From IMG/VR virus record IMGVR_UViG_3300018080_008188, positions 32,001 to 96,000 of that record: a stretch of DNA of 64,000 bases; one strand, written 5' to 3'. A program made the position numbers and the translations under genes. The DNA comes from a virus. The notes under the pieces are model-generated. The model did no database searches, was not told where the DNA came from, and saw nothing but the letters and a program-made list of their open reading frames with translations. Position 1 is the first letter of the stretch; the number at the start of each line of letters is the position of its first letter. This document shows, one piece after another, positions 1 to 64,000 of the stretch.

Positions 1-1590
1 TTGGAGTATCTTGGCATCAAGGCAAAGGAAAAAGAAGCGCCAAGCAAGCCCGGCGCTTCTCCGTCTGCCGTAAAAATGCTCGATGCGACAAGCGCCCAGG
101 CGAAGTACAAGAGTCTGCTGTCCCGCTTCCGGAACGCCCTTCGCAACCCCAAGGACGATGAGAAGCTGCTAAGCGCTTTTTCAAAACGCCATGTCGGGCT
201 GGATTCCCTTTTCAAATGGATTCAGAAAGAGCTGTCCCAGGTTGACAAGATGTCTGATGCGACGGTAGTCAAGCAAAGGAACATGGTCCGAAAATACATC
301 AAGCAGCTTGTGCAGCGCGGAGCCATAGCGGTTCAGGCCGGCAACAGAAGCGATCTCATCAGAAAGCTCGCCGAGAAGCCTGCGCAGACTGCTCCGCAGC
401 AGCCCAAGGGCCAGTCGGGAGGTCTGCCAGAATTGGCTACCGGAAAACCCAGGAGGGTGCCGACCGGCCAGCGACGTAGGCCGAGAGTACAGTACGACGC
501 CGATGTGGCGCGCCTACAGGTCATGATGGCCAAGGCAGGATACCGCAGCATGATGCCGACGACTTTCAAAACGGGGAAGCCGGACGGCAAGTGGGGCAAG
601 GAAACCGCCAAGGTGTGGAACCAGGTCCTGCGCAAGAAGTTTCTTGAGGCTGCCGGCGGCAGCCCGCAATACGACATAGGCGGAGCCTCCCCTGCCAGGC
701 AGCCCGGTCCGGGTGCCATCCAGAAAGCCATGCGGGCCGCGCAGTACCTGTCAATGGCAGGGCGGTCGCCGGGGCTCAGCGGAACCGTCAAGCTCGCCGA
801 GGGCGTGGAGGTTCCGGCAAGCTCCATGCGAGATCCTGTCATGTTCATGCGCGCTCTGGCGAAGGTGCAAGCCAGCGGCGTGTCGGGCAAGCGGATCATG
901 TCGCCAGAGAACCTGAAGGCGGCCGTCAAGCTTCTGGACGCATACGAGAACACCCTCAGGGACGCGCGCCATCCGAACTACATGGGCCTGTACTACCAGC
1001 AGGGCCCGGCCGCCGTAAGGCGGCGCCTTGCCGCCGTGAGGGGTCTCAGGGCAAAGCTGCAGAGAAGCAGCGGCGACGTTCCCCCGAGCTACGATGTTGG
1101 CGGAGGCACGGGATATGGCAAAGGTGGCGAAGGAGAGGGGCTGGGATACAGCCCCATGCTAGGAGGGCGCGGCCAGCAGGCAGCAAGAATGCCGAGAAGA
1201 GGCTGGGTGACCGAAATGTTCAAGAACGACCCGAGCAGGATGAGCGCATTTGTAAGCGCATTTCCAGGCGCCGCGAGATCGGCGTCTCCGGGAGATTACA
1301 TAACCTCGATGTGGGGTGGTGCCAGAGTGGCGAGAAACCCCAACCTGTTCATGCAGTTCTCCCACAAGATAGCCCCGCGCCGCTCAAAGGACTTCGCTGC
1401 CGGGGCGGGGGCGAAGGAAAGCGCCCTGAAGTATCTCGGCTATCTGCAGGACAAGACATCAAAGTTCCTGTCTGAACTGTACGATGTGGTCGGTCCAAGT
1501 GACTGGAGGTATACCAGTGCGTACAGCCAATGGGAGGAGATGACTGGCAATGAGCCTTACCTGCGTCAGCAGCTCGCCGGAATGCAGTAG
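1..1590 (+). CDS. Putative head-associated protein with peptidoglycan-binding-like domain (probably 5'-truncated by window edge)
   Basis: Open from position 1; segment DVARLQVMMAKAGY...GKPDGKWGKET resembles PG_binding_1 consensus (V..LQ..L...GY...DG.FG..T); lies upstream of head genes. Confidence 0.55.
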   Translation: MEYLGIKAKEKEAPSKPGASPSAVKMLDATSAQAKYKSLLSRFRNALRNPKDDEKLLSAFSKRHVGLDSLFKWIQKELSQVDKMSDATVVKQRNMVRKYIKQLVQRGAIAVQAGNRSDLIRKLAEKPAQTAPQQPKGQSGGLPELATGKPRRVPTGQRRRPRVQYDADVARLQVMMAKAGYRSMMPTTFKTGKPDGKWGKETAKVWNQVLRKKFLEAAGGSPQYDIGGASPARQPGPGAIQKAMRAAQYLSMAGRSPGLSGTVKLAEGVEVPASSMRDPVMFMRALAKVQASGVSGKRIMSPENLKAAVKLLDAYENTLRDARHPNYMGLYYQQGPAAVRRRLAAVRGLRAKLQRSSGDVPPSYDVGGGTGYGKGGEGEGLGYSPMLGGRGQQAARMPRRGWVTEMFKNDPSRMSAFVSAFPGAARSASPGDYITSMWGGARVARNPNLFMQFSHKIAPRRSKDFAAGAGAKESALKYLGYLQDKTSKFLSELYDVVGPSDWRYTSAYSQWEEMTGNEPYLRQQLAGMQ

Positions 1591-2695
1591 CTTCGCACTC
1601 GTTAAGGAAGCCGGCGCCGGAGAGGTTGTCAGATCCGTCATGTCTCGCTTCGGCGAGCAGATAGACAGCATTAGCTTGCGTCGCAAGCCGTTTGAGACCC
1701 TGTTCAAATACATGGGAACAGGTCTGCTGTGGGCTTCCGGGCACAGGATGCTTGCCGTGCTTTTTGGCGCAGCTGAAAGCCTCCTAGGCATCGGACTCGG
1801 AACGGTCGGATCCATGATAGACAAAATGCTTGGCTTTGGCGGAAGCAAGATGCCGCAGGTAAGCGATTCGTCATTGTACGAAAGCGCCAAGGGAACCGTC
1901 GACAGCATCATATCCCGGATCCGCGGCAAGTCGGCTGTTTTCGAGCGACGCCTAATGTCCAAGAATGGCATGTTTGAAATGGACGATCTGCTTGTGGCGT
2001 GGGCCGCCGGAGTCGCGCCGGTTGTGGCGCCAGCGGCGGCCAAGTCTTCCCTCTGGTCTCGCATGGGACGGTGGATTGGGCTTGTGAAAGGAGGGGAGAG
2101 GCTTTCCCTCATAGGGCTGCTGTACGGGCTTCTGAAGGCGTTCAGCGCAGGAGTGCTTGTACATACAGGAATAAGTTTCCTGACCAAAGACGTCCCGGAT
2201 CTGATACGGGGGGTTCCCACTGAGCATGGAAAGGAAACTGGAGCGGGAGACCAGCGTCCTTCTGCGCGCACATTAAGGCGCTATGTCAATTCCGGCAGCG
2301 GAGTGGAGAAAACGATCATTGCCGTTCTTGACTCGCGCTTTCACAGCGGAGGGGTGAAGTTCTCCCGGCTGTTCGAACGCGCGCGAGGCAAAAAGCTCGC
2401 CGGATCGGAAGAGATGCAGGGGATTCTACAGGATGTCGTTTACGAGCATGACGGAATGCCAATAGAGAAGATAGACAGGTACGAAATGTTCGTGGCGCCA
2501 GACCCGGCGGAAATGGCCTCAAGGCTGCTTCCCGAGTATGTCCCGGCGGTATCTGCGGGTGCGCAGCCCGCAGCTTCGCGGAAGAGCCCTGCGGCAAAGC
2601 CGCTTTCCAGGAGAAAAAGAAAGCGGTTCAAAATGACAAGGCAGCAGATAGAGAACAGGCTTGAAAGCCTGCTTTCGGAGGAGATGGCAGCATGA
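1550..2695 (+). CDS. Hypothetical virion protein with hydrophobic helices
   Basis: 381-aa ORF, GGAGG upstream, ATGA overlap with next gene; hydrophobic stretches such as MLAVLFGAAESLLGIGLGTVG and LSLIGLLYGLLKAFSAGVLV. Confidence 0.6.
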   Translation: MSLTCVSSSPECSSFALVKEAGAGEVVRSVMSRFGEQIDSISLRRKPFETLFKYMGTGLLWASGHRMLAVLFGAAESLLGIGLGTVGSMIDKMLGFGGSKMPQVSDSSLYESAKGTVDSIISRIRGKSAVFERRLMSKNGMFEMDDLLVAWAAGVAPVVAPAAAKSSLWSRMGRWIGLVKGGERLSLIGLLYGLLKAFSAGVLVHTGISFLTKDVPDLIRGVPTEHGKETGAGDQRPSARTLRRYVNSGSGVEKTIIAVLDSRFHSGGVKFSRLFERARGKKLAGSEEMQGILQDVVYEHDGMPIEKIDRYEMFVAPDPAEMASRLLPEYVPAVSAGAQPAASRKSPAAKPLSRRKRKRFKMTRQQIENRLESLLSEEMAA

Positions 2696-3912
2696 GCTTT
2701 GAACAATGGAACGGAAGCGCGGTCATGGCGGAGTTCGCCAAGAAGGCGGCCGAAAGCGGGCTGATCTCGTCCGACCTGTCACAGACCGGCGGCGGAGACC
2801 TCGTCGGAAATCCGAGCAAGGAAAACCCGGAATTCGTCAGACACAAGCCTACCGAGGACTATGACATTACCGAAGAGACGGGAGAGCAGCTGATCGACAG
2901 GGCGCACCCCAAGCCTGTCACGGTTGCCGACGCACAAGGAAGCGGCGCGCTTGTTGAAAATGTCAACGAACAGCAGCGCCACGATCTGGAAGTAGCCACC
3001 AAGATGCCGCACGGCACGCTCGTCGGCGTACATGCTTCTTTGACCAGGGAGCTGGCGAAAATAGCGGAGGAGCTGGATAGCCGGGGAAAAGAGGCGGCAG
3101 CAGTCCGCGTAGACAAATCCATGAAAAAAGTCGGCGGCATTGTTGGCTCCATTGGCGCCATTGCGATCAACCCGTGGTTTCTGATTCCGGCGCTGGTAGT
3201 CGGTCTTGGCGTGGCGGCAAACTATGTGAACTTTTTCGGATATACCGAGACGCTCAACGAAGATCTCAAAGACCTCATAAACGTGATCGAGGAGTTCGCC
3301 GAAGATTCGGAGCCCGGTCAGATGGCGCGCGACATACTGTCGGACCTAAGGCCGTATGCAAACAGGTTTGCGCGCATTCCGTCTCGCAAGGATGCTGAAA
3401 GCTTCGCGATATTCGTGCGGGATCTGGACAAGTTCGGTCAAATGCTTCCGCAGCTTGAAGCCGACATAAAGATGATGGTCGTTACAAGCGGCGGGGCGGA
3501 CTGGTACAAGTTCGGTCTTGACCAGGAAGCCAGAGTCGTCGACAAGCTCAACAGCGTGAAAAAGTGTTTCAGCAAACTCTCGTCAGTTGCTGGCGCAGCG
3601 GCAACGGTAGGCGCCCAGCAAATCAAAAGGCGGAGAGGCAAAGGCAGGGGTGAAAGGGGGCTTCCAGGCAAAGGAGACCGAAACATCGCCGCCATCCAGA
3701 AGCTCGTAGGAATGCGCCCAACAGGCAGGATGAACGGAAAGACGCAGCAGGCCATCCGCAACGCCGAAAAAAGAATACAGAAGATATTCGACAAGCATCT
3801 TGCGGACAAGGGATGGAATGTGATCGGTCTTTTCCTGCGCGACGACGGGACGACCATGGAAGCAGGAAAGATGAAGGAAATCATGGAACTAGCCGAAAGC
3901 TACATTCTCTAG
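2692..3912 (+). CDS. Putative head-associated protein, one TM-like helix and C-terminal PG-binding-like motif
   Basis: 406-aa ORF, GGAGGAG RBS; hydrophobic IAINPWFLIPALVVGLGVAA; C-terminal IAAIQKLVGMRPTGRMNGKTQQAI resembles PG-binding helices. Confidence 0.55.
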   Translation: MSFEQWNGSAVMAEFAKKAAESGLISSDLSQTGGGDLVGNPSKENPEFVRHKPTEDYDITEETGEQLIDRAHPKPVTVADAQGSGALVENVNEQQRHDLEVATKMPHGTLVGVHASLTRELAKIAEELDSRGKEAAAVRVDKSMKKVGGIVGSIGAIAINPWFLIPALVVGLGVAANYVNFFGYTETLNEDLKDLINVIEEFAEDSEPGQMARDILSDLRPYANRFARIPSRKDAESFAIFVRDLDKFGQMLPQLEADIKMMVVTSGGADWYKFGLDQEARVVDKLNSVKKCFSKLSSVAGAAATVGAQQIKRRRGKGRGERGLPGKGDRNIAAIQKLVGMRPTGRMNGKTQQAIRNAEKRIQKIFDKHLADKGWNVIGLFLRDDGTTMEAGKMKEIMELAESYIL

Positions 3913-3943
3913 GTTCCATAAACCCATAGTATTTTTCGGAAAT

Positions 3944-3962
3944 CTGCTAATATTTTTCCATT
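3944..3962 (+). promoter_or_regulatory. Degenerate copy of putative phage late promoter motif
   Basis: CTGCTAATAT-TTTT-CCATT in AT-rich gap upstream of head genes; matches CTA(TC/CT)AATAA-N4-GCATW with 3 mismatches. Confidence 0.45.
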
Positions 3963-4030
3963 AGTTTGAAAAGGCCCATTACAGGGCTTAAAGATCAAAG
4001 ACCAAAAAACCCTTTTATGTTTGGAGGATA

Positions 4031-4711
4031 GTGAATATGGCACTCAAACTTCTTCAGCCCGGCGGACCGCCCCTCGGACAGTTCGACATGCTCGACACCG
4101 ACACGGCGATTCTCGGAGGCGAAATCGGAACCCTTTCATCCGCGGCGCGCGCCAACTCGACGACCGAGAAGGCGGCCGCAGACGTTCTCGACGGATATGT
4201 CAACGACGCAGGAACCCTCAAAAGGGCCGTCGTCACCCGCACGCTCGCGAACGACAATGTTCGCCCGCTGTGGCTGCTCGACGAGGGAACCAAGAACTAC
4301 GGAACCCTCTTCGGCGTGACCATCGGCGTTCCCGCCGGTCTTGGCACGGGTTTCGCCAGCGGAGTCTATTCTGGCACCCCGCTCGGTCCCCATACCGGAG
4401 CCGCAAGCGGCAAGGTTACTTGCTGGGACAAGCCCGGCGTGTATGGCGTCACTCTGGATGCGGCCGACACTGCTGCAGCCAACGGCCTGACCCCGACCAA
4501 CACGACCCTAACTCCGGGATCTGCGCTGTACGCAACAGCCACCGGTCTTCTGACCCCGACGGTTGCCAAAACCCCAGGCGGAGCCGGTCCTGTCGTAGCT
4601 CGCTTTGTTGAGTTCGAGACGACCGAAGTGTCCTTGGTCCGCACGCCACCGTCACTTGTCGGCGCGAGCGAGCAGATTGAGCATGCGGTCATCAGCTACT
4701 TCCTCGAGTAG
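4031..4711 (+). CDS. Putative capsid decoration/cement protein
   Basis: 226-aa Gly/Thr/Ala-rich ORF with GGAGG RBS immediately upstream of MCP; motif ASGKVTCW..PG.Y...T..Y typical of decoration proteins at this position. Confidence 0.65.
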   Translation: MNMALKLLQPGGPPLGQFDMLDTDTAILGGEIGTLSSAARANSTTEKAAADVLDGYVNDAGTLKRAVVTRTLANDNVRPLWLLDEGTKNYGTLFGVTIGVPAGLGTGFASGVYSGTPLGPHTGAASGKVTCWDKPGVYGVTLDAADTAAANGLTPTNTTLTPGSALYATATGLLTPTVAKTPGGAGPVVARFVEFETTEVSLVRTPPSLVGASEQIEHAVISYFLE

Positions 4712-4733
4712 GCAAAATAGCATAACTTAACTT

Positions 4734-4754
4734 GGGGCCGCCATTGGCGGCCCC
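4734..4754 (+). other. GC-rich intergenic hairpin between decoration and capsid genes
   Basis: GGGGCCGCC-ATT-GGCGGCCCC perfect 9-bp stem, weak U tail. Confidence 0.6.
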
Positions 4755-4802
4755 CAGGTTTCAACCTTTCAGAACAAAGAGAACCCCAGGAGGTCAAAGA
4801 AA

Positions 4803-5828
4803 ATGTCTACCAAGCTATTCAGTACGCATGGTGAGCTCAACGCAACCGGCGTGAAGGATGCCTTGGCCAACATAGTGAAGTACGCCAGCATTCTTGAGGA
4901 GATGCAGCCTGCCAACAGCGGCATGGCGCAGCAGCCCTCTTTCACCGACCAGCAGCGCGACGAGCTGATCAAGCGCGCCCTTCTTACCCAGGAGGGCAAA
5001 ATCGCTCTAGGCCAGGCAATGGCCAATCCGATTCGTAGGAACCTCGATTACCAGGGCGTGGGTCGCCGCGTGCTGGTCGTGGATCCGCTTCCCCAGGGCG
5101 CCCTTCCCGTGTACGACCGAGACATCGATGTCGCGGCCGTCGTGGTGTCCTCGAACGGCTCGGCTCCCGAAAGCCGCGTCTTCGGCGACAGGGTGACCGT
5201 GCCCGAGTTCGAGGTCATTTCGAACCCAACCGTCAGGATCGCTGAGGTCCGCCGGCGCCGGTTCAATGTGATTGACAGGGCGCAGCAGAAGGCCCGCCAG
5301 GAGATCCAGGCCCAAGAGGATGCCAACATCTTCGCAGCTCTGGACTTCGCAGGCGATGTTTCCCTCGGCGGCGAGAACACCGCCACGGACGTTGCGGACG
5401 CCGGTCTTCTGAAGCGCGACCTTTCGGAGATCAAGGTCTCCGTCGACCGCTGGGACCTCGTCACTTCAAAGTTCCTCATGAATATCATTGAGTTTAATGA
5501 TATCCTGAACTGGGCTTCCGGCGGTGGTACCGTTGGAGTCGGCGAGATCGACCCCGTGACGCAGCGTGAGATCCTTCAGACTGGTCTTTACGCGCAGATC
5601 TGGGGCTCCGACATCATCGTCAGCAAGATCGTTCCTCCGGGAACTGTCTTCGGCGTGGCCGATCCGGAGTTCGTGGGTGTTCTTCCGATACGGCAGGACA
5701 TCGAAGTTCTTCCGGCTGATGAACCTAAACAGCTAAAGCTTGGCTGGGTTGTGAACGAAATCATAGGGATAGGCATCGTCAACCCGCGCGGCGTGGCTGT
5801 TGGTCGCAAGAACGTGGCTGTCGGCTAA
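4803..5828 (+). CDS. Major capsid protein (HK97 fold)
   Basis: 341 aa, AGGAGG RBS, strongly biased codon usage; ANPIRRNLDYQGVGRRVLVVDPLPQG..P.Y, ARQEIQAQED.NIF, C-terminal GWVVNEIIGIGIVNPRGV typical of large-phage MCPs; followed by terminator. Confidence 0.85.
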   Translation: MSTKLFSTHGELNATGVKDALANIVKYASILEEMQPANSGMAQQPSFTDQQRDELIKRALLTQEGKIALGQAMANPIRRNLDYQGVGRRVLVVDPLPQGALPVYDRDIDVAAVVVSSNGSAPESRVFGDRVTVPEFEVISNPTVRIAEVRRRRFNVIDRAQQKARQEIQAQEDANIFAALDFAGDVSLGGENTATDVADAGLLKRDLSEIKVSVDRWDLVTSKFLMNIIEFNDILNWASGGGTVGVGEIDPVTQREILQTGLYAQIWGSDIIVSKIVPPGTVFGVADPEFVGVLPIRQDIEVLPADEPKQLKLGWVVNEIIGIGIVNPRGVAVGRKNVAVG

Positions 5829-5856
5829 CCACCGGTCCAAAAACTTAATAACCTAG

Positions 5857-5891
5857 AAAAAACCGAACCGTTTCGGCGGTTCGGTTTTTTT
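5857..5891 (+). terminator. Rho-independent terminator after MCP (possibly bidirectional)
   Basis: AAAAAA-CCGAACCG-TTTCGG-CGGTTCGG-TTTTTTT. Confidence 0.9.
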
Positions 5892-5894
5892 ATG

Positions 5895-5923
5895 TTGACT
5901 GTGTCGTTTGGCTCCCATATTTT
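5895..5923 (+). promoter_or_regulatory. Possible sigma70-type promoter for nuclease/MTase cassette
   Basis: TTGACT-N17-TATTTT directly after the terminator; if real, the true start codon is downstream of 5924 (e.g. 5972). Confidence 0.35.
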
Positions 5924-7528
5924 ATGGGTAAGATATTTTCATCATCAGCAGATAAAAATGGTAAAAAAAAGATGGTCAGAAAAAGACAGAAAACAAGCAA
6001 TGAAAATCTCATAAAAGACATAAAGTCGGTTTCAAAAAAGATTGGGCGAATCCCGCGCCAAAAGGATTACAAAGAGCATGGTTCATTTGCGCTGAATACA
6101 TTGCTAAACCGGAAACCTTGGAATTTGTGGCTTACAGAAATATTTGGAACAACAAACAAAAGAAAAGAAAAACAAGGAAATCCTGTTACTGATTTGGAAT
6201 TTCTTTCAGACATCAAAAAAGTATACGATATGCTGGGGAAAATTCCTACACAGAGGGATTACAGCAGACATGGATCATATGCTCTTACATCTTTGCTGCG
6301 GCGAAAAAGATGGAACCAATGGCTTGAGGCGTCTCTTGGAAAAGGCATGGTCAACTACAATCGGTCTTCATTGGCACAAGGAAAACGAATTCCAGATCAT
6401 AAACTGATGAACGATGTTAGGGCAATTACAAAAAAACTTGGGCATCCTCCGTCAAGAGGTGAATACAAACATTCTGGCATATATTCTTCAGATACAATTG
6501 TTTCCAGAATGCCATGGGATGATTTTGTGTTTAAAGCTGTTGGAAAACGACCATCTCCTGTTATGACCTCCAGAGCAAAAGTCAGTGAAGAAGACTTGCT
6601 GGACAATCTGTCTGACATTTACAGAAAACTTGGTAGAACACCTGTGCGTGACGATTGTGACAAGGGCAAATATAGCTATGTAGTATATCGGCGATGTTTT
6701 GGAACTTTCGGAAACGCCCTTGTGGCCGCTGGTATGATAAATCCACTCAACAGATACTGTATACCGAGGAACGAATTGATTGGCGAAATACAGCGCGTTT
6801 ATGGTATTTTGAAGCATACGCCGTCAATAGAAGAGTTTTTAGACCACAGTCCAATAATGAGCATAGGTCCGATATATTTCGAATTTGGGTCTTGGACAAG
6901 AGCGCTTCTTGCATCTTCCATTCCTGTCGAAAAGGCAAGAAATGTTACAAAAAAACATGTTTCGGAGGCGCTTGATGAATGGTTTGAACAGAACAACCGC
7001 GATATCTCCTGTATGGAATACTGGCAAATCCGCAAGGCAAGGGCACGACGTGAATTTCCATATTCTCCTTCAACAGTTAAGGAAAAATTGGGCAAAAAAA
7101 CTTGGGCCGAATGTATACGCTCGTGCGGTTTCGATTATGAATCCAGGGATATATTTCAATTTCGCCAATCAGTTATTGGAAAAGATGGAAGAAAATACAA
7201 GTCCAGAATTGAAGCTGATGTGGCATATGAACTTTTATCACTATGGCGCAAAAACCAAATAGTTTCATATGAATATGAAGCACGAGTGCTTCCGGAAAGA
7301 CAGTGGACATGTGATTTCCTGATCAAGACAAACAATGGGAACATATGGTTGGAAGTGGATGGCTTGCGTTGTAATAGAAAACATCCGTATGACTCCGGCA
7401 ACAACGAAAAAATAGAATATTACAAAAAAAGCGGAAAACAATGGGGAGTCATATCATACGATTCTAAGGACATTGCGTTTGCAACAAGAAAAATCGTGCT
7501 AGGAACAGCGGACCGTGAAACGCATTGA
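5924..7528 (+). CDS. Homing-endonuclease-associated-repeat protein with C-terminal PD-(D/E)XK nuclease
   Basis: About 5-6 repeats of LxxDIxxVxxKLG(R/K)xPxxxxY...FG(S/T)W; C-terminal YKSRIE...YEYE...WTCDF...LEVDG nuclease motif; visibly AT-rich. Confidence 0.75.
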   Translation: MGKIFSSSADKNGKKKMVRKRQKTSNENLIKDIKSVSKKIGRIPRQKDYKEHGSFALNTLLNRKPWNLWLTEIFGTTNKRKEKQGNPVTDLEFLSDIKKVYDMLGKIPTQRDYSRHGSYALTSLLRRKRWNQWLEASLGKGMVNYNRSSLAQGKRIPDHKLMNDVRAITKKLGHPPSRGEYKHSGIYSSDTIVSRMPWDDFVFKAVGKRPSPVMTSRAKVSEEDLLDNLSDIYRKLGRTPVRDDCDKGKYSYVVYRRCFGTFGNALVAAGMINPLNRYCIPRNELIGEIQRVYGILKHTPSIEEFLDHSPIMSIGPIYFEFGSWTRALLASSIPVEKARNVTKKHVSEALDEWFEQNNRDISCMEYWQIRKARARREFPYSPSTVKEKLGKKTWAECIRSCGFDYESRDIFQFRQSVIGKDGRKYKSRIEADVAYELLSLWRKNQIVSYEYEARVLPERQWTCDFLIKTNNGNIWLEVDGLRCNRKHPYDSGNNEKIEYYKKSGKQWGVISYDSKDIAFATRKIVLGTADRETH

Positions 7529-8750
7529 TGATATGGAAATTATATCGGATATATTGCGTGTATCTGAAATCATGAACCGAGTTCCGTCGGCATCGGAATA
7601 CCGCCGGTTGGGGAAGTTCTCCATTCCCTCCCTGTACTCCCGCAAGCCTTGGGGCGCATGGCTGACCGACATTTTTCCGGACCATGAGCCAAGAAGGTTT
7701 CCGGGGCAGGAATGCCGCTCCGCATCCAAGGAAGAACTCCTTTCCGAGCTTTCCCGCATAGCCGCAAAGCTGGGCAAGCCGCCGTCTACAGCCGAGGTCG
7801 AGCGCGAGTCTTCCATTCCCGCATGCCGCTACACGCAGGAGTTTGGAACTTTGGAAAGCGCCCTGCGGCGGCTTGGCATGTCGCGCAGCCTGCTTTCCAA
7901 AGAAGACATAGTGAGCAGCATAAAAGGCGTCGCCTCGGATATCGGGCGCGTTCCCATGCAGGCCGAATTCCTTTCAAGGAGCAGATCCGTAGGTTCTTCG
8001 GCGTCCATATCCAGGCTTTTCGGCTCGTGGAACAGCGCCCTTGCGGAAGCTGACCTTGAACCCATCAAGTTTCGCAAAGCAGACCCTTCGGATGTTGCTA
8101 GGTCCGTAAGGGCGTGGCTTGAGGACAATGGAGGGGACACGGCATGCCTGAGATATTGGTCCATAGTGAAGGCGCGCAAGCGGGGAAAATTCAGATACGC
8201 CGCCAACACGATAAAGTCGTGTTTTCCCGGAAAATCGTGGGAAGAGGCTATTTCAGCGTGCGGCGTCGAATACAAGACGCAGAACCAGTTCTTCTGCCGC
8301 GGCAGCTTTCGCGGAGCCGATGGCGCCGCATACCTTTCATCCATGGAAAAGGACGCCGCAGACGAACTGCTTGCAATGCGCGAGCTTGGCGAGATAGATT
8401 CGTACGAGTACGAGGTGCGCGTGTGCGACGACAGAAAGTGGACATGCGACTTTGTTGTGCGAAGGGGAGGCGGCGAACTGTGGATGGAAGTTGACGGCAT
8501 GGGAAAGTCAAGATATGTTCCGTACGACATGGGCAACGAAAAGATAGGGCATTATGAAAAATCCGGCATGAACTACGCTGTCGTGTCCGGACCCGACATG
8601 TCGCGCGCCGTCCGGCGCGCCGTTGGAGAGCTTCTTTTGAAAGGCGGAAAGCATGGCAAGAAAAATGATCGACCGAAAATCAGCGCTTGCGTCTCTTGTG
8701 GACCTGTCGGACAGGCTGGGGAGAAGCAGCATCGGGAAAAGGGACGCTGA
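7515..8750 (+). CDS. Second repeat protein with PD-(D/E)XK nuclease, paralogue of 5924..7528
   Basis: Repeats ELSRIAAKLGKPPS, FGSWNSALAEA; C-terminal YLSSME...YEYEVRV...WTCDF...MEVDG...NEKI.HY. Confidence 0.75.
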   Translation: MKRIDDMEIISDILRVSEIMNRVPSASEYRRLGKFSIPSLYSRKPWGAWLTDIFPDHEPRRFPGQECRSASKEELLSELSRIAAKLGKPPSTAEVERESSIPACRYTQEFGTLESALRRLGMSRSLLSKEDIVSSIKGVASDIGRVPMQAEFLSRSRSVGSSASISRLFGSWNSALAEADLEPIKFRKADPSDVARSVRAWLEDNGGDTACLRYWSIVKARKRGKFRYAANTIKSCFPGKSWEEAISACGVEYKTQNQFFCRGSFRGADGAAYLSSMEKDAADELLAMRELGEIDSYEYEVRVCDDRKWTCDFVVRRGGGELWMEVDGMGKSRYVPYDMGNEKIGHYEKSGMNYAVVSGPDMSRAVRRAVGELLLKGGKHGKKNDRPKISACVSCGPVGQAGEKQHREKGR

Positions 8751-10737
8751 CGCTGATGAAGCGTGCCCCAGCTCCATGACTTTCATAAGGATGTTCGGAT
8801 CTTGGAAAGAAGCCCTGAAGGCTGCAGGTCTTGAGGAAGGCAAAAAGACCGGACGGCCGCCGCGCGAAAAGCCGAACCTTATGCCGAGGAAAAAGCCGTG
8901 GCCGGACGACGATCCGCTCAGGTTTCCTGAAACGGACGCGATTTCGAACGATCCGAAGTCCATAATGATAGACGAGCACCTGGTGTGGAAAGGCAACAGG
9001 CTGGATCCCGCATTCCTGCGGTCCGTGAACGAGGATGCCAGGGACGAGATTGCCAAAGACGTGTTCAACTTCGTTCTGAAGTGCGACATTATGTCGTGCG
9101 GATACGACGAGGGCAAAGTGCGGCGCGACTTTGAGAATCTCAAAAACTCGCGCAAGGCGATTTTGGAATCCGGCGGAACCCTTTCCGTTTCGAGCGCCGG
9201 AGCTTCCGGTCACAGGGTGTACAGGCATTTTTTTCCAAACATACTGAAGATCAGCAGCGGAAGCAGGCCTTCGGTGTTCGAAGTCCTGTCCGACAGGAAG
9301 AAATTGTGGTCGGTGATCAGGAACAGGATCGGCAACACTTTGCTGTATTCCGACAGCGGCGGTCCTCCCCTGCAGTACCCCATGCCGATCACGATGTCCC
9401 AGCTTGCCATAGGTGCCAAGAATTCTGGTTTAGCTTCCATGGGCAGCATATTCAAGCCGGATGTTGCCAGGGCGGTTTACAGGCGGTGGGTGAAGGATGG
9501 AGACAGGGTTCTTGACTATTCGTGCGGATTCGGCACAAGGCTTCTCGGGCTGATGGCCAGCGGCGTCAGGGCGTCCTATCTCGGATACGAGCCCAACACC
9601 GAAACGCACGCCGGAATCGTCCGCATGGCGTCTTTCTTTGGATTCGGCGACCTGGACGTCAGGTGTAGCGGGTCTGAGGACGGCGAGGAGTTCTCCGACG
9701 TGTCGTTCGCATTCTCCAGCCCCCCGTACTTTTCGCACGAGAGATATTGCGACGAACCGACCCAGTGCTACATACGCTATCCAGAATATGCGGAATGGCT
9801 TGAAATGTACTGGAGGCGGACTGTGTCAAGGGTGCGCAGAATGCTGTCCCCGGACGGCGTTTTTGGAGTGAACATCGGGAACAAAGCCAATGCGGCGATG
9901 CGTTCCATGGAAGAGGACGTCAGGCGCGTGGTGGAAAGCGAAGGTTTCGAGCCCGTCGAAACGGTGTGGATGTCGACTTCCAGGTCGCATTTGACGGGAA
10001 AAAAGGGCACCGGCAGGAACACCAAGGCCGAAGGCATGTTTTTCTACCGCAAGGCGCCAATGGTGCGCAAAACAGTCGGAAGCTCCGAAAAGAAACCGTC
10101 AGGAGCCAAAATCGTATGCGGCGACATGACAAAAGAGGTCCCTAAGCTCGAGAGTCCGTCCGACCTGGCCATAATGAGCCCCCCGGATGTTTCCGAAATG
10201 GGGGACGATTTCGGCGAATATGAAAGGTTCCTGACCAAAGCGTACGCCGCCGCGGCGGACAATGTCCGCCCGGGCGGCGTGGTTGCTTCGTCGACGACGG
10301 ACCGAAGGTCGTCGGGCAGGGTGTATCCGAAGCATTCAAGGATAGCGGATATCATGTTTTCCTTGGGTTTTGTGCTGGAGGACCACAAGATATGGGCGAA
10401 AACCCTGAAAGCCAATCTTTACATACCCACCTTCGCGCATGTCATGGTGTTCAGGAAGCCTGGCACACCGCGCGTGAAGAACAAGGTGTCCGAATTTCTT
10501 CCGGACGTATGGCACATTCCTGTCGACAAGGCGCCGGGAAGCCCAAAGCACGATTCCTTTCCGACCGAGCTTGTCAGAAGGCTGGTGGACAGGTATTCCA
10601 ACCCGGGCGACATGGTTCTTGATCCGTTCTCCGGGTCGGGAAAAACCGCCTCCGTATGTATGGGCTTGGGAAGAAAATGCATCTGCATTGACATCAGCCC
10701 CTCTTCTGTATCCGCTTCCAAATCCCTCATTCCGTAG
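8653..10737 (+). CDS. Fusion: homing-endonuclease-associated repeat plus two amino-type (N4C/N6A) DNA methyltransferase domains
   Basis: N-terminal FGSWKEALKAAGL repeat; domain 1 LDYSCGFGTRLLG then FSSPPYF; domain 2 IMSPPD...FPTELV...LDPFSGSGKT (beta-class order). Confidence 0.8.
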   Translation: MARKMIDRKSALASLVDLSDRLGRSSIGKRDADADEACPSSMTFIRMFGSWKEALKAAGLEEGKKTGRPPREKPNLMPRKKPWPDDDPLRFPETDAISNDPKSIMIDEHLVWKGNRLDPAFLRSVNEDARDEIAKDVFNFVLKCDIMSCGYDEGKVRRDFENLKNSRKAILESGGTLSVSSAGASGHRVYRHFFPNILKISSGSRPSVFEVLSDRKKLWSVIRNRIGNTLLYSDSGGPPLQYPMPITMSQLAIGAKNSGLASMGSIFKPDVARAVYRRWVKDGDRVLDYSCGFGTRLLGLMASGVRASYLGYEPNTETHAGIVRMASFFGFGDLDVRCSGSEDGEEFSDVSFAFSSPPYFSHERYCDEPTQCYIRYPEYAEWLEMYWRRTVSRVRRMLSPDGVFGVNIGNKANAAMRSMEEDVRRVVESEGFEPVETVWMSTSRSHLTGKKGTGRNTKAEGMFFYRKAPMVRKTVGSSEKKPSGAKIVCGDMTKEVPKLESPSDLAIMSPPDVSEMGDDFGEYERFLTKAYAAAADNVRPGGVVASSTTDRRSSGRVYPKHSRIADIMFSLGFVLEDHKIWAKTLKANLYIPTFAHVMVFRKPGTPRVKNKVSEFLPDVWHIPVDKAPGSPKHDSFPTELVRRLVDRYSNPGDMVLDPFSGSGKTASVCMGLGRKCICIDISPSSVSASKSLIP

Positions 10738-10788
10738 TTCCGCCTTTTCGCACTTTTTACACCCCCTTCGCGCCAATATAGAAAAAAT

Positions 10789-10807
10789 CTATCAATAATA
10801 GCGTATT
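10789..10807 (+). promoter_or_regulatory. Putative phage late promoter motif
   Basis: CTATCAATAA-TAGC-GTATT in intergenic gap upstream of 10845. Confidence 0.65.
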
Positions 10808-10844
10808 ATGTTGTCGGGCGCATTTTGCGCCGAGGTGGCATTTT

Positions 10845-11147
10845 ATGAGCAGATTCAACTATTTTGAAAACATCAGCGTTGACGGGTACTCGTTTCCGAC
10901 TGTGCCGCAAGCCCAGTTCAACTTCATCGCGCAGGGAATATCTTTCCTGAACCGCGGTTCGAAAATCCTCCAGTATTCGTTCGACGGCACAAATGTCCAT
11001 GGCGACCTGGACCCGTCGGATGCCTCTGCTGGCCTCACATTCGACAGCCGGAACGAGCACCGGGTGTGGTTCAAGGGGGACGACGGGTACGGCACTGTGC
11101 GTGTTGAGGCATGGGGCGGCTGGGGCAAGAAGCTGACCAACCGATGA
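10845..11147 (+). CDS. Small beta-rich hypothetical virion protein
   Basis: 100 aa, GAGGT RBS, two DGY motifs, ends ...VRVEAW. Confidence 0.7.
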   Translation: MSRFNYFENISVDGYSFPTVPQAQFNFIAQGISFLNRGSKILQYSFDGTNVHGDLDPSDASAGLTFDSRNEHRVWFKGDDGYGTVRVEAWGGWGKKLTNR

Positions 11148-11479
11148 GCTTCATACGCAGAGCCGATGGCGTGACGGTCTATGGAGGACCGCATGTCGGA
11201 AGCAGAGGACCACTAGGCTCCATAAAATTCGGCGGAGCGCCGAACATGCTTTCCGAGGAGGATCGCGAGTGGGAACGCTTGGTCGTCGAAGCCATGGTTC
11301 CAATCGGAGAGTCGTTCGGAGGGCGCTGGCGCGAGGACGCCGGGCTGTACGACGACGGTTTTGAATGGGACCACGATCCACAGCTTGCAATGGTTTCGAA
11401 CTTATGGGGCGCCTACAGGCGCCCGGAGAACGACTTTTTCGAGCCCGAAGGGGGCTCCTTGTTCAGGAGAGCAGGGTAG
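11144..11479 (+). CDS. Hypothetical protein
   Basis: Start at ATGA overlap 11144 preferred over 11111; 111 aa. Confidence 0.6.
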   Translation: MSFIRRADGVTVYGGPHVGSRGPLGSIKFGGAPNMLSEEDREWERLVVEAMVPIGESFGGRWREDAGLYDDGFEWDHDPQLAMVSNLWGAYRRPENDFFEPEGGSLFRRAG

Positions 11480-11482
11480 GCA

Positions 11483-11887
11483 ATGAGAGTCACGAACACC
11501 GGAAACAAGATCCGTAAGCCGCTCACGGAAAAGAACATCGTTGAAGCAATGATCACCAAGGACAAGGCGAAGGCGATCTATGACGCCGTGAGTGGCAGCA
11601 AAAAATTCCAGAAGGATGTAGATCAGATGAAAGGCGCGTTGGGACACATATTCGGCAGCGGCGGAACGCCGCATTCCGGAAAACCCAGACCAAGACCGAA
11701 TCCCGACCCGAAGGTGGACAAGGCGCTGGACGGATGGAATCCGCACAAGCCCATAACCGACGATGCGAGGAAGGCGCTGGACGGCATGTTCGGCGGCAAG
11801 CACAAAAGGCAAGATCCGACATTCAGGGGCGCATTCAAGCCTTCCAGGCGCGCCTCCGACACCCACCACCAGAAAGCGGCATCATGA
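11483..11887 (+). CDS. Hypothetical basic protein
   Basis: 134 aa, internal repeat KALDG; ATGA overlap with next gene. Confidence 0.6.
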   Translation: MRVTNTGNKIRKPLTEKNIVEAMITKDKAKAIYDAVSGSKKFQKDVDQMKGALGHIFGSGGTPHSGKPRPRPNPDPKVDKALDGWNPHKPITDDARKALDGMFGGKHKRQDPTFRGAFKPSRRASDTHHQKAAS

Positions 11888-12162
11888 CAGAACCGGCAAA
11901 AATCAGCGAAGAAAAGATCAGGCGCAACCTGCGCGTCCGAGCTATGAAGCTCGGCGCCACCAAGGAGCTTGACAAGCTGTTTGCCAAGTGGGACGCGTTT
12001 CTTGCCATGGTCGACGGACAGGAGCGCCTGGACGCGGCCAAAGAGGCGATCTTGGAGGTTCAACACCTCCTCAACATCAATCCCGCCGACCAAGGTCTTA
12101 TAATAGGCGATGAGCTTGTCGTCAAACCGCTAAGCTGGAGCGGGAAGGAGAAAGGAAGATGA
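11884..12162 (+). CDS. Hypothetical protein
   Basis: 92 aa from ATGA overlap, helical composition. Confidence 0.65.
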   Translation: MTEPAKISEEKIRRNLRVRAMKLGATKELDKLFAKWDAFLAMVDGQERLDAAKEAILEVQHLLNINPADQGLIIGDELVVKPLSWSGKEKGR

Positions 12163-12389
12163 AGGGAGACAAGAACGCAGTCATCCAGGTTGATGTATCC
12201 AACGGCTGGTACAGAATCGGAAACCGCCTGAATAGAGTCGAAGGAAAAATACCCGATGGTCACGAATGTAGAATCGAAGGATTCCGGGTCGTCAATGGCA
12301 AGATCACCAGAAAAGGAAAAATCTCTTTCAGGGAGACTGGAAGAAAGCCGTATTGTGCCGTGCTGGTTGGAAATTCTGTAAGCACATAA
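12159..12389 (+). CDS. Hypothetical protein
   Basis: 76 aa, ATGA overlap, purine-rich RBS. Confidence 0.55.
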   Translation: MKGDKNAVIQVDVSNGWYRIGNRLNRVEGKIPDGHECRIEGFRVVNGKITRKGKISFRETGRKPYCAVLVGNSVST

Positions 12390-12541
12390 GACGAAGTGGA
12401 AGCGCAAGTGCGATATGGACATCGGAACTATGATGTTCATTCTCAGGAAAGGAGCTGGCTGAAAAAGCCGGCTTTCAACATGGCTCGTCGGTGTAAATAT
12501 AAAACGCGGACGACGACAAAGAAGAGAGGAAAAGAATCAAG

Positions 12542-13048
12542 ATGGAACAAGAAAGATTCACTGGAAAAGTAGTTTGGTCAAGCTAGGCCCCATGTAGAGG
12601 AAACTCTTCATGCGTACCGGGTGAATTGCTGGAACCCTCAGCGCATAGCGGCGGTGGAAATCAGCAGCCAAGCCTGCGAAAGCCCATAGAAGTAGCAGGA
12701 AGGTTCAGAGACCAGAGGAGAGAGTAGGGCAATCAATAACCTCCTCCACGAGCGCCCGGCATCCCATGCGGATGATGATATGGTCCGACACTCCGGAAAA
12801 ATCCGGAGATCCGGTTTAAACGGCCGGAACAACTGATTGTTAGCGAGAAGCGCGGATACGGCTTCATCGGTCGCGACGACGACGGCAGCGAGCTGTTCGT
12901 ACACTACACGAACATTATCGACGATCCCGGAGCGTTCAGAAAGCTGGTTTCCGGACAGATTGTCAGCTTTGCGCTTGGCGAAAACAACAAGGGCTTACAA
13001 GCCGTGGAGGTCGAGATCATTGGCGAGCCGGAGATCGAGGCGCAATAG
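12542..13048 (+). CDS. csp: Cold-shock domain protein, spliced: join(12542..12578,12840..13048), 81 aa
   Basis: Spliced product MEQERFTGKVVWFSEKRGYGFIGRDDDGSELFVHYTNIIDDPGAFRKLVSGQIVSFALGENNKGLQAVEV... has RNP1 (RGYGFI) and RNP2 (LFVHY); GAGAGGA RBS upstream. Confidence 0.93.
12579..12839 (+). ncRNA. Group I self-splicing intron, 261 nt, no ORF
   Basis: Exon ends in U, intron ends in G; P AATTGCTGGAA, Q AATCAGCAG, R GTTCAGAGACCA (12703-12714), S GATATGGTCC; P3 CCGGGTG/CGCCCGG; P1 GGUC/GGCC with U.G at splice site; P10 GCUAG pairs with exon 2 UUAGC; P2, P8, P9 hairpins present. Confidence 0.93.
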
Positions 13049-13514
13049 TAGCGGCATCACGGAGCAGTACTGGGTCAGGAACATACATCCGCAGAGGATG
13101 CATGTTATGGTTGGGGACCTAGGATACAAGGTTCCATGGGGTCAGTCGCGCAACCTTCTAAGCCCGACTTCGGGCTTGGACCCGGCGCGCGTGAAAAAAT
13201 CCGCCAAAGGCGGATCTCTTCGCAAGCGCCTGGACCAGCGCATCTTGGTGGAGGTTTCCGGACCGCCGGACTTGCGCCCTCCCAGGCTGTCAGTGGCGCC
13301 TCCAGACAGCCTGTCGTTTCCGTACCGTTCAAAGTCCGGAATATCGGTGGACGAGGGCGATGTTGCGGAGGAGCTGCAGTCGTCCATCATAGCTGACGAC
13401 GACAATCTGATCCGCGAAATGGAGATAGACATGGACGGCGACGGCGACGGGGACAACGACATGACGGAGGGCGGAATCCCCATCATGGCTTCGGAAGAAA
13501 AGGGGAAAGGGTAG
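13020..13514 (+). CDS. Hypothetical protein with acidic C-terminus
   Basis: Frame of ORF 12837..13514; TTG at 13020 follows a GGAGG and avoids most overlap with csp exon 2; start uncertain. Confidence 0.55.
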   Translation: MASRRSRRNSSGITEQYWVRNIHPQRMHVMVGDLGYKVPWGQSRNLLSPTSGLDPARVKKSAKGGSLRKRLDQRILVEVSGPPDLRPPRLSVAPPDSLSFPYRSKSGISVDEGDVAEELQSSIIADDDNLIREMEIDMDGDGDGDNDMTEGGIPIMASEEKGKG

Positions 13515-13515
13515 C

Positions 13516-13842
13516 GTGCCACTCAGACCGAAAAAATCGTGCGAGGTTTGCGGGCTGAAAAAGCGAAGCATTCTGCACAGGCACCACATTATACCGCGGT
13601 GCGACCCGCGATGTACCAACTCCAACGGAAACATTGCCGTTTTGTGCCCCAACTGCCACGGGCTGGTTCATGCCGGGGAGATTGTAATCGTAGGCGTATA
13701 CACGTCCACCGCCGGAATCGTTCCCGTATGGTTCAGAAGCGGCGAAGAGCCGCCGTTTCCGAAAGAACTCTGGATAGTGAAGGACAATCCTCTGGTCAGG
13801 ACGATCGGCGGGGAAGAAGACGATCTGCCTGAAGAGGAATGA
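13516..13842 (+). CDS. HNH endonuclease
   Basis: CEVC...HRHHIIPR...NGNIAVLCPNCHGLVH. Confidence 0.85.
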   Translation: MPLRPKKSCEVCGLKKRSILHRHHIIPRCDPRCTNSNGNIAVLCPNCHGLVHAGEIVIVGVYTSTAGIVPVWFRSGEEPPFPKELWIVKDNPLVRTIGGEEDDLPEEE

Positions 13843-13846
13843 CGCC

Positions 13847-14377
13847 ATGGTTTTCCGCACGCCGGACGAGTTTCCGGGACCGTCTATAGATTCCGAATAC
13901 CGCATTACGGGACCGGACTATGACATCGACGAAGACGATTACGGCGTCCTAACTTTCGGCGCCGACGGCTATTTTGTTCTGGAAGACCTTTTTGGTCCGT
14001 TCAATCCAAGGTCGGGCGAGAGCGTCGACTATGTAACTGAAGAAGAACACAGGACGCTCAGGCAGCTGATCCATTTCATCGAAACCAACAGCCCCGGTCC
14101 CGGGTTTGGAGATGGCCCGTACGCATCTGAGGTCCTGCCTGCTGCTGACCCGTTTCCCACCAGCGAAACCTGGTTTAAAACAGCTGGAGACAGAACGGCT
14201 GGAACGGGCAAAATTTGCCGATGGGAAGCCACCTACAATGCGAACAAGACTTTTGCCACTGAGAAATGGATAGTATATAAGGCTGATGGTCTTAACCCTG
14301 CTGCTGATGCAACGGACACCATCAGCTATTCGGGAACCTTCGAAACCGGACGCAGCAGGGCATACACGGTGTACTGA
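13847..14377 (+). CDS. Hypothetical virion protein
   Basis: 176 aa, GAGGA RBS, acidic, contains DDYG and DGY. Confidence 0.65.
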   Translation: MVFRTPDEFPGPSIDSEYRITGPDYDIDEDDYGVLTFGADGYFVLEDLFGPFNPRSGESVDYVTEEEHRTLRQLIHFIETNSPGPGFGDGPYASEVLPAADPFPTSETWFKTAGDRTAGTGKICRWEATYNANKTFATEKWIVYKADGLNPAADATDTISYSGTFETGRSRAYTVY

Positions 14378-15504
14378 TGGCCAAATCTCCCATAGCGATC
14401 CTATATGATCATGTTAATTCGCGATTCCTGAAGTACATCCAGGACGGATATGAATCTTTGATGGGCGTCGCGTCCAAACTGCGGAATGCGGCTGGAACTA
14501 TTGTTAATCCGTCCACCGAGGATACGCTTGCCACACGCCTGTCACAAACCACCGGAGCTGCGATTCAGACGGTGCTTGAGGCAGTACGCGACACGGACGG
14601 AATCAAGAAAATCACTGATTCGCTGCCAGCCGGTGACAACAACATAGGGAATGTTGATGCAATACAGTCCGGCACATGGACTGTTCAGCAAGGCACACCG
14701 CCGTGGAAAATGGAGGGCAAGGATGCGGATGGCGCACCGCCGACGGAAAATCCCATTCTAGTGGCAGGACAGGACGGAACCAATGTTCAGTCTTTTAAAA
14801 CCAACGCTTCCGGACGTATTGAGAATGTGATCCATGATTCGTCCGGCAATGCCGTGGGCGTTGTTCTCGATGGTGCCGTTTACCGCCTGCAGGGCGATTC
14901 CAAAGTGGCCAAGGGCGATTTGGACTTGGTACATCTACAGGTTATCGATGTAGAATCCGGGCTGGGGCGGATGAAGACTACGATTTACACGCCGGACGGG
15001 GACCCAGTGGCGTTTGGAGCGGTTAGTTCATCAGTCAAAAACGATTTTGTAAAAACCGACGGTGGGTCCTCAAATCTGCTTGATACTTGGGCCGGGTCTC
15101 CTGTCACATACACATACGAAGCTGACGACGACTATGACATTTCTCTACAGGAAATCAGATTTACAATGGCGTCGAACAGCATAACCTTCGGGTCTGAATA
15201 CTTTGGAGCGGTTAGCGGACCGCTGACCAATGGACTGCTGATTGAAGCTGTGTCTAATGGAACGGCAGTAACAATATTCAACATTAAACAGAACGAAGAG
15301 TTTGTTCTGTTTGCTTCTCCTGGCGGCTGGGAATGGGTTGTGAGCAACAAAGACCTGATGACCAGCGCTTATCTGATAGGGGGCGGCTTGAAACTGTATG
15401 CCGGAACCGGCGACATGGTGAGGGTCACCGTGCGGGACGACATCGATTCTGCCGGCAATTATTTTCAATGTTTTGTGAAGGGCAACCTGCTGATGGAGGG
15501 TTAA
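14377..15504 (+). CDS. Putative virion fibre/structural protein
   Basis: 375 aa, stop/start overlap; DADGAPPTENPILVAG-type motif, beta-rich C-terminus. Confidence 0.55.
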   Translation: MAKSPIAILYDHVNSRFLKYIQDGYESLMGVASKLRNAAGTIVNPSTEDTLATRLSQTTGAAIQTVLEAVRDTDGIKKITDSLPAGDNNIGNVDAIQSGTWTVQQGTPPWKMEGKDADGAPPTENPILVAGQDGTNVQSFKTNASGRIENVIHDSSGNAVGVVLDGAVYRLQGDSKVAKGDLDLVHLQVIDVESGLGRMKTTIYTPDGDPVAFGAVSSSVKNDFVKTDGGSSNLLDTWAGSPVTYTYEADDDYDISLQEIRFTMASNSITFGSEYFGAVSGPLTNGLLIEAVSNGTAVTIFNIKQNEEFVLFASPGGWEWVVSNKDLMTSAYLIGGGLKLYAGTGDMVRVTVRDDIDSAGNYFQCFVKGNLLMEG

Positions 15505-15505
15505 A

Positions 15506-16354
15506 ATGCCAACCACTATTTCCATAGCTGGCGGTCAAACAGTCGGCGTAGATGCCGAGCTGAAAACTGGCATCATCAAAGCGTCGATTTCTGCGCTTAA
15601 GATTTCTGTCAGTGAATTCAAGTATGATATCGGTGGGCTAAGGGGAGTATACTCCGGAGCGACCGGCCAATCTGTAACCGACAACGACACCAGTTATGTA
15701 TATCTTGACAATAGTGCTTCGCTTCAAATAAACACGACAGGATTTCCGTCAGAATTACATATTCCTTTGGGCAGAGTGGTTGCTGTAAACGGAGAGGTTC
15801 TTGAGATTTATGACGAACGCGTATTGATGGCGAGCAGTGCGGCATTGCAAAGCACATGCCGTATCGGATATCCGGTAGATGGAGGAATCAGAGGAGGCGG
15901 GACTTCTGCCAGTTCAAACAACGACATGCCGGCCATTAAATACGACTACGACGCCTATGGGTGGAACCGCTGGGTTGGAAGACCGCCTCAGAACTATGTG
16001 TCTGGGGACCTGACAATGCGCTTATATGTTACGGTGCCCTCTTCGCCGTCAAATGGAACAGGAACCCGATGGACATTAGAGTGGGCTTTCCGAAGCGTCG
16101 ACGACGACCTGGGAGACTGGGATAATTCGGATACGGTAATATATTCATTTGATGGCAGCGATATCGCAGACGATTTATGGGTGATGGATTTTACGCTTCC
16201 ATCCGGCGCTTTCGACAAAGATGCCGACCTGATGTTTTTCAAGCTGACGCGAAAGGCCACCGATCCCGATGATGATTGCGGCAAGTATGTATATGTTCAT
16301 GCTCAAGAATTGAGGTATGTAGGATATACGCTGGCTGGACAGGCTGGTCAATAA
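15506..16354 (+). CDS. Putative virion fibre-associated protein
   Basis: 282 aa, GGAGG RBS; YVYLD...FP..HIPLG.V....G.V..I.DER motif followed by jelly-roll-like C-terminus. Confidence 0.55.
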   Translation: MPTTISIAGGQTVGVDAELKTGIIKASISALKISVSEFKYDIGGLRGVYSGATGQSVTDNDTSYVYLDNSASLQINTTGFPSELHIPLGRVVAVNGEVLEIYDERVLMASSAALQSTCRIGYPVDGGIRGGGTSASSNNDMPAIKYDYDAYGWNRWVGRPPQNYVSGDLTMRLYVTVPSSPSNGTGTRWTLEWAFRSVDDDLGDWDNSDTVIYSFDGSDIADDLWVMDFTLPSGAFDKDADLMFFKLTRKATDPDDDCGKYVYVHAQELRYVGYTLAGQAGQ

Positions 16355-16355
16355 C

Positions 16356-16541
16356 ATGGGAGCTGAAACGGCAACGCTCATAGATCAGCTGGCGGAGATT
16401 TTTCAACTCACATCTGTTAAATGTAACACTTGTGGTTTCGAATTCTACGGACCAGCAAAATGGGACGATAAGAATAAGACAACTGTACATTTGGGCAAAT
16501 GCCCAAAATGTGGTTCGAAAGACATTTCAATCAAGGAGTGA
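16356..16541 (+). CDS. Small zinc-ribbon protein
   Basis: CNTCG...CPKCG in 61 aa. Confidence 0.7.
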   Translation: MGAETATLIDQLAEIFQLTSVKCNTCGFEFYGPAKWDDKNKTTVHLGKCPKCGSKDISIKE

Positions 16542-16546
16542 AAAAA

Positions 16547-17437
16547 ATGAGTACACAAATCGATGTATTGAAGGCAAAAACCGAGCAAATTTCCATTCTA
16601 GGCGAAGAGCGAATTGCCATGGACCCGGAATTGCGTTCCAACGAAGGCATTGCTTTACATCAGCAAGTGCTTATTACGGTCATGAATGATACGGATAAGT
16701 ACGGCATGTATACGGTTCACATGGATTATCAAGATGGCACGGATAATGACGATGTTCGCATGACTTTGGCTGGTCGCCAGAGGCTTGACCAATCAGATTC
16801 TTTCGACGCTTATTTGGACAAGGATTGCGTTCAAACGGGACAAAGCAAAGCGCAACTTGATTCAAACAACCAGTACGGAGAAATTCTTACCGAAACTGAT
16901 TCCCAGCACGACAAGATCGTAATCTGTGCTCCTCATGGCGGCGCCATTGAATCAAACACTGATGAGCAAACTGAGTGGTGTTATAACAAGCTGGTCAATA
17001 CCTACAGCAAAGACGCCAGCAGATGGGAAGCGTGCGGTTGGCAGGACGAAGTTGGAGCATACGATGCCTGGCATATTACAAGCACCGACATTTCCCGCGA
17101 CAGTTTTAGCCTTTTGGATTCAATCGGCGATCGCGATTTCCAGTACGCAGTGGCATTCCACGGATTTTCACAAGACGGAATTCTCATCGGCGGAAATGCG
17201 CCGGCGGATTTGAAATGTACGATTCGGCAAGCTATAGAAACTGCTTGCGAGGGTAATGTTGAAGTTGCCATTACTACCGAAGGCGAATACTCCGGTACCG
17301 ATCCGGACAATTTTGTGAACTGGTTAACGGATGGCGGCAGCGGCGGTATTCAAATCGAGCAAAGCTATTATGCTCGGTCCAACTATGCCCAGGAGATCGC
17401 CGAAGCGGTAGCTGATGTGATGCAAAGTCTGATCTAG
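16547..17437 (+). CDS. Poly-gamma-glutamate hydrolase-like protein (PghP/YjqB family)
   Basis: APHGGAIE, HITST, FHG, NFVN, GIQIEQ match zinc-peptidase motifs of the phage PghP family; AAGGAG RBS supports start 16547. Confidence 0.8.
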   Translation: MSTQIDVLKAKTEQISILGEERIAMDPELRSNEGIALHQQVLITVMNDTDKYGMYTVHMDYQDGTDNDDVRMTLAGRQRLDQSDSFDAYLDKDCVQTGQSKAQLDSNNQYGEILTETDSQHDKIVICAPHGGAIESNTDEQTEWCYNKLVNTYSKDASRWEACGWQDEVGAYDAWHITSTDISRDSFSLLDSIGDRDFQYAVAFHGFSQDGILIGGNAPADLKCTIRQAIETACEGNVEVAITTEGEYSGTDPDNFVNWLTDGGSGGIQIEQSYYARSNYAQEIAEAVADVMQSLI

Positions 17438-17610
17438 CAGAACTAGTGGTCGCTAGCCGGTAACGACAGGCAGAGAATAGGGCTAACCAAACCTGTGACC
17501 ATAAATTTGCGCAGAAAGCAGAACTTGTTTTCGGGTGTATTTAAAAATGGTTGAGACCGCTTGCCAGGAAATACAGATATGAGGATCGAATTTGAGGAAA
17601 CAGTTGTCTG

Positions 17611-18279
17611 ATGGTACATATGGTTGTCAGCGACACGCATATTGGAGACGACAGGGGGGACAGGAATCTTCCGTCGCTTTTTAAAGTGGTTGAAAAATAC
17701 GCTGTTCCAGATTCGCACCTTATTCTAAACGGTGACATATTCGATCTTGCCGCAAAAATGAGGCTAGACGAAAGACACAAAGAATTTATGGATGTTGCGC
17801 GCCGACACGGACGCATAACATACATTCAGGGAAACCATGATTGGATTATAAAATGTTTTGGCGATGTGCTTTCCAATGACATGAGATTCGCAAATGAACT
17901 GAAAATGGAGTCGGGCGGCACAAAATTCAGGATAATACATGGACACCAATATGATTTCGTCGCCAATCGGATGCCAAAGGCAAACAGGGCGGTCATAAAG
18001 ATAAACCACTGGGTTAGACGGTTCACAACTGTTGACTTACAACTCATCCTGAGAACCACAAAAATGGGCAAACGGCTGCTGGAAAAGCAGGAGAAGAGGC
18101 TGGCAAGGCGAGAAAAATGGGCGGATGTTATCGTAGCAGGGCATACGCACCGGCCAAAAGCCGAGCGAATTGGTGATAAAACATATGTAAATACTGGAGA
18201 TTGGGTAGAAAGAGACAACCGCGCATTTCTTTTGATAGAAGACGACGGAAGTTTCGAATTACACAGGCTGGATCGTTGA
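17611..18279 (+). CDS. Calcineurin-like metallophosphoesterase (LpxH-like)
   Basis: SDTH, GDIFD, GNHD, HGH, GHTH, NTGDW. Confidence 0.88.
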   Translation: MVHMVVSDTHIGDDRGDRNLPSLFKVVEKYAVPDSHLILNGDIFDLAAKMRLDERHKEFMDVARRHGRITYIQGNHDWIIKCFGDVLSNDMRFANELKMESGGTKFRIIHGHQYDFVANRMPKANRAVIKINHWVRRFTTVDLQLILRTTKMGKRLLEKQEKRLARREKWADVIVAGHTHRPKAERIGDKTYVNTGDWVERDNRAFLLIEDDGSFELHRLDR

Positions 18280-18291
18280 TGCTATAAAAAT

Positions 18292-18310
18292 CTATCAATA
18301 ACAGAGCATT
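18292..18310 (+). promoter_or_regulatory. Putative phage late promoter motif
   Basis: CTATCAATAA-CAGA-GCATT upstream of 18396. Confidence 0.7.
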
Positions 18311-18395
18311 GGAGATAAAGGGACTTGTTTGCTCCCTTGCCCGCCGTTGGCGGGCGGTTATGTTCAAGTCATGTTTGTGTTAGAGGAAAAATCAG

Positions 18396-18815
18396 ATGCC
18401 AAGAACCCGCACCAGGGGCACGTACATATGTGACGGCTCCGTGACGACCGACAAGGTCGCAAATGGTGCGATAACGACAGTCAAGTTGGGAAACGGCAGT
18501 GTTACGGAGGAAAAACTTTCCGCCGACCTGCGCGAGCGCATTCTTGCATCTGCGAGACCGGCAGCGCGCGAAAGGTTCGAGGCCGAAATTCCTGCTGACA
18601 CTGATGTAGCAATACCGGGCGGTTTTTCATGGAGCAATACCCAGGATTTTGCGACACGCTTCGTGATAACGCTGAACGGACAGACGCTTGGGAACGGAGA
18701 GACAAAGCCGTCCGGTAGAGAGTGGACAGACGTATATCCCGGCAGCTCAAACACTACAATGCGATTTCCCTTCGATTTGGAAAGGGGAAGCAAGATTTTG
18801 GTGGTCCGCCTATGA
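18396..18815 (+). CDS. Putative virion fibre-like protein
   Basis: 10-aa repeats GSVTTDKVAN/GAITTVKLGN/GSVTEEKLSA as found in phage fibres. Confidence 0.6.
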   Translation: MPRTRTRGTYICDGSVTTDKVANGAITTVKLGNGSVTEEKLSADLRERILASARPAARERFEAEIPADTDVAIPGGFSWSNTQDFATRFVITLNGQTLGNGETKPSGREWTDVYPGSSNTTMRFPFDLERGSKILVVRL

Positions 18816-19042
18816 CCGACAGCAAGTACACATACAGCACAAGCGACATAGCACTTGCGGCTTATCTCAAGCTCAAAGGGATGCTGCTGGTGGACTGCGG
18901 TCGTGACGGGCAGAAATTCAGATTCACATTTGAAGATCCGGAAGACGAGGGCGGTGCGCTGGCAATAGAATTCAGCAATTCGGAGTGTAGGCGGTACGAT
19001 GATGAGATTCGCTCGCTGAAAAAAATCCTATACAGCGGATAG
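18812..19042 (+). CDS. DUF5659-like small protein
   Basis: YSTSDIALAAYLKLKG...FRFTF; ATGA overlap. Confidence 0.6.
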   Translation: MTDSKYTYSTSDIALAAYLKLKGMLLVDCGRDGQKFRFTFEDPEDEGGALAIEFSNSECRRYDDEIRSLKKILYSG

Positions 19043-19102
19043 CGGATCGTTAAAGACAAGGGGAAGGGAAAAATACACCAGTAACTGGGGGTTACGTAAA
19101 AG

Positions 19103-20812
19103 ATGGTTTTCCGTAGCAGAATCAGAGCATCGCAGCTCGACAGCGACGACACATTCGAATTTGCAGAAGTCGTAATCGACGGGTATTCCGGAAACGAACT
19201 CGACGAGGGTTTGAAAACCGGTCTTATCTTCAAAAACGGACACGGCGGCAGCAACACACTGCAAATTCATGCCGACGACGGGGAGATCAACCAGATAGGA
19301 TCGGGTCAGGTCACATTCAACGGAAATGTTGACATGAACAACGGTCTGGACGTCCTTGGCGGAAACGCCTTTGTGGCCAACGATCTGACAGTAAATGGAG
19401 ACCTTACTGTCAATGGCACTGAAACGGTCCTTAATATCGAAAGCCTGATTATAGAAGATCCGGTTGAGGTTTTCAACGCCACCGGGACCGAAGCGCTGAC
19501 CGACTGGACGGGATTTTCAGCCAGGGATGGCGACGGATACAACCGCATCGGCTGGGTTTTCGACGGATATTGGGGTCTGTCGACTTCCGCAACAGCGGAC
19601 GCCGACGATGTGCCGGACAGGGCAATAGCCTACATGGGAACCGGTGTTACTGATGGAGACCTTTCGGCTGACGAAGCTGCCAGCCGCATAGGTGTTTTGG
19701 AGCAGAACGGCGTAACCGGAGCGGACATCCAGGAGGCTCTTGAAAACCTTGCCAGCGGAACCACTGATTCCACAGGAACCAACAACCTGACCTGGCATGT
19801 AAATCAGGATGCCGACGCTACCGACGAAGATCCGTGTCTCATCATGAGCGGCGGCGACGGCGCAAGCGTGATCGACGGCTATCTGTGCTTGATAACCGAT
19901 TCCGTTTCAGGCGATCGCTGGGAGTTCAAGACATACGAGGGCGGAAGTCTGACCGACGGCGATGTGCACATCAATCCGAGCGGAACCACGGATGCCATCG
20001 ATGCCACGATGACATTCAACGCCGGCAATGGCGCTGACGCATACCAGGCAAGCGTTTCCTTGGACGGATATTCCGGCACCTTGTCCTACACGGCCAGCGA
20101 GCACGAGTTCAGCGGGGATGTGAACATGCTGAACGACCTGGATGTTGACGGAAGCGCAAATGTCGATGTAGATCTTAGCGTCGGGGGAGATGCCGACATT
20201 ACCGGAGGCCTTACGGTAGGCCTGGATGCCGACATTACCGGAAGTCTGACTGTCGACGGATACGCAACCCTAGGCGACAGCGCCGACGACCATGTTGTGG
20301 TCACAGGTACGCTCTACAGCGATTTGATGCCGGACGACGCGGCATATCAGCTTGGCGATACGGACAGCAGGTGGCTCGACGGTTACTTCGACATGTTCAC
20401 TCCGACAGCCTACACGCCGGTCGGAGACGACGACAGTCTGCAGGGGCACTTGAAAGGCATCGATAACAAACTGGACACCCTCGATGGTCAGACGGACTTT
20501 CCCTTGGCAATATATGAGGTGACGAACGCAGAGGCAGGCGCCGACGAAGTTGATACCACCAGGGCTGTCGATCAGGGAGACCAGCTGTCGACAATCGGAA
20601 GCCTTACGGACGAGGAGTTTCGCGACAGGGTCAGGATTTATCTGAACGGCAAGCTCCTGTACAACGACACGGACGACAGAGCCAACAGCGCCGCAGTGGA
20701 TGCTGCTGACAGGGATGTTGCCAGAAAGACTGGAACGCTCGACACGCTCGTGTTTGGCGGCGACGTCAAAAAGAACGCGGTGCTTCATGTCGAGCTTCTG
20801 AAGGTTCCGTAA
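19103..20812 (+). CDS. Acidic fibre-like virion protein with beta-helix repeats
   Basis: 569 aa; DLTVNGDLTVNGT and GDADITGGLTV repeats; 7 DGY motifs. Confidence 0.7.
   Translation: MVFRSRIRASQLDSDDTFEFAEVVIDGYSGNELDEGLKTGLIFKNGHGGSNTLQIHADDGEINQIGSGQVTFNGNVDMNNGLDVLGGNAFVANDLTVNGDLTVNGTETVLNIESLIIEDPVEVFNATGTEALTDWTGFSARDGDGYNRIGWVFDGYWGLSTSATADADDVPDRAIAYMGTGVTDGDLSADEAASRIGVLEQNGVTGADIQEALENLASGTTDSTGTNNLTWHVNQDADATDEDPCLIMSGGDGASVIDGYLCLITDSVSGDRWEFKTYEGGSLTDGDVHINPSGTTDAIDATMTFNAGNGADAYQASVSLDGYSGTLSYTASEHEFSGDVNMLNDLDVDGSANVDVDLSVGGDADITGGLTVGLDADITGSLTVDGYATLGDSADDHVVVTGTLYSDLMPDDAAYQLGDTDSRWLDGYFDMFTPTAYTPVGDDDSLQGHLKGIDNKLDTLDGQTDFPLAIYEVTNAEAGADEVDTTRAVDQGDQLSTIGSLTDEEFRDRVRIYLNGKLLYNDTDDRANSAAVDAADRDVARKTGTLDTLVFGGDVKKNAVLHVELLKVP
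20189..20242 (+). repeat. 18-nt direct repeat at 36-nt period within fibre gene
   Basis: GATGCCGACATTACCGGA at 20189 and 20225 (DADITG). Confidence 0.8.
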
Positions 20813-20831
20813 GCCAAGAATATAGGCAAAC

Positions 20832-20861
20832 AAGGGCGGCGGGCTTCCGCCGCTCTTTTTT
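20832..20861 (+). terminator. Rho-independent terminator
   Basis: GGGCGGCGG-GCTT-CCGCCGCTC-TTTTTT. Confidence 0.8.
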
Positions 20862-20880
20862 GAAGAAAGGTTGAAAGACA

Positions 20881-21300
20881 ATGGAGAAGGTATCAGAAGG
20901 CGCTAATTTGCCGAAACAGAAAGTTGACATCAATGCGGTTCTCCTGAAGCAGGTTCAGCAGCTACAGCAACTTTTGATGGTTCAGGAGCATGCTGACCAG
21001 CAGGAAAAACGCACCAACTACGACAGCAAAGGCATCCAGGACCTTCGCATGATGGCAGACCTTTTGGAAGATGTTCAAGACCAGATAGAGCCGATTCGCG
21101 ACAGGGCTCTTGACGAGAAAGCTCGTCTCACCGGTTTTGCCCAGTGCGCCGAAACATGCTGTAAGATATTGGCGAACAAGTCGGCCGGCATTCGCAAGCG
21201 CGCAATTGACATGGCCAAGGAGGCATGCTCTCCAAGCATGAGCCAGGACAAAGGCGGCAAGCAGAGAAAAAGATTTTCTGCATACAAGAAGGAGGGCTGA
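20881..21300 (+). CDS. Hypothetical coiled-coil protein
   Basis: 139 aa, helical, AAAGG upstream. Confidence 0.65.
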   Translation: MEKVSEGANLPKQKVDINAVLLKQVQQLQQLLMVQEHADQQEKRTNYDSKGIQDLRMMADLLEDVQDQIEPIRDRALDEKARLTGFAQCAETCCKILANKSAGIRKRAIDMAKEACSPSMSQDKGGKQRKRFSAYKKEG

Positions 21301-21304
21301 TCGA

Positions 21305-21598
21305 TTGGTTACGATCAATCTCAGGACCGGAGGAGGCGCTCTCGAGCACATACATGAGAACGAAGACCTCAGTTCCCAGATCGACGGATACAACTCAGTG
21401 TTCACAACCAGTTTCGAGTACAAACCTGGTTCGCTCATTGTCCGCGTCGACGGACTTACCTTTAGAAGCGGCGAAGACGACGATTTTACGGAAACTGGGG
21501 CAAAGGAGTTCACATGGAACGACAGCCCTGTTCCTGGAGAGGGTCCTGGAGACTGCGAGGCGACCATGTTCGTATCATACCTGAGAAAGGTTCCATGA
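21305..21598 (+). CDS. Small Ig-like virion protein
   Basis: TTG start after AGGAGG; IDGYNSVFTT...Y.PGSL.V.VDGL...DF.E motif. Confidence 0.65.
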   Translation: MVTINLRTGGGALEHIHENEDLSSQIDGYNSVFTTSFEYKPGSLIVRVDGLTFRSGEDDDFTETGAKEFTWNDSPVPGEGPGDCEATMFVSYLRKVP

Positions 21599-21606
21599 GG
21601 TGATGA

Positions 21607-21918
21607 ATGGGAATAGGACCTTTTCGCGCAGGAAAAACAGCTCGCCTCCCCTTGGCAGTCACGCTTGACGGCGAAACGATCGCCGTCGGCAACCCACGCG
21701 TTCACAGACTGATAGGACCGGATCAGAACGATGTACAGGGTTTTCCGCAGGCGATGCAGACCGCCAGCACTGGCATATACTACTATGAGATACAGCTTTT
21801 TCAGACCGGCAACTACACGGCAATATTCAGAGCGGAACTGGGCGGATCTACCCTTGAGGACATAGAGCCGTTCGTTGTGGAACCGCCTGACGGATTTCCA
21901 AGAATAGAGTGCGCATAG
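21607..21918 (+). CDS. Small Ig-like virion protein
   Basis: GAGGTG RBS; TGIYYY...GNYTA beta-sandwich pattern. Confidence 0.65.
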   Translation: MGIGPFRAGKTARLPLAVTLDGETIAVGNPRVHRLIGPDQNDVQGFPQAMQTASTGIYYYEIQLFQTGNYTAIFRAELGGSTLEDIEPFVVEPPDGFPRIECA

Positions 21919-21931
21919 GAGGTGCCTTGCC

Positions 21932-22819
21932 ATGACAACCAGCCGCAAGGTGATAGTCGGACAGACCATCAACCTGGACATCAAGGTGTACAACGCCCTG
22001 AATCAGCTGGTTGACTCAGACAGCACGCCGTATGTTGAGGTCAAGGATGCCAGCGCGAATGTGTACCGCGCATCGTCGCCTTCAGGCGTGGTAAGGCTTG
22101 ACACCGGAAGATACCGCATCGCCTTCACTGTTCCGGCTTCTGCGGAAAGCGGAATCTGGAGCGACACTTGGCGCACGATGGTTGACGGCAATCTCATTAC
22201 GGACACGTTCAACTTCATAGTCCTTACATCAAGCGCTTCCATGGATGTGGATGGCAGGCAGATAGGCGACGACCCTGAGGTTTCCTTTTCGCAGGATGAA
22301 ATCTACGGCATCAACATACTCATGGAGCAGCTGCGGTGCCGCCTCAAGGACCGCAAGAGCATCAAATCCGTTTCCAAGGACGGCTATGGAGCAAATGTGC
22401 TTGTCGAATGCCCCATTTTCTCGGACGAGGAGCTGCTCTGCTTCATCAAAGCCAGCCTTAGCGAATTCAACCAGGTTCCACATTTTACCAGCTTCACTTT
22501 TGCCGACCCGATGATTTACGAGAGATACGCGCATGTAATTACCGAAGGTGCTTTTATACTGGCGATGGCTGCGCAGATGCTTGTGGAAGCTGGCAGGGAA
22601 TATACGCTGTCGGACAACGGCATCAGCAACCAGCCGCCTCCGCTGTCCACGGCAATGAACAACAACCTGAGCGCTTTCTTGAGCAGGCATACGGACATGC
22701 TCAAGTTCATCAAGTGCAGCTTGAAGCCAGCGCCGATGGGAACTGGAACCTTCAGAGTACTGGCAGTCAGCCCCGCATTTCTGAGGCTTAGACACCTGAG
22801 ACAGCGGCAAATAATTTAA
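21932..22819 (+). CDS. Putative neck/head-tail adaptor protein
   Basis: AGGAGGT RBS; N-terminal Ig-like part, C-terminal helical FSDEEL...SLSEFN.VP domain; position between head and tail modules. Confidence 0.55.
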   Translation: MTTSRKVIVGQTINLDIKVYNALNQLVDSDSTPYVEVKDASANVYRASSPSGVVRLDTGRYRIAFTVPASAESGIWSDTWRTMVDGNLITDTFNFIVLTSSASMDVDGRQIGDDPEVSFSQDEIYGINILMEQLRCRLKDRKSIKSVSKDGYGANVLVECPIFSDEELLCFIKASLSEFNQVPHFTSFTFADPMIYERYAHVITEGAFILAMAAQMLVEAGREYTLSDNGISNQPPPLSTAMNNNLSAFLSRHTDMLKFIKCSLKPAPMGTGTFRVLAVSPAFLRLRHLRQRQII

Positions 22820-22824
22820 AGAAA

Positions 22825-23970
22825 ATGAAATGTCCGGTCTGCGGCAAATCGTGCCATGGAAAAGTCGGTATCAGCAGCCATGTCTTCAAGACGAAAGATG
22901 AAGCGCATTTGGAATTTGTGCGCAGGCAGAATGTGCTGGTTGACGGGGCTTTCTTCAGAAACATCTCTTGCGGAGATTTGGCGGGCAGCAGGGAATGCCA
23001 TGTGTCTGTGGCATACATATGCGAAAGATGGCAAAAAATTCCCGGATACAAGGAAAGAAAATCGCGCATGAACTCAAGCCGCATGCTTGGCGAGTGGAAA
23101 AAAGGTCAAAGAAAGGTGCCGCCATCTTTCACAAACAAAGGCGCAGAATACGATCTGGGAAAGAAAACGACGATCTCGCAAAAGCAGCATGACAAAATCG
23201 TGTCGCTGTTTGAATCCGACAAAAGCATTGCCGGCATAGCCAAAGAGGTCTCATGCGACCGCAAAACAGTGAGAAGCGTTTTCCTGCGCGAATTCGGCAG
23301 CCAAAAAACCAAAAGCCGTGGAAAAAAAATGGCATCCGCCACATGTTTGCGCACTGTAGCCGGAAAAAACAAGGTGCCCGCCGATTCGGGTCTTGGAAAA
23401 GCGATAGTTGATTCTTTCTGCGGAAACGAGGGCATTAGGTCGGTGGCAAAGAGGCTGGGAACAGGAACGGGAGTGGTGGTTCGCATATGGAAGCATGCTT
23501 TTGGTGCGGACGGATATAAAAGACGCTGCGCAAGAATGCGCAAGATACAGCGCGAAAGGGCATCGAAGTCTCTCAGGGTTGCAAAATTTTTGGGCTCGAA
23601 AAACGAAAGGCTTTGTCATAGGGTATTGTCGGAAAAAATTCCAGGCACAAATGTAATACACCATGACTACAGCATAGTATGCGGTCTCGAAATAGACATT
23701 TCAATACCGGAGATGAAAGTGGCAATAAGCTGGGACGGTCCTGGGCACAGAAGACCTGTGTTTGGCCGCCGCGCATTCGGGCGGACTTTAAAGAATGACA
23801 GAAGGCGGGACCATGCTCTAAGGTCCATTGGATGGAGACATATTTCCATCATCGACGAGGGAAGACACAATCCGCCGTTTGTAAAGCATGCCGTTGACCT
23901 CATAATAGGCAAATTGGGCGGCAAATGGTCCGGAAAATGTGTGATAGACCCAAGGAAGGAAGAAGGATGA
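22825..23970 (+). CDS. Free-standing homing-type endonuclease (zinc finger + HTH + DUF559/Vsr-like)
   Basis: CPVC...H..H; HTH IAKEVSCDRKTV; EIDISIPEMKVAISWDGPGH...DRRRD..LRSIGW; Lys/Arg-rich. Confidence 0.75.
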   Translation: MKCPVCGKSCHGKVGISSHVFKTKDEAHLEFVRRQNVLVDGAFFRNISCGDLAGSRECHVSVAYICERWQKIPGYKERKSRMNSSRMLGEWKKGQRKVPPSFTNKGAEYDLGKKTTISQKQHDKIVSLFESDKSIAGIAKEVSCDRKTVRSVFLREFGSQKTKSRGKKMASATCLRTVAGKNKVPADSGLGKAIVDSFCGNEGIRSVAKRLGTGTGVVVRIWKHAFGADGYKRRCARMRKIQRERASKSLRVAKFLGSKNERLCHRVLSEKIPGTNVIHHDYSIVCGLEIDISIPEMKVAISWDGPGHRRPVFGRRAFGRTLKNDRRRDHALRSIGWRHISIIDEGRHNPPFVKHAVDLIIGKLGGKWSGKCVIDPRKEEG

Positions 23971-24293
23971 TTTTCAATTCCATGAACCTCCAGCAGAAAA
24001 TGCTGGTGTACACCGGATGCGCTGAGCTTAGAAGCCCTGGGGAGCTGCGAGCCGAGATAGCCGGTCTCAGAAGCCTTATTAAGGAGGCCGAGCTTCTCAT
24101 TAGCAAACATGAGCAGGCGCTTGTCATAGCCTATGAAGAAGCTGCCATGGCTGCTGTGCCGCACGGAAACGACAAGGAGGACGCTTCGGATGAGCGAGAA
24201 AACAAAGGGGAAACTGGAAAACAGGATAGTCAGGATTCTCAGAAAGACGCTGAAGAAGCATCCGATTGCCCACCGCTTGTGCGAAAAGTATGA
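23967..24293 (+). CDS. Hypothetical protein
   Basis: ATGA overlap with previous gene; 3' end overlaps next gene by about 100 nt. Confidence 0.4.
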   Translation: MIFNSMNLQQKMLVYTGCAELRSPGELRAEIAGLRSLIKEAELLISKHEQALVIAYEEAAMAAVPHGNDKEDASDERENKGETGKQDSQDSQKDAEEASDCPPLVRKV

Positions 24294-24660
24294 GGAGGAT
24301 ATCGGTCTCATAGACGATATTCCGATCAGGTTCGAGCCCATCGACGTGTCGGCAAAAACCGTCAACGGCGAGATCATCCTCAACTCCAAATTGCTTGAGG
24401 GCGAATTCAGGGACAATATGAGGTACCTGGTTCACGAATTCGTACATGCTCTGCAGCAGGAAAACGGACTGGTCGAAGAGAAGCCGGAAAGCGGCGAATA
24501 TCTTGACGATCCAAACGAGATAGAGGCGTTCCAGGCGCAGCTGGACTTCATGGACGGCTGCTACAGCGAGGAGGAAGTACAAGAGTATTTGGAGCAGCTG
24601 CTGGACCATCACAACATCAAGGGAAAAGAACGCAAGCGCAAAATCCAAGAGCTTGCGTAA
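24190..24660 (+). CDS. HExxH zinc-metallopeptidase-like protein
   Basis: AAGGAGG RBS before 24190; LVHEFVHALQ and downstream YLDDPNEIEAF. Confidence 0.7.
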   Translation: MSEKTKGKLENRIVRILRKTLKKHPIAHRLCEKYEEDIGLIDDIPIRFEPIDVSAKTVNGEIILNSKLLEGEFRDNMRYLVHEFVHALQQENGLVEEKPESGEYLDDPNEIEAFQAQLDFMDGCYSEEEVQEYLEQLLDHHNIKGKERKRKIQELA

Positions 24661-24661
24661 A

Positions 24662-24680
24662 CTACTAATAATTCCGCATT
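24662..24680 (+). promoter_or_regulatory. Putative phage late promoter motif
   Basis: CTACTAATAA-TTCC-GCATT upstream of 24704. Confidence 0.6.
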
Positions 24681-24703
24681 ATTTCTGATGCGGCAACGGA
24701 GCA

Positions 24704-26704
24704 ATGGCGCGATTCACAAAGTTTCTGCCGGAGCCGGGCAAGACGGGTGTCCAGAGGACAGCCGCAATCAGCTTCACGGTTCTTGACGATGCCTACGGAG
24801 CCCAGATTTCAACGCTGTCCGCATCCGTGGGTGGCGTCAGGGCGATCTCCGGCGGTTCGTTCGTCGGAGGGTTCTCTGGCCAGATAATAGCCGGGTCCGG
24901 CAAATGGGTGACCGCCATATATCCGCGGGCTCCTTCATTCCTGGCCAGGGCCTCGGAGATAGAGGTTGAAGCATCGGTCCGGAATTCGCTCGGCGAACTG
25001 GACTCGTACGGCTGGAGCTTTTTCACTGTCGGATATGTGGCTCCAGGCAGTCCGTCAGAAGATTCTCCCGCAGTTCCGCCAAACAGAGCGTGCCTGGTCG
25101 GCAAGCCGTTCTTTGTACACAACATGTCTGGTCTTGACGCCGCCCTAGATGCTGGCGTCGGAACAGAAGTGGACCTGCAGTGGCTACAGGCTTCGCCGTA
25201 TGACGAAAACAACGCGGTAGTATACAACATATACATGTCGACTTCGCTCGTAAGCGTGTTCGACAATCCTCCGCAGTTCATGTCAACGGCCCTGTCGGCC
25301 TCCATTGGAGGCCTCCATCCTGGAGACACGCACTTTTTTGCTGTGCGCGCTTCGGAGATGGATCCACAGGTTTCGAGCTTAAGGGGTCTGAAGCAGGCGG
25401 GGTCCAGCATGTTTCGCTATCCGTCCACCTTCCTGTCGTCTGCGGTGGGGGACGGATATCTGGAGATTCCCGTTGAATCTGTAGAGGGGTTCCCGGAGTT
25501 CGGAATAGCCGTTGTCGAGGACGAACTCATAAAATATTCGTCCCTGCGGCAGGTTCCTCCGGCCCTGATGCTCGCCGATGCCTACGGAAGAGGCTGCGCA
25601 GGGTCGCTGGCTGAAAGCCATTTGGCCGGGGTCGCAATCGGACTGTACTGGGGGAGGGAGGACGACAACACAGTCATATCCCAGGCGACTCCGACATTCC
25701 AGAAGCCAGAGGCGGCTCTGACATATGTGCTTCCAGATTGATACGGACAGGACGGATACAGGGACGGATACGACGGGTATTCCCCGCGCGACGGCTATGA
25801 CGGCTACCTGATGCATCGCCAGGTAAACCGTGACGACATAACGACGCCGGTGGAGAACAGCAACGACGGGTCTGGTAATTTCCCGTCTTTCGATCACTGC
25901 GGAAGCTACCGCCGGGAATCTCCGGCGGCTCTTTGGAAAGGACAGTGCGTGCCAAGCTATCTCGGAGGAATACAGTACAGAGACGGCGTGTTCGTGCGCG
26001 AGCAGAACATGCGGAGCCAAATGCTCCAGCGCGAAGAGCTGATGCTGGAGACGACTGGCGAGCCTTTCGTGCTGCTGCGAAGGAAATGGACCGGCATGCG
26101 CTGTCCATGCCATATGCAGAGAAGGGAGCACGCGGACAAGAGGTGCCCCAACTGCTATGGCACCGGATTTCAAAACGGATACGACCAGTTTGTAAATCCG
26201 CGGCGCCCGGACGGGCGCATATTGGCGCGGGTCAGTCCGGCGACGGAAGACCTCGTCATAGAGGACAAGGGCGGTCTTACGCCCCAGTACTCGCCGTCGG
26301 CATGGACGATGGCGTTCCCAGGCATAAAGGACCGGGATGCGCTTGTAAGGTTCAATGAGGACGGGACTGAAGAGTTCAGGTATATGATACTTAATGTTGA
26401 GCGCGTGAAGGAGTTTTTTGCGCAGTCGGGGGCGCAGAAGTTCAACATGCAGCGCTTCCACCGCACGGACATCATCTACCAGTATCCGGTACAGAGGGAC
26501 ATGTCGCCGTTCCCGTCGGCTGCCGAGACAGACCCGGCAAGCGCCCCGGGCATACCGAGCCATACGCATGTCCTGTACTTTCCGAACGGTATAGATGTCG
26601 GCAACCTGAACGGAGTGACTGCCGTCAACCACAATCACAGCCATGTGATAAGAAACGGCATGCTGCTTCCGGCTTTCGGGCATGTACACACTTTGACGAT
26701 TTAG
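24704..26704 (+). CDS. Putative neck/head-closure protein (Ig/FN3 domains + Cys motif), interrupted by in-frame TGA at 25739-25741
   Basis: ORFs 24704..25741 and 25811..26704 are in the same frame with only one stop; FN3-like YNIY..T...L.PG.T.FF.VRA; RCPC...CPNCYGTGF motif as in myovirus neck proteins; His-rich C-terminus. Confidence 0.7.
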
Positions 26705-26717
26705 GAGAACCTCCGCA

Positions 26718-29700
26718 ATGACCTCAAGGTACCCAGCGGAAATAGACGGATATCAGCAAATAAGGGTGGCTCGCGACGGCGTCGACGAGATAGTCGCCAC
26801 AGATCACAATGCCCTTAGAAGTGCTGTCGTAAAGGTAGAGCAGACGCTCGGCATCAATCCGGCCGGATCTTTCGGAACGGTGGTTGCGCGCCTTGAGAGC
26901 GCTTCGGCTGACATCATGAGCCATGTCACCGGATCGCAGCCAAAACACCAGGACACTGTCATCGAAGGCGCGGCAAAGTCGTCTTCATATCTTGCGCTAG
27001 CGGCCGGGTCAACGGCTACCCAGCTGTCCGCCCTGGTACAGGCTCTTGGAGAATCGTCCGGAGCCCTTCGCGTAGGATATGCCGGCAGCGGAGCTGACAA
27101 GTTCGCGGACGGCAGCGCCGTCCCATCGGGCACGGTCAAAAGCGGACTGGGGTCGATCGCTTCGATGCTTGGCGGGTCTTCCGGGTCGGAAAGGATTGGG
27201 GCGTCCGGCTTCTCCACAGGCAAGTTTTCCGTTTCAGGGGCAGATATCGATGCACAGCTTAAAAGCCTTGGGGGAGTCGCCGACGAGTTGAGCGAAATTG
27301 CCGAAATGGCGTTTGCCGGTCTTGTAACAAGCGGCCTGGCAGTGACGCGCGCAAATGCCACCTCCGTGAATGTTTCGTCGGGGTTTTTGATGTCCGACGG
27401 TCTTCTTCGCAGATATGCGGGAGGAACCTTTGCGCATTCCGGTGCGGGCTTCCACCGCATATACGCGTATATCAACAGCTCCGGCAATATCGCCATCGGA
27501 GACGCCGCCAGCGACGCCGCGCTGATGGCCAATGTTCCTCTGGCGGTTTTTACCGAAACTGGAGCGGCGCATACCGGATTCGTCGGTCTTCGCAGGTTCG
27601 GTCTTCACATGAACCGCGAGCAGATAACGGTCGGGTCGGACGGGTACGGGGCGGATTTTACATCGTTCAAAAGCGCCATGGAATACATGAGCCGGGCGGT
27701 GTCGGCCGGAGCATTCACGCCGCGCAAGATTATGGTGGTAAGCGACATAACGGTTCCCTCAGCAGAGCTGCCGATAGAGCTTGAAAGCGACATGATGGTC
27801 GACGGCGGAAACCACACGCTGACATGGAGCGCAGACTCTGCGCTGTTCAAAATCGACAACAAGAACAGGGTGGTGGTCAAGAATGTGAGGGGGTACTACT
27901 CTCCGGCGGCTGTCGGCGTCAACGCTGCTTTCCTGGACATCGACGCGACAACCTCCGCAAGCGAAGTGGAAGTTTCTACATGCTTCACCAGAAGCGGCGG
28001 AGGCTTGGGATATTTCATCACATACGACACGAGCGGAGGAGGAAGCCTGGACACATTGGTTGTCGAAAGCTGCAATGCCAGATGCGAGCTGTCCGCTCTC
28101 AAGGGCGGAACGGCCGCTGCCGAAGCCGCACCGAAGCACAGCAGAATAGCTGGAAACTATTTCGGACAGAATTCGTTTGTAGCGCAGGCTGATCCGTGTA
28201 TGATGATTGGCGACTTTTCCATTGCGGACGGAAATGTGCTGCAGGGGGGCTACAATGTCGGAATCCGCTCGCACTATGCCGAGGGCGTGGTCGTTTCAGA
28301 CAACATAGTGAACGGCGGCACGGGAACCAGAACGGTCTCCGGCACGGCATACATGGCCAAAGGCATCGAGATGATGGTCAATGCTTCGCTGTGGCTGCAG
28401 CGTTCGATAATCAGCGGAAACTATGTCAAGGGCTGCACATCTGTCGGAGTAGACCTCAATCCTTCGGGCACTGGCGAAGCCACGAACTGTATGGTAAGCG
28501 GGAACATGGTAGACAATTCTCGCGATTTCGACGCGGCGTCGATAGGAGTCAGGGGCGACGACCAGAATTCCATGGTCGAAGGCAACTATATCATCCATCC
28601 GGGGACATACGCTGTTTACAAGTCGCCATATATCGTCGGAAACATGGTACACTGCAAGCAGGGCAACACCATGACTTCTGCAATCGACGTCTCCGGCACC
28701 GATCCAATGGTAGTTAGCGGAAACATGGTGTTCGATCTCAGCGGAGACGGCATAACGGGCAGCGGGGACGATTTCCAGCTAGTACATGGAAACTACATCT
28801 CGTTCGATTCCGGGGGGGCTCCGGGCGTGGGCGTTTCCGGCATGGGCGAAAACGCGGCAATTGCGTACAACTACATAGGCAGTCCGGGAACCTACGGGAT
28901 AAACCATGGAGGAGATTCCGGAACCGTGGCTGGGAATGTCATTGACAGCGCGACCGGAATAGGAATCAACATCAGCGGCCTCCTGGCTTCCGTGTACGGA
29001 AACGCAATTGTGGACTGCCAAGGGGCGTCATGCGTCGTCGTCAGCGGCAACAGGGCGTCTGTTGCTGACAACCTGCTTGTTTCCCCAACTGCCAAGGGCG
29101 TGGCATTGTCGTCTGCGCAGTATTGTATGGTTTCCGGCAACTATGTTAGCGGAGCCGGCGGAACGGCGATAGAGGCCGGATCCGGCTGCCACCACGCTTC
29201 GTTCGTTGGAAACTATGCCTACAGCGGATCCGGCATAGGAATTCTTGCCAGCGCCGAAAGGTGCCTGGCCTCGTCCAATTTCGCGTATGGCGGGACTGTG
29301 GGAATATCGTTCGATGCGTCTGCTGCGCGAGGCGCAATAGTGGCCAACCATGTGGTAGACAACACCGGCGCGGCAGCAATAGAGAACTACAGCGGCCTGT
29401 GCCTCATTTCCGGAAACTTCTCAAGAAACGCCGGCGGCGTCGGCATACGGCTGGACGGAAACGCCATCGATGTGATAGGAAATTTCGTAGACGAGCCTAC
29501 GAGCCATGCGTTCGAAGCTCCCGGCTCGCACGCCTGGTCGTCGGTCGTCGGAAACTATGTCAGGCTGTCCGGAGACCATGCAATAGAAATGGAAAGCAGC
29601 TACGAGGCGCTGATAATCGGAAACAACCTTAACGGGGTAACCGGAATAGGAATTTCGACAAACGGGGTCCTGTGCACGGTGGCAAGCAACAAAATACGAA

Positions 29701-30776
29701 GCGCATCCAGCCACGGAATAGACATAAACGACGGCGACAGCAACCTTGTAATTGGCAACCATCTGTACAGCATCGGAGAATATGGCATAAACGGAGATTC
29801 GTCGGACCTGGCGTCCATTATAGGAAATTTCATTTCGACCGTAACCAACGCCAACCAGAACGGAATAGGCATTGCCGGAGACCGGTGCTCGATAGTTGGA
29901 AACTTTATTCAGAATATCAGCAACATAGGAATAAACGCAACTGGCGACAACAACCTGGTGTCTTCAAATGTAATCGACACCGCCGATTTTTGTATTCGCA
30001 ACGGCGCCAATGCGCTCATAATCGGCAACAGGATGCGAAGCTGCGACTGGGGAGTGTATCCGTACGGGGCAAGCCACAACATGTCCGTTGTCGGCAACAT
30101 GGTTGATACGCATGCCGAAATAGCGTATGTGATAGACGGTCTTGAGGACTGCCTGGTAATAGGAAATACATCGGTCACTCCGGCCGATGCTGCCGCATAC
30201 GGAATATACGGACCGACTGCAAACAGTTCGATGGTTGTAGGAAACAGGTGCGAGGGAACAGGCGGAGGTGCCATATACTCTCTCGGAACCGGAGTCGTGG
30301 ATTCTTTCAACAAGGGGCAGTCATACGAAGTCACCCTTGGAGCAGCCAGTGCAGCAGTGGAAAGAACAGATGCCGGGGCGTCGACATGGGACAAGGTGAC
30401 CGCGGAGCTTTCTGCCACCAATGTCACTTTCGAGCCGTTTTACTACTCCGTGGTCTGGGAGTTCGGAAACGAGTCTGTTCCCATTGGGGCGACCATAGAT
30501 CAGATTGAAGTTGAATATTCCATTTCTGTAGGAGCGGTTAACGACCTCAACATGTCGTGGACCAGCGACAAGGGATTTGGGGCTGCCCCAGTAACTGTGA
30601 ATGCACAAGGCGCAGTAGCTGCCACTGGCCTGAACAAGACCGAAACCATGACTCCGGATGTTCCTCCGGCTATCATGGAAAGGGGGCAGTTTCATCAGGT
30701 TTTGTGCATAGCCATGAATGTTAGCGGTGCCTGGTCGATGAAAATACATGCGGTCAGGCTAACATACACACTTTAA
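26718..30776 (+). CDS. Large right-handed beta-helix fibre/tailspike-like protein
   Basis: 1352 aa; dozens of (I/V)xGNx(I/V)...GI repeats of about 22 aa; N-terminal YPAEID anchor. Confidence 0.8.
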   Translation: MTSRYPAEIDGYQQIRVARDGVDEIVATDHNALRSAVVKVEQTLGINPAGSFGTVVARLESASADIMSHVTGSQPKHQDTVIEGAAKSSSYLALAAGSTATQLSALVQALGESSGALRVGYAGSGADKFADGSAVPSGTVKSGLGSIASMLGGSSGSERIGASGFSTGKFSVSGADIDAQLKSLGGVADELSEIAEMAFAGLVTSGLAVTRANATSVNVSSGFLMSDGLLRRYAGGTFAHSGAGFHRIYAYINSSGNIAIGDAASDAALMANVPLAVFTETGAAHTGFVGLRRFGLHMNREQITVGSDGYGADFTSFKSAMEYMSRAVSAGAFTPRKIMVVSDITVPSAELPIELESDMMVDGGNHTLTWSADSALFKIDNKNRVVVKNVRGYYSPAAVGVNAAFLDIDATTSASEVEVSTCFTRSGGGLGYFITYDTSGGGSLDTLVVESCNARCELSALKGGTAAAEAAPKHSRIAGNYFGQNSFVAQADPCMMIGDFSIADGNVLQGGYNVGIRSHYAEGVVVSDNIVNGGTGTRTVSGTAYMAKGIEMMVNASLWLQRSIISGNYVKGCTSVGVDLNPSGTGEATNCMVSGNMVDNSRDFDAASIGVRGDDQNSMVEGNYIIHPGTYAVYKSPYIVGNMVHCKQGNTMTSAIDVSGTDPMVVSGNMVFDLSGDGITGSGDDFQLVHGNYISFDSGGAPGVGVSGMGENAAIAYNYIGSPGTYGINHGGDSGTVAGNVIDSATGIGINISGLLASVYGNAIVDCQGASCVVVSGNRASVADNLLVSPTAKGVALSSAQYCMVSGNYVSGAGGTAIEAGSGCHHASFVGNYAYSGSGIGILASAERCLASSNFAYGGTVGISFDASAARGAIVANHVVDNTGAAAIENYSGLCLISGNFSRNAGGVGIRLDGNAIDVIGNFVDEPTSHAFEAPGSHAWSSVVGNYVRLSGDHAIEMESSYEALIIGNNLNGVTGIGISTNGVLCTVASNKIRSASSHGIDINDGDSNLVIGNHLYSIGEYGINGDSSDLASIIGNFISTVTNANQNGIGIAGDRCSIVGNFIQNISNIGINATGDNNLVSSNVIDTADFCIRNGANALIIGNRMRSCDWGVYPYGASHNMSVVGNMVDTHAEIAYVIDGLEDCLVIGNTSVTPADAAAYGIYGPTANSSMVVGNRCEGTGGGAIYSLGTGVVDSFNKGQSYEVTLGAASAAVERTDAGASTWDKVTAELSATNVTFEPFYYSVVWEFGNESVPIGATIDQIEVEYSISVGAVNDLNMSWTSDKGFGAAPVTVNAQGAVAATGLNKTETMTPDVPPAIMERGQFHQVLCIAMNVSGAWSMKIHAVRLTYTL

Positions 30777-30790
30777 AAGCGGAGCCTTTC

Positions 30791-31138
30791 ATGCCAACCA
30801 AATTTGAGACGACAAGACTGTATGTCCAAGACGGATATGAAGAGGGCGGCGACGGCGCGCCCGTCATGGACGGATACGATGTGGTGGAAACGGCTGACGG
30901 CTATGATGTGTCGTGTTTTCATGTGCCATTGCACCATGCCAAGAATCTTCGCATGTTTCTGTACAGGGCGAACTTTTCCATATACATGGGGGAACAGGGG
31001 CTGTACAGCCATTCGGCCAGCCATCTTGCTTCTCTGATAGACAGCAGGGAGCGAATGAAGAGGCTTCTGCAGTCCATTGATGAATCGTCGGAAGACGAGC
31101 CGTACGACAAGATCATAGACAGGAATATTTTCAGATAG
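30791..31138 (+). CDS. Hypothetical protein with three DGY motifs
   Basis: 115 aa, GGAG RBS. Confidence 0.6.
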   Translation: MPTKFETTRLYVQDGYEEGGDGAPVMDGYDVVETADGYDVSCFHVPLHHAKNLRMFLYRANFSIYMGEQGLYSHSASHLASLIDSRERMKRLLQSIDESSEDEPYDKIIDRNIFR

Positions 31139-31151
31139 GAAGGAGGCAAGA

Positions 31152-31544
31152 ATGGAAAAGGAGACTTTGCTCGGTCTTATAAAAGAACAGCGCGATGTGG
31201 TGAAAAGAGCTCAGAAGCAGCTCGACAGCCTGCTTGATCTTGCCAGCGACATGGGAATGGATGTCCAGGGAGCCGGCATGGCACAGGAGCATTCATCCAT
31301 AGCTGACAAGGTCAAATCCGAGATAGGGAAAAAAAGGCGCGAAATCATGGAGCAGGTCAGGCGCATGAGGCAGGACGCAATGGACCAGATGGAGCAAATG
31401 AAAACGGAGTTCAATGCGATTGAAACAGGCGCGCCAGGCATGGCTGGAGTTGGCGGATTCGGAGCCGCGCCTGGAGCTGCCGGATGGGAGGGCAGGCTTG
31501 CTGGTCTTGTGCCTGCCGCAACAAAACATCCAAAGGGGGCATGA
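31152..31544 (+). CDS. Hypothetical coiled-coil protein
   Basis: AGGAGG RBS, 130 aa. Confidence 0.7.
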   Translation: MEKETLLGLIKEQRDVVKRAQKQLDSLLDLASDMGMDVQGAGMAQEHSSIADKVKSEIGKKRREIMEQVRRMRQDAMDQMEQMKTEFNAIETGAPGMAGVGGFGAAPGAAGWEGRLAGLVPAATKHPKGA

Positions 31545-31545
31545 A

Positions 31546-31887
31546 ATGAGCAACCACGGCGAAGAGACAGTGTATGTGCCGGAAAAGAAAGCTGACCAGA
31601 AGCAAATGTCCCGCAAATGGGCGCTGGCTCTGCTTGTGGTGATTTTGGCCACCGTCGGCGCCTTGGTGCCGCCCATGGTAAGCGCATGGGTGTTCGGCGC
31701 TGTTGAGCCGCTGAAGGTTATCACCGGAGCAGAATGGGTGTCGGTCGCCACAATGGTGAGCGCCGCCTACATAGGCGGAAACATCTGGCAGAAACACATT
31801 GAGAAGAAAAGCGTGTCCGCTTCCGGAAACGTAACGCTCGACGCGTCCGTCGAGCTGTCCGCCGACGGAAACGAGAAGGAAGCATAA
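31546..31887 (+). CDS. Holin-like membrane protein
   Basis: 113 aa; SRKW followed by two hydrophobic helices and YIGGN motif. Confidence 0.55.
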   Translation: MSNHGEETVYVPEKKADQKQMSRKWALALLVVILATVGALVPPMVSAWVFGAVEPLKVITGAEWVSVATMVSAAYIGGNIWQKHIEKKSVSASGNVTLDASVELSADGNEKEA

Positions 31888-31905
31888 CACCGCGGAGGAG
31901 CGGCA

Positions 31906-34900
31906 ATGTCCATCAATTACCCGGCAGATTTCGACACCGATGCGCAGATTCCCAGGATAGACGACAACATAAGCGAAATCGGCGGAGATGTCATCAATGC
32001 GATCAGGGAACTCCTGTTTGCCATGGAAAAGGAGCTGGGGCTCGAACTGAGCGGTTCGGCCGCCGACCTGGCCGCGCGCCTTGGCGTGTCCATCGACGAT
32101 GCGGGAAACATAAAAGCATCGGCCTTGGCGGCCGCCGGTCTTGTCAGCCTTCCCATCTACAATGGTCAGATTGCGTCAACTGCCGGAATAGAGGAATCGA
32201 AGCTCGACCTGGACTACGGAACGGCTTTTCTCAAAACTGCGCTGGACAGTCTTACGGTGCTGGTACGGTCGATTGAAAGCGCGCTAAGCGCCGACATCGG
32301 CAACATGGCGCAGCATGTCGCACATCCTGGCGCCTATGGGCGTCATGAGGCGGAGGATGTTGACATCGGCTCCGGAATCTACTCCGGGCAAACTGTACAG
32401 GAAACCGTCGACGACATGGCCTCCCGCATCGATGCGCATATAGGAGATGCCGTCGACGCTCACGATGCAAGCGCAATTTCCGTCGACACCAGCAATTTCC
32501 AAACCATACAACAGGAAAACGTACAGGGTGCGCTTGAGGTTCTGGAGACTCTTGACCTTGCCGAGCTTACGCGCCATCGCGATAGGCAGCATGGAAACGG
32601 AATACTTCTTTCCGACGACGTGTTTGTGCCAGACGCTTCGCATGGTCCGGTTCTGGTTGGTCCCGCCTCCATATCGTCTGTTTCAGCTGGCGATTCTTCA
32701 ATATCCTTTCAGTCCGCCCCGCCGGCTGCCAACTTCAACAGGATTGGACGCAACGACCGCGTTGACATCACAGTTAACGGACAAACATTCACCTTTACCG
32801 TGGAAAGCACATCCAGCGTCAATGTGGTAAACTTTTTTGAAAAAATGCCGGCGTCGGCGATTACCGGCACGGCCGTGGTATACTCCAACGCTGAAGAGAC
32901 AACGGCTCCGTCAAACCTGAAGGCGGCAATCAGGAAAGCGGACATTTCAAGCCGCCCAGCCACCATACAGCTAGTGCATCCGGGAGCCCCGTACATTATG
33001 ACCAGCGGATTTCAAGGCAGCCGCCTTTCAGCTTCCGCAAAAAATGTCAGGTTTTGTGCCAACGGCACCGACACGGGAGAGTTGGACCTGTTTGCCAAGA
33101 TGCAGGCATTTTCCGCTGACAAAAGCTCATGGACAGCGGAAAATGTTGCCAAGGTGCTGAACGAGGAGGTGTTTGCCCCTGGCGGAAACACGACGCACCT
33201 TCCCCTTATAGCCTTTGAGCACAATAGCGAATTCGGCGTCGCGCTGGACGAGCCGCTTGAGGACGGCTATGTGGAGATCGGCGATGTCGCAACCGGAAGC
33301 GCATACGACATTTTAGGCCTTGTGTCCGGAGACAGGAACGAAACCAGCGCCAACAGGCTTTTGTACATCGACGGATACCAGATGTCTGGAGGCGTCAGAA
33401 AAGTCCTGGACGCATACGGCTACATACTTACGACAGACACAATCAAGGTTCCTGGAGCGAACCTTTCCGCACTCGGACTGTCGCGAGGATCACTCATACG
33501 CGTAGACGGTCCCGGAATCAGGACTGGCACCTATGTTGTGGAAGGCGTGTCTGCTGATCTCCTTGAGTTCGATCCCGTGGAGGAGCTTGATTTTGGTGCC
33601 GGAAACCTTGGAAAGGGTCTGACCGTCAGGGTCTATTCGGACAGCTTTTCGGTAGATGTCGCGCCAGCTGCGGGGCGGACTTTTTACGAAATGTTCGTAG
33701 ACGGCTATGCCGACCTGCCATCTGTGGAATTGCGTTCTTCTGAGCGGGCTACCTACGAAGACACTCCCGGAGGCGGGTCTCCTCTTGGAAGCGTATTCGA
33801 CCTCGTTGCCGTTTCGCGCGGATTTGAAAATTCGTCCAAACGCTTGTTCTACAATTCCGCCAACAGCACTGTTCTCATAGGAGACCCTGCTGCCGGTCCG
33901 TCGATATCCGACCCGGGCGATGCAGTTTCCCTTCCGACTCCCGCCGCCAACAACCCTGGGAGAAAAATACGAATATTCGACGACTACGGCGCGGAATACC
34001 TGGAGTTCGAAATCGCCGCCCAACTGCCGGCTGCCGACGGATACATGGATATTGAGGTATACAATCGCATCAGTGAAGAAAGGTTCGTACAGGTCGGCAC
34101 CGTTCTACACAACAAGTCGGAATTCAAGCGCCTTGATGATACAAGATTGTTCGGAACCCTTGGCAGGAACGATGTGCGCAGCGACTACACGCGCGACTAC
34201 ATCACATATCCTAGAGCGCTGCTGCGTGGAAACGGCGTTATCTACGGATTGAAGGTCACGAAACTTTCCTCTTCCAAAATACAGGTTAGCGGGGGTCAGG
34301 CGCTTGTTGATGGGGAAATAGTCCTCATTCCAAAACGCGTCCTCGGCATTCCATCCGACGCATCTTCAATCACGCTGAATGTCTTTGTAGACCGCAATGG
34401 CGCATTGCGCATGCTGCCCAATGATGTACAGACGACAACATCCGTCACGCCGTCCACAGAAGAGCTGGTAACCAGCAGCACGAATACCATTCTGGCGACC
34501 GTTTCGACAGACGGGCTTGCCGGAGTCAGCTCTATTGAGGATTATCGCCGGTTCGTCGGCAAAATAGACGACAGGGTGGATCTGATTTGGGAGGAGAACG
34601 ACATAACGCACGGTTCGTTCGCCTCGCTGTCCGCCGCAGTAAGATGGATAGACGCTCATGATGCCGAGGGGCTGCCGGTTCCGCGAACCATTCGCGTGCG
34701 CGGACTTGTGACAGTAGATTTAGCTACCGAAGCCCCAATCACACTTCCAAAGAAAGTGACCTTGGAAGGCAGCACAATGGCCGGCCCTTCCACAACTTCA
34801 GACCCGCGCATTCTCCTACAAAACCAAGCTCCGCAGCACAAGGGATTCATAATTCCACAAGCTGGATGTGTGTTGAAGAATCTGTGTATACAGATGGATG

Positions 34901-37299
34901 CAGTCGGTGCAGGAGCAGACTGCCTTATTGGGACAAATGCGGATTTCATAACTGATGGTCCAGACATTGACAATCTTACAATTGAAAACTGCTCTTTTGT
35001 TGATGTTTCAGGAACGGGTTCAGATGTTTTCCTGATATACGGAGGCGGCATAGGCAATCTTGTTATATCAAATTGTACAGCAACCTTCAACAGCGACAGC
35101 GCCTATTTCATGTATGTCTTGTCGACCATTTATTCCAAAGTAGACAAAGTAACTGTAACAGGATCGAAATCCGTGTCTTTTCTTACATCCAATGGAGTGG
35201 TAAGCAATGTTGCCATCAAAAATGTCGATCTGTATGGAACTACCCTTGGAAACGGTGGATGGATTCTTGGCGCATCGACGATTTCGAATGTAAAAATAGA
35301 AAGCTGCTCCAGCCAAATAGGTGGAGGGGGAAACAGTGCGTTTGTGTATACGAATTCCACGATAGAAAATCTTGCCATGTCCGATTGCCGATTCGATGTT
35401 TTGGGATCATCCGCAGCAGAATACGGAGTAATTTGCGGAAATTTTACACTTTCGGATATTACAAACCTCCATATGACAAACTGCGAACTGGGAAATGTAA
35501 AATACGGAGTGTATGCCGATAACATTGATAGGCTGTGGACTTCTGGATGCAAGCTAGCCACTACGAGTTCAAGCGCGGTTTTTGTCGATGCGAGTGGCAA
35601 CATAACAAATTCGGTGATTCTTGGCAGTCGTTTTACAGGGTCAGGGTCGATTGCGGCAATACGGTCGGCAGGAGAAGCAACAAATGTACACATCGATCAA
35701 TGCCTGATGGAAGGGTTTGACAAAAGCATCCATATTATTTCCGGCGCAAGCATGTTGTGGATAACGAATTGCGTGTTTGATAATACGGCGACTTCGGGGG
35801 TGATTTTTGGGAATTCCACCTCAAATCCACAGGACATATATGTGTGTAAAAACATTTTCTCGAAATCTGGAGCAACAGCTTCAGGTCATTCATTCATAAA
35901 AATCACTGGTGGCGAACGGGTGTACCTAACAGACAACTCCATGATTTGTACTTCCACATCGTCGGAAAATGGAGAAATGATTCTCATAGACGAAACGAGC
36001 AGCATTTTACACATAGAGAACAATACATTTGTGAATACTGCCTCGGATGATCAAGGGTTTGAGAATGTAATAAGCCTAAACGGAGGTGGGGGGGCTGCGC
36101 TTGGCGACCATGTTGATACATACATGGCAAAAAATATAATCAAGAACTTTTTCAATACGGCGCTGACATCCAAAGGCATTTCGGCAATCAATTGTAACAA
36201 CATTCAAATAGTGGAGAATATTGTTTCGCCAGCCAGCCAGCCCATATATATGTACAACTGCCAGGTTGTGAATATTTCCAAAAATGTTCTCGAAAACGGA
36301 ACAGATGCGGGTGCCAAAGAAGTGGTCCTAATAACCGGCAATAGCCCAGCCATGTCGGCGTCATTTCGCGGAAATTTCCTGACCATGACGGAAAATTTGT
36401 TCAAATACATGGGCGACCCTAGCTTGGTTATGCAATCGGCGTCAGTCAAGGTCGAAAATCTTGCCACGGCTTTTGTGGGCGGTGCGGGTCAGTCTGGAGC
36501 AGGAAACATATCGAACAATATATTTTTTGCTATTGCCGCTGGGTCCCAAAGCGGTCAAAGCCTTCTGTCAACCGATTCGACTGCGGACAATTTTTCTGTT
36601 GTGGGAAATATAGTATGGACGGATAGGGGGACTGGCAATGATGGGGATCTTGTCGCATACACTAGCGGTTCGGTATTTGACATTGATGGCGACAATTGTT
36701 TTGTGATCATGAATAATCTTGAGCATGTGTCACTATCCGGAAGCAGCGTTGCTGTTTCGGTCGCCAGTTTAAAGAGCACAAACATTTTGAATAAGGGTCA
36801 TCAATATGCTGTTCATTTTGGAGCACATCAGATGATTGCCAGCTATGACAATTTTGGAAACGCCACATGGTACAGGCTCTGGGCAGATGACACAATCCTC
36901 AAGTCATACATGGCAGCCTCTGATTCGACATACATAACAATGGGTCCACCAGACATGTATTCTGATGTTGTATGCGCATTTGGAAACGATTCGGTTCCAC
37001 CGGGAGCACTTCTTGAACGTATCGAGCTGAGTTTTCAAATATCTCCGGGGACTGTGAACAATCTGCTGATAGGATGGTTCATGAAACAAACATCCGGGCT
37101 TGGATGGGATACAATCTATGCATTTGCCAATCCGAGTTCAACAGGTGGTCTTGTTGGTCCTGTTGTGCCGGAATCCATAGTTCCAGCTTCTCCAACATAT
37201 ATGCTGCCTGGTTCTAGCTGCTATTTTGTTCTGCGTGCCGTCGATTCTGGAACCTGGACTACTGTCATTGCTAAAGTGGTAGTGTATTATACATTATAA
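31906..37299 (+). CDS. Very large fibre protein with C-terminal beta-helix
   Basis: 1797 aa; N-terminal YPADFD anchor like 26718; H.A..I repeats; parallel beta-helix repeats in last ~850 aa. Confidence 0.75.
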   Translation: MSINYPADFDTDAQIPRIDDNISEIGGDVINAIRELLFAMEKELGLELSGSAADLAARLGVSIDDAGNIKASALAAAGLVSLPIYNGQIASTAGIEESKLDLDYGTAFLKTALDSLTVLVRSIESALSADIGNMAQHVAHPGAYGRHEAEDVDIGSGIYSGQTVQETVDDMASRIDAHIGDAVDAHDASAISVDTSNFQTIQQENVQGALEVLETLDLAELTRHRDRQHGNGILLSDDVFVPDASHGPVLVGPASISSVSAGDSSISFQSAPPAANFNRIGRNDRVDITVNGQTFTFTVESTSSVNVVNFFEKMPASAITGTAVVYSNAEETTAPSNLKAAIRKADISSRPATIQLVHPGAPYIMTSGFQGSRLSASAKNVRFCANGTDTGELDLFAKMQAFSADKSSWTAENVAKVLNEEVFAPGGNTTHLPLIAFEHNSEFGVALDEPLEDGYVEIGDVATGSAYDILGLVSGDRNETSANRLLYIDGYQMSGGVRKVLDAYGYILTTDTIKVPGANLSALGLSRGSLIRVDGPGIRTGTYVVEGVSADLLEFDPVEELDFGAGNLGKGLTVRVYSDSFSVDVAPAAGRTFYEMFVDGYADLPSVELRSSERATYEDTPGGGSPLGSVFDLVAVSRGFENSSKRLFYNSANSTVLIGDPAAGPSISDPGDAVSLPTPAANNPGRKIRIFDDYGAEYLEFEIAAQLPAADGYMDIEVYNRISEERFVQVGTVLHNKSEFKRLDDTRLFGTLGRNDVRSDYTRDYITYPRALLRGNGVIYGLKVTKLSSSKIQVSGGQALVDGEIVLIPKRVLGIPSDASSITLNVFVDRNGALRMLPNDVQTTTSVTPSTEELVTSSTNTILATVSTDGLAGVSSIEDYRRFVGKIDDRVDLIWEENDITHGSFASLSAAVRWIDAHDAEGLPVPRTIRVRGLVTVDLATEAPITLPKKVTLEGSTMAGPSTTSDPRILLQNQAPQHKGFIIPQAGCVLKNLCIQMDAVGAGADCLIGTNADFITDGPDIDNLTIENCSFVDVSGTGSDVFLIYGGGIGNLVISNCTATFNSDSAYFMYVLSTIYSKVDKVTVTGSKSVSFLTSNGVVSNVAIKNVDLYGTTLGNGGWILGASTISNVKIESCSSQIGGGGNSAFVYTNSTIENLAMSDCRFDVLGSSAAEYGVICGNFTLSDITNLHMTNCELGNVKYGVYADNIDRLWTSGCKLATTSSSAVFVDASGNITNSVILGSRFTGSGSIAAIRSAGEATNVHIDQCLMEGFDKSIHIISGASMLWITNCVFDNTATSGVIFGNSTSNPQDIYVCKNIFSKSGATASGHSFIKITGGERVYLTDNSMICTSTSSENGEMILIDETSSILHIENNTFVNTASDDQGFENVISLNGGGGAALGDHVDTYMAKNIIKNFFNTALTSKGISAINCNNIQIVENIVSPASQPIYMYNCQVVNISKNVLENGTDAGAKEVVLITGNSPAMSASFRGNFLTMTENLFKYMGDPSLVMQSASVKVENLATAFVGGAGQSGAGNISNNIFFAIAAGSQSGQSLLSTDSTADNFSVVGNIVWTDRGTGNDGDLVAYTSGSVFDIDGDNCFVIMNNLEHVSLSGSSVAVSVASLKSTNILNKGHQYAVHFGAHQMIASYDNFGNATWYRLWADDTILKSYMAASDSTYITMGPPDMYSDVVCAFGNDSVPPGALLERIELSFQISPGTVNNLLIGWFMKQTSGLGWDTIYAFANPSSTGGLVGPVVPESIVPASPTYMLPGSSCYFVLRAVDSGTWTTVIAKVVVYYTL

Positions 37300-37309
37300 G
37301 GAACAAAAC

Positions 37310-37831
37310 ATGGCAAAATCGGGAATCCAGATGATAGAGGAAATGCTAGGAAAACTGAGCGTGCTTGACAGGCGCATGGAAGTGCTGGAGCAAACCATGA
37401 AAGAATTGCTCGCTGCGCGAAACGCACAGCCTCAGCCGGTCCAGGTCCAGCAGAAGAAAAGCCTGCCGGAAGGGCTGAGGCTTAACAGCAAGCCGGCATC
37501 CGAAGCCTCAAGCCAATCCACACCTCGCATGGCAGCTGCTGATGAAAAGCCCGAGTTCCAGCCGATTGTGAAAGCCGCTTCGAATGCCAGGGCAATAGGG
37601 CGTGTTCAGCAGGGCGGAAAAGCAGTGCCTGGAGTCAGCGTGACGCTGTTCGATTCGCGAAACCATCCTGTTAAGGAGACGAAGACAAACCGTGCCGGCG
37701 ACTGGATGGCCTTTCTGCCGCCTGGAAGATATGCGGCGGCATGTATGCTGGAAGGAAAAATAAACGAGAATGTCATGTTTGAAGTAAAGCCCGGAGACAA
37801 GATCGTAAGGGTCGGTCGGCCAAATGAGTAG
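37310..37831 (+). CDS. Protein with N-terminal coiled coil and carboxypeptidase-regulatory-like (prealbumin fold) domain
   Basis: GRV...G.AVPGVSVTL...TKTNRAG.W...LPPGRY. Confidence 0.65.
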   Translation: MAKSGIQMIEEMLGKLSVLDRRMEVLEQTMKELLAARNAQPQPVQVQQKKSLPEGLRLNSKPASEASSQSTPRMAAADEKPEFQPIVKAASNARAIGRVQQGGKAVPGVSVTLFDSRNHPVKETKTNRAGDWMAFLPPGRYAAACMLEGKINENVMFEVKPGDKIVRVGRPNE

Positions 37832-38933
37832 GGAACTCTGCTCAGGATGTCTTGAAGTGAAAACCATATGCTTCAGGAATAAAGATGGTGCTTTCTGCCA
37901 GTGGTGCCGCAAAAAGATGCGCCGCAAAAAAGAAACATGCGCATCGTGTGGCAAGTCTTTGTATATTGCCGCAAAGGGGATGTGCCATTCGTGCTATAAC
38001 AAAAGCAGGATGGAAACATGCCATAAGTGTGGCAAAAATGCGGTTCCCAAAAAAAGAACAGACAGAGGACCATTATGTCGCAGATGTGCCACAATGTCCA
38101 GGCCATCCATTATCTGTAGCGTATGCTCCAAAAGCAAAAAGAACTGCTTGGTCAGCGGCTATCGGATGATTTGCGAATCGTGCCATGCCAACAGCAAAAG
38201 AAAAAATTGTATCTGTACAGAATGTAAAGAAAAGAAAAGAATTTACTCTTCCAAGATGTGCTTTGCGTGTTTTTCGAAAGAGCGATGGAGCGCGACACCA
38301 TGCGAACGGTGCGGCTCGGTTCCAACGCTTGAAGGGAAATGCCGAACTTGCCGCTTGAAAAAGAAGATTTGTTCAAAATGCGGAGTAACAGCCGTGATGG
38401 CATCAAAAAACATGTGCCACGCATGTTACAGGAAAAGAAGGCAAACCGAACGATGCTCGTCATGCGGCAGGGAATCCACCCCATGCTTCAGAAACAGCGA
38501 CGGAAGCATGATATGCAGGGCATGCTATCGCAAGCACAAACAACCAAAAAAGACCTGTTCGGCATGCGGAAAAACAAGCATTCTGTGCTCAAAGGGAATG
38601 TGTAGAAAATGCTGGATGAAAAGTCCAGACATGATGGCAAAAAGAGCATGCCGCTCGACGGAGGGCAGCATATCCGGACGGAGCTGGAAAAAGCTTATGG
38701 ACAGCCACTCATGGAGATGCTTCTATTGTGGGTCGAAGCTGCGCAGGCAAAACAGGTCCGTGGATCACATAGTTCCCAGGTCCAAGGGCGGAAACAACGC
38801 TTTAAAAAACTTGGTACCATGCTGCAGATCCTGTAATTCGCGAAAAAGGAACAAAGACGCGTTGTTCTGGGCAACGAATGTTTTTGGAGTCAAAAAGAAA
38901 ATGATTCTGCGTATTTTGAGGGCATATCGATAA
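37824..38933 (+). CDS. HNH endonuclease with tandem CxxC zinc-finger array
   Basis: 18 CxxC before the nuclease domain; CFYCG...SVDHIVPRSKGG.N...NLVPCCRSCNSRK. Confidence 0.85.
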   Translation: MSRELCSGCLEVKTICFRNKDGAFCQWCRKKMRRKKETCASCGKSLYIAAKGMCHSCYNKSRMETCHKCGKNAVPKKRTDRGPLCRRCATMSRPSIICSVCSKSKKNCLVSGYRMICESCHANSKRKNCICTECKEKKRIYSSKMCFACFSKERWSATPCERCGSVPTLEGKCRTCRLKKKICSKCGVTAVMASKNMCHACYRKRRQTERCSSCGRESTPCFRNSDGSMICRACYRKHKQPKKTCSACGKTSILCSKGMCRKCWMKSPDMMAKRACRSTEGSISGRSWKKLMDSHSWRCFYCGSKLRRQNRSVDHIVPRSKGGNNALKNLVPCCRSCNSRKRNKDALFWATNVFGVKKKMILRILRAYR

Positions 38934-39706
38934 TGGCTACCGGACACAGGGTATTTTCAGACCTGTTTGATATTGAGCACTTCGTAAAGCAGGTGGCAGT
39001 GTCCCAAGGCAAAAATCTGCTCATCGACTCCCTGCGCGAGCATTTCCGCAAGGACACGTTCTACAGATACGGAACCGACGCCTTCGGATTTCCGCTCACG
39101 CCGGATCTGACCGACCTTCCTCCGGACATCGGCGAGACGCGCACCACGCGCCTTTTCATCGGCGACATCTACAGGATGGACAAAAGATACCTTCCGTCAA
39201 TCACGGTTCGTCAGTCGGGCGGCAGCTACTATGCTATAAGCTTCAACCAGAACGAAACCACGAAATACAGGATCGACCTTGTGCTGGACGGTTACGGCGG
39301 TCGGTCCCTCCTCAAGGTTCCTACGCACAAGGTGTTTGTCGGGGGATGGAACCAGACATTCCAGGTGACAGTGGCTGCTGAAAGCATCCCAGACCGCGAG
39401 GAACTCGCGGACATCGTGTCGTCATACCTGATAGGCGTTACCAGGATTCCCACGCAGGAAGCGGGGCTGTTCATTAAAAACGTGTCGTTCGGCGGTGAAA
39501 GCGAGGAGGACTGGGCGAACGAGAAGGTTTACCTGCAGAACATCAATGTGGAGACATTCTCGGAATGGAGGCGTGAGGTGCCCGTAAGCGGTCTTATAGA
39601 AACAATAAACTTCTGCTTCGATGTTGGAATATTCGGGTCCGATAGCACAGCAAACATCGTAACCACGCTCGGTCCCGAAGATACGACGCTTGAAACCCCG
39701 ATTTAG
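38933..39706 (+). CDS. Putative tail terminator/completion protein
   Basis: 257 aa upstream of sheath; LPSITVR and A.S..DREEL.D.V pattern; synteny. Confidence 0.55.
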   Translation: MATGHRVFSDLFDIEHFVKQVAVSQGKNLLIDSLREHFRKDTFYRYGTDAFGFPLTPDLTDLPPDIGETRTTRLFIGDIYRMDKRYLPSITVRQSGGSYYAISFNQNETTKYRIDLVLDGYGGRSLLKVPTHKVFVGGWNQTFQVTVAAESIPDREELADIVSSYLIGVTRIPTQEAGLFIKNVSFGGESEEDWANEKVYLQNINVETFSEWRREVPVSGLIETINFCFDVGIFGSDSTANIVTTLGPEDTTLETPI

Positions 39707-40200
39707 CCAGACCTTTCCCAATCCCTGACTGCGGCGCAGTTTAGGCATAGCATTTCGTGACCTTCCAGCTCTCTAACCAATCTGTCCCACGACATATTTT
39801 TCGCCCTGCTGAATGCGAAAACCTTTCCTCCCTTCCAAAACCTGAAGACGGGCGACGGAAACATTCCTTGGCAGTCTGCACATATGCCTCCCCACATAGC
39901 GACAGCCGCTTCCACCTTTTCCTCGAATTTTGCCCGCTTGACGCTCTCTTGGCACTGCTTGCAGTAGCTCAGGGGCTTGCCGCTGCTGCGCCTTAGATGG
40001 AATTCTTCCAGGTCTTTTTCGCTGTTGCAGCGAACGCAGTATGCTTTGCCTTCCGGCGGCGACACGATGTACGATCTGCGGTTGTTGCTACCGAACGGTG
40101 AGCAGTCCAGGCAGAACTTTCTGCCAGAAAGCCTGACGGTTTTTCCATCCACATTGATTTGATTGGGGAAATCCTTTCCACAGTTGCTACATTTTGGCAT
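39703..40200 (-). CDS. Zinc-finger protein, degenerate HNH-like
   Basis: AGGAGG RBS before ATG at 40200; six CxxC pairs; SW..L..EL....LCLNC matches HNH C-terminus but the His residues are absent. Confidence 0.7.
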   Translation of the reverse strand: MPKCSNCGKDFPNQINVDGKTVRLSGRKFCLDCSPFGSNNRRSYIVSPPEGKAYCVRCNSEKDLEEFHLRRSSGKPLSYCKQCQESVKRAKFEEKVEAAVAMWGGICADCQGMFPSPVFRFWKGGKVFAFSRAKNMSWDRLVRELEGHEMLCLNCAAVRDWERSG

Positions 40201-40216
40201 GTCGAGCCTCCTAATA

Positions 40217-40235
40217 TATGCGCACTTATTGATAG
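40217..40235 (-). promoter_or_regulatory. Putative phage late promoter motif (minus strand)
   Basis: Reverse complement CTATCAATAA-GTGC-GCATA, just upstream of the RBS of the only minus-strand gene. Confidence 0.7.
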
Positions 40236-40280
40236 CATACAGAAAACCTAGCGGTTGCCTATGCCGCCTAAATATAGGTT

Positions 40281-40299
40281 CTATCAATAAAAACGCATA
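40281..40299 (+). promoter_or_regulatory. Putative phage late promoter motif
   Basis: CTATCAATAA-AAAC-GCATA upstream of sheath. Confidence 0.7.
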
Positions 40300-40350
40300 G
40301 TCTTGAGGATTACGAATCCTTGGCATAAATCATGTGGAGGACTTCCCCAA

Positions 40351-42876
40351 ATGTCCAATATACCCGGAATTACAGGATATATTCAACCTGATGCCCTTTC
40401 GCGCACCCGCACCCTTCAGAGGGCGGTTTCCATTCCAGGAGGATTGCGCGTTCTTTGCATCATCGGCGAAGGAAAGCGCGAAGAGGTCCTGGTGGACTCC
40501 GCCATTGGCGGAGGTGCCGATGGGCTGGACCCGACATTCACCAGCGCCGTTGGCGCTGTGGGACGATACTTCCAGACATCTTTTGCACCCATGGTTGAGA
40601 ACAGGACCGAACTGTTCAAAAACGGGTCAACACTCAGAATCCTTGAAGACACTATCGATGCACAGTCGTTCTCGACACAATACGACGCTAGGATAGATCC
40701 AGAAACAGGTCAAATCGAGCTTCAGGGAGCCTCCATTGTGGATCAAGGGGGGTTGCTGTATAGCGCCAGCACAGGAAATGTCGGTGACGGATACCTGTCC
40801 ACTCCTGTCCTTACTGACACAAATGCTCCAGCAGAAACCTGGACTATCAGATGCGCCAGCACCACCAAAGACAGCTATGGCGCGCCCATACGCGGTCAGG
40901 CAACCTTCACGGCGTCCGGAAGCGTAAGCGGGCAGCTGCTTGACGACTACGGACAGGCGTACACCTGGAAAAGCGACGGAACGGCTGTCGACAACGGAGT
41001 GCTGCGCTTTGCAATATACAATCCGACCGGACAGCCGTTTGCGCAGGGCGACAGGTTCACCATCGAAGTGAGCAGCCATGTCCTACAGGACAGGGATTCC
41101 TTGGAGATCAGATATATTCCGGAGCTTGATATTAATGATCCGGAGACCTTCATCGACCCCGCAAAGCTGTACGAGAAGCACGGGCAGCCAAGCCTGACCA
41201 ACACTCTTTCCCTCGGCGCCCAAATGGCGTACGAGAACGGGGCTGCGGCCATCATGGCTCTACAGGCGGCTCCCCCTCTTCCGCGCAGGACGTCCGAAAT
41301 CGTCCTGGCGGCGCGCGATGCGACTACAAGCCTCGGAGGCGCCTCTGGCGGCAGCGATGCTGAAGACTTGATCTTTCCGGTCGAAGCTCCTGGCAAACCC
41401 GACACCGACACCGCTGTTCATTTCTTCGTCATTGGAACGGACGGAGAAGAAACACAGATTTTTCCTAACAAGGTGGACTTCTATGACCCGGACATCACGG
41501 CGGCTTTCGCACAGTATGAAAGCAGCCAGTCCGATACGCTGCTGAAAGCCAGGTTCATGGACCCGGCGCAGACTGGCGTGCCGTATGCCTATACGGTTGT
41601 CAGTGACGATAAAATCGAGCAGGACGGGGCGGACGGATATCTGAACCCGTCTGGTGTGTCCAAGGCGATCTTCACTAGCGCATCCATGCAGCTTACATCC
41701 GACGACCTAGGGAAAAACCTCGATTTTGTTACCGACACTGTCAATGAGGGGCGCTACGAGATTACGACCGTTATCAGCGCGACTAGCGCCGAGGTGACGC
41801 GCGCATCCGGGAGCTTTGCGACCGAGACGACAATGAAGTGGCAGCTTCTTGCCTCCTCCGGAGAATCACAGCGTGTGCTGCTCACCAGCGACCTTGCGCT
41901 GGCTGCGGGGCAGGGTCTCAGAATCAGCTATATTGACTACAAGGACGCAGACTTTTTCGATGCCAACTGGGCCGATGCGATCAGCGAACTGGAGAAGGTC
42001 GAAGCGCAAATTCTCGTTCCCATTCCAACCCAGACATTCAGCGCCATTCAGCAAGCCTTCAGGGTCCATGTCGAGCAAATGTCAACCATCTTCTATAAGA
42101 AGGAGCGCGTCCTATTTACTGGGGCGCAGGCTGGGCTTGATCCCTACAACGTCATCGGAACGGAGCTGGCCGCGGTGGAGGACATAGGAATCCTGGAAGG
42201 CATCCAAGGAGACGACGCCGAAGAAATCCTTGCCGGAAACATCGAGGACCTCGCCAATTACGGGGTGTCCGCGAGCTTCGGCGACTCCTTTCGCGTAGTT
42301 TACTTCTATCCTGACGAGATCGTCAGGGTTGTCAACGGCTCCAGGGAAACGGTCCCCGGATACTACCTGGCGGCGGCTGCTGCTGGAAGGACTCAGGGAA
42401 CGGTCAATGTGTCGATGCCGCTGACATTCAAGACGCTGACCGGATTCACAATCCTGAACAGCAAGCTGTACAGCCCCACGATTCTGAATCAGCTTGGAAA
42501 CGCAGGCATCACGGTCGTACAGCCCATCACGGGCGGCGGCAGGGTCCTTCACGGCAAAACCACCACGCAGAGCGGTGCTGCCGAGGAGGAGGAGATCTCC
42601 ATCGTCTTCATCAGGGACCAGCTGTCCAGGACGACGCGCGCAAGGCTGCGCCCGTACATCGGCCAGCCGGAGGACCCGCTGCAGATTCCGACTCTCATCA
42701 CGCAGATGACGAAACTGCTCGGGGCGTTCAAGTCCCAGAATCTCATCACCAAGTTCCAGAACCTTTCCGTGACGAGGGACGATGTGGAGCCGCGGCAGTT
42801 CAATATTCGCGTTGAGGCGCGTCCGAACTACCCGTCCAACTGGTTCTTCGCGGACATCAGCGTCGGTGCCATCTAA
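40351..42876 (+). CDS. Tail sheath protein
   Basis: GGAGG RBS supports 40351; N-terminal GYIQP, HVEQMS...KER, AAAAAG, LTFK.L.GF, L...GITV, EISIV.IRD, P.YP.N; 841 aa. Confidence 0.9.
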   Translation: MSNIPGITGYIQPDALSRTRTLQRAVSIPGGLRVLCIIGEGKREEVLVDSAIGGGADGLDPTFTSAVGAVGRYFQTSFAPMVENRTELFKNGSTLRILEDTIDAQSFSTQYDARIDPETGQIELQGASIVDQGGLLYSASTGNVGDGYLSTPVLTDTNAPAETWTIRCASTTKDSYGAPIRGQATFTASGSVSGQLLDDYGQAYTWKSDGTAVDNGVLRFAIYNPTGQPFAQGDRFTIEVSSHVLQDRDSLEIRYIPELDINDPETFIDPAKLYEKHGQPSLTNTLSLGAQMAYENGAAAIMALQAAPPLPRRTSEIVLAARDATTSLGGASGGSDAEDLIFPVEAPGKPDTDTAVHFFVIGTDGEETQIFPNKVDFYDPDITAAFAQYESSQSDTLLKARFMDPAQTGVPYAYTVVSDDKIEQDGADGYLNPSGVSKAIFTSASMQLTSDDLGKNLDFVTDTVNEGRYEITTVISATSAEVTRASGSFATETTMKWQLLASSGESQRVLLTSDLALAAGQGLRISYIDYKDADFFDANWADAISELEKVEAQILVPIPTQTFSAIQQAFRVHVEQMSTIFYKKERVLFTGAQAGLDPYNVIGTELAAVEDIGILEGIQGDDAEEILAGNIEDLANYGVSASFGDSFRVVYFYPDEIVRVVNGSRETVPGYYLAAAAAGRTQGTVNVSMPLTFKTLTGFTILNSKLYSPTILNQLGNAGITVVQPITGGGRVLHGKTTTQSGAAEEEEISIVFIRDQLSRTTRARLRPYIGQPEDPLQIPTLITQMTKLLGAFKSQNLITKFQNLSVTRDDVEPRQFNIRVEARPNYPSNWFFADISVGAI

Positions 42877-42904
42877 GGCGCCGGCGCCCGCGCGCTGAGG
42901 AAGC

Positions 42905-43504
42905 ATGGCATCCGAATATCCGCAGACAGGAAGCAGAATCGACGACGACACGGTTCGCACCGGCCTTTCCACGCAGATGGTGGTCAAGTTCGACCATGCC
43001 ACCGTCGGCGCGCTTCAGGAGCTTGCGATAAATCAAACGCGGGACATAGCGAGATGGGAGGAGATTGGAACGGACGGAATCGTCGACTCCCATCCGCGCC
43101 ATGCGGCGCAGGTCAATCTGTCAGCAACCCGCATAGTGTTCGACGGCCTCAGGCTTCCGGAAGCTTTCGGAAGAGGATTTGTCAACTTACAGGCTCAGAG
43201 ATTTCCTTTCGACATCCATATAATCGATCGCTCGGGCGGAGAAGGGGAATTCTCAATTGTCCACACATACCACAACTGCTGGTTCAACAGATATTCCACG
43301 CCGTACAGCGCGGGAAACTACATAATCTCCGAAGGGGCGGACATCTGGTGCGAGTTCGTCACTTCCATGCAGAACGGGAAGAATGTCGCCATCGGCGGAG
43401 CATCCGGCATAACGGTTGAGTCGGACAGCGTCGAGAGAAGCACGGACCTTCTCGGACAGCGCGGCAGCCTTGACTCTGCCGGGCTACGCACCATGCAGAC
43501 ATAA
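42905..43504 (+). CDS. Tail tube protein 1
   Basis: 199 aa directly after sheath; VGALQ.L...Q.R...EIG, PFDI, NCWF. Confidence 0.8.
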   Translation: MASEYPQTGSRIDDDTVRTGLSTQMVVKFDHATVGALQELAINQTRDIARWEEIGTDGIVDSHPRHAAQVNLSATRIVFDGLRLPEAFGRGFVNLQAQRFPFDIHIIDRSGGEGEFSIVHTYHNCWFNRYSTPYSAGNYIISEGADIWCEFVTSMQNGKNVAIGGASGITVESDSVERSTDLLGQRGSLDSAGLRTMQT

Positions 43505-43530
43505 AGAAAAAAACCACGGAGGATACGAGC

Positions 43531-44139
43531 ATGACCTATCCGGCAACGGGCTCGACTCTTGACAATGTCAACATTAGCACGGGCCTCAGCACCCAAATAG
43601 TCATCAGGGTTGGGGCTGTCACAGTGGGCGCCGTACAGCAGCTACAGGTTGCGCAAAACCGACCGATCTACAGGGGAGTCGAAATCGGGCTGGACGGCAC
43701 GCTTGAGCTTGTGCCGAACCAGAGGACGGAAGTCACCCTGAACATCACAAGGCTGGTGTTCGACAGACTGAGGCTTCCAGAGGCTTTCGAGCGAGGGTTC
43801 ATCAACATTCATGCGCAGCGATTTCCGTTCGACATCCAGGTGCTGGACAGGAGCGGCGGCGACGGCGAAAACATCGTGACCCATGAATATAAAAACTGCT
43901 GGTTTCAGCAGCTCCAGACGCCGTACAATGCCGACAACTACATCATCCTTGAGACCGCCACCATACAGGTCGAGGCAGCAAGCTCGACAGCCGGCGATGG
44001 AAACAAGAATGTAGCTAACGGAGGCGTTCGCGGGTTTGAGCCGTCCATCGACGACTACGAGCGCGAAGCCGACAGGGGCGAGCGGCGCGGCACGATGGAT
44101 GTTCCAGGCGTCATCGCTGCGGCATTCTCAGAAGAATAG
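43531..44139 (+). CDS. Tail tube protein 2 (paralogue)
   Basis: Shares TGLSTQ, LRLPEAF.RGF.N..AQRFPFDI, NCWF, TPY.A.NYII with tube 1. Confidence 0.8.
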   Translation: MTYPATGSTLDNVNISTGLSTQIVIRVGAVTVGAVQQLQVAQNRPIYRGVEIGLDGTLELVPNQRTEVTLNITRLVFDRLRLPEAFERGFINIHAQRFPFDIQVLDRSGGDGENIVTHEYKNCWFQQLQTPYNADNYIILETATIQVEAASSTAGDGNKNVANGGVRGFEPSIDDYEREADRGERRGTMDVPGVIAAAFSEE

Positions 44140-44148
44140 CGACCCACG

Positions 44149-44178
44149 GTCCGGCGGAAACTCCGCCGGACTTCTCTT
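44149..44178 (+). terminator. Probable terminator/attenuator hairpin after tube genes
   Basis: GTCCGGCGGA-AAC-TCCGCCGGAC then TTCTCTT. Confidence 0.55.
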
Positions 44179-44287
44179 CCCCTTCCGCCGGCAGGACGAC
44201 TATGGCAGGCAAAAGCGACCCATCTTCATCGCATAGCGCTACAACAGAAACCGCCCCCGTTCGGGGAAGAAAGGACAAAGGTGTACA

Positions 44288-44854
44288 ATGGCAGAATTAA
44301 GGCATCCGACCATAGGAAAGGTCGGCAGCGGCGCACAGGTGCCGAATCGCTCCGGAAGCGCCGCAGGCGCATATGTATCATCTCCGGCCGGCGACATTCT
44401 TTCCGGAGCCGCAGAGGCTGCGGAAAAGCAGCAGGGGCGCGCGGAAGAAGAAGAACATGCGGACATCACGTCTTCGCATAGCAGAAACGACCTGCAGTCG
44501 CTGGTGGAACTGGGAATGGTTGAAGACAGCATAACCATAGGCGCAAAAACATTCCGCATGCATACGCTTGACGACGATACGCAGGAAAATCTTCTCAAGC
44601 GCGCTTCGGAAGCGGGCGGAGCGGACGGATTCCTGATGCTCAGGCGCATGGTGGCCGCCATGGCAATAGAGACGGTCAACGGAAAGCCTGTCGAGAACTT
44701 CGCCGAAGGCTGTGAAAGCGACGACCCGGCGGACAGAAAAATATTCGTCGTTTCGAAGCTACAGAATGTAGTCGTCAACAGGCTTTATGAGTTCTACGAG
44801 CAGCTGGTCGGTCGCAGCAATGAAAACATCAATCCGGAGCAGGTAAAAAACTAG
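44288..44854 (+). CDS. Tail assembly chaperone (short form)
   Basis: Between tube and tape measure; ends at slippery GTA AAA AAC TAG. Confidence 0.75.
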   Translation: MAELRHPTIGKVGSGAQVPNRSGSAAGAYVSSPAGDILSGAAEAAEKQQGRAEEEEHADITSSHSRNDLQSLVELGMVEDSITIGAKTFRMHTLDDDTQENLLKRASEAGGADGFLMLRRMVAAMAIETVNGKPVENFAEGCESDDPADRKIFVVSKLQNVVVNRLYEFYEQLVGRSNENINPEQVKN

Positions 44855-44878
44855 CGAAGGGGCCGTGGCACCGGCTCC
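44845..44878 (+). other. Programmed -1 ribosomal frameshift signal
   Basis: A AAA AAC heptamer 44845-44851, 7-nt spacer, hairpin GGGGCCG/CGGCTCC 44859-44878. Confidence 0.8.
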
Positions 44879-45300
44879 GATGGAAGCTCTGCAAAATCTG
44901 GGGAGTGCCCGCAGACGACCCGCGTTTCCTGAGAATAAACAACGCCCAATGGGTCTGGTATAGCGCCCAGATAGCGCAGGACGAGGATGAAGAGTTTGAG
45001 CTGCTGCGCGACATGGCAGAGCACAATGCGATGTTCTGGAACCAGGAAGGCGTAAACCAGGTAAGGCAAGCGAGAAAGCGGACATACAAGCTGAGCGACA
45101 GTGAGTTCGGAACCATGCTTGAATCCACTTTCGGTCGCAAGCTGAACGTGCCAGACGAGAGCAGTCGCATTCCCTTGGCAGTCCCGGCGGAAAAGAGCGC
45201 ACCTTCGTCCGGCGGATGGAAAATGCGCGACGATGTTGATGCTGGAGCATATCTCGGAATGGAGCTTGACGATATTTCATTCACGCCCTTCAAGGAGTAG
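44851..45300 (+). CDS. Tail assembly chaperone extension (-1 frame; about 337-aa fusion)
   Basis: -1 frame open from the heptamer: LAKGPWHRLRWKLCKIWGVPADDPRF...; no convincing independent RBS. Confidence 0.75.
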   Translation, partial: LAKGPWHRLRWKLCKIWGVPADDPRFLRINNAQWVWYSAQIAQDEDEEFELLRDMAEHNAMFWNQEGVNQVRQARKRTYKLSDSEFGTMLESTFGRKLNVPDESSRIPLAVPAEKSAPSSGGWKMRDDVDAGAYLGMELDDISFTPFKE

Positions 45301-45305
45301 CGCAA

Positions 45306-47543
45306 ATGGCTGACCCAAACGATGTGCAGCAAGCCACAATAGAGCGATGGCAAAGGCTCAACCACGAGCTTGAGCAGGCGATAAAAAACCTGGACAGGCT
45401 GAAAGGCACCACTGGCGCGTCGTCCGACGCTGTCAACCGCGCCGGACAGGAAGCTGACGCCGCCTCGGACCGTGTTAGGAAGTTTTACCAGTCGTTGAGC
45501 CACACGGAGCGCATGTTTCTGGATAGCACGGCAGCCGGGCGCAAAATGGAAAAGCAGACGCACGCACTCAATGAAAAGATATCTGACCTGCGAAAGTCGG
45601 CATCCGGAGCTGGCATAGGTCTGAAAAACCTGGCGGGGGGCGCGCTTGGAGCGGCAGCCTCAGCCGCAATCTTCGGAACTTCCGCAAAAAGTGCGTTCAA
45701 CCCCTTGGGCGACACCGCCAAGGTAATGGATCGAATGTCCGGCGCCATGCGAAAACTCGGGTTAAGCAAAAGCATGGTTGCGAGGGGTCTTGGAATGCTT
45801 GGGGCGGCACTGAAGAATGCCAACGATGTGTTTAGGCAATACCATACAACCTTGAGCGTTGCAACCGCCCTTGGGTCAAAGTTCGGAAAAAATGTGAACG
45901 CCCTTCAACCCATTACGGTGGGATTTTCCAGGTCCCTGGAAGACATGTCTGCCGCGTTCGGATTCAGCGTGCCAGAAATAAATAGAGCCGTGGACGCTGC
46001 CAGGAATGTTCCGGGCGTGTTCGAAGAGATGACAAATGCCAGCGAATCAAGCGCAGAAGCCGGAAAAGGCCTTATGGGCGCGATGCTGGCCTTGAAGGGT
46101 GCCGGCATGCCAGCAGCGGAAGCCGGCAGGCTTCTTGATCAGAGATACCAGCAATTCGGAGAAACGGGCATCAAGGTCGTGGAACAGTTAAGCGCCATGG
46201 TGAATGTTGCGGGGAAGATGGGCGTATCCACGGAACTGGCTAGGGAACAGATCACTAGGGCTAGCGCGCCGCTGGCCATATTTGGAAGAAAGTCTGCTGA
46301 TGCGGCGGCATCCTGGAAAACATTCATGTCGGCTCTCGGGAACCAGGTTCCGATACAGGAAGTCAGCAGGATGCTGAGCGACCTGACGGGAAGAATAGCC
46401 AGCATGTCCGTTGAGAATCGCGCTTTCCTTTCGATGGTTTCAGGAGCGGGAAGGGGCATGGGCGCTCTTGGCGGAGCGCTTCGCATGGAGCTTGAGCTTC
46501 GCAGGGAAGGGGGTCTCGAAAAAAGCATAGACATGCTGATGAAAACCATAACGCGTTTTGGCGGGGGACGCGTGGTGACCCTTGAGCAGGCCGCGAGGGA
46601 CCCCGGTCTTGCAATGCAGTTCGAAGTTCAGCGCAGGATGCTCGGACAGCTTGTCGGGGTACAGGGACAGAGCGCGGCAAGGATGCTGGAGGTGCTTCAG
46701 GGGGTACAGCAGGGCGGCGTATCTCAGCTGGAGGCATCCAAATCCATTCGCAATCTGACAATGCGCGGAAGCCGCCTACAGCAGGAAAGCGTGTCGAAAG
46801 GCGACAGGTGGCAGCAAGCGACGCTTCGCACAGCGGACCTCATGGACGAGCTTGTGAAAGTTGAAAGCCATAGTGGAAAAGCCATAGAGGACATGGCTAG
46901 AGACCTCAGGCGGGATGTGCGTGGGGGGGGCACTTTTCTTACCGGCAAAAACATCAGGCGCGCAGCAGCAGGAACCGGAGAAGCTATGTCGGCATTCGCC
47001 GGCGGGCTTCCGGATCTGGCAGACAAGGCTGTGGCACTGATGTCAGATGTTGCCCGCGCCGGCAGGCAAGAGCACCGGCGCGTTGTCGGAGAGCCTGTGC
47101 GCGCGGAGCGTCCGCCAAGGCGAGTTGAGCTTGTTCCGAGAGCCACGGTGGAAGCGCCGCGCCGTCGCGATGCCGGCGGCGGCAGAACTGAACTCGTGCC
47201 AATGCCTGGGGCTGCCGGCCTTTTCACTGGTCGCCGCGAACGAAGCGCGTTTCCCATGTTTCCGGAGCGCAGGCGGATAGATGACACAATGCGGCCGGTG
47301 GCCGCAGCTGATAGGGGAGACATTCTGGCTGGAGATGTCAGGGTGGTCGGGCGCACAGAGGAAGCAAGGCAGCGCCGCGAGTTCGCTGAAAACATGCGCG
47401 CTGCACAGCAGCGCCCCAGACCCGGAGGAGAGCCGGAGCCCATACAGATTGCGATAAACGCGACATGCGCACAATGCAAAAGCGAGCTGGAAAAGCAAAT
47501 CGTTGAAGTAAGAAACAATGCCCACGGAACAGGGCGAGGCTAG
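45306..47543 (+). CDS. Tape measure protein
   Basis: 745 aa Ala/Gly/Met-rich helical protein after chaperones; AAGGAG RBS. Confidence 0.8.
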   Translation: MADPNDVQQATIERWQRLNHELEQAIKNLDRLKGTTGASSDAVNRAGQEADAASDRVRKFYQSLSHTERMFLDSTAAGRKMEKQTHALNEKISDLRKSASGAGIGLKNLAGGALGAAASAAIFGTSAKSAFNPLGDTAKVMDRMSGAMRKLGLSKSMVARGLGMLGAALKNANDVFRQYHTTLSVATALGSKFGKNVNALQPITVGFSRSLEDMSAAFGFSVPEINRAVDAARNVPGVFEEMTNASESSAEAGKGLMGAMLALKGAGMPAAEAGRLLDQRYQQFGETGIKVVEQLSAMVNVAGKMGVSTELAREQITRASAPLAIFGRKSADAAASWKTFMSALGNQVPIQEVSRMLSDLTGRIASMSVENRAFLSMVSGAGRGMGALGGALRMELELRREGGLEKSIDMLMKTITRFGGGRVVTLEQAARDPGLAMQFEVQRRMLGQLVGVQGQSAARMLEVLQGVQQGGVSQLEASKSIRNLTMRGSRLQQESVSKGDRWQQATLRTADLMDELVKVESHSGKAIEDMARDLRRDVRGGGTFLTGKNIRRAAAGTGEAMSAFAGGLPDLADKAVALMSDVARAGRQEHRRVVGEPVRAERPPRRVELVPRATVEAPRRRDAGGGRTELVPMPGAAGLFTGRRERSAFPMFPERRRIDDTMRPVAAADRGDILAGDVRVVGRTEEARQRREFAENMRAAQQRPRPGGEPEPIQIAINATCAQCKSELEKQIVEVRNNAHGTGRG

Positions 47544-47555
47544 GAGGAACTTGGC

Positions 47556-48413
47556 ATGGTCGATATCCCAGTCGACGGCAGCGTTGTTGCCGATCCGGCA
47601 TTTGATGCGCTGAACGATCCCAACCGCCAGTTTAGCATAGTCAGGGAGACGGATCTCGAAAAGCACCCGCTGGTACAGGAGAATCCGGACATGCCCGACG
47701 GCAGGCGCAGGCGCAACCTCATGCGCTGGAGGGTTCCCGGCAAGGGTTTTGTGGACATGTTCATCAACCCCCAGCAGCTGCAGATCCAGGAGCGCAAAGT
47801 CATCAAGCGCACAAGAACAAAAGGCGGCTATGTCGTACAGTACTGGGGCGAGGAGCTTCCTGTCCTGAACATCAGCGGCACCACGGCGTCGGCCGGAGTG
47901 GAGGGAATCAACATCCTGCGCGGAGTGTACAGGGCGGAACAGAACGCGTTTGAGCGCATTGCGCAGAGCCTTGCGGACAGGCTAGGAACATTCACTGCCG
48001 GAGCCGCCATCAGCAGCATCAGCAGCATGATTGCCGAAGGGGTAAGCGAACGCAACCTGGCGTCGAGCATATCGGGTCTCACGAGCGCCGCTGTCACCAG
48101 CTTTCTGGGAGCCGGGCAGTCGGCACCCCTGCATCCAACATTGGCGTCTCTAGCGGTGTCCGCCGAGCTTTTCTACCAGGGGTGGGTATACCGCGGATAT
48201 TTCGAAAGCTTTTCAGTCACTGAAGGCGTAAACATAGGTCCCGGTTTGTTTGAGTATGCAATGGCATTCGTGGCAACCGACATGCGCGGATACCGAAGCA
48301 ATTTCATGCCGTGGCACAGGCATCCTGCCGACCGGGACGAAACGGGCAAGTTCTCCAACTACCGCGCTTCCGATTCCGGAGCGGTGCCGCCCAGCTTCAG
48401 GGAAGAAGTATGA
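47556..48413 (+). CDS. Putative tail tube initiator/baseplate protein
   Basis: MFINPQQL...RTKGGYVVQYWGEEL...ISGTT, YRGYFESFSVTE; follows TMP. Confidence 0.7.
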   Translation: MVDIPVDGSVVADPAFDALNDPNRQFSIVRETDLEKHPLVQENPDMPDGRRRRNLMRWRVPGKGFVDMFINPQQLQIQERKVIKRTRTKGGYVVQYWGEELPVLNISGTTASAGVEGINILRGVYRAEQNAFERIAQSLADRLGTFTAGAAISSISSMIAEGVSERNLASSISGLTSAAVTSFLGAGQSAPLHPTLASLAVSAELFYQGWVYRGYFESFSVTEGVNIGPGLFEYAMAFVATDMRGYRSNFMPWHRHPADRDETGKFSNYRASDSGAVPPSFREEV

Positions 48414-51400
48414 CCATTCTTCTGTCGACCCAGTCAGATCTGACGGACAGCCGCGGTCTTGGCGGCATCCTGTTTGAAACGGCAAGGGACATAGGCATAG
48501 ACGGATTTCCGGGACCTGGGACGGTTTCAAAAGCCCGCGGCAATATCGAATCGTTCCGCAAGGACGCGGCTGAGATCTTGTCGAACGCCATAGGCGGGAG
48601 CTTGCGCGAAGCCGGAGAGCCCAGCTTCGTTCATAGCGGGAAAAAGACGGTCGTTGGAACGAATGTTCCGGCCGGAGAGGGATACATCCCGCCGCTGGAA
48701 AGCGCGTCAAACCGTACCGTCTATAGCCAGCAGCCGGTGGCAAGCGTGCTGATCAAAAAGCGCGCTTTCTCGTCCCTGAATCACCTGTACGATCCGGTGC
48801 TGATGGACGATTCGGAAAAATGGTTGTTCCGTGCTACGAAGCGCTTGTTCATGAACAAGTGCGCTCAGATGCGCGATTACGAAATGCTCACCAAAATCAA
48901 GAAGCTCGCTGATCTGGGGTCGGAGGCAAGAACCGCACTGCTGTCTTTCATTACGAACTTCGGGGCGCAAATCAAGGAGATAGACTCCCAGTTCTACGGG
49001 GGAGGGACTGCCGGGGCTTCGGATGTGGAAAGGGTTTCAGGCAGATCGTATGACTCCGGATCCAACTGGTTTACTTCCGCCATGAGACTGGAAAGGCTGG
49101 CGAGGGCGAAGGAGCCCGTGGATTTTACCACATGGTTCTTCGAGCCGGACCTTCCGGTCGTCCCGGAACTCGGTCTTGGAAGCGGAGTGTTCGAAACCGC
49201 GCTTGTCACCAGCGCAAGCACAAGCCTGTCCCTTGACGGCTCCGGAACATGCTCCCTCTCTCTGCAGAATCCATACAACATCATGATGATCACGGAAAGC
49301 GACATCGAAGATGCGCTTCGTCAGTCTGCGCTGTCCCCGCTGACCGCCGGCATCGGCAGTGCAGCTTCCCGTGCGCTGTCGTCGGCACAGAGGTCAGACG
49401 GATTTCTGCAGGAAAGTCGCCGCAAGCGCGGCACGAGCGCCATCACTTTCACGGTGAACATCGGAGGCGGAAGCGGCGTGAAGGCCGTGATCGACGCCAT
49501 CGGGTATGAGATATTCTCGCAGGACGGAGAGGACAACTTCGACACCATACCGGACGGACACGACATGACGGACAACGAGCAGGCATGGTTCAAAGACGTG
49601 TACAGAAATCTAGGAGTGTACTCGTCGTCCGTGGCGAACAACATCATAAAGGGCAATCCGGCTTCTTCCAGGAAAGGCAAATACAAGGAGGAGATGAAAT
49701 ATGCAAGGCGGATGCTGAGGCGGTTCTATCTGGGCAGATATGTCATACAGCCGATGGACCAGATCAGCGTCTTCATCGACGGCGGAACAAGAAGACCTGG
49801 GGAGGGAAACTCCATCGGCGACGACGAGTCCAGCGAAAAGGCAGATTGGCGGTTCTACACCGAACTCGGCGGCGGGGCCCTGGCGGATGTTTTCGGGCTC
49901 AAAGAAGGGCACCATGTCGACGACAGGCTTCTCCTGGAAGCGTATAAGCGCAGTGGGCAGCATTTGAAGTTTCATGACTTCAAGAGGCTGGCCGTTTCCG
50001 GGGGAGGCATGCATGTGTTTGGCGGTCTGGTCATGAGCGCAGACGGATCGTTCAACGCCGAAAGCGGAACGCATACGCTCAGCATCAGCGCCGGGTCGAA
50101 CATGGAATGGCTCAAGATTTCCACCTACAATAAGAAGCCATCGCTGAAGCAGACAGACGGGATCGTTTACGATCCCCTTACGCCGTTCACATTCAAAACC
50201 GATCCGGCTTCCGGCCTGCCCATAGGACGCCCGGAGCTTACGGATGTGAACAAGGAGATCCTTGCGAAAGCCACCAGCGTGGTAACCGGCGGAGCAAATG
50301 CCGGAAAGCTCATAGCGTCCAGCAGGGCACCGGAGGAGTTCAAGGACGTTGTTGATATAGGAGGGGCGCTGGTTCCGCTCTACGACATGCCACCAGGCTT
50401 GAAATACAAATGGAAGGAAGGCATTGTCACCACCACATACGACATGTCGACCGTGGACCCCCTGGACAAGAGCAAAACAAACGAGCGGCAGCTGCGCAGG
50501 GACATTGGGCAGTTCGCTTCAAACATGCCGTTTCAGAATATGGATGTTGCCAACATCATATCGTCTCTCGTCACCGGATTTCCGTACAATCCGGCTACAT
50601 TCCTGACGAGCGCATTCAATACCGGTACATTTTCGACGGACACCACATTCAACAGCGGTCTCGACTATTTCCACAGCACCTTGGACTACCAGAAGTCGCT
50701 CAACCTTACGCACGGAAACTGGGCACCTTTCAAAATGCTGTCCACCAACCCAGGCCAGCTTGCGCGCGCATACGAGCTGCAGCTCAGGCTTACCAAGCAG
50801 TCGTCCGAGATACAGACCTTACAGACGCAGCTGGCGGAAGTCGGCGACAGCATTCTCAACAGCGATGCTTCCAGGACATCTCCAATCGGGGACAAGAATC
50901 CCGCCAGGGGAGACCTGTTGCGCAGCCAGAAAGCCCTGAATGAGAAAAAGGCCAGCCTTGAAAGCAAACTCAGAACGGCTCTCCAGAAGTTCGACGAAGA
51001 CTTTACAACGGCAAAGCAGAAGCATGATGTGCTCGGAGTCAGCATGGCAGGGAACGATGTCACATTCGATCTCCGCGGTGCCAAAGATTCCGAGGACTAT
51101 GCCTTCTTGGGAGACGAACTGATATTCTTGTCGCAGCGCCGGCGCGAAAATGTCATGTTCAACAGGGACAAGAATTATCTAATAGTTTCCGACGAGTACG
51201 ACAAGGACTTTGACATACAGGCTTTCAACCTGCAGCTTTCCGGCGCGAGCTTCAACATGTGGAGAAGCAACTGGAGACCGGTGTACGAACTGTGCAGGCA
51301 GGCTGCGGAAATCATAGACTTCGAATTCTTCATAAACACCCAGGGCCATCTTGAGCTGAGACCCCCGCAGTACAACAGGACGCCGGTTTCCGTGTTCACC

Positions 51401-53275
51401 GCCATGATGACATTTGCCAGAACAACCGGAATCAAGCTGTTTCCAGACTTTCTGGAGAAGCTGGTCCTAAGCAGGACGGAAAGCCTTTTGAGAGACATAA
51501 AGGTTCTCGAATACAAGATGCAAAGGGAGATGGCGATACTAAACGATCCTGAAAATGCTACTGCGGAAAAGCTCGGAATCAAGTGGTTTGTCAAAGACGG
51601 TGAAGATTTGCCAAAAGCAATGGCGGAGCAGGAGCCTCTGGAAGAAAAACAGAGATCAAGAATCCTTGAAACGGTAAGAAAGCTCGGGGCAGAAGCCCAG
51701 ACGATAGCAAGCCAACAGTTTGGTCTATTTTCATCCCGTTCTCAGGTGAACCTGATGCGAAGCCTAAAGGACAGTCCGTTTACTATAGCTTCGGAGGAAA
51801 TGTACAACCAGGCTGTCGAGAGCCTGGTCGTGCTCACCGGCAATCCGCGCAGAATATATGGGGAGTTCGAAGATGTAAAGGTGGGTGCCGCGAAGAACGG
51901 CAAGAGCACCCCGTCGAGCGACAGAGCGGCGGCCATTGGCCGCCTTAGCTCCTTTGTAAGCCGCAGGGCCAGGCTTCTGCGGAAGCTCGACAGCCATCTT
52001 GGGCAAGCCGAGGAAATCCTAGAGGTGAACGAGGGCGGGGGAACATCCCTAATAACCGGCGGCAGATGGGGTAGGCACATGCATGGGAACGCCGGCAGGA
52101 AAAACGACTTGTTCGACAAACTGGTTGTGGATGATGCCGCCAACATACTCGGGCACATGTCCGGTCGCCGATTCGTTATAGAAGACGATGTGATAAAGGA
52201 ATCGAGCTTCAAGGAGAGCCAACCGGGCTTTACGCATGTGTCCGTGCAGGGGACGGAGCCGCTCATAGGCGAGAGACTTGGCGGCGCCAGCGCAGGAGTG
52301 CCTATTTTCCTGGCAATAGGCGTGGATTTCGACATGTGGAGGCAGTACGGGTTTCGGTCGGAAAAACCCTTCGAAAAGCCGTTCCTATGGAACGCAGAGC
52401 AGCAGTGCGCTCCGTACGCAAAAATGCTTCTGTCCCGGCAGCGCAGAAACATAGTCACCGGAAACATCAAGGTGATAGGAAACGAATTCTACCAGCTGGG
52501 AGATGTGGTGTATGTAGCGGACAGGCAGCTTCTGTACTATGTTAATAGAATTTCGCACAACTTCGTGTACGAGGGCGATTTCTCGACTTCTCTTGAGCTG
52601 AACTACGGCCATCCTCCAGGAGAGTACATTCCGACGCCGACTGACATAATGGGCAAAAGCCTGTCAAACAAATACGACAAGCAGGCATCCTACCGTACCA
52701 GGCGCTTCGGTCCCGGCATGGGACCGTCTCAGGACATGGTGCTCGGAGCGGTGCTGTTTTCCGAAAGCGGTAGCGATTCGACCAAGCTGGACCTTTTGCG
52801 AAGCGGTTCCGGGCACGGAAGGCGCAACTACGATGTTCTTGTCCGGGCGCTTGCCACAATGCGCAGCGAAGCCGTTTCGGACGACAAGAGCCGCAATCCG
52901 CGTCTTCTGATACTTTCGTTCGGCGACAATTCAGACAAGTCGTCGCAGGAATCGAGGATGAAAAAAGTAAGCGACTGGTTTTTGAATCCAGAATCTGGAG
53001 CGCAGGCAAGCGACATGTCTGTTCCTTCATCTGCCATGTCGGCTGGAGGAAAGTTCGGCGGTATCAAACAGCTGGATCCAGCCAAGGTGGAAATCAGAAC
53101 CAAATTCGTGCCTCAGCTGCTGCCGGTAGGCCAGCTTTCGTCAACCGATCTCAACCTCCTCAGAGAGGGGTCGACAGCCAGTCCGGACGCGCACGCGCTT
53201 GATCCGACGCTGAAAAACGTAATCGAGATAAGGCTAAGAAGACCGCCGCCCGGCGGATGGACGGAGCAGGACTAG
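48410..53275 (+). CDS. Large baseplate hub protein
   Basis: 1621 aa from ATGA overlap; FEFF...GHL.LRPP.YN, YGFR, G..FYQLG..V...YYV..ISH.F...F.T.L.L hub signature. Confidence 0.7.
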   Translation: MTILLSTQSDLTDSRGLGGILFETARDIGIDGFPGPGTVSKARGNIESFRKDAAEILSNAIGGSLREAGEPSFVHSGKKTVVGTNVPAGEGYIPPLESASNRTVYSQQPVASVLIKKRAFSSLNHLYDPVLMDDSEKWLFRATKRLFMNKCAQMRDYEMLTKIKKLADLGSEARTALLSFITNFGAQIKEIDSQFYGGGTAGASDVERVSGRSYDSGSNWFTSAMRLERLARAKEPVDFTTWFFEPDLPVVPELGLGSGVFETALVTSASTSLSLDGSGTCSLSLQNPYNIMMITESDIEDALRQSALSPLTAGIGSAASRALSSAQRSDGFLQESRRKRGTSAITFTVNIGGGSGVKAVIDAIGYEIFSQDGEDNFDTIPDGHDMTDNEQAWFKDVYRNLGVYSSSVANNIIKGNPASSRKGKYKEEMKYARRMLRRFYLGRYVIQPMDQISVFIDGGTRRPGEGNSIGDDESSEKADWRFYTELGGGALADVFGLKEGHHVDDRLLLEAYKRSGQHLKFHDFKRLAVSGGGMHVFGGLVMSADGSFNAESGTHTLSISAGSNMEWLKISTYNKKPSLKQTDGIVYDPLTPFTFKTDPASGLPIGRPELTDVNKEILAKATSVVTGGANAGKLIASSRAPEEFKDVVDIGGALVPLYDMPPGLKYKWKEGIVTTTYDMSTVDPLDKSKTNERQLRRDIGQFASNMPFQNMDVANIISSLVTGFPYNPATFLTSAFNTGTFSTDTTFNSGLDYFHSTLDYQKSLNLTHGNWAPFKMLSTNPGQLARAYELQLRLTKQSSEIQTLQTQLAEVGDSILNSDASRTSPIGDKNPARGDLLRSQKALNEKKASLESKLRTALQKFDEDFTTAKQKHDVLGVSMAGNDVTFDLRGAKDSEDYAFLGDELIFLSQRRRENVMFNRDKNYLIVSDEYDKDFDIQAFNLQLSGASFNMWRSNWRPVYELCRQAAEIIDFEFFINTQGHLELRPPQYNRTPVSVFTAMMTFARTTGIKLFPDFLEKLVLSRTESLLRDIKVLEYKMQREMAILNDPENATAEKLGIKWFVKDGEDLPKAMAEQEPLEEKQRSRILETVRKLGAEAQTIASQQFGLFSSRSQVNLMRSLKDSPFTIASEEMYNQAVESLVVLTGNPRRIYGEFEDVKVGAAKNGKSTPSSDRAAAIGRLSSFVSRRARLLRKLDSHLGQAEEILEVNEGGGTSLITGGRWGRHMHGNAGRKNDLFDKLVVDDAANILGHMSGRRFVIEDDVIKESSFKESQPGFTHVSVQGTEPLIGERLGGASAGVPIFLAIGVDFDMWRQYGFRSEKPFEKPFLWNAEQQCAPYAKMLLSRQRRNIVTGNIKVIGNEFYQLGDVVYVADRQLLYYVNRISHNFVYEGDFSTSLELNYGHPPGEYIPTPTDIMGKSLSNKYDKQASYRTRRFGPGMGPSQDMVLGAVLFSESGSDSTKLDLLRSGSGHGRRNYDVLVRALATMRSEAVSDDKSRNPRLLILSFGDNSDKSSQESRMKKVSDWFLNPESGAQASDMSVPSSAMSAGGKFGGIKQLDPAKVEIRTKFVPQLLPVGQLSSTDLNLLREGSTASPDAHALDPTLKNVIEIRLRRPPPGGWTEQD

Positions 53276-53278
53276 AAC

Positions 53279-55555
53279 ATGACCTACGTATCCAACCATA
53301 TCAGGTTTGCCGTCGTAAAAAGCGTAGACTACGATCGCGGCTTGATGCGAACTACATGGCTGGATAGCAACGGGGAGGACGGTCCGGATGTTCCAATTCC
53401 GCACCCGGCCCAAGGGCGCGGGGAGGGAATATTCTCCGGCATAAGGCCGGGAATGCAAATAGCCCTAGACCTTGGCTCGTACGAAAGGTATGTGCCGACC
53501 TCCATCGTGCCCATGCGCGCCTTTACCACCTCGGACATAAGCTATGCCTCAGAAACGCGCGTCGAGGATGTGACGCCTCCGCATGTTGAAGAGGGGGAAA
53601 TCTGCATACAGGGACCGGCCGGCGGCCGGCTGTATTTCAACAGGTTGGCTGATGTCACTTTGGTAAACAGGCATTACGAGGGGCTTGTTTTGGGCGGCGA
53701 TGAGGACAAGGAGCACAGGTGCTCGATACAGTTCGGAGCTCCTGTCGGCTACTGCGTGTCGCAGGCTGGGCTGAAAGCCGAGGGAATCGTCAGAAGGGAC
53801 CTGCGCGACGACGAATCCGATTTTGACACGGCGATAGCGGACCCGATGACGGACATCGACTTCGAGCAGATTCTGGAAGAGGTCGGCAGGGACCCGTCAA
53901 AGGCCATAGCCATGTACACGCGCCATTCCGGGGCGGACAACGAGTCGAACGCCATGTCGACCGACCAGTTCAAAAACCCGCCGTTTGTGGAAAGGCGCAC
54001 GGTCATGAACGAGTTCGGAGCGGACTGGCGCATCGGCACGCAAGACGAGGAAGAGGCGCTGCTGCGGGGCGAGAAGAACATGATTGCCGTGCGGATCGCC
54101 GACGACAGGCGCGAGCGCAGAACGAACATTCTCAGCCTTTCATATGCTTTTCCGAACGAACTGATGGAGTCAGTAGACGGAACGCTAGTGGATTTGTTCG
54201 GAAACCTGCTGGACGCAAACAGGCATGCGCTGCCGCTGCCGAACGACAAGAACGAAAAGCAGTGGTTTGAAGCGGCAATTGAGAACGCCCAGCACACAAT
54301 AGCCATACACCGCGAAATAAACAGCAGGAAAGGATGGGGGTACAGATCAGACGGCCTCAGCCCGTTCAAGCACGAGGTGAACCCGCAGGTGCCGGGCGAT
54401 TCGTCGAACAATGCGCGCGATCGAAGCAGATGGTTTTTAGATGTGGACAAAGAGGGCTTTACGAAGGTCAACATACCGGCCACATCAGAAACGGGAGTTG
54501 TTCCGGTCCTTGCCAGGTACGAAAATTCAAGCACCGTGGTTGTCGACGAGGGCGGAGAGGCCGGAAAAAGTGGAAGGCCGAAAGACGACATTCGCGCCCT
54601 GTTCAGACCTTCGCCTGAGAAAATGGACAGGAGGGATATTTTCCTTGACCAGTTCGGTCCCGGGGGAATTACTGTTTCCGGACAGTCTCCGGGAGGCTCA
54701 AGCAGCCCCGTTCCCAGCAATAGGCTGGCCGGGGAGAAAACCAGCTGGATTGAAAGCAAAGACGGGAGCGCAAGCTCCAGACAAACGCTTCCGGGCATCG
54801 TCCAAGCCGGAACGGCCTTTCATGACATCACCCGGACCGCCGTCGCGCTGCTGAACGGCAGCATCAACAAGTCCTCAGACCAGGCGCTCGGTCCAGCCGC
54901 GATATTGGCAGACCCGCCCGCCGTGTTTCAGACCGTAAATCGAGCGGTTCCTGACAGGAACATTTCTGTCTTGCTGGACAAGTTTGGAAGACCTGTCAAC
55001 GCACCATATGCGGGAGGAAGAAGCCTGCAGGCAAATCTTGACGGTAGCCTGGAAATGTCCGTCGGAGCCAATACGGTCGACCGGCTGTCGCTGACAATGA
55101 ACACTGCCGGAGGAGTGGCTGCCAGGATTGGCAGGGACAGGATGGGGCGCAGCATGGTAATGCAGGCAGACGGAACCATAGCGCTTGAAGTGGGCGGGTT
55201 CGATTTCGTTGGTAGCTCATCTGGCGATACGGTCGACACTAGGTTTTCGGGAGGAGGAGTGCTGCGCAAGGACAGGCTTCCGAAAGATCAGACGGTCTTC
55301 AGGTCCGGCAAGGTGGTTATCCGGGTTCGCCGAAAAAGCCTGACGCAAGACGGTCCGGACGAAAGCGCGGACGACCAGGTAATTATAATCGACGAAAACG
55401 GCATGAGTATAGAGGTGGCGGGGCGCATGAACTTCGTATCCAAGGGCGATATGACATTCAAGACCGGATCGCGCTTCATGGTTGACGCCGAAGCGATACA
55501 GCTTTACAACGGCAACGCTGCCAGGTTTGTGATAAAGAACAACAAGAAGATCTAG
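53279..55555 (+). CDS. Putative baseplate central spike (gp5/gpV-like)
   Basis: N-terminal OB-fold pattern AVVKSVDY..G...V, beta-strand repeats at C-terminus; follows hub. Confidence 0.6.
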   Translation: MTYVSNHIRFAVVKSVDYDRGLMRTTWLDSNGEDGPDVPIPHPAQGRGEGIFSGIRPGMQIALDLGSYERYVPTSIVPMRAFTTSDISYASETRVEDVTPPHVEEGEICIQGPAGGRLYFNRLADVTLVNRHYEGLVLGGDEDKEHRCSIQFGAPVGYCVSQAGLKAEGIVRRDLRDDESDFDTAIADPMTDIDFEQILEEVGRDPSKAIAMYTRHSGADNESNAMSTDQFKNPPFVERRTVMNEFGADWRIGTQDEEEALLRGEKNMIAVRIADDRRERRTNILSLSYAFPNELMESVDGTLVDLFGNLLDANRHALPLPNDKNEKQWFEAAIENAQHTIAIHREINSRKGWGYRSDGLSPFKHEVNPQVPGDSSNNARDRSRWFLDVDKEGFTKVNIPATSETGVVPVLARYENSSTVVVDEGGEAGKSGRPKDDIRALFRPSPEKMDRRDIFLDQFGPGGITVSGQSPGGSSSPVPSNRLAGEKTSWIESKDGSASSRQTLPGIVQAGTAFHDITRTAVALLNGSINKSSDQALGPAAILADPPAVFQTVNRAVPDRNISVLLDKFGRPVNAPYAGGRSLQANLDGSLEMSVGANTVDRLSLTMNTAGGVAARIGRDRMGRSMVMQADGTIALEVGGFDFVGSSSGDTVDTRFSGGGVLRKDRLPKDQTVFRSGKVVIRVRRKSLTQDGPDESADDQVIIIDENGMSIEVAGRMNFVSKGDMTFKTGSRFMVDAEAIQLYNGNAARFVIKNNKKI

Positions 55556-55563
55556 GAGAAGGG

Positions 55564-57699
55564 ATGACGGCACCGAATCTTCCGGCACAGTTTCCCCTGC
55601 CGAGCAACGGCGGGCAGCCCATGACCTACGCAGAGTTGCTGCGGCAGCTTTCGTGCGTCTGCACCGCCGGCGTGCAGATAAAACCGACGGTTCCGCCCAG
55701 CGCTGCGATTGACCTGGGGGATGTGATAGCCGACTTTTCAAAGTACCTGACCGCATTCACGGCTCCATACAGCGTCCTGACCATCGTCATGCAGGTAATC
55801 GCATGCATCATCGACGTTCTGTGCGCCATTCCGAATCCATTTGCGATAGTTCGGGCGATGATAAGGCTGTTCGGCACATGTATTCCAGAATTCGTGCTGA
55901 TCTTTCCGCAGTTCGCAATACCTGCAAAAGTGCTGTGCGTATTGAAAGTCATAATTGCGATCCTGAGATTCGTCCTTGAAGTCATCGTTCCGCTGATCGA
56001 GGACTTGATTCAGAACATAGAGATTCTCAAAGCTGCCATAGAAGACGGTAACGAAGACGCAAAAGCGGCGGCGGTGTTCAAGATAATCCAGCACATCAAG
56101 GAAATGTACAATATAGTCGAAATAATCGCCGCACTTGAGGCGCTTATCATCATGATCAAGGCGCTGATTTCCGCCGGCATCTCAATTCCGTGCGGCGGAT
56201 CCGGCGGATCGTGCTCCGGATGCGGCGACGACCAGTGCCCGTCCGTAATCAAGCAATATGCTATCGACGGAACGGACGGCATAATGTACATACTGTACTA
56301 CTCGTCCGGAATCGAATACAGGCTCAGATTTGCATCGTCATCCAAGAGAAGCTCGTTTCTGACGCTTCGGGACTTCTTTCCGAACATAGACTATGCGTCC
56401 ATAGACGACCTTGACAAGGTCCCATATGTGCTTGAGGTGGGAGCGGGATCCCAGATGCGCAGCTTTGCCGTCACCAGCGTGGACCGCAGCGGAACGCTAA
56501 ACATTAGGCAGATAGAGAATGCGTATGCCGAAGACGGATACATGTCGAGCGTTTACAACCACATGGGCGTGGCAACTCCGGTGCCGAATCCGGACGACCA
56601 GGTGCGCTTCGGCACAAGCATCAGGACATTCCATGAAGTCGGCATAGATGACTATCTTGAGATATCCGACACGAATGCCAGCGGAAGCGAACTAAACTCC
56701 GGAACTTTCAAGGTCAACCTCGTATATGACGACTACAATGCAAGAATAGAAAGAACCGACGGAAACGGATGGTCTGCCGACGCAACGCTCGATCCGAGCG
56801 GCGGAACCGGTCCCGGAGACCTTCTGGTATGGCGGACCGCGTTAACGGCGCCGTCGTTCTCCGGTCCGCAGCAGTTTTCGCTAAAGATAGACCACGAACT
56901 TCTAATAAAGCACAATCTCATAGGATCAGGGTGCCACCCCGAAGTCAGTGCCGCGGTGGAAGGGATAAGCAGCAGGTTCCCGTTCGTAACAAGCATCAGT
57001 CTGCCGGAGCTTCCGTCAGGAATCGATGTGAACGACGACGGAACAGTCGCTCTCATGCAGTCGTGTATCAGCTGCCTGTCTACCATTGCGCCGAGCGACC
57101 TGGACGAACAGTATGTCCTCGACAATTACAATGTCATGGCTCAGGAGGCGGCTTCGTCCGCCGCATGCCTCGAAAGCGCGCTTTCGTCGGCTGCAGACGA
57201 CCTGTCCGAATATGCCGAAGGCGTTTATCCGAGGCTGTTTTCCTCGGAGCAATCCACGCTTTCTTCCAACCGCGTGGTGCAATATATCGGGGGCGATGTG
57301 GAGATAACCATAACCGCTCTTGACCACTCTGGAAACAGCATCAACGAAACCGTCCCGGAAGGAATGGTTGATGCCGAAATATTTACGACTTTCGGTAATG
57401 TTGGGGAAGTTGAGGAGGTGGTCGGCGACGACGGCCTGCCCACTGGAGAATACAAGGCTACGCTGACAAGCGCGGAAGCGGGCATGGCAGAGGTGACCGG
57501 AAGCGTGGCGGGAATTTTCGTTAGTGATTTTGACGAGACTCCGCTTGACAGAACGCCGCCGGAGCCCCCTGTGCTTGTTCCCAGGTCCTTGGAAATACGC
57601 TTTGTGGAGCCGCCCGAGCAGCGCCGCAAGCATCCTGAAGAGCTTGGCGAAGGCGCCGGCTCCGCCGAGCCGCTCGGCATAGCCAAGACAAGGAGCTAG
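55564..57699 (+). CDS. Baseplate-region protein with hydrophobic N-terminus and Ig-like C-terminus
   Basis: Ile/Val-rich helices aa ~60-205; Cys cluster; GEYKATLTS..AG.AEVT invasin-like Ig motif. Confidence 0.55.
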   Translation: MTAPNLPAQFPLPSNGGQPMTYAELLRQLSCVCTAGVQIKPTVPPSAAIDLGDVIADFSKYLTAFTAPYSVLTIVMQVIACIIDVLCAIPNPFAIVRAMIRLFGTCIPEFVLIFPQFAIPAKVLCVLKVIIAILRFVLEVIVPLIEDLIQNIEILKAAIEDGNEDAKAAAVFKIIQHIKEMYNIVEIIAALEALIIMIKALISAGISIPCGGSGGSCSGCGDDQCPSVIKQYAIDGTDGIMYILYYSSGIEYRLRFASSSKRSSFLTLRDFFPNIDYASIDDLDKVPYVLEVGAGSQMRSFAVTSVDRSGTLNIRQIENAYAEDGYMSSVYNHMGVATPVPNPDDQVRFGTSIRTFHEVGIDDYLEISDTNASGSELNSGTFKVNLVYDDYNARIERTDGNGWSADATLDPSGGTGPGDLLVWRTALTAPSFSGPQQFSLKIDHELLIKHNLIGSGCHPEVSAAVEGISSRFPFVTSISLPELPSGIDVNDDGTVALMQSCISCLSTIAPSDLDEQYVLDNYNVMAQEAASSAACLESALSSAADDLSEYAEGVYPRLFSSEQSTLSSNRVVQYIGGDVEITITALDHSGNSINETVPEGMVDAEIFTTFGNVGEVEEVVGDDGLPTGEYKATLTSAEAGMAEVTGSVAGIFVSDFDETPLDRTPPEPPVLVPRSLEIRFVEPPEQRRKHPEELGEGAGSAEPLGIAKTRS

Positions 57700-57702
57700 C
57701 AG

Positions 57703-59376
57703 ATGGCAATGGCACCGATTTTCAAGTTCGACGTCATGGCGGTTGCAAAGGGCATTCTGGATGAAGTGGAGCGCCATCGGTCCTACCTGCCGGAATATGG
57801 CGGAAAGGATGGCACGCAGAATGTAAAGAACCGACCGGTAGAATCGAGGGTCAATACGTTTTTTCGCCTTGTCGGATTTCCATCGATCGTGTCCGTACAG
57901 GCTGTTGACAAGAATTCGGATGTAATTGGGGGAAAGCCTGCTGATGCCAAAGTTCTGACGCCTGGATGGAGCAGATCTTCGAACATTAGGGCACTTAGCA
58001 ACGCAAAGGTCAGAACATCCGAATCGGACAGCATCACCGTGCCAACGGCAGACGGCTCAAGCCGCGAAAAGCTGTCGCAGGCAGTTGTCGGTCGGGAAAC
58101 CACGCTAAGCGTAATAGAGAATTCCATCGGAACATCATTCTTGAATAACGCAATGACGGCGGCTTTCAAGAATCCAATGCCGCTTGCCATGAACTATGTC
58201 AGGGGCTCCAAGGCGCAGACAAAAGGTCAGGAGTCCGCAGGTACGCAAGCAAAGTTCGACAGGGAAATCTACAAAAGGCTGTCTCCGTTTGCCACGAACT
58301 ACATGGTGGTTACGCCTTCGAGCAGAGAGATTGCCAAACCGTTTCTGAGCGATCCGAGGGACGGGTTTCTTGTCAACGATGAGCTGAAGAGGCCGTTCCT
58401 GGAAACCGTTGCGCGAATTAGGCTGGCCAAAGCTCAGCAGAGTGAAAAGTCAGAGCAGCAGGAATATTTCGCGGAGGTCAGGCAAAACCTGACCAAAAGC
58501 ACGGAATCGGCATACTCCAGCAAGGTGGAGCAGATGCTGATTGCCGACCTCGTGCCTGGGCAGGGAAGTCTTGTGGAGTCTTTCGTAGTGGAGCAGCTGC
58601 TGTCCGTAGTTCCCCAGATAGCCAAGAAATGGGTTTCGCTCATAAGGAGATTGGAGGACATCAAAAGGCAGGGAGATTTCATTCTGACGCCGGTTACAGG
58701 CTCTTCCAGGCAGAGCCCGCTCGGCAAGCGCGCAAACACCCAGGCTTCGCTCCAGGTCTCCGGAAACACGGAGCTGAACATGAGGATCAAGCAGATAGAC
58801 GCGCGCGTAGAGGCGTCCAAGGCGCTTGTTGCCCTTCTGCCCATAGAGGAGTCCGTTTCCAAGAAAGACTGGGGATCGGAAGCCTATGCCAGGAATGTAA
58901 TGTCGAACGCTCTTACAAGACCGTTCGTTTTCGTGCTTAGGCAGGATATGGACTACGAGCTGAAAAAGCTCAGCGATGAAAAGCGAAAACTCAACGAGCT
59001 TGTACAGAAGGCCGACAGGCTCAGGTTTGAAATGGAAATGATGACCGGCGAATTTGCCGGCCTATCGGTGGTTGATGTCGTATTCACGATGACGGCTCTT
59101 TTCCTGGTGGACAGGCAGTACATTGTTGATATGTTTGACTCCAACACAGTCGACGAGATGAAAAAGGATAAAACGCTTTCAACAATAGAAGCCAATCCTG
59201 GACCGGCAAAGGCATTGGCTGCGATTGGGGAGGTTGAGTCCAAGGTGAAGGACCTGTACGACCTACTGGATGCGTCGATAGCGTCTGCCATAATCAGGTC
59301 CAAGCGCACGCGCAACAAGCCACAGCATCCGCAGGCAAGGTCGAACAAAATAACCAGGACGGTGGAGGCAAAATAG
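57703..59376 (+). CDS. Hypothetical baseplate-region protein
   Basis: 557 aa, AGGAG RBS, coiled-coil C-half. Confidence 0.65.
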   Translation: MAMAPIFKFDVMAVAKGILDEVERHRSYLPEYGGKDGTQNVKNRPVESRVNTFFRLVGFPSIVSVQAVDKNSDVIGGKPADAKVLTPGWSRSSNIRALSNAKVRTSESDSITVPTADGSSREKLSQAVVGRETTLSVIENSIGTSFLNNAMTAAFKNPMPLAMNYVRGSKAQTKGQESAGTQAKFDREIYKRLSPFATNYMVVTPSSREIAKPFLSDPRDGFLVNDELKRPFLETVARIRLAKAQQSEKSEQQEYFAEVRQNLTKSTESAYSSKVEQMLIADLVPGQGSLVESFVVEQLLSVVPQIAKKWVSLIRRLEDIKRQGDFILTPVTGSSRQSPLGKRANTQASLQVSGNTELNMRIKQIDARVEASKALVALLPIEESVSKKDWGSEAYARNVMSNALTRPFVFVLRQDMDYELKKLSDEKRKLNELVQKADRLRFEMEMMTGEFAGLSVVDVVFTMTALFLVDRQYIVDMFDSNTVDEMKKDKTLSTIEANPGPAKALAAIGEVESKVKDLYDLLDASIASAIIRSKRTRNKPQHPQARSNKITRTVEAK

Positions 59377-59377
59377 C

Positions 59378-59806
59378 ATGTCGTACGACCTGAAGCTGGA
59401 AAACAACGACCTTTCAATCAATCCGGACGGAACCGTCAAGACGGTCAGGGACAATGAAAAGCTGAAGCAGGATATTGTGCGCGCCATCCTGACGCCCGTT
59501 GGCGCTAATGCGTTCCATCAGTGGTACGGAAGCACCATCAATGCCGGCATCGTTGGAAGCGGCATGAGTGCCGGGCAGATAGAGGCGGAGGCAAAGAGGT
59601 CGATCCAGGAGACGCTCAACAACCTGATCTCTCTGCAAAAGACGCAAGCCAGGATACAGTATGTGTCTCCCGGCGAACAGCTTATGGCGGTTAGGGAAAT
59701 AGAGGTTCTACAGGACGATATCGACCCGAGGCAGTTTCAAGTGACGGTCTATGCCCTTACAAGGCTTCTGACTCCGGTTGAAGAGACATTCACGATGTTA
59801 GTGTAG
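59378..59806 (+). CDS. Baseplate wedge protein (gp25-like)
   Basis: DL.L...DL, KLKQDI...LTP.G...FH.WYGS, DPRQ..V; precedes baseplate J. Confidence 0.8.
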   Translation: MSYDLKLENNDLSINPDGTVKTVRDNEKLKQDIVRAILTPVGANAFHQWYGSTINAGIVGSGMSAGQIEAEAKRSIQETLNNLISLQKTQARIQYVSPGEQLMAVREIEVLQDDIDPRQFQVTVYALTRLLTPVEETFTMLV

Positions 59807-59839
59807 GCTTAAGCCACCCCATTTGGAGGGACCGAAAAA

Positions 59840-62800
59840 ATGGTCAGATTCAAAGGATACAACGAAGTCGTCCTTACCATGCTGGAGCAGCTACAGATGA
59901 CGCAGCCACAGCTTGATACAAAGCCGGCATCCGTGGCCAGGGACCTTTTCATCGACGCCCAGGCGCAGCAGGTGTCCGACATCGGCGAGCAGCTCAGGGA
60001 GATAGAGGAACTACAGTCCATTGCCAACATGTCCGGAGAGGAACTAACAAACTTTGGATTCAACTTCGGAGTTACGAGGCAATCGGGAACCAGGTCCAAT
60101 GGGACGGTGCTGTTTACCTTCCAGAGTATCACATCGGACACGATTATCGTGTCGGGAACTGTCACCAGCACGAGAAACGGCATAATGTTTTTGACCATTT
60201 CCACAGTGTCGGTGCTGACATCGGATATCAATTCGCTCAGGGCCACGGCAACAAGATTCAGGGAAGAACTTGATGCCGCAGGCATAACGGACCAGTATGC
60301 GATCGAGGTAAGCGTACAAGCCCAAAATGCTGGGTCGATAGGGAACATTTCGTCTTACAGCATTGTCAACCACAGCGCGCCTGGCGTCAATGGAGTCACC
60401 AACATAGATTCGTTCAGCGGCGGATCTGACCTTGAGACTGATGCGGCGTTCCGCTCAAGAGTTCTGGCGCGGTTCGCAGGAGCGAACACCGGAACAGCGC
60501 TCGGATACAGAAGCCTGGTCCTTGCGCTGTCCGATACCGTAGATGCGCTTGTTGTGGAGCCCGGAGACCCACTTATGACCAGGGATGGATCCGTCGTGAC
60601 GACCAACAGTGACGGGGAGCTGGTTGTGGCGCAACCTGGGACCGGAGGAAAAGTAGACATCTTCGTCATGGGCGAAAACCTGCAGTCGGGCACGGACAGC
60701 TTTATCTACAAGGAGCAGAGCGGGACCGGCGATCCGACGAACTCGCTGAATAACTACATTCTTGGTCAGAGTTCGCTCAGTCCGGATGAATCTCTTACGA
60801 TCAGTACGCGGAGGCTGGCTGTCCTTTCGGAAGGTCAAGCCATTCCCCTACAGCCCGTGTCAAGCATCGTTTCCGTGAGCGGAAGCTCGTCAGGATCGGG
60901 ATTTGCCGAACAATACGAAGATGACGCTGGCGTACTGCATGGAAATTACAAGCTCGTGAAGGACACCGGGTCTGCGGCTGGAAGCCCGTTCGGATTCGAC
61001 AAGCTGGTATGGACGTCAGACCAGATAGACCTTGAAGACGAATCGCGCGTCAAGGGTCCGTTCAACGGAATAGACGCCCTGTCGTTCTCTGATGTACAGA
61101 AAGTGTCTGGCGTCAGCCAGGACACGCGCGTCACAAATGAAAACTCCAGAGTGTCGTCTGCTGACAGGAGTTCCGTGTATCTGACGCACGGACCGGTCAG
61201 GACTGTCAGCAGGGTATACAACTTCACCACGGGAGAAAGGTACACGGTTTCCTCCCAAAACCCGGACGGCACATCGGGGGAACTGAACGAATCCAGAAGA
61301 ATAACCATCAGTGGACGCACTTTGCCGACAGCCAGCGATGTGCTGCAGGTGGACTATGTATGGGCGCGTAGCGCCGACCCTGGCATTGATTTCGACACTA
61401 TGTATCCGGAGCAGGACCTGATCAGTTCGGTCCAGGATTCCATAGACTGGGGCTTTCCTAACTACATCAGGGCTGAAAGAACTCAGACGGACCTCGATTC
61501 GTACGGAAATCTGACGGCCACCGTCACATACGCAGCATCGCGGGTTATGTCTGTCAACTCCTTTCGCGAGGAGATGCTTGTGGTGCAGTCCGGTGCCACC
61601 GCAGGTCGCAAATCTGTTGAAACGACATATGCCGTGACGAATGTCTACAGCGCCATTGATGCCGACCAGAACCAGGCTGAAGTGTTCAATACCAATGAAG
61701 ACGACGGAACTTTTTCAAATAGGCTGATTACCCTTCCGAGCGACACCCTTGCGGAAATAGGCGACCAAGTAACTGTGACATACAGCCTCTCAAACCTGAT
61801 AGACGAGGATGGATACGGTTCCGCGCCTGTTCGCGGAAGGGTCATCACCATCCTTCCTTCCGACGCCGCCGGCGATGCGACGCAGGTTTTGGTCCATTAT
61901 GTGGCTGACTTTTTGAACCTGGTTCCGCAGAGCAGCATATCTGGTCTGCCAATTTCCGGAGACGGATACAATTCGTTTTCCGGAATCGACGGATACCAGC
62001 CTGTCCAGGACCTGTTTTCAGGTCCGGACCCGGTTGCTAACATGCGCAGATCCCCAAGCAGGCTGGAAGTGTCTGTTTCTGGAATTCCCGACCAAGGGCT
62101 GCTGGAGATAGCCGGCACCACGTTTACGAAAATCACTTCTGTGTTCACAGCTACAGCCGACGACAGCATAAACCTTGTCCCATCCATCAGGTCGAGTCTT
62201 GGCCTTGCATCTGGCACCAGCCTTCCCGTCGGAGTGTATTTGGGGCGCGTTGTGTCCATTGAAAAAGTGCAGACGGACATCTACGGAAATGTAACGTCGG
62301 TGGACCATGAATTTGACATGACTAACTATACGCTGTGGAGCAACAGGTTCGACCTGGCCAATGCGCGCCAGGACACATCTCTGGGGCGCGGAAAAGTGTC
62401 ATTGGCAGATGTTGGCAACAACACTTCCAGCCCGATCGTCACAGGAACGCAACTCAGGGCTGTATTCTACTATGCCAATCAAGGCGATTCTGAGCAGCTG
62501 TTCTTTTCCAAATCGGGAGCGGCCATTACCGACAAGGTTTTTGCAAAAATAGGATCCATCAGTAGAATTTCGGGATTTGCGAATTCTGCAGGCACAATCA
62601 GCGGAAGCCTGTCCGTAGATTCCCTGAACCAGCCGGATGTCAATGCGTCATACCTTGCCAGCTACAGCTACACGGCTCCGAAAGAAAACGAGCGCATCAC
62701 AGTTAACTACGAGTATAACAAACTCATACAAGACGCCACATATGCTGTTGAAGACGGAAGACCCATAACAGCCGACGTCCTAAACAAAGAGTCCACGCAG

Positions 62801-63097
62801 GTTGAGGTGGATGTTGAAGCCACAATCATCGTGCTGCCGGCCTATGCGGCGCAGGAAGAAACCGTCCGCCAGAATGTGGCGGACAACATAGCGTCGTCCC
62901 TTACAGCATCGGCGCTTGGCACGACCATCGACGCTTCAGATGTGAGTTCGAACGCATATTCCGTGGAAGGCCTGGACAGAATCACCATAGACAGGTTCAA
63001 CAAGTCAGAATCTTCGGGAACCGTCAAAAGCCTGGCTGCCCAGAAGAACGAGAATTTCGTTGCTGGTTCGGTTGCGGTGACAGTGGAGAGCAGATAA
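59840..63097 (+). CDS. Baseplate J/gp6-like wedge protein
   Basis: SVARDLFID, R..GT.S.G.V.F, G..GNI, VTN...FSGG.D.ETD..FR.R; 1085 aa with large insertion. Confidence 0.88.
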   Translation: MVRFKGYNEVVLTMLEQLQMTQPQLDTKPASVARDLFIDAQAQQVSDIGEQLREIEELQSIANMSGEELTNFGFNFGVTRQSGTRSNGTVLFTFQSITSDTIIVSGTVTSTRNGIMFLTISTVSVLTSDINSLRATATRFREELDAAGITDQYAIEVSVQAQNAGSIGNISSYSIVNHSAPGVNGVTNIDSFSGGSDLETDAAFRSRVLARFAGANTGTALGYRSLVLALSDTVDALVVEPGDPLMTRDGSVVTTNSDGELVVAQPGTGGKVDIFVMGENLQSGTDSFIYKEQSGTGDPTNSLNNYILGQSSLSPDESLTISTRRLAVLSEGQAIPLQPVSSIVSVSGSSSGSGFAEQYEDDAGVLHGNYKLVKDTGSAAGSPFGFDKLVWTSDQIDLEDESRVKGPFNGIDALSFSDVQKVSGVSQDTRVTNENSRVSSADRSSVYLTHGPVRTVSRVYNFTTGERYTVSSQNPDGTSGELNESRRITISGRTLPTASDVLQVDYVWARSADPGIDFDTMYPEQDLISSVQDSIDWGFPNYIRAERTQTDLDSYGNLTATVTYAASRVMSVNSFREEMLVVQSGATAGRKSVETTYAVTNVYSAIDADQNQAEVFNTNEDDGTFSNRLITLPSDTLAEIGDQVTVTYSLSNLIDEDGYGSAPVRGRVITILPSDAAGDATQVLVHYVADFLNLVPQSSISGLPISGDGYNSFSGIDGYQPVQDLFSGPDPVANMRRSPSRLEVSVSGIPDQGLLEIAGTTFTKITSVFTATADDSINLVPSIRSSLGLASGTSLPVGVYLGRVVSIEKVQTDIYGNVTSVDHEFDMTNYTLWSNRFDLANARQDTSLGRGKVSLADVGNNTSSPIVTGTQLRAVFYYANQGDSEQLFFSKSGAAITDKVFAKIGSISRISGFANSAGTISGSLSVDSLNQPDVNASYLASYSYTAPKENERITVNYEYNKLIQDATYAVEDGRPITADVLNKESTQVEVDVEATIIVLPAYAAQEETVRQNVADNIASSLTASALGTTIDASDVSSNAYSVEGLDRITIDRFNKSESSGTVKSLAAQKNENFVAGSVAVTVESR

Positions 63098-64000
63098 ATG
63101 GCAAACCTAAGGGTCCTCGGGCTTGAGGTAGTGTCAAACACTACGATACACATAACATTCACAGCCGACCTGGCGAGCGAGCTTGGAACTGCAAATGTGT
63201 CTGTCGAAGCGTCTGGCTCCAACGAATCGGACCCGGCGGTCAAGTCCGTTAGCGCATCCGGGTCCACGCTAATTGTGACAATGCGTCCGCTGTATCCGAT
63301 AAAGCAGTACAAAATAACCCTACAGTCTTCGACCGACCAGCCGTTCGCGGGCGCCTCCGGCGAACGCCTTGTGGAGGACGGTCGCACAAATGTACTGTAT
63401 TTCATAGGATATGAGGGTGACAACGAGGTCAGGGACGCCATTATGGACTCCGTCTCCGGAGGCCTCTACAAGACGGATGGCTCCCTGATAAGGGATTCCA
63501 TCAGACCGGGAGCCGATGCCCTGCTTCGCTCCAGGCATGATGCGGGTGAGGTGCGCTCGTCTCGCTTCATCACGGTAACGGCAGAAGACGAAAGCCACGA
63601 GCGCGGCTCGGGACCGACCGACAGGCTGGGCAACGAAGGGGCGTTCCAGCTGCTGCGCGTGGGAAGCAGTGCAACCGGCGCAACTTCGCGCAAAACGATC
63701 GAATTCGATCAGTTTCCGTCAGATCCTGTCAGCCTGCAGCAGAAAGAGGCTGTTGAGGAAGAGGTATCTAACACATCGAACGAATCCAATAGCTTTACTG
63801 GTTTGCTCATTACATTGGCCAACGGACCCGTAATCAAGCTCTCCAGCCTGACCTTGGTGCGCGGAGCGAACGAATACGAGTACGACATAGAAGCGTACAG
63901 ATACGGCCTGTACAACAGCGGATATGACACGGACAACGCATATTCGGCCTTAGACATTAATGAGAACCAGGTGCGCCTCAGCAGCTCCGCGGTGGGACCC
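63098..64000 (+). CDS. Putative baseplate wedge protein, runs off window end
   Basis: ATG adjacent to stop of baseplate J; open frame MANLRVLGLEVVSNTTIHITFT... to the end; not in ORF track because it lacks a stop. Confidence 0.7.
   Translation, partial: MANLRVLGLEVVSNTTIHITFTADLASELGTANVSVEASGSNESDPAVKSVSASGSTLIVTMRPLYPIKQYKITLQSSTDQPFAGASGERLVEDGRTNVLYFIGYEGDNEVRDAIMDSVSGGLYKTDGSLIRDSIRPGADALLRSRHDAGEVRSSRFITVTAEDESHERGSGPTDRLGNEGAFQLLRVGSSATGATSRKTIEFDQFPSDPVSLQQKEAVEEEVSNTSNESNSFTGLLITLANGPVIKLSSLTLVRGANEYEYDIEAYRYGLYNSGYDTDNAYSALDINENQVRLSSSAVGP

What the first reader, a model, noticed from the sequence alone, without database searches (positions are those of the whole stretch)
4190..62000. 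DGY tripeptide tag spread over surface-exposed virion proteins: candidate virion-wide modification system
Seen: by hand I count about 37 exact DGY motifs in the real + strand genes (7 in 19103..20812, 6 plus the D-stop-Y site in 24704..26704, 4 in 31906, 3 each in 30791 and baseplate J, 2 each in 10845, 26718 and sheath, singles elsewhere), plus variants DAYG/DSYG/DDYG. A rough composition estimate gives only about 4 expected in ~20,000 aa. Codons vary (GACGGATAC, GACGGCTAT, GACGGGTAT, GACGGTTAC), so selection appears to act on the protein. The host proteins are non-homologous, and I find no DGY in the MCP, tubes, tape measure, hub, spike, the three upstream head proteins or the MTase cassette. 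Inference: DGY is a sequon for post-translational decoration of the virion surface (e.g. Tyr O-glycosylation, known from some bacterial S-layers, or isoaspartate chemistry at Asp-Gly) or a docking motif for a decoration protein. The modifying enzyme is not identifiable in this window.
Basis: partly seen in the sequence, partly recalled or inferred. Interest (0 to 1): 0.9.

Follow-up and report, generated by a model that had tools for sequence, protein, structure and literature searches.

The report
DGY tag on outer virion proteins
The outward-facing neck-side, sheath, baseplate and fibre proteins of this uncultured sediment phage carry the tripeptide Asp-Gly-Tyr about ten times more often than chance, a real and undescribed mark that something probably reads, perhaps a sugar-adding enzyme, though no modification has been shown.

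Summary
The window's + strand genes carry 37 DGY against 3.5-5.75 expected; 2000 shuffles gave 3.6 +/- 1.9, maximum 12. All 37 GAYGGNTAY sites lie in frame and 1 lies on the other strand. A 38th site, D-TGA-Y, reads GGA in another assembly. The motif is exact: pooled DGY is 9.1x, NGY 0.5x, DGF 0.9x, DAY 2.6x. It is a protein-level and clade-level trait. DGY is the top tripeptide in G001, G003 and G004, whose GC runs from 41 to 56%. It is at baseline in sister-clade record G008 and in phage G. Of the G000 sites, 25 of 34 are kept in G001 and 0 of 21 in G008. MCP, tubes, tape measure and the proteins between tape measure and wedge have none.

I read it as a tag read in trans, most likely a sequon for phage glycosyltransferases acting on Tyr (about 0.4). 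A glycan cluster starts 9 kb beyond the window. That cluster also exists in DGY-poor relatives; only one 1228-aa transferase tracks DGY, and that rests on roughly one evolutionary event. The sulfotransferase is excluded (0 of 15 relatives). No modification is shown. This scan noted the same motif before in at least 22 other genomes.

The parts
4031..4711 (+). 226-aa ORF just upstream of the MCP; DGY at aa 54 (nt 4190-4198)
   Evidence: DGY is present at this site in 21 of 21 sequences (G000 and the 20 relatives) with MCP >=81% identical, in 8 of 55 others, and deleted in the remaining 47. No similarity to phage G gp26 'capsid decoration', so a decoration role rests on position only.
10845..11147 (+). 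100-aa ORF; DGY at aa 13 and 80
   Evidence: Both sites are DGY in the G003 orthologue. No PHROG or Pfam match.
13847..15504 (+). Two ORFs (176 aa, 375 aa) with one DGY each (aa 40; aa 23)
   Evidence: Their G001 and G004 best matches carry 2-6 DGY.
19103..20812 (+). 569-aa fibre-like protein with 7 DGY (aa 26, 144, 154, 258, 321, 385, 426)
   Evidence: In 30 homologues with 50% mean column identity, the DGY triplets at 144-146 and 154-156 are invariant; at 26, 258 and 426 two of the three residues are listed invariant or >=90%. AF2 mean pLDDT 68.5. Foldseek found no match at E <= 0.001; the weak rows include phage fibres.
21305..22819 (+). ORFs 21305-21598 (97 aa, DGY 27) and 21932-22819 (295 aa, DGY 150)
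   Evidence: No family match.
22825..23970 (+). 381-aa HNH endonuclease-like ORF with one DGY (aa 229); probably a chance site
   Evidence: PHROG HNH match, E 3e-6. No orthologue in G001, G003, G004 or G008. Its flank scores lowest of all sites.
24704..26704 (+). 666-aa virion protein; DGY at aa 250 plus the DGY island
   Evidence: The orthologue in G003 is uninterrupted. The C-terminal part matches phrog_38102 'virion structural protein'.
25736..25807 (+). DGY island D(TGA)YGQDGYRDGYDGYSPRDGYDGY; the TGA lies at 25739-25741
   Evidence: The TGA aligns with Gly of G003. A Logan contig of run X1 (depth 26.5, possibly the source sample) reads G at 25739, giving GGA. Similar islands occur in relatives, up to (DGY)6.
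26718..30776 (+). 1352-aa beta-helix tailspike-like protein; DGY at aa 10 and 308
   Evidence: Pfam Beta_helix and NosD; PHROG tail spike; DGY positions.
30791..31138 (+). 115-aa ORF with 3 DGY (aa 14, 27, 36)
   Evidence: No family match.
31906..37299 (+). 1797-aa protein with 4 DGY (aa 453, 489, 599, 711)
   Evidence: Of the 3 sites aligned with the G003 orthologue, 2 are DGY and 1 is DAY. It shares its N-terminal 59 aa and C-terminal about 170 aa with 26718-30776.
38933..39706 (+). 257-aa ORF upstream of the sheath gene; DGY at aa 119
   Evidence: The site is kept in G003; the G001 orthologue carries 1 DGY.
40303..42876 (+). Tail sheath (857 aa); DGY at aa 162 and 444, outside the conserved C-terminal sheath domain
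   Evidence: PHROG sheath match covers aa 652-854. Site 162 is DGY in 5 of 13 sequences (G000, G001, G002, G003, G005); the other 8 have other residues beside the invariant Gly, except G010, which has DTI. Site 444 is DGY in 5 of 13.
55564..57699 (+). 711-aa baseplate-region protein; DGY at aa 324
   Evidence: The site is kept in G003.
59840..63097 (+). Baseplate wedge gp6/J-like protein (1085 aa); DGY at aa 657, 708, 717, beyond the conserved N-terminal core
   Evidence: phrog_6 match covers aa 5-262. In G003 one site is DGY and the others are DGF and GGY.
42905..55555 (+). DGY-free inner tail block: two tube-like ORFs, tape measure, a 1654-aa ORF and a 758-aa ORF
   Evidence: 0 DGY here and 0 in the G001 and G003 orthologues. 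PHROG matches to phrog_985 'virion structural protein' (tube-like by position) and to tape measure. The labels 'hub' and 'spike' rest on gene order only.

Best explanation
DGY is a short linear tag on the outward-facing virion proteins of one clade of large uncultured myoviruses, and a trans-acting factor reads it. The most likely reader is one of the phage's own soluble glycosyltransferases, which would attach a sugar to the Tyr hydroxyl of exposed D-G-Y turns in the cytoplasm, before or during assembly. The rest of the glycan cluster (GT4, GT2, methyltransferases, GDP-mannose dehydratase and an epimerase) would then extend it into a virion-wide glycan coat. Shown here: the enrichment, its exactness, its conservation, its restriction to non-inner structural proteins, its clade distribution, and the presence of the glycan cluster after the fibre genes.
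For: (1) All three residues are specific. Pooled over G000, G003 and G004 (133,182 aa), DGY is 190 against 20.9 expected (9.1x). NGY is 0.5x, EGY 0.6x, DGF 0.9x and DGW 1.2x. Only DAY (2.6x), DNY (2.1x) and DGT (2.1x) rise as well. A generic Asx-Gly turn would accept Asn, and an aromatic packing site would accept Phe.
(2) The sites were gained within one lineage and then kept. 25 of 34 aligned G000 sites are DGY in G001 at 48% overall identity, and 18 of 26 in G003/G004. 0 of 21 are DGY in sister-clade G008, whose orthologues have few or none. At sheath site 162 the Gly is invariant, but Asp and Tyr together occur only in the five closest genomes. The same folds therefore work without DGY.
(3) The carriers are unrelated: 1 similar pair among 18 ORFs. 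G000 flanks do not score as copies of the fibre repeat (Mann-Whitney p 0.13; 2 of 40 sites above the 95th percentile of control positions).
(4) DGY islands such as DGYRDGYDGYSPRDGYDGY here, and (DGY)6 and (DGY)5 in G010, cannot be hairpin turns and look like sequon arrays.
(5) Inner tail proteins and the MCP have none in G000; the inner tail proteins have none in G001 or G003 either, and the MCP orthologues of G003 and G004 have none. The 1-36 kb block of this genome has none in 11,774 aa.
(6) A cluster of soluble enzymes follows the fibre genes directly: a fused double GT4, a 1228-aa protein with CgeB-like and GT2 domains, further GT2s, three SAM methyltransferases, Gmd and an epimerase.
(7) Homologues of the 1228-aa protein were found in G001, G002, G005 and G009, in part in G011 and G012, in 0 of 7 DGY-poor records and in 0 of 5 outgroups.
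Against: No modification is shown, and no family known to glycosylate Tyr was recognised. PDB matches of the GT4 are generic.
The glycan cluster is not specific to DGY-rich genomes. DGY-poor G006, G007, G008 and G010 have GT4 homologues after their fibres. G008 has four GT4-type proteins, a GT2, a UDP-glucose dehydrogenase, an epimerase and Gmd there, yet DGY is 21 against 14 expected.
On the MCP tree 46 of the 47 DGY-less rows form one clade (SH-aLRT 88). The link between DGY and the 1228-aa gene therefore rests on about one event.
The DGY-richest record, G012, shows only partial matches to that gene, and most records are 18-66% complete.
Of the six sites lying in better-modelled parts of the two AF2 models, four have D-G at a strand end or turn, with Tyr at or next to the following strand where one follows directly. 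A structural role fits that as well.
Flanks are as conserved as the rest of the protein (0.50 against 0.48), so the sites are not islands in variable loops.
Non-virion proteins show no depletion of DGY (0 against 1.4 and 3 against 1.0 expected).
Confidence: 0.4

Rival explanations
1. DGY is a lineage-specific structural device. An Asp-Gly two-residue turn is followed by a Tyr that starts the next beta-strand, and it stabilises the hairpin-rich outer proteins or their contacts. Nothing reads it in trans.
For: In the AF2 models, D144/G145, D154/G155 and D321/G322 of the 569-aa protein and D162/G163 of the sheath lie at strand ends or turns, with Tyr at or next to the following strand at 144, 154 and 162. 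Position -1 is Leu, Val or Ile in 36% of 184 sites, and Leu is enriched at +1 and +3. In G003, G004 and G012 fibres DGY sits at fixed places of tandem repeats. Sites are strongly conserved within the clade.
Against: NGY, DGF and DGW are not enriched. 0 of 21 sites are DGY in the sister clade's orthologues. Sheath site 162 keeps only the Gly outside the five closest genomes. Tandem (DGY)n islands cannot be hairpins. MCP and tube-like proteins have none. Two of the six modelled sites lie inside strands, and both models are of modest confidence (pLDDT 68.5 and 56.8).
Confidence: 0.2
2. DGY is a non-covalent docking or adhesion patch. Exposed Asp and Tyr pairs would bind a ligand many times over the particle surface. 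The ligand could be a polysaccharide of the host envelope or the environment, or a phage decoration or assembly protein.
For: The distribution is the same as for the main reading: outer proteins only, exact residues including the Tyr hydroxyl, and islands inside fibre proteins even in DGY-poor relatives. From general knowledge, recalled and not from a call, Tyr plus Asp is a common make-up of sugar-binding sites.
Against: Three residues are very small for a binding site. No candidate reader protein was found. Nothing here separates this reading from covalent modification.
Confidence: 0.2
3. The Tyr of DGY is sulfated by the phage's PAPS-type sulfotransferase (L003:17467-18387).
For: Pfam Sulfotransfer_3 match, E 1e-8. 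The translation contains stretches that, by my recall of sulfotransferase motifs, resemble the PAPS-binding loops. Acidic residues near Tyr favour sulfation in known systems (recalled).
Against: No homologue in 0 of 15 related records, including DGY-rich G001 (84% complete) and G002 (100% complete). The dipeptide DY is not enriched: 32 against 38.5 expected. No PDB relative with E below 0.5.
Confidence: 0.03
4. The enrichment is a by-product of a DNA-level signal, of composition, or of spread of one repeat module.
For: G000 prefers GAC and GGA within the motif. 77 of 190 DGY segments from three genomes cluster by BLAST, mostly fibre repeats of G003 and G004.
Against: 37 of 37 DNA matches are in frame and 1 lies on the other strand. 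Relatives use GAT where G000 uses GAC. Shuffles never exceed 12. 79 of 190 segments are singletons, and G000 flanks do not match the repeat profiles.
Confidence: 0.02

Closest known systems
Virion glycosylation of mycobacteriophages by phage-encoded glycosyltransferases (Freeman et al. 2023; the paper is not held; seen only as one passage in PMC12619734)
   Same: Phage-encoded soluble glycosyltransferases; structural proteins as the proposed targets; a proposed shielding role.
   Different: According to that passage the glycans sit at the C-termini of the capsid and tail tube subunits. Here MCP and tube-like proteins have no DGY. The tag is a tripeptide scattered over many outer proteins, Tyr rather than Ser or Thr is implied, and nothing is shown chemically.
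Glycosylation of staphylococcal Ser-Asp repeats by the GT4 enzymes SdgA and SdgB (PMC3794999 and PMC8561734; search listing and starts of abstracts only)
   Same: Glycosyltransferases acting on a hydroxyl residue next to Asp in short tandem repeats. The DGY islands resemble such arrays. The phage's GT4 matches PDB chains 7ec1, 7ec3 and 7ec7 at E 6e-9; that these chains are SdgB is recalled, not taken from the output.
   Different: A dipeptide with Ser against a tripeptide with Tyr. Most DGY sites are single, not tandem. The similarity to those chains is the generic GT4 C-terminal half.
Tyrosine O-glycosylation of bacterial S-layer proteins (review PMC2943079; passages read)
   Same: A sugar O-linked to Tyr on a self-assembling surface protein lattice.
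   Different: In that review's model the glycan is moved across the cytoplasmic membrane and transferred by a specific O-oligosaccharyltransferase, most likely during secretion. The passages found held neither 'consensus' nor 'sequon', so no sequon was seen there. Phage particles assemble in the cytoplasm. I did not search this genome for an oligosaccharyltransferase.
Two-residue Asx-Gly beta-hairpin turn (general structural knowledge, recalled)
   Same: D-G at a turn with the next residue starting a strand, as in four of six modelled sites.
   Different: Such turns accept Asn and many residues after Gly. Here only D, G and Y together are enriched, and the sister clade does without them.

Membership tests
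Phage virion glycosylation (mycobacteriophage type) | Phage-encoded glycosyltransferases linked to the structural genes | tested here: met
   Pfam GT4, CgeB-like and GT2 domains in ORFs at genome 105,129-118,221, directly after the fibre genes. The same arrangement is seen in G001.
Phage virion glycosylation (mycobacteriophage type) | Targets are the capsid and tail tube subunits | tested here: not met
   MCP 4803-5828 and tube-like 42905-44139 have 0 DGY. Whether they carry sugars elsewhere cannot be told.
Phage virion glycosylation (mycobacteriophage type) | Glycans shown on virion proteins | not testable with these tools
   This needs mass spectrometry or glycan staining of particles, and the phage is uncultured.
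Sequon-type tag read by an enzyme | Exact residues required, with near-variants not enriched | tested here: met
   DGY 9.1x against NGY 0.5x, EGY 0.6x, DGF 0.9x.
Sequon-type tag read by an enzyme | The tag comes and goes with the enzyme across genomes | tested here: inconclusive
   The 1228-aa transferase is found in 4 records fully and 2 partly of the 8 other DGY-rich records, in 0 of 7 DGY-poor records and in 0 of 5 outgroups. This amounts to about one event on the MCP tree. The other cluster genes are also present in DGY-poor records.
Sequon-type tag read by an enzyme | Tag avoided in proteins that should not be modified | tested here: inconclusive
   Genome 1-36,000: 0 observed against 1.4 expected. 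Genome 105-134 kb: 3 against 1.0. There is no statistical power.
Asx-Gly beta-hairpin structural motif | D-G at a turn between strands | tested here: inconclusive
   4 of 6 sites in better-modelled regions lie at a strand end or turn and 2 lie inside strands. The models have pLDDT 68.5 and 56.8.
Asx-Gly beta-hairpin structural motif | Conserved wherever the fold is conserved | tested here: not met
   0 of 21 aligned sites are DGY in G008. Sheath site 162 keeps only the Gly.
Tyrosine sulfation (TPST or RaxST type) | The sulfotransferase is present wherever the motif is enriched | tested here: not met
   0 of 15 relatives hold a homologue of P0053.
Collagen-like G-X-Y repeat (for the islands) | Gly at every third residue over a long run | tested here: not met
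   The G000 island has irregular Gly spacing. The G010 runs are only 5-6 triplets and are flanked by ordinary sequence.
DNA-level motif | Occurs irrespective of reading frame | tested here: not met
   37 of 37 matches are in frame 0.

The most novel reading that the evidence does not exclude
A clade of large uncultured phages coats its whole outer surface (neck-side proteins, sheath outer domains, baseplate periphery, tailspikes, fibres) with glycans. Cytoplasmic phage enzymes attach them to the Tyr of a three-residue sequon, D-G-Y. The sequon began as tandem islands in the fibres and then spread by point substitutions into dozens of unrelated proteins. This would be the first Tyr-directed protein glycosylation sequon and the first virion-wide tag in a phage.
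Probability: 0.3. Interest if true: 0.9.

Novelty: new variant of a known kind. Interest (0 to 1): 0.74.

Why it matters
If something reads the tag, these phages show a new way of marking proteins for the particle surface. A three-residue signal evolvable by single substitutions would also be a compact tag for display or glyco-engineering. If the motif turns out to be structural, a turn motif gained dozens of times in one lineage would still be unusual.

Tried and rejected
DNA-level signal: rejected.

Chance or composition: rejected.

Cryptic copies of one repeat module: rejected for G000. It does contribute to the counts in G003, G004 and G012.

TGA read as Gly: rejected. 16 of 51 ORFs end in TGA, there are no tRNA genes, and another assembly has GGA at the site.

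Tyr sulfation as the general cause: rejected.

Collagen-like reading of the islands: rejected.

'DGY sits in variable loops': not supported here, since flank identity is 0.50 against 0.48.

Prohead-protease site: 10 of 37 sites lie in the first 60 aa, but most carriers are tail proteins. I did not pursue it.

'Capsid decoration' label for 4031-4711: no similarity to phage G gp26.

Fold search of the 569-aa model: no match at E <= 0.001. The sheath model was too poor in its conserved domain to map domains. I could not compute solvent exposure because model coordinates are not returned.

I sent no complex prediction, because enzyme-substrate pairs rarely pass and a failure would say nothing.

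Literature: 'DGY motif' gave 0 papers. 'Asp-Gly-Tyr' gave 18 papers, and none of the 10 listed concerns phages. Searches on virion glycosylation and tyrosine O-glycosylation gave no DGY sequon. The 'moraphage' paper PMC12619734 (passages only) describes another lineage. Its supplements, and the paper by Freeman et al., could not be seen and might bear on known target sites.

Run X2 held 0.06 of the sampled words and nothing from it could be laid, so it says nothing.

Full report
WHAT THE WINDOW IS. The window is bases 32,001-96,000 of a single 134,081-bp virus contig. It holds the structural module of a large myovirus. PHROG matches identify the major head protein at 4803-5828 (E 2e-76), methyltransferase-like ORFs at 5924-10737, the tail sheath at 40303-42876, two ORFs at 42905-44139 matching phrog_985 'virion structural protein' (tube-like by position), the tape measure at 45306-47543, a gp25-like wedge protein at 59378-59806 and a gp6/J-like wedge protein at 59840-63097. 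ORF 26718-30776 carries a right-handed beta-helix. The closest cultured relative by MCP is Bacillus phage G at 52% identity. IMG/VR holds 173 relatives, and the best 80 have MCP 72-92% identical, on contigs up to 442 kb.

THE OBSERVATION. The 52 + strand ORFs total 20,585 aa and contain 37 DGY. Composition predicts 3.5 and a dipeptide Markov model predicts 5.75, giving Poisson p 3e-18. The next most deviant tripeptide reaches only p 5e-4. The five permutations of D, G and Y occur 0-7 times. 2000 shuffles of each protein gave 3.63 +/- 1.85, with a maximum of 12. The DNA pattern GAYGGNTAY occurs 37 times on the + strand, always in frame 0, and once on the - strand. In the whole contig it occurs 50 times on + and 3 times on -. 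None lies in 1-36,000, 47 lie in 36,190-104,400 and 3 lie in 121-128 kb. Two fibre-like ORFs just beyond the window (2284 aa and 948 aa) carry 5 each.

They total 7,553 aa, where 21.4 sites would be expected at the density of the other proteins. Against composition alone that zero is not a significant depletion. One of the 37 sites lies in an HNH endonuclease-like ORF (22825-23970), which has no orthologue in four relatives. I take it as a chance site.

THE D-STOP-Y SITE. The TGA at 25739-25741 aligns with a Gly in the uninterrupted G003 orthologue. A Logan contig of run X1 has G instead of T at 25739, giving GAT GGA TAC; that run has depth 26.5 and may be the sample this DNA came from. The contig has no tRNA genes, and 16 of its 51 ORFs end in TGA. 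The stop is therefore an assembly difference or a minor variant, not recoding. Gene 24704-26704 encodes one 666-aa protein with seven DGY, six of them in a 24-residue island.

PROTEIN LEVEL AND CLADE LEVEL. I counted the pattern on both strands of 20 other records. It is many times higher on the coding strand than on the other strand and than a reversed-pattern control in G001 (130 against 8), G002 (102 against 8), G003 (90 against 3), G004 (69 against 2), G005 (69 against 1), G011 (50 against 2) and G012 (165 against 5). G009 has 83 plus 35. Counts are near the reversed-pattern control, or in G007, G008 and G010 only about two to three times above it, in G006, G007, G008, G010, G013, G014 and G015. 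They are at baseline density per kb in phage G, Rctr197k, LR745208, Tunturi_5 and Rhodococcus phage E3.

Full proteome statistics agree with the pattern counts. DGY is the top tripeptide in G003 (86 against 8.6-15.8 expected, p 9e-35), G004 (62 against 6-10, p 3e-28) and G001 (106 against 14-26, p 2e-32). In G008 it ranks 235th (21 against 14, p 0.05). These genomes have 39-56% GC. Relatives mostly use GAT where G000 uses GAC, so selection acts on the peptide. G000 does prefer GAC (93% against 64%) and GGA (60% against 35%) within the motif, and I cannot explain that.

HOW EXACT THE MOTIF IS. Pooled over G000, G003 and G004, DGY is 9.1 times expectation. At the first position no other residue reaches 1.6x; NGY is 0.5x and EGY 0.6x. 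In the middle, Ala (2.6x) and Asn (2.1x) rise partly. At the last position only Thr (2.1x) and Ser (1.4x) rise; DGF is 0.9x and DGW 1.2x. The flanks carry little information. Position -1 is Leu, Val or Ile in 36% of sites, and Leu is enriched at +1 and +3.

ARE THE CARRIERS RELATED? In G003, G004 and G012, many sites sit at fixed places of tandem fibre repeats. One 3641-aa ORF of G012 has 57 DGY, and 77 of 190 DGY segments cluster by BLAST. In G000 this is not the explanation. Only 1 pair among the 18 DGY-bearing ORFs is similar. Profiles built from the repeat contexts score G000 flanks no better than control positions (p 0.13; 2 of 40 above the 95th percentile).

CONSERVATION AND TURNOVER. 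18 of 26 aligned G000 sites are DGY in G003/G004, at 43% overall identity, and 25 of 34 are DGY in G001 at 48%. In 30 homologues of the 569-aa protein, the DGY at 144 and 154 are invariant and those at 26, 258 and 426 nearly so. Replacements are mostly DAY, DSY, DVY, DGF, GGY or DGS. The relatives also have sites of their own: 19 in G003/G004.

Flanks of +/-10 residues are as conserved as the proteins overall (0.50 against 0.48). The sites are therefore neither islands in variable loops nor part of conserved cores.

Against the DGY-poor sister record G008, 0 of 21 aligned sites are DGY. At sheath site 162 the Gly is invariant in all 13 sequences, but Asp and Tyr together occur only in G000, G001, G002, G003 and G005. 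In the ORF upstream of the MCP, DGY is present in all 21 sequences with MCP >=81% identical and in 8 others; in the remaining 47 the residues are deleted. On a quick MCP tree, 46 of those 47 form one clade (SH-aLRT 88). Presence against absence is therefore about one evolutionary event.

STRUCTURE. AF2 models were of modest quality: pLDDT 68.5 for the 569-aa protein with 30 sequences, and 56.8 for the sheath with 13. Six sites lie in better-modelled parts. At four of them (144, 154 and 321 in the 569-aa protein; 162 in the sheath) D-G lies at a strand end or turn, with Tyr at or next to the following strand at 144, 154 and 162. The other two (258 and 444) lie inside strands. Foldseek found no match at E <= 0.001. 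The sheath sites lie outside the conserved C-terminal sheath domain, and the wedge sites lie beyond the conserved N-terminal core. By general knowledge of these folds that places them on the outside, but I could not measure exposure.

THE CANDIDATE ENZYMES. Directly after the fibre genes, at genome 105,129-118,221, lie a 762-aa double GT4, a 1228-aa protein with CgeB-like and GT2 domains, further GT2 proteins, three SAM methyltransferases, a Sulfotransfer_3 protein, GDP-mannose 4,6-dehydratase and an epimerase.

I then tested which of these track DGY.
- The sulfotransferase has no homologue in 0 of 15 relatives, so it cannot explain a clade-wide motif.
- The GT4 is present in 10 of 15 relatives, including the DGY-poor G006, G007, G008 and G010, at the matching place after their fibres.
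- G008 has a glycan cluster there with four GT4-type proteins, a GT2, a UDP-glucose dehydrogenase, an epimerase and Gmd.
- Only the 1228-aa protein follows DGY. It gave strong matches in G001, G002, G005 and G009 and partial matches in G011 and G012. It gave none in 7 DGY-poor records and none in 5 outgroups. It also gave none in G003 and G004, whose contigs lack that region: G003 ends just after its fibre genes, and in G004 no tail-gene orthologues were found.
- Its first 140 residues resemble CBM_4_9 modules in a language-model search (score 0.94, a lead only).

Because the split is about one event and most records are 18-66% complete, this link is suggestive and no more.

READING. A motif that is exact in three residues, was gained at dozens of places in unrelated outer proteins of one lineage, was kept thereafter, is dispensable in the same folds of the sister lineage, and also occurs as tandem islands is best explained by something that reads it in trans. 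With a large set of soluble sugar enzymes beside the fibre genes, and Thr and Ser as the only partly tolerated replacements for Tyr, O-glycosylation of Tyr is my first choice (about 0.4). A purely structural turn (about 0.2) and a non-covalent docking or sugar-binding patch (about 0.2) remain open. DGY-poor relatives still keep DGY islands in their fibres next to their glycan clusters. That would fit an older, fibre-only system that later spread, but this is inference.

KNOWN AND NEW. Searches for 'DGY motif' (0 papers) and 'Asp-Gly-Tyr' (18 papers, none of the 10 listed on phages) found no description. The nearest known systems are mycobacteriophage virion glycosylation (seen only as a passage in PMC12619734), SdgA/SdgB glycosylation of Ser-Asp repeats (listing and abstracts) and Tyr-linked S-layer glycans (passages of PMC2943079). 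This scan had already noted the same motif in at least 22 other genomes. I treated those notes as leads. My tests agree on the enrichment and on the inner-against-outer pattern. They qualify two claims: that the motif sits in variable loops, and that it comes and goes with the sugar-transferase block as a whole.

Noticed in passing
window 25739-25741: The in-frame TGA inside the DGY island of gene 24704-26704 is GGA in a Logan contig of run X1, which may be the source sample. It is an assembly difference or a minor variant, not a broken or recoded gene.
   Followed up: yes
window 22825-23970 and 37824-38933: Two HNH endonuclease-like ORFs sit inside the structural module. The first has no orthologue in G001, G003, G004 or G008, and the second has only a partial match in G001. 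They are probably mobile homing endonucleases.
   Followed up: partly
window 26718-30776 and 31906-37299: The 1352-aa beta-helix protein and the 1797-aa protein share their first 59 aa (36% identity) and last about 170 aa (31%), but nothing in between. They look like exchangeable middles on a common adaptor and tip.
   Followed up: no
window 16499-18279: A poly-gamma-glutamate hydrolase-like ORF (PHROG E 3e-25) and a metallophosphoesterase-like ORF lie among the structural genes.
   Followed up: no
L003:17467-18387 (genome 112,467-113,387): A PAPS-type sulfotransferase sits in the glycan cluster. It has no homologue in 15 related records, so it is a private addition of this phage.
   Followed up: yes
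L156 (G012:1-12,500, - strand): One 3641-aa fibre ORF carries 57 DGY. Recurring spacings of about 23 and about 90-100 aa suggest tandem domains. It also holds an island with 8 DGY in 36 residues.
   Followed up: partly
L160 (GTDB contig of 171,750 bp): The only hit in 185,579 species genomes is a contig of a MAG binned as Bacteroidia, with an MCP 75% identical. This is either a host hint or a mis-binned phage contig.
   Followed up: no
window, all DGY codons: G000 uses GAC in 93% and GGA in 60% of DGY motifs, against 64% and 35% elsewhere. GGA is also mildly preferred in G003 and G004. I have no explanation.
   Followed up: partly
L126-L127 (G008:21,459-42,057): The DGY-poor sister record has a glycan cluster after its fibre genes, with at least four GT4-type proteins, a GT2, a UDP-glucose dehydrogenase, an epimerase and Gmd among the 10 ORFs scanned. 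Its target is unknown.
   Followed up: partly

Follow-up and report, generated by a model that had tools for sequence, protein, structure and literature searches.

A probably self-splicing, lineage-specific group I intron in the cold-shock gene of an uncultivated huge phage

How could a phage make a cold-shock protein (Csp) from a gene whose reading frame ends after 14 codons? The question is raised by a csp gene in a 64,000-nucleotide stretch of viral DNA, the window, which spans positions 32001-96000 of an IMG/VR virus record of 134 kb and whose numbering is used for coordinates here. The record is 25% complete by CheckV's estimate, and contigs of its relatives are as long as 442 kb. Genes in the window are densely packed on a single strand and few have family matches. 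Phage genes are well known to harbour group I introns, and we conclude that csp carries a real one: a lineage-specific, most likely selfish intron of an uncultivated huge phage that probably splices itself. Direct support comes from the match to a covariance model, from canonical helices that covary, from splice sites that obey the group I rules, from the restored reading frame and from orthologues without an interruption; splicing itself, and splicing without a helper, would follow from the chemistry of the group I family. The elements of the gene are:

12542..12578, + strand: csp exon 1, from the ATG at 12542; 12 codons (MEQERFTGKVVW) plus the first base (T) of a Phe codon
12579..12839, + strand: ORF-less group I intron (RF00028); 261 nt, 54.8% G+C, terminal G12839
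12582..12589, + strand: internal guide sequence of the intron; 12586-12589 in P1, 12582-12586 in P10
12584..12586, + strand: in-frame stop TAG, which terminates the unspliced frame after 14 codons
12840..13048, + strand: csp exon 2; last two bases of the Phe codon, 68 codons and the TAG at 13046-13048

The exon 2 frame reads SEKRGYGFIGRDDDGSELFVHY... from 12842 to the TAG at 13046-13048, with SEKRGYGFI... following the split Phe. It matches the Pfam cold-shock domain (CSD, PF00313) from 12842 with 55.3 bits (cut-off 27) over profile positions 10-64 of 66, which is the one CSD match in the 134 kb record, and it also matches phrog_729 (cold shock protein). Both nucleic-acid-binding motifs, RGYGFI and LFVHY, lie in exon 2. 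By itself this exon misses only the first beta strand of the domain. Exon 1 provides that strand, and the N-terminus it encodes is homologous to that of the uninterrupted csp of four relatives described below (L062, L127, L123 and L124). Like bacterial and phage cold-shock proteins (PF00313, phrog_729), the product is a single CSD of about 70-80 aa with two nucleic-acid-binding motifs. A 225-aa ORF at 12837-13514 (+) overlaps exon 2 in another frame and is conserved only from about 13050; gene-calling software might merge them, and the csp exon would then be hidden.

The position of the junction was evaluated with an HMM built from 19 uninterrupted CSPs, with no group I rules assumed. All in-frame combinations of exon 1 ends at 12555-12599 and exon 2 starts at 12790-12869 that gave a product of at least 60 aa were scored. 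The junction 12578/12840 ranked first of 1382, with 94.6 bits for an 81-aa product that contains the complete CSD (75.1 bits for exon 2 alone). Among the 25 best junctions, it is the only one that has a U before the 5' cut and a G before the 3' cut and lies ahead of the TAG. The alternative 12584/12840, at which the U and G are also present, was rejected: its cut falls within the in-frame TAG, its score is 86.2 bits and it would add two residues absent from the uninterrupted orthologues. The preferred junction also agrees with the group I splice rules, with U12578, the final base of exon 1, as the 5' splice-site U paired to G12587 in P1, a terminal G12839 and a 5-bp P10. An earlier note on this DNA had proposed that removal of 12579-12839 gives a complete 81-aa CSD protein and that unspliced RNA stops after 14 codons. 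Both proposals are borne out, as the frame runs two codons past exon 1 and then meets the TAG at 12584-12586. The intron is inserted after the first base of codon 13, the Phe of a conserved W-F. The best match of the spliced product is the 75-aa protein of the syntenic L062 locus, with 39 of 73 residues identical, nearly end to end.

The exon 1-intron junction (12536-12692) recurs with 0 differences in a 157-nt contig from a second, seawater study, and thus the intron-bearing allele also exists outside the probable source sample. Reads and contigs at the locus gave neither exon-exon joints nor an intron-less form, and comprised the probable source contig and the short contigs of the second study; among the sequencing runs searched for the locus, none of those carrying it was an RNA run. 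A promoter and terminator scan returned nothing on the + strand.

The identity of the intervening sequence is firm. When the whole window was compared to all 4227 Rfam families, 12569-12806 (+) matched the full length of the group I intron model RF00028 (positions 1-253) with 67.3 bits (cut-off 50; E 6.7e-15), which agrees with the earlier assignment made from the letters alone. This is the only group I match in the whole 134 kb record. The intron has the following helices:

12576-79/12586-89, + strand: P1 (G12576-C12589, G12577-C12588, U12578-G12587, C12579-G12586)
12591-12612, + strand: P2, standard pairs
12617-23/12753-59, + strand: P3, standard pairs
12627-32/12661-66, + strand: P4, standard pairs
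12667-69/12702-04, + strand: P6, standard pairs
12673-77/12695-99, + strand: P6a, standard pairs
12708,12710-14/12781-86, + strand: P7, standard pairs, A12709 bulged
12715-20/12741-46, + strand: P7.1-like 6-bp hairpin between P7 and the 3' strand of P3
12760-64/12770-74, + strand: P8, standard pairs
12791-96/12803-08, + strand: P9, standard pairs
12810-14/12824-28, + strand: P9.1, standard pairs

P10 is formed by 5 bp between UUAGC (12840-12844) and GCUAG (12582-12586). The intact P1, P3, P7, P10 and terminal G seen in the first reading of the sequence all stand, with every pair standard; P7 is GACCA/UGGUC where the Rfam consensus has GACUA/UAGUC. P5 is less clear-cut and appears as two 3-bp segments in a local fold. 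P1 is short, with three exon base pairs plus C12579-G12586, so the intron may need a helper to splice efficiently. In the minimum-energy fold, 12570-12574 (exon 1, upstream of P1) pairs with 12831-12835 near the 3' end of the intron. This pairing may be due to chance, or it may be a contact that brings both splice sites together.

In subgroup IA introns, one or more extra pairings (P7.1/P7.2) separate P7 from the 3' strand of P3; IA1 and IA2 introns have both P7.1 and P7.2. Given its P2, the hairpin after P7 and P9.1, the csp intron resembles subgroup IA and is a candidate member. With T4 td, nrdB, sunY and other IA phage introns it shares the overall P1-P10 layout, including P2, P9.1 and a hairpin that follows P7. 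Unlike IA1 and IA2 introns, it has one such hairpin (6 bp, at 12715-12746). Unlike introns of the T4 td/nrdB/sunY type, it has no homing endonuclease ORF, the longest stop-free stretch in all frames of its 261 nt being 66 codons on the - strand, and its P7 is GACCA/UGGUC. Its G+C content of 54.8% is close to that of the window (53.9%).

Covariation among related phage introns supports the fold. A scan of IMG/VR with a 15-mer spanning J6/7-P7 gave 33 loci; 19 of the 33 were then scanned with Rfam, and group I introns were found in 8 of these (11 matches). We aligned 11 introns with MAFFT, namely the csp intron, nine from the 15-mer loci and one from MT837385.1. Standard pairs occupy 94.6% of the cells of the P3/P4/P6/P7 core, in which P3 and P7 form the expected pseudoknot, and compensatory changes on both sides occur in 11 of 22 core pairs; these figures support the fold among introns that are related, not independent, as they were chosen by a shared 15-mer. 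None of 500 shuffles reached either value, and controls in which the partners were slid by 1-3 columns were 23-41% paired. P7 covaries as GACCA/UGGUC, GACUA/UAGUC and GACUG/CAGUC, and the GACCA/UGGUC variant is also present in 7 of the 10 other aligned introns.

Signs of more than one intron were seen in two other records. On one viral contig (L009), three group I matches (95.5, 74.9 and 67.5 bits) fall within 830 bases at 534-1364, so the gene there is split into very short exons. The closest database match to the csp intron core lies at 1501-1592 of MT837385.1 (L006; 78.7% over 94 nt), and a separate full-length group I match of 77.2 bits lies about 400 nt downstream of it, at 1966-2215. Based on these matches, MT837385.1, an unannotated faecal phage fragment, probably has at least two introns.

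Unlike the csp of the window, none of the other cold-shock genes that we examined is split. A search with exon 2 gave 3 viral and 18 metagenome loci (32-53% identity), and in all 21 the first strand and an RGYGFI-type motif are contiguous in one frame. From a profile search that gave 172 confirmed viral csp loci we took the best 80, and all 80 are likewise uninterrupted (69 by a pattern test, 11 by reading). Some contigs occur in more than one locus set (L125 is L062; L128 is L002 and L043). Synteny with the window was seen at four loci: L123 (on a 442 kb contig), L124 (302 kb), L125/L062 and L127. Each has homologues of the ORFs at 11111, 11734 and 12159, followed by csp, some 450-560 nt and an orthologue of the HNH endonuclease gene that lies downstream of csp in the window. 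The earlier note had named intron-less csp alleles of relatives as the comparison to make; such alleles are found at all four loci, in the same place, and Rfam scans of these loci gave no match. Thus the intron is present only in the lineage of the window, and is most likely a recent, lineage-specific passenger and not a conserved regulator, as far as these comparisons of sequence can tell.

Some other properties of the relatives were recorded. One candidate for a within-lineage donor, a group I intron located away from csp near 207 kb in the 442 kb relative, was rejected, as it aligns poorly with the csp intron. A search for relatives with a 375-aa neighbour protein found none; those described here came from the searches with the HNH and csp genes. 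G+C content is 30-45% at the L123, L124, L062 and L127 loci, versus 54% in the window, and the 302 kb record is classed by IMG/VR as a provirus.

Splicing of the csp transcript could proceed as follows. The RNA would fold into a P3-P9 core, and the internal guide sequence would pair with the end of exon 1 to form P1, including U12578-G12587. Exogenous guanosine would attack after U12578, a guanosine-started reaction that is expected of the csp intron as of T4-type IA introns. P10 would align exon 2, and exon ligation after G12839 would give an mRNA for the 81-aa Csp. Unspliced RNA would yield a 14-residue peptide only, and production of Csp would thus depend on splicing. Taken together, we are confident that the 261-nt element is a group I intron free of an endonuclease gene in the csp of a huge phage; most likely it is selfish or neutral and was gained in this lineage alone.

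How an intron that lacks its own endonuclease came to be in csp is a question to which the downstream neighbours are relevant:

13050..13514, + strand: conserved protein gene between csp and the HNH gene; start uncertain (TTG 13020 or ATG 13099)
13516..13842, + strand: free-standing HNH endonuclease gene, 108 aa (Pfam HNH, 29.7 bits)

The first of these, which lies outside the intron, shares 35% identity (E 9e-29) with L062 2547-3023, in the same place. A structured RNA was considered for the 467-nt csp-HNH gap (fold z = -3.3) and rejected in favour of this conserved gene; Rfam gave nothing at or over the cut-off in the gap.

In collaborative (trans) homing, the HNH enzyme would cut intron-less csp at the W-F codons, and the intron would protect the site and spread by repair. 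Such pairs are documented in two phage systems, one being the psbA intron of a cyanophage with F-CphI (PMC3984707). Like the introns of both pairs, the csp intron lacks an ORF, sits at a conserved site (the most conserved stretch of csp) and has a free-standing endonuclease gene close downstream. The HNH gene starts 677 nt downstream of the 3' splice site, and the 134 kb record has just one other HNH match. Its homologues (50-65% identity) occur in 61 viral loci, of which one has other neighbours from the window, and this fits a mobile gene. However, unlike in those pairs, the endonuclease orthologues (60-68% identity) adjoin an uninterrupted csp in all four syntenic relatives (L123, L124, L125/L062 and L127), so that the co-occurrence expected of a collaborative pair fails and a link between the HNH gene and the csp intron is not supported. 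Furthermore, a group I intron was found in only 2 of 46 viral records with HNH homologues, in both cases over 10 kb away from the homologue. The HNH gene thus predates the intron and does not depend on it. We therefore regard homing driven by this enzyme as unlikely. The second HNH domain of the record (HNH_5, 49.9 bits) forms the C-terminus of a 369-aa protein at 37824-38933 (+) of the window, the remainder of which has no family match.

It is less probable still that the intron acts as a regulatory switch, in which temperature- or chaperone-dependent folding of the ribozyme gates the phage's own RNA chaperone. With the weak 4-bp P1, splicing would track temperature or the level of Csp in an autoregulatory or cold-sensing feedback loop. 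Output of Csp strictly requires splicing, and with so weak a P1 the reaction might vary with conditions. Proteins of the CspA type act generally as RNA chaperones, for which group I introns are standard substrates (PMC3017892, PMC11587861); there is also a paper entitled 'Group II intron as cold sensor for self-preservation and bacterial conjugation' (PMC7293003). On the other hand, the idea starts from a coincidence of functions, Csp being an RNA chaperone, and the intron is missing from the four syntenic relatives and from all of the best 80 of 172 viral csp loci; it is thus not a conserved feature of csp control in the lineage. Decay of the intron, with a ribozyme that no longer splices and csp as a pseudogene, is similarly improbable: P1 is short and csp may be dispensable, but all core helices, the U-G pair, the terminal G and P10 are intact, the RF00028 score is well over the cut-off, and both exons are open, with conserved CSD motifs and a homologous N-terminus.

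A selfish or neutral intron of this kind resembles those of the Jug phages, huge gut phages for which 2513 ORF-less introns of about 206 nt are given in 136 genomes in the accessible text of PMC12880540. The csp intron belongs to the same ribozyme family, has a similar size and no endonuclease ORF, and likewise lies within highly conserved coding sequence of a huge phage and has an in-frame stop near its start. It differs in its host gene, which encodes a CSD protein, whereas the Jug host genes named in that text are terL, nrdD and DNA polymerase. It differs also in number, with a single intron in 134 kb versus a mean of 18.5 per Jug genome (PMC12880540, same text).

Two other proteins encoded in the window match known enzyme families. 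A 1352-aa protein (26718-30776) has a right-handed beta-helix/NosD region, and a 312-aa protein (16499-17437) matches poly-gamma-glutamate hydrolase. Judging from these matches, it is possible that both are depolymerase-type enzymes that act on the host surface.

Our literature search found no report of a group I intron in a cold-shock gene; the host-gene tables of PMC11835236 and the Jug supplements may list one. The csp intron adds a CSD gene to the phage genes invaded by group I introns, with newness judged from text searches only. It also illustrates a problem for annotation, since gene callers blind to introns would miss a small csp of this kind or call a wrong-frame ORF (12837-13514) instead. 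As an RNA chaperone gene that carries a ribozyme, the locus would be a cheap and direct test case for condition-dependent splicing.
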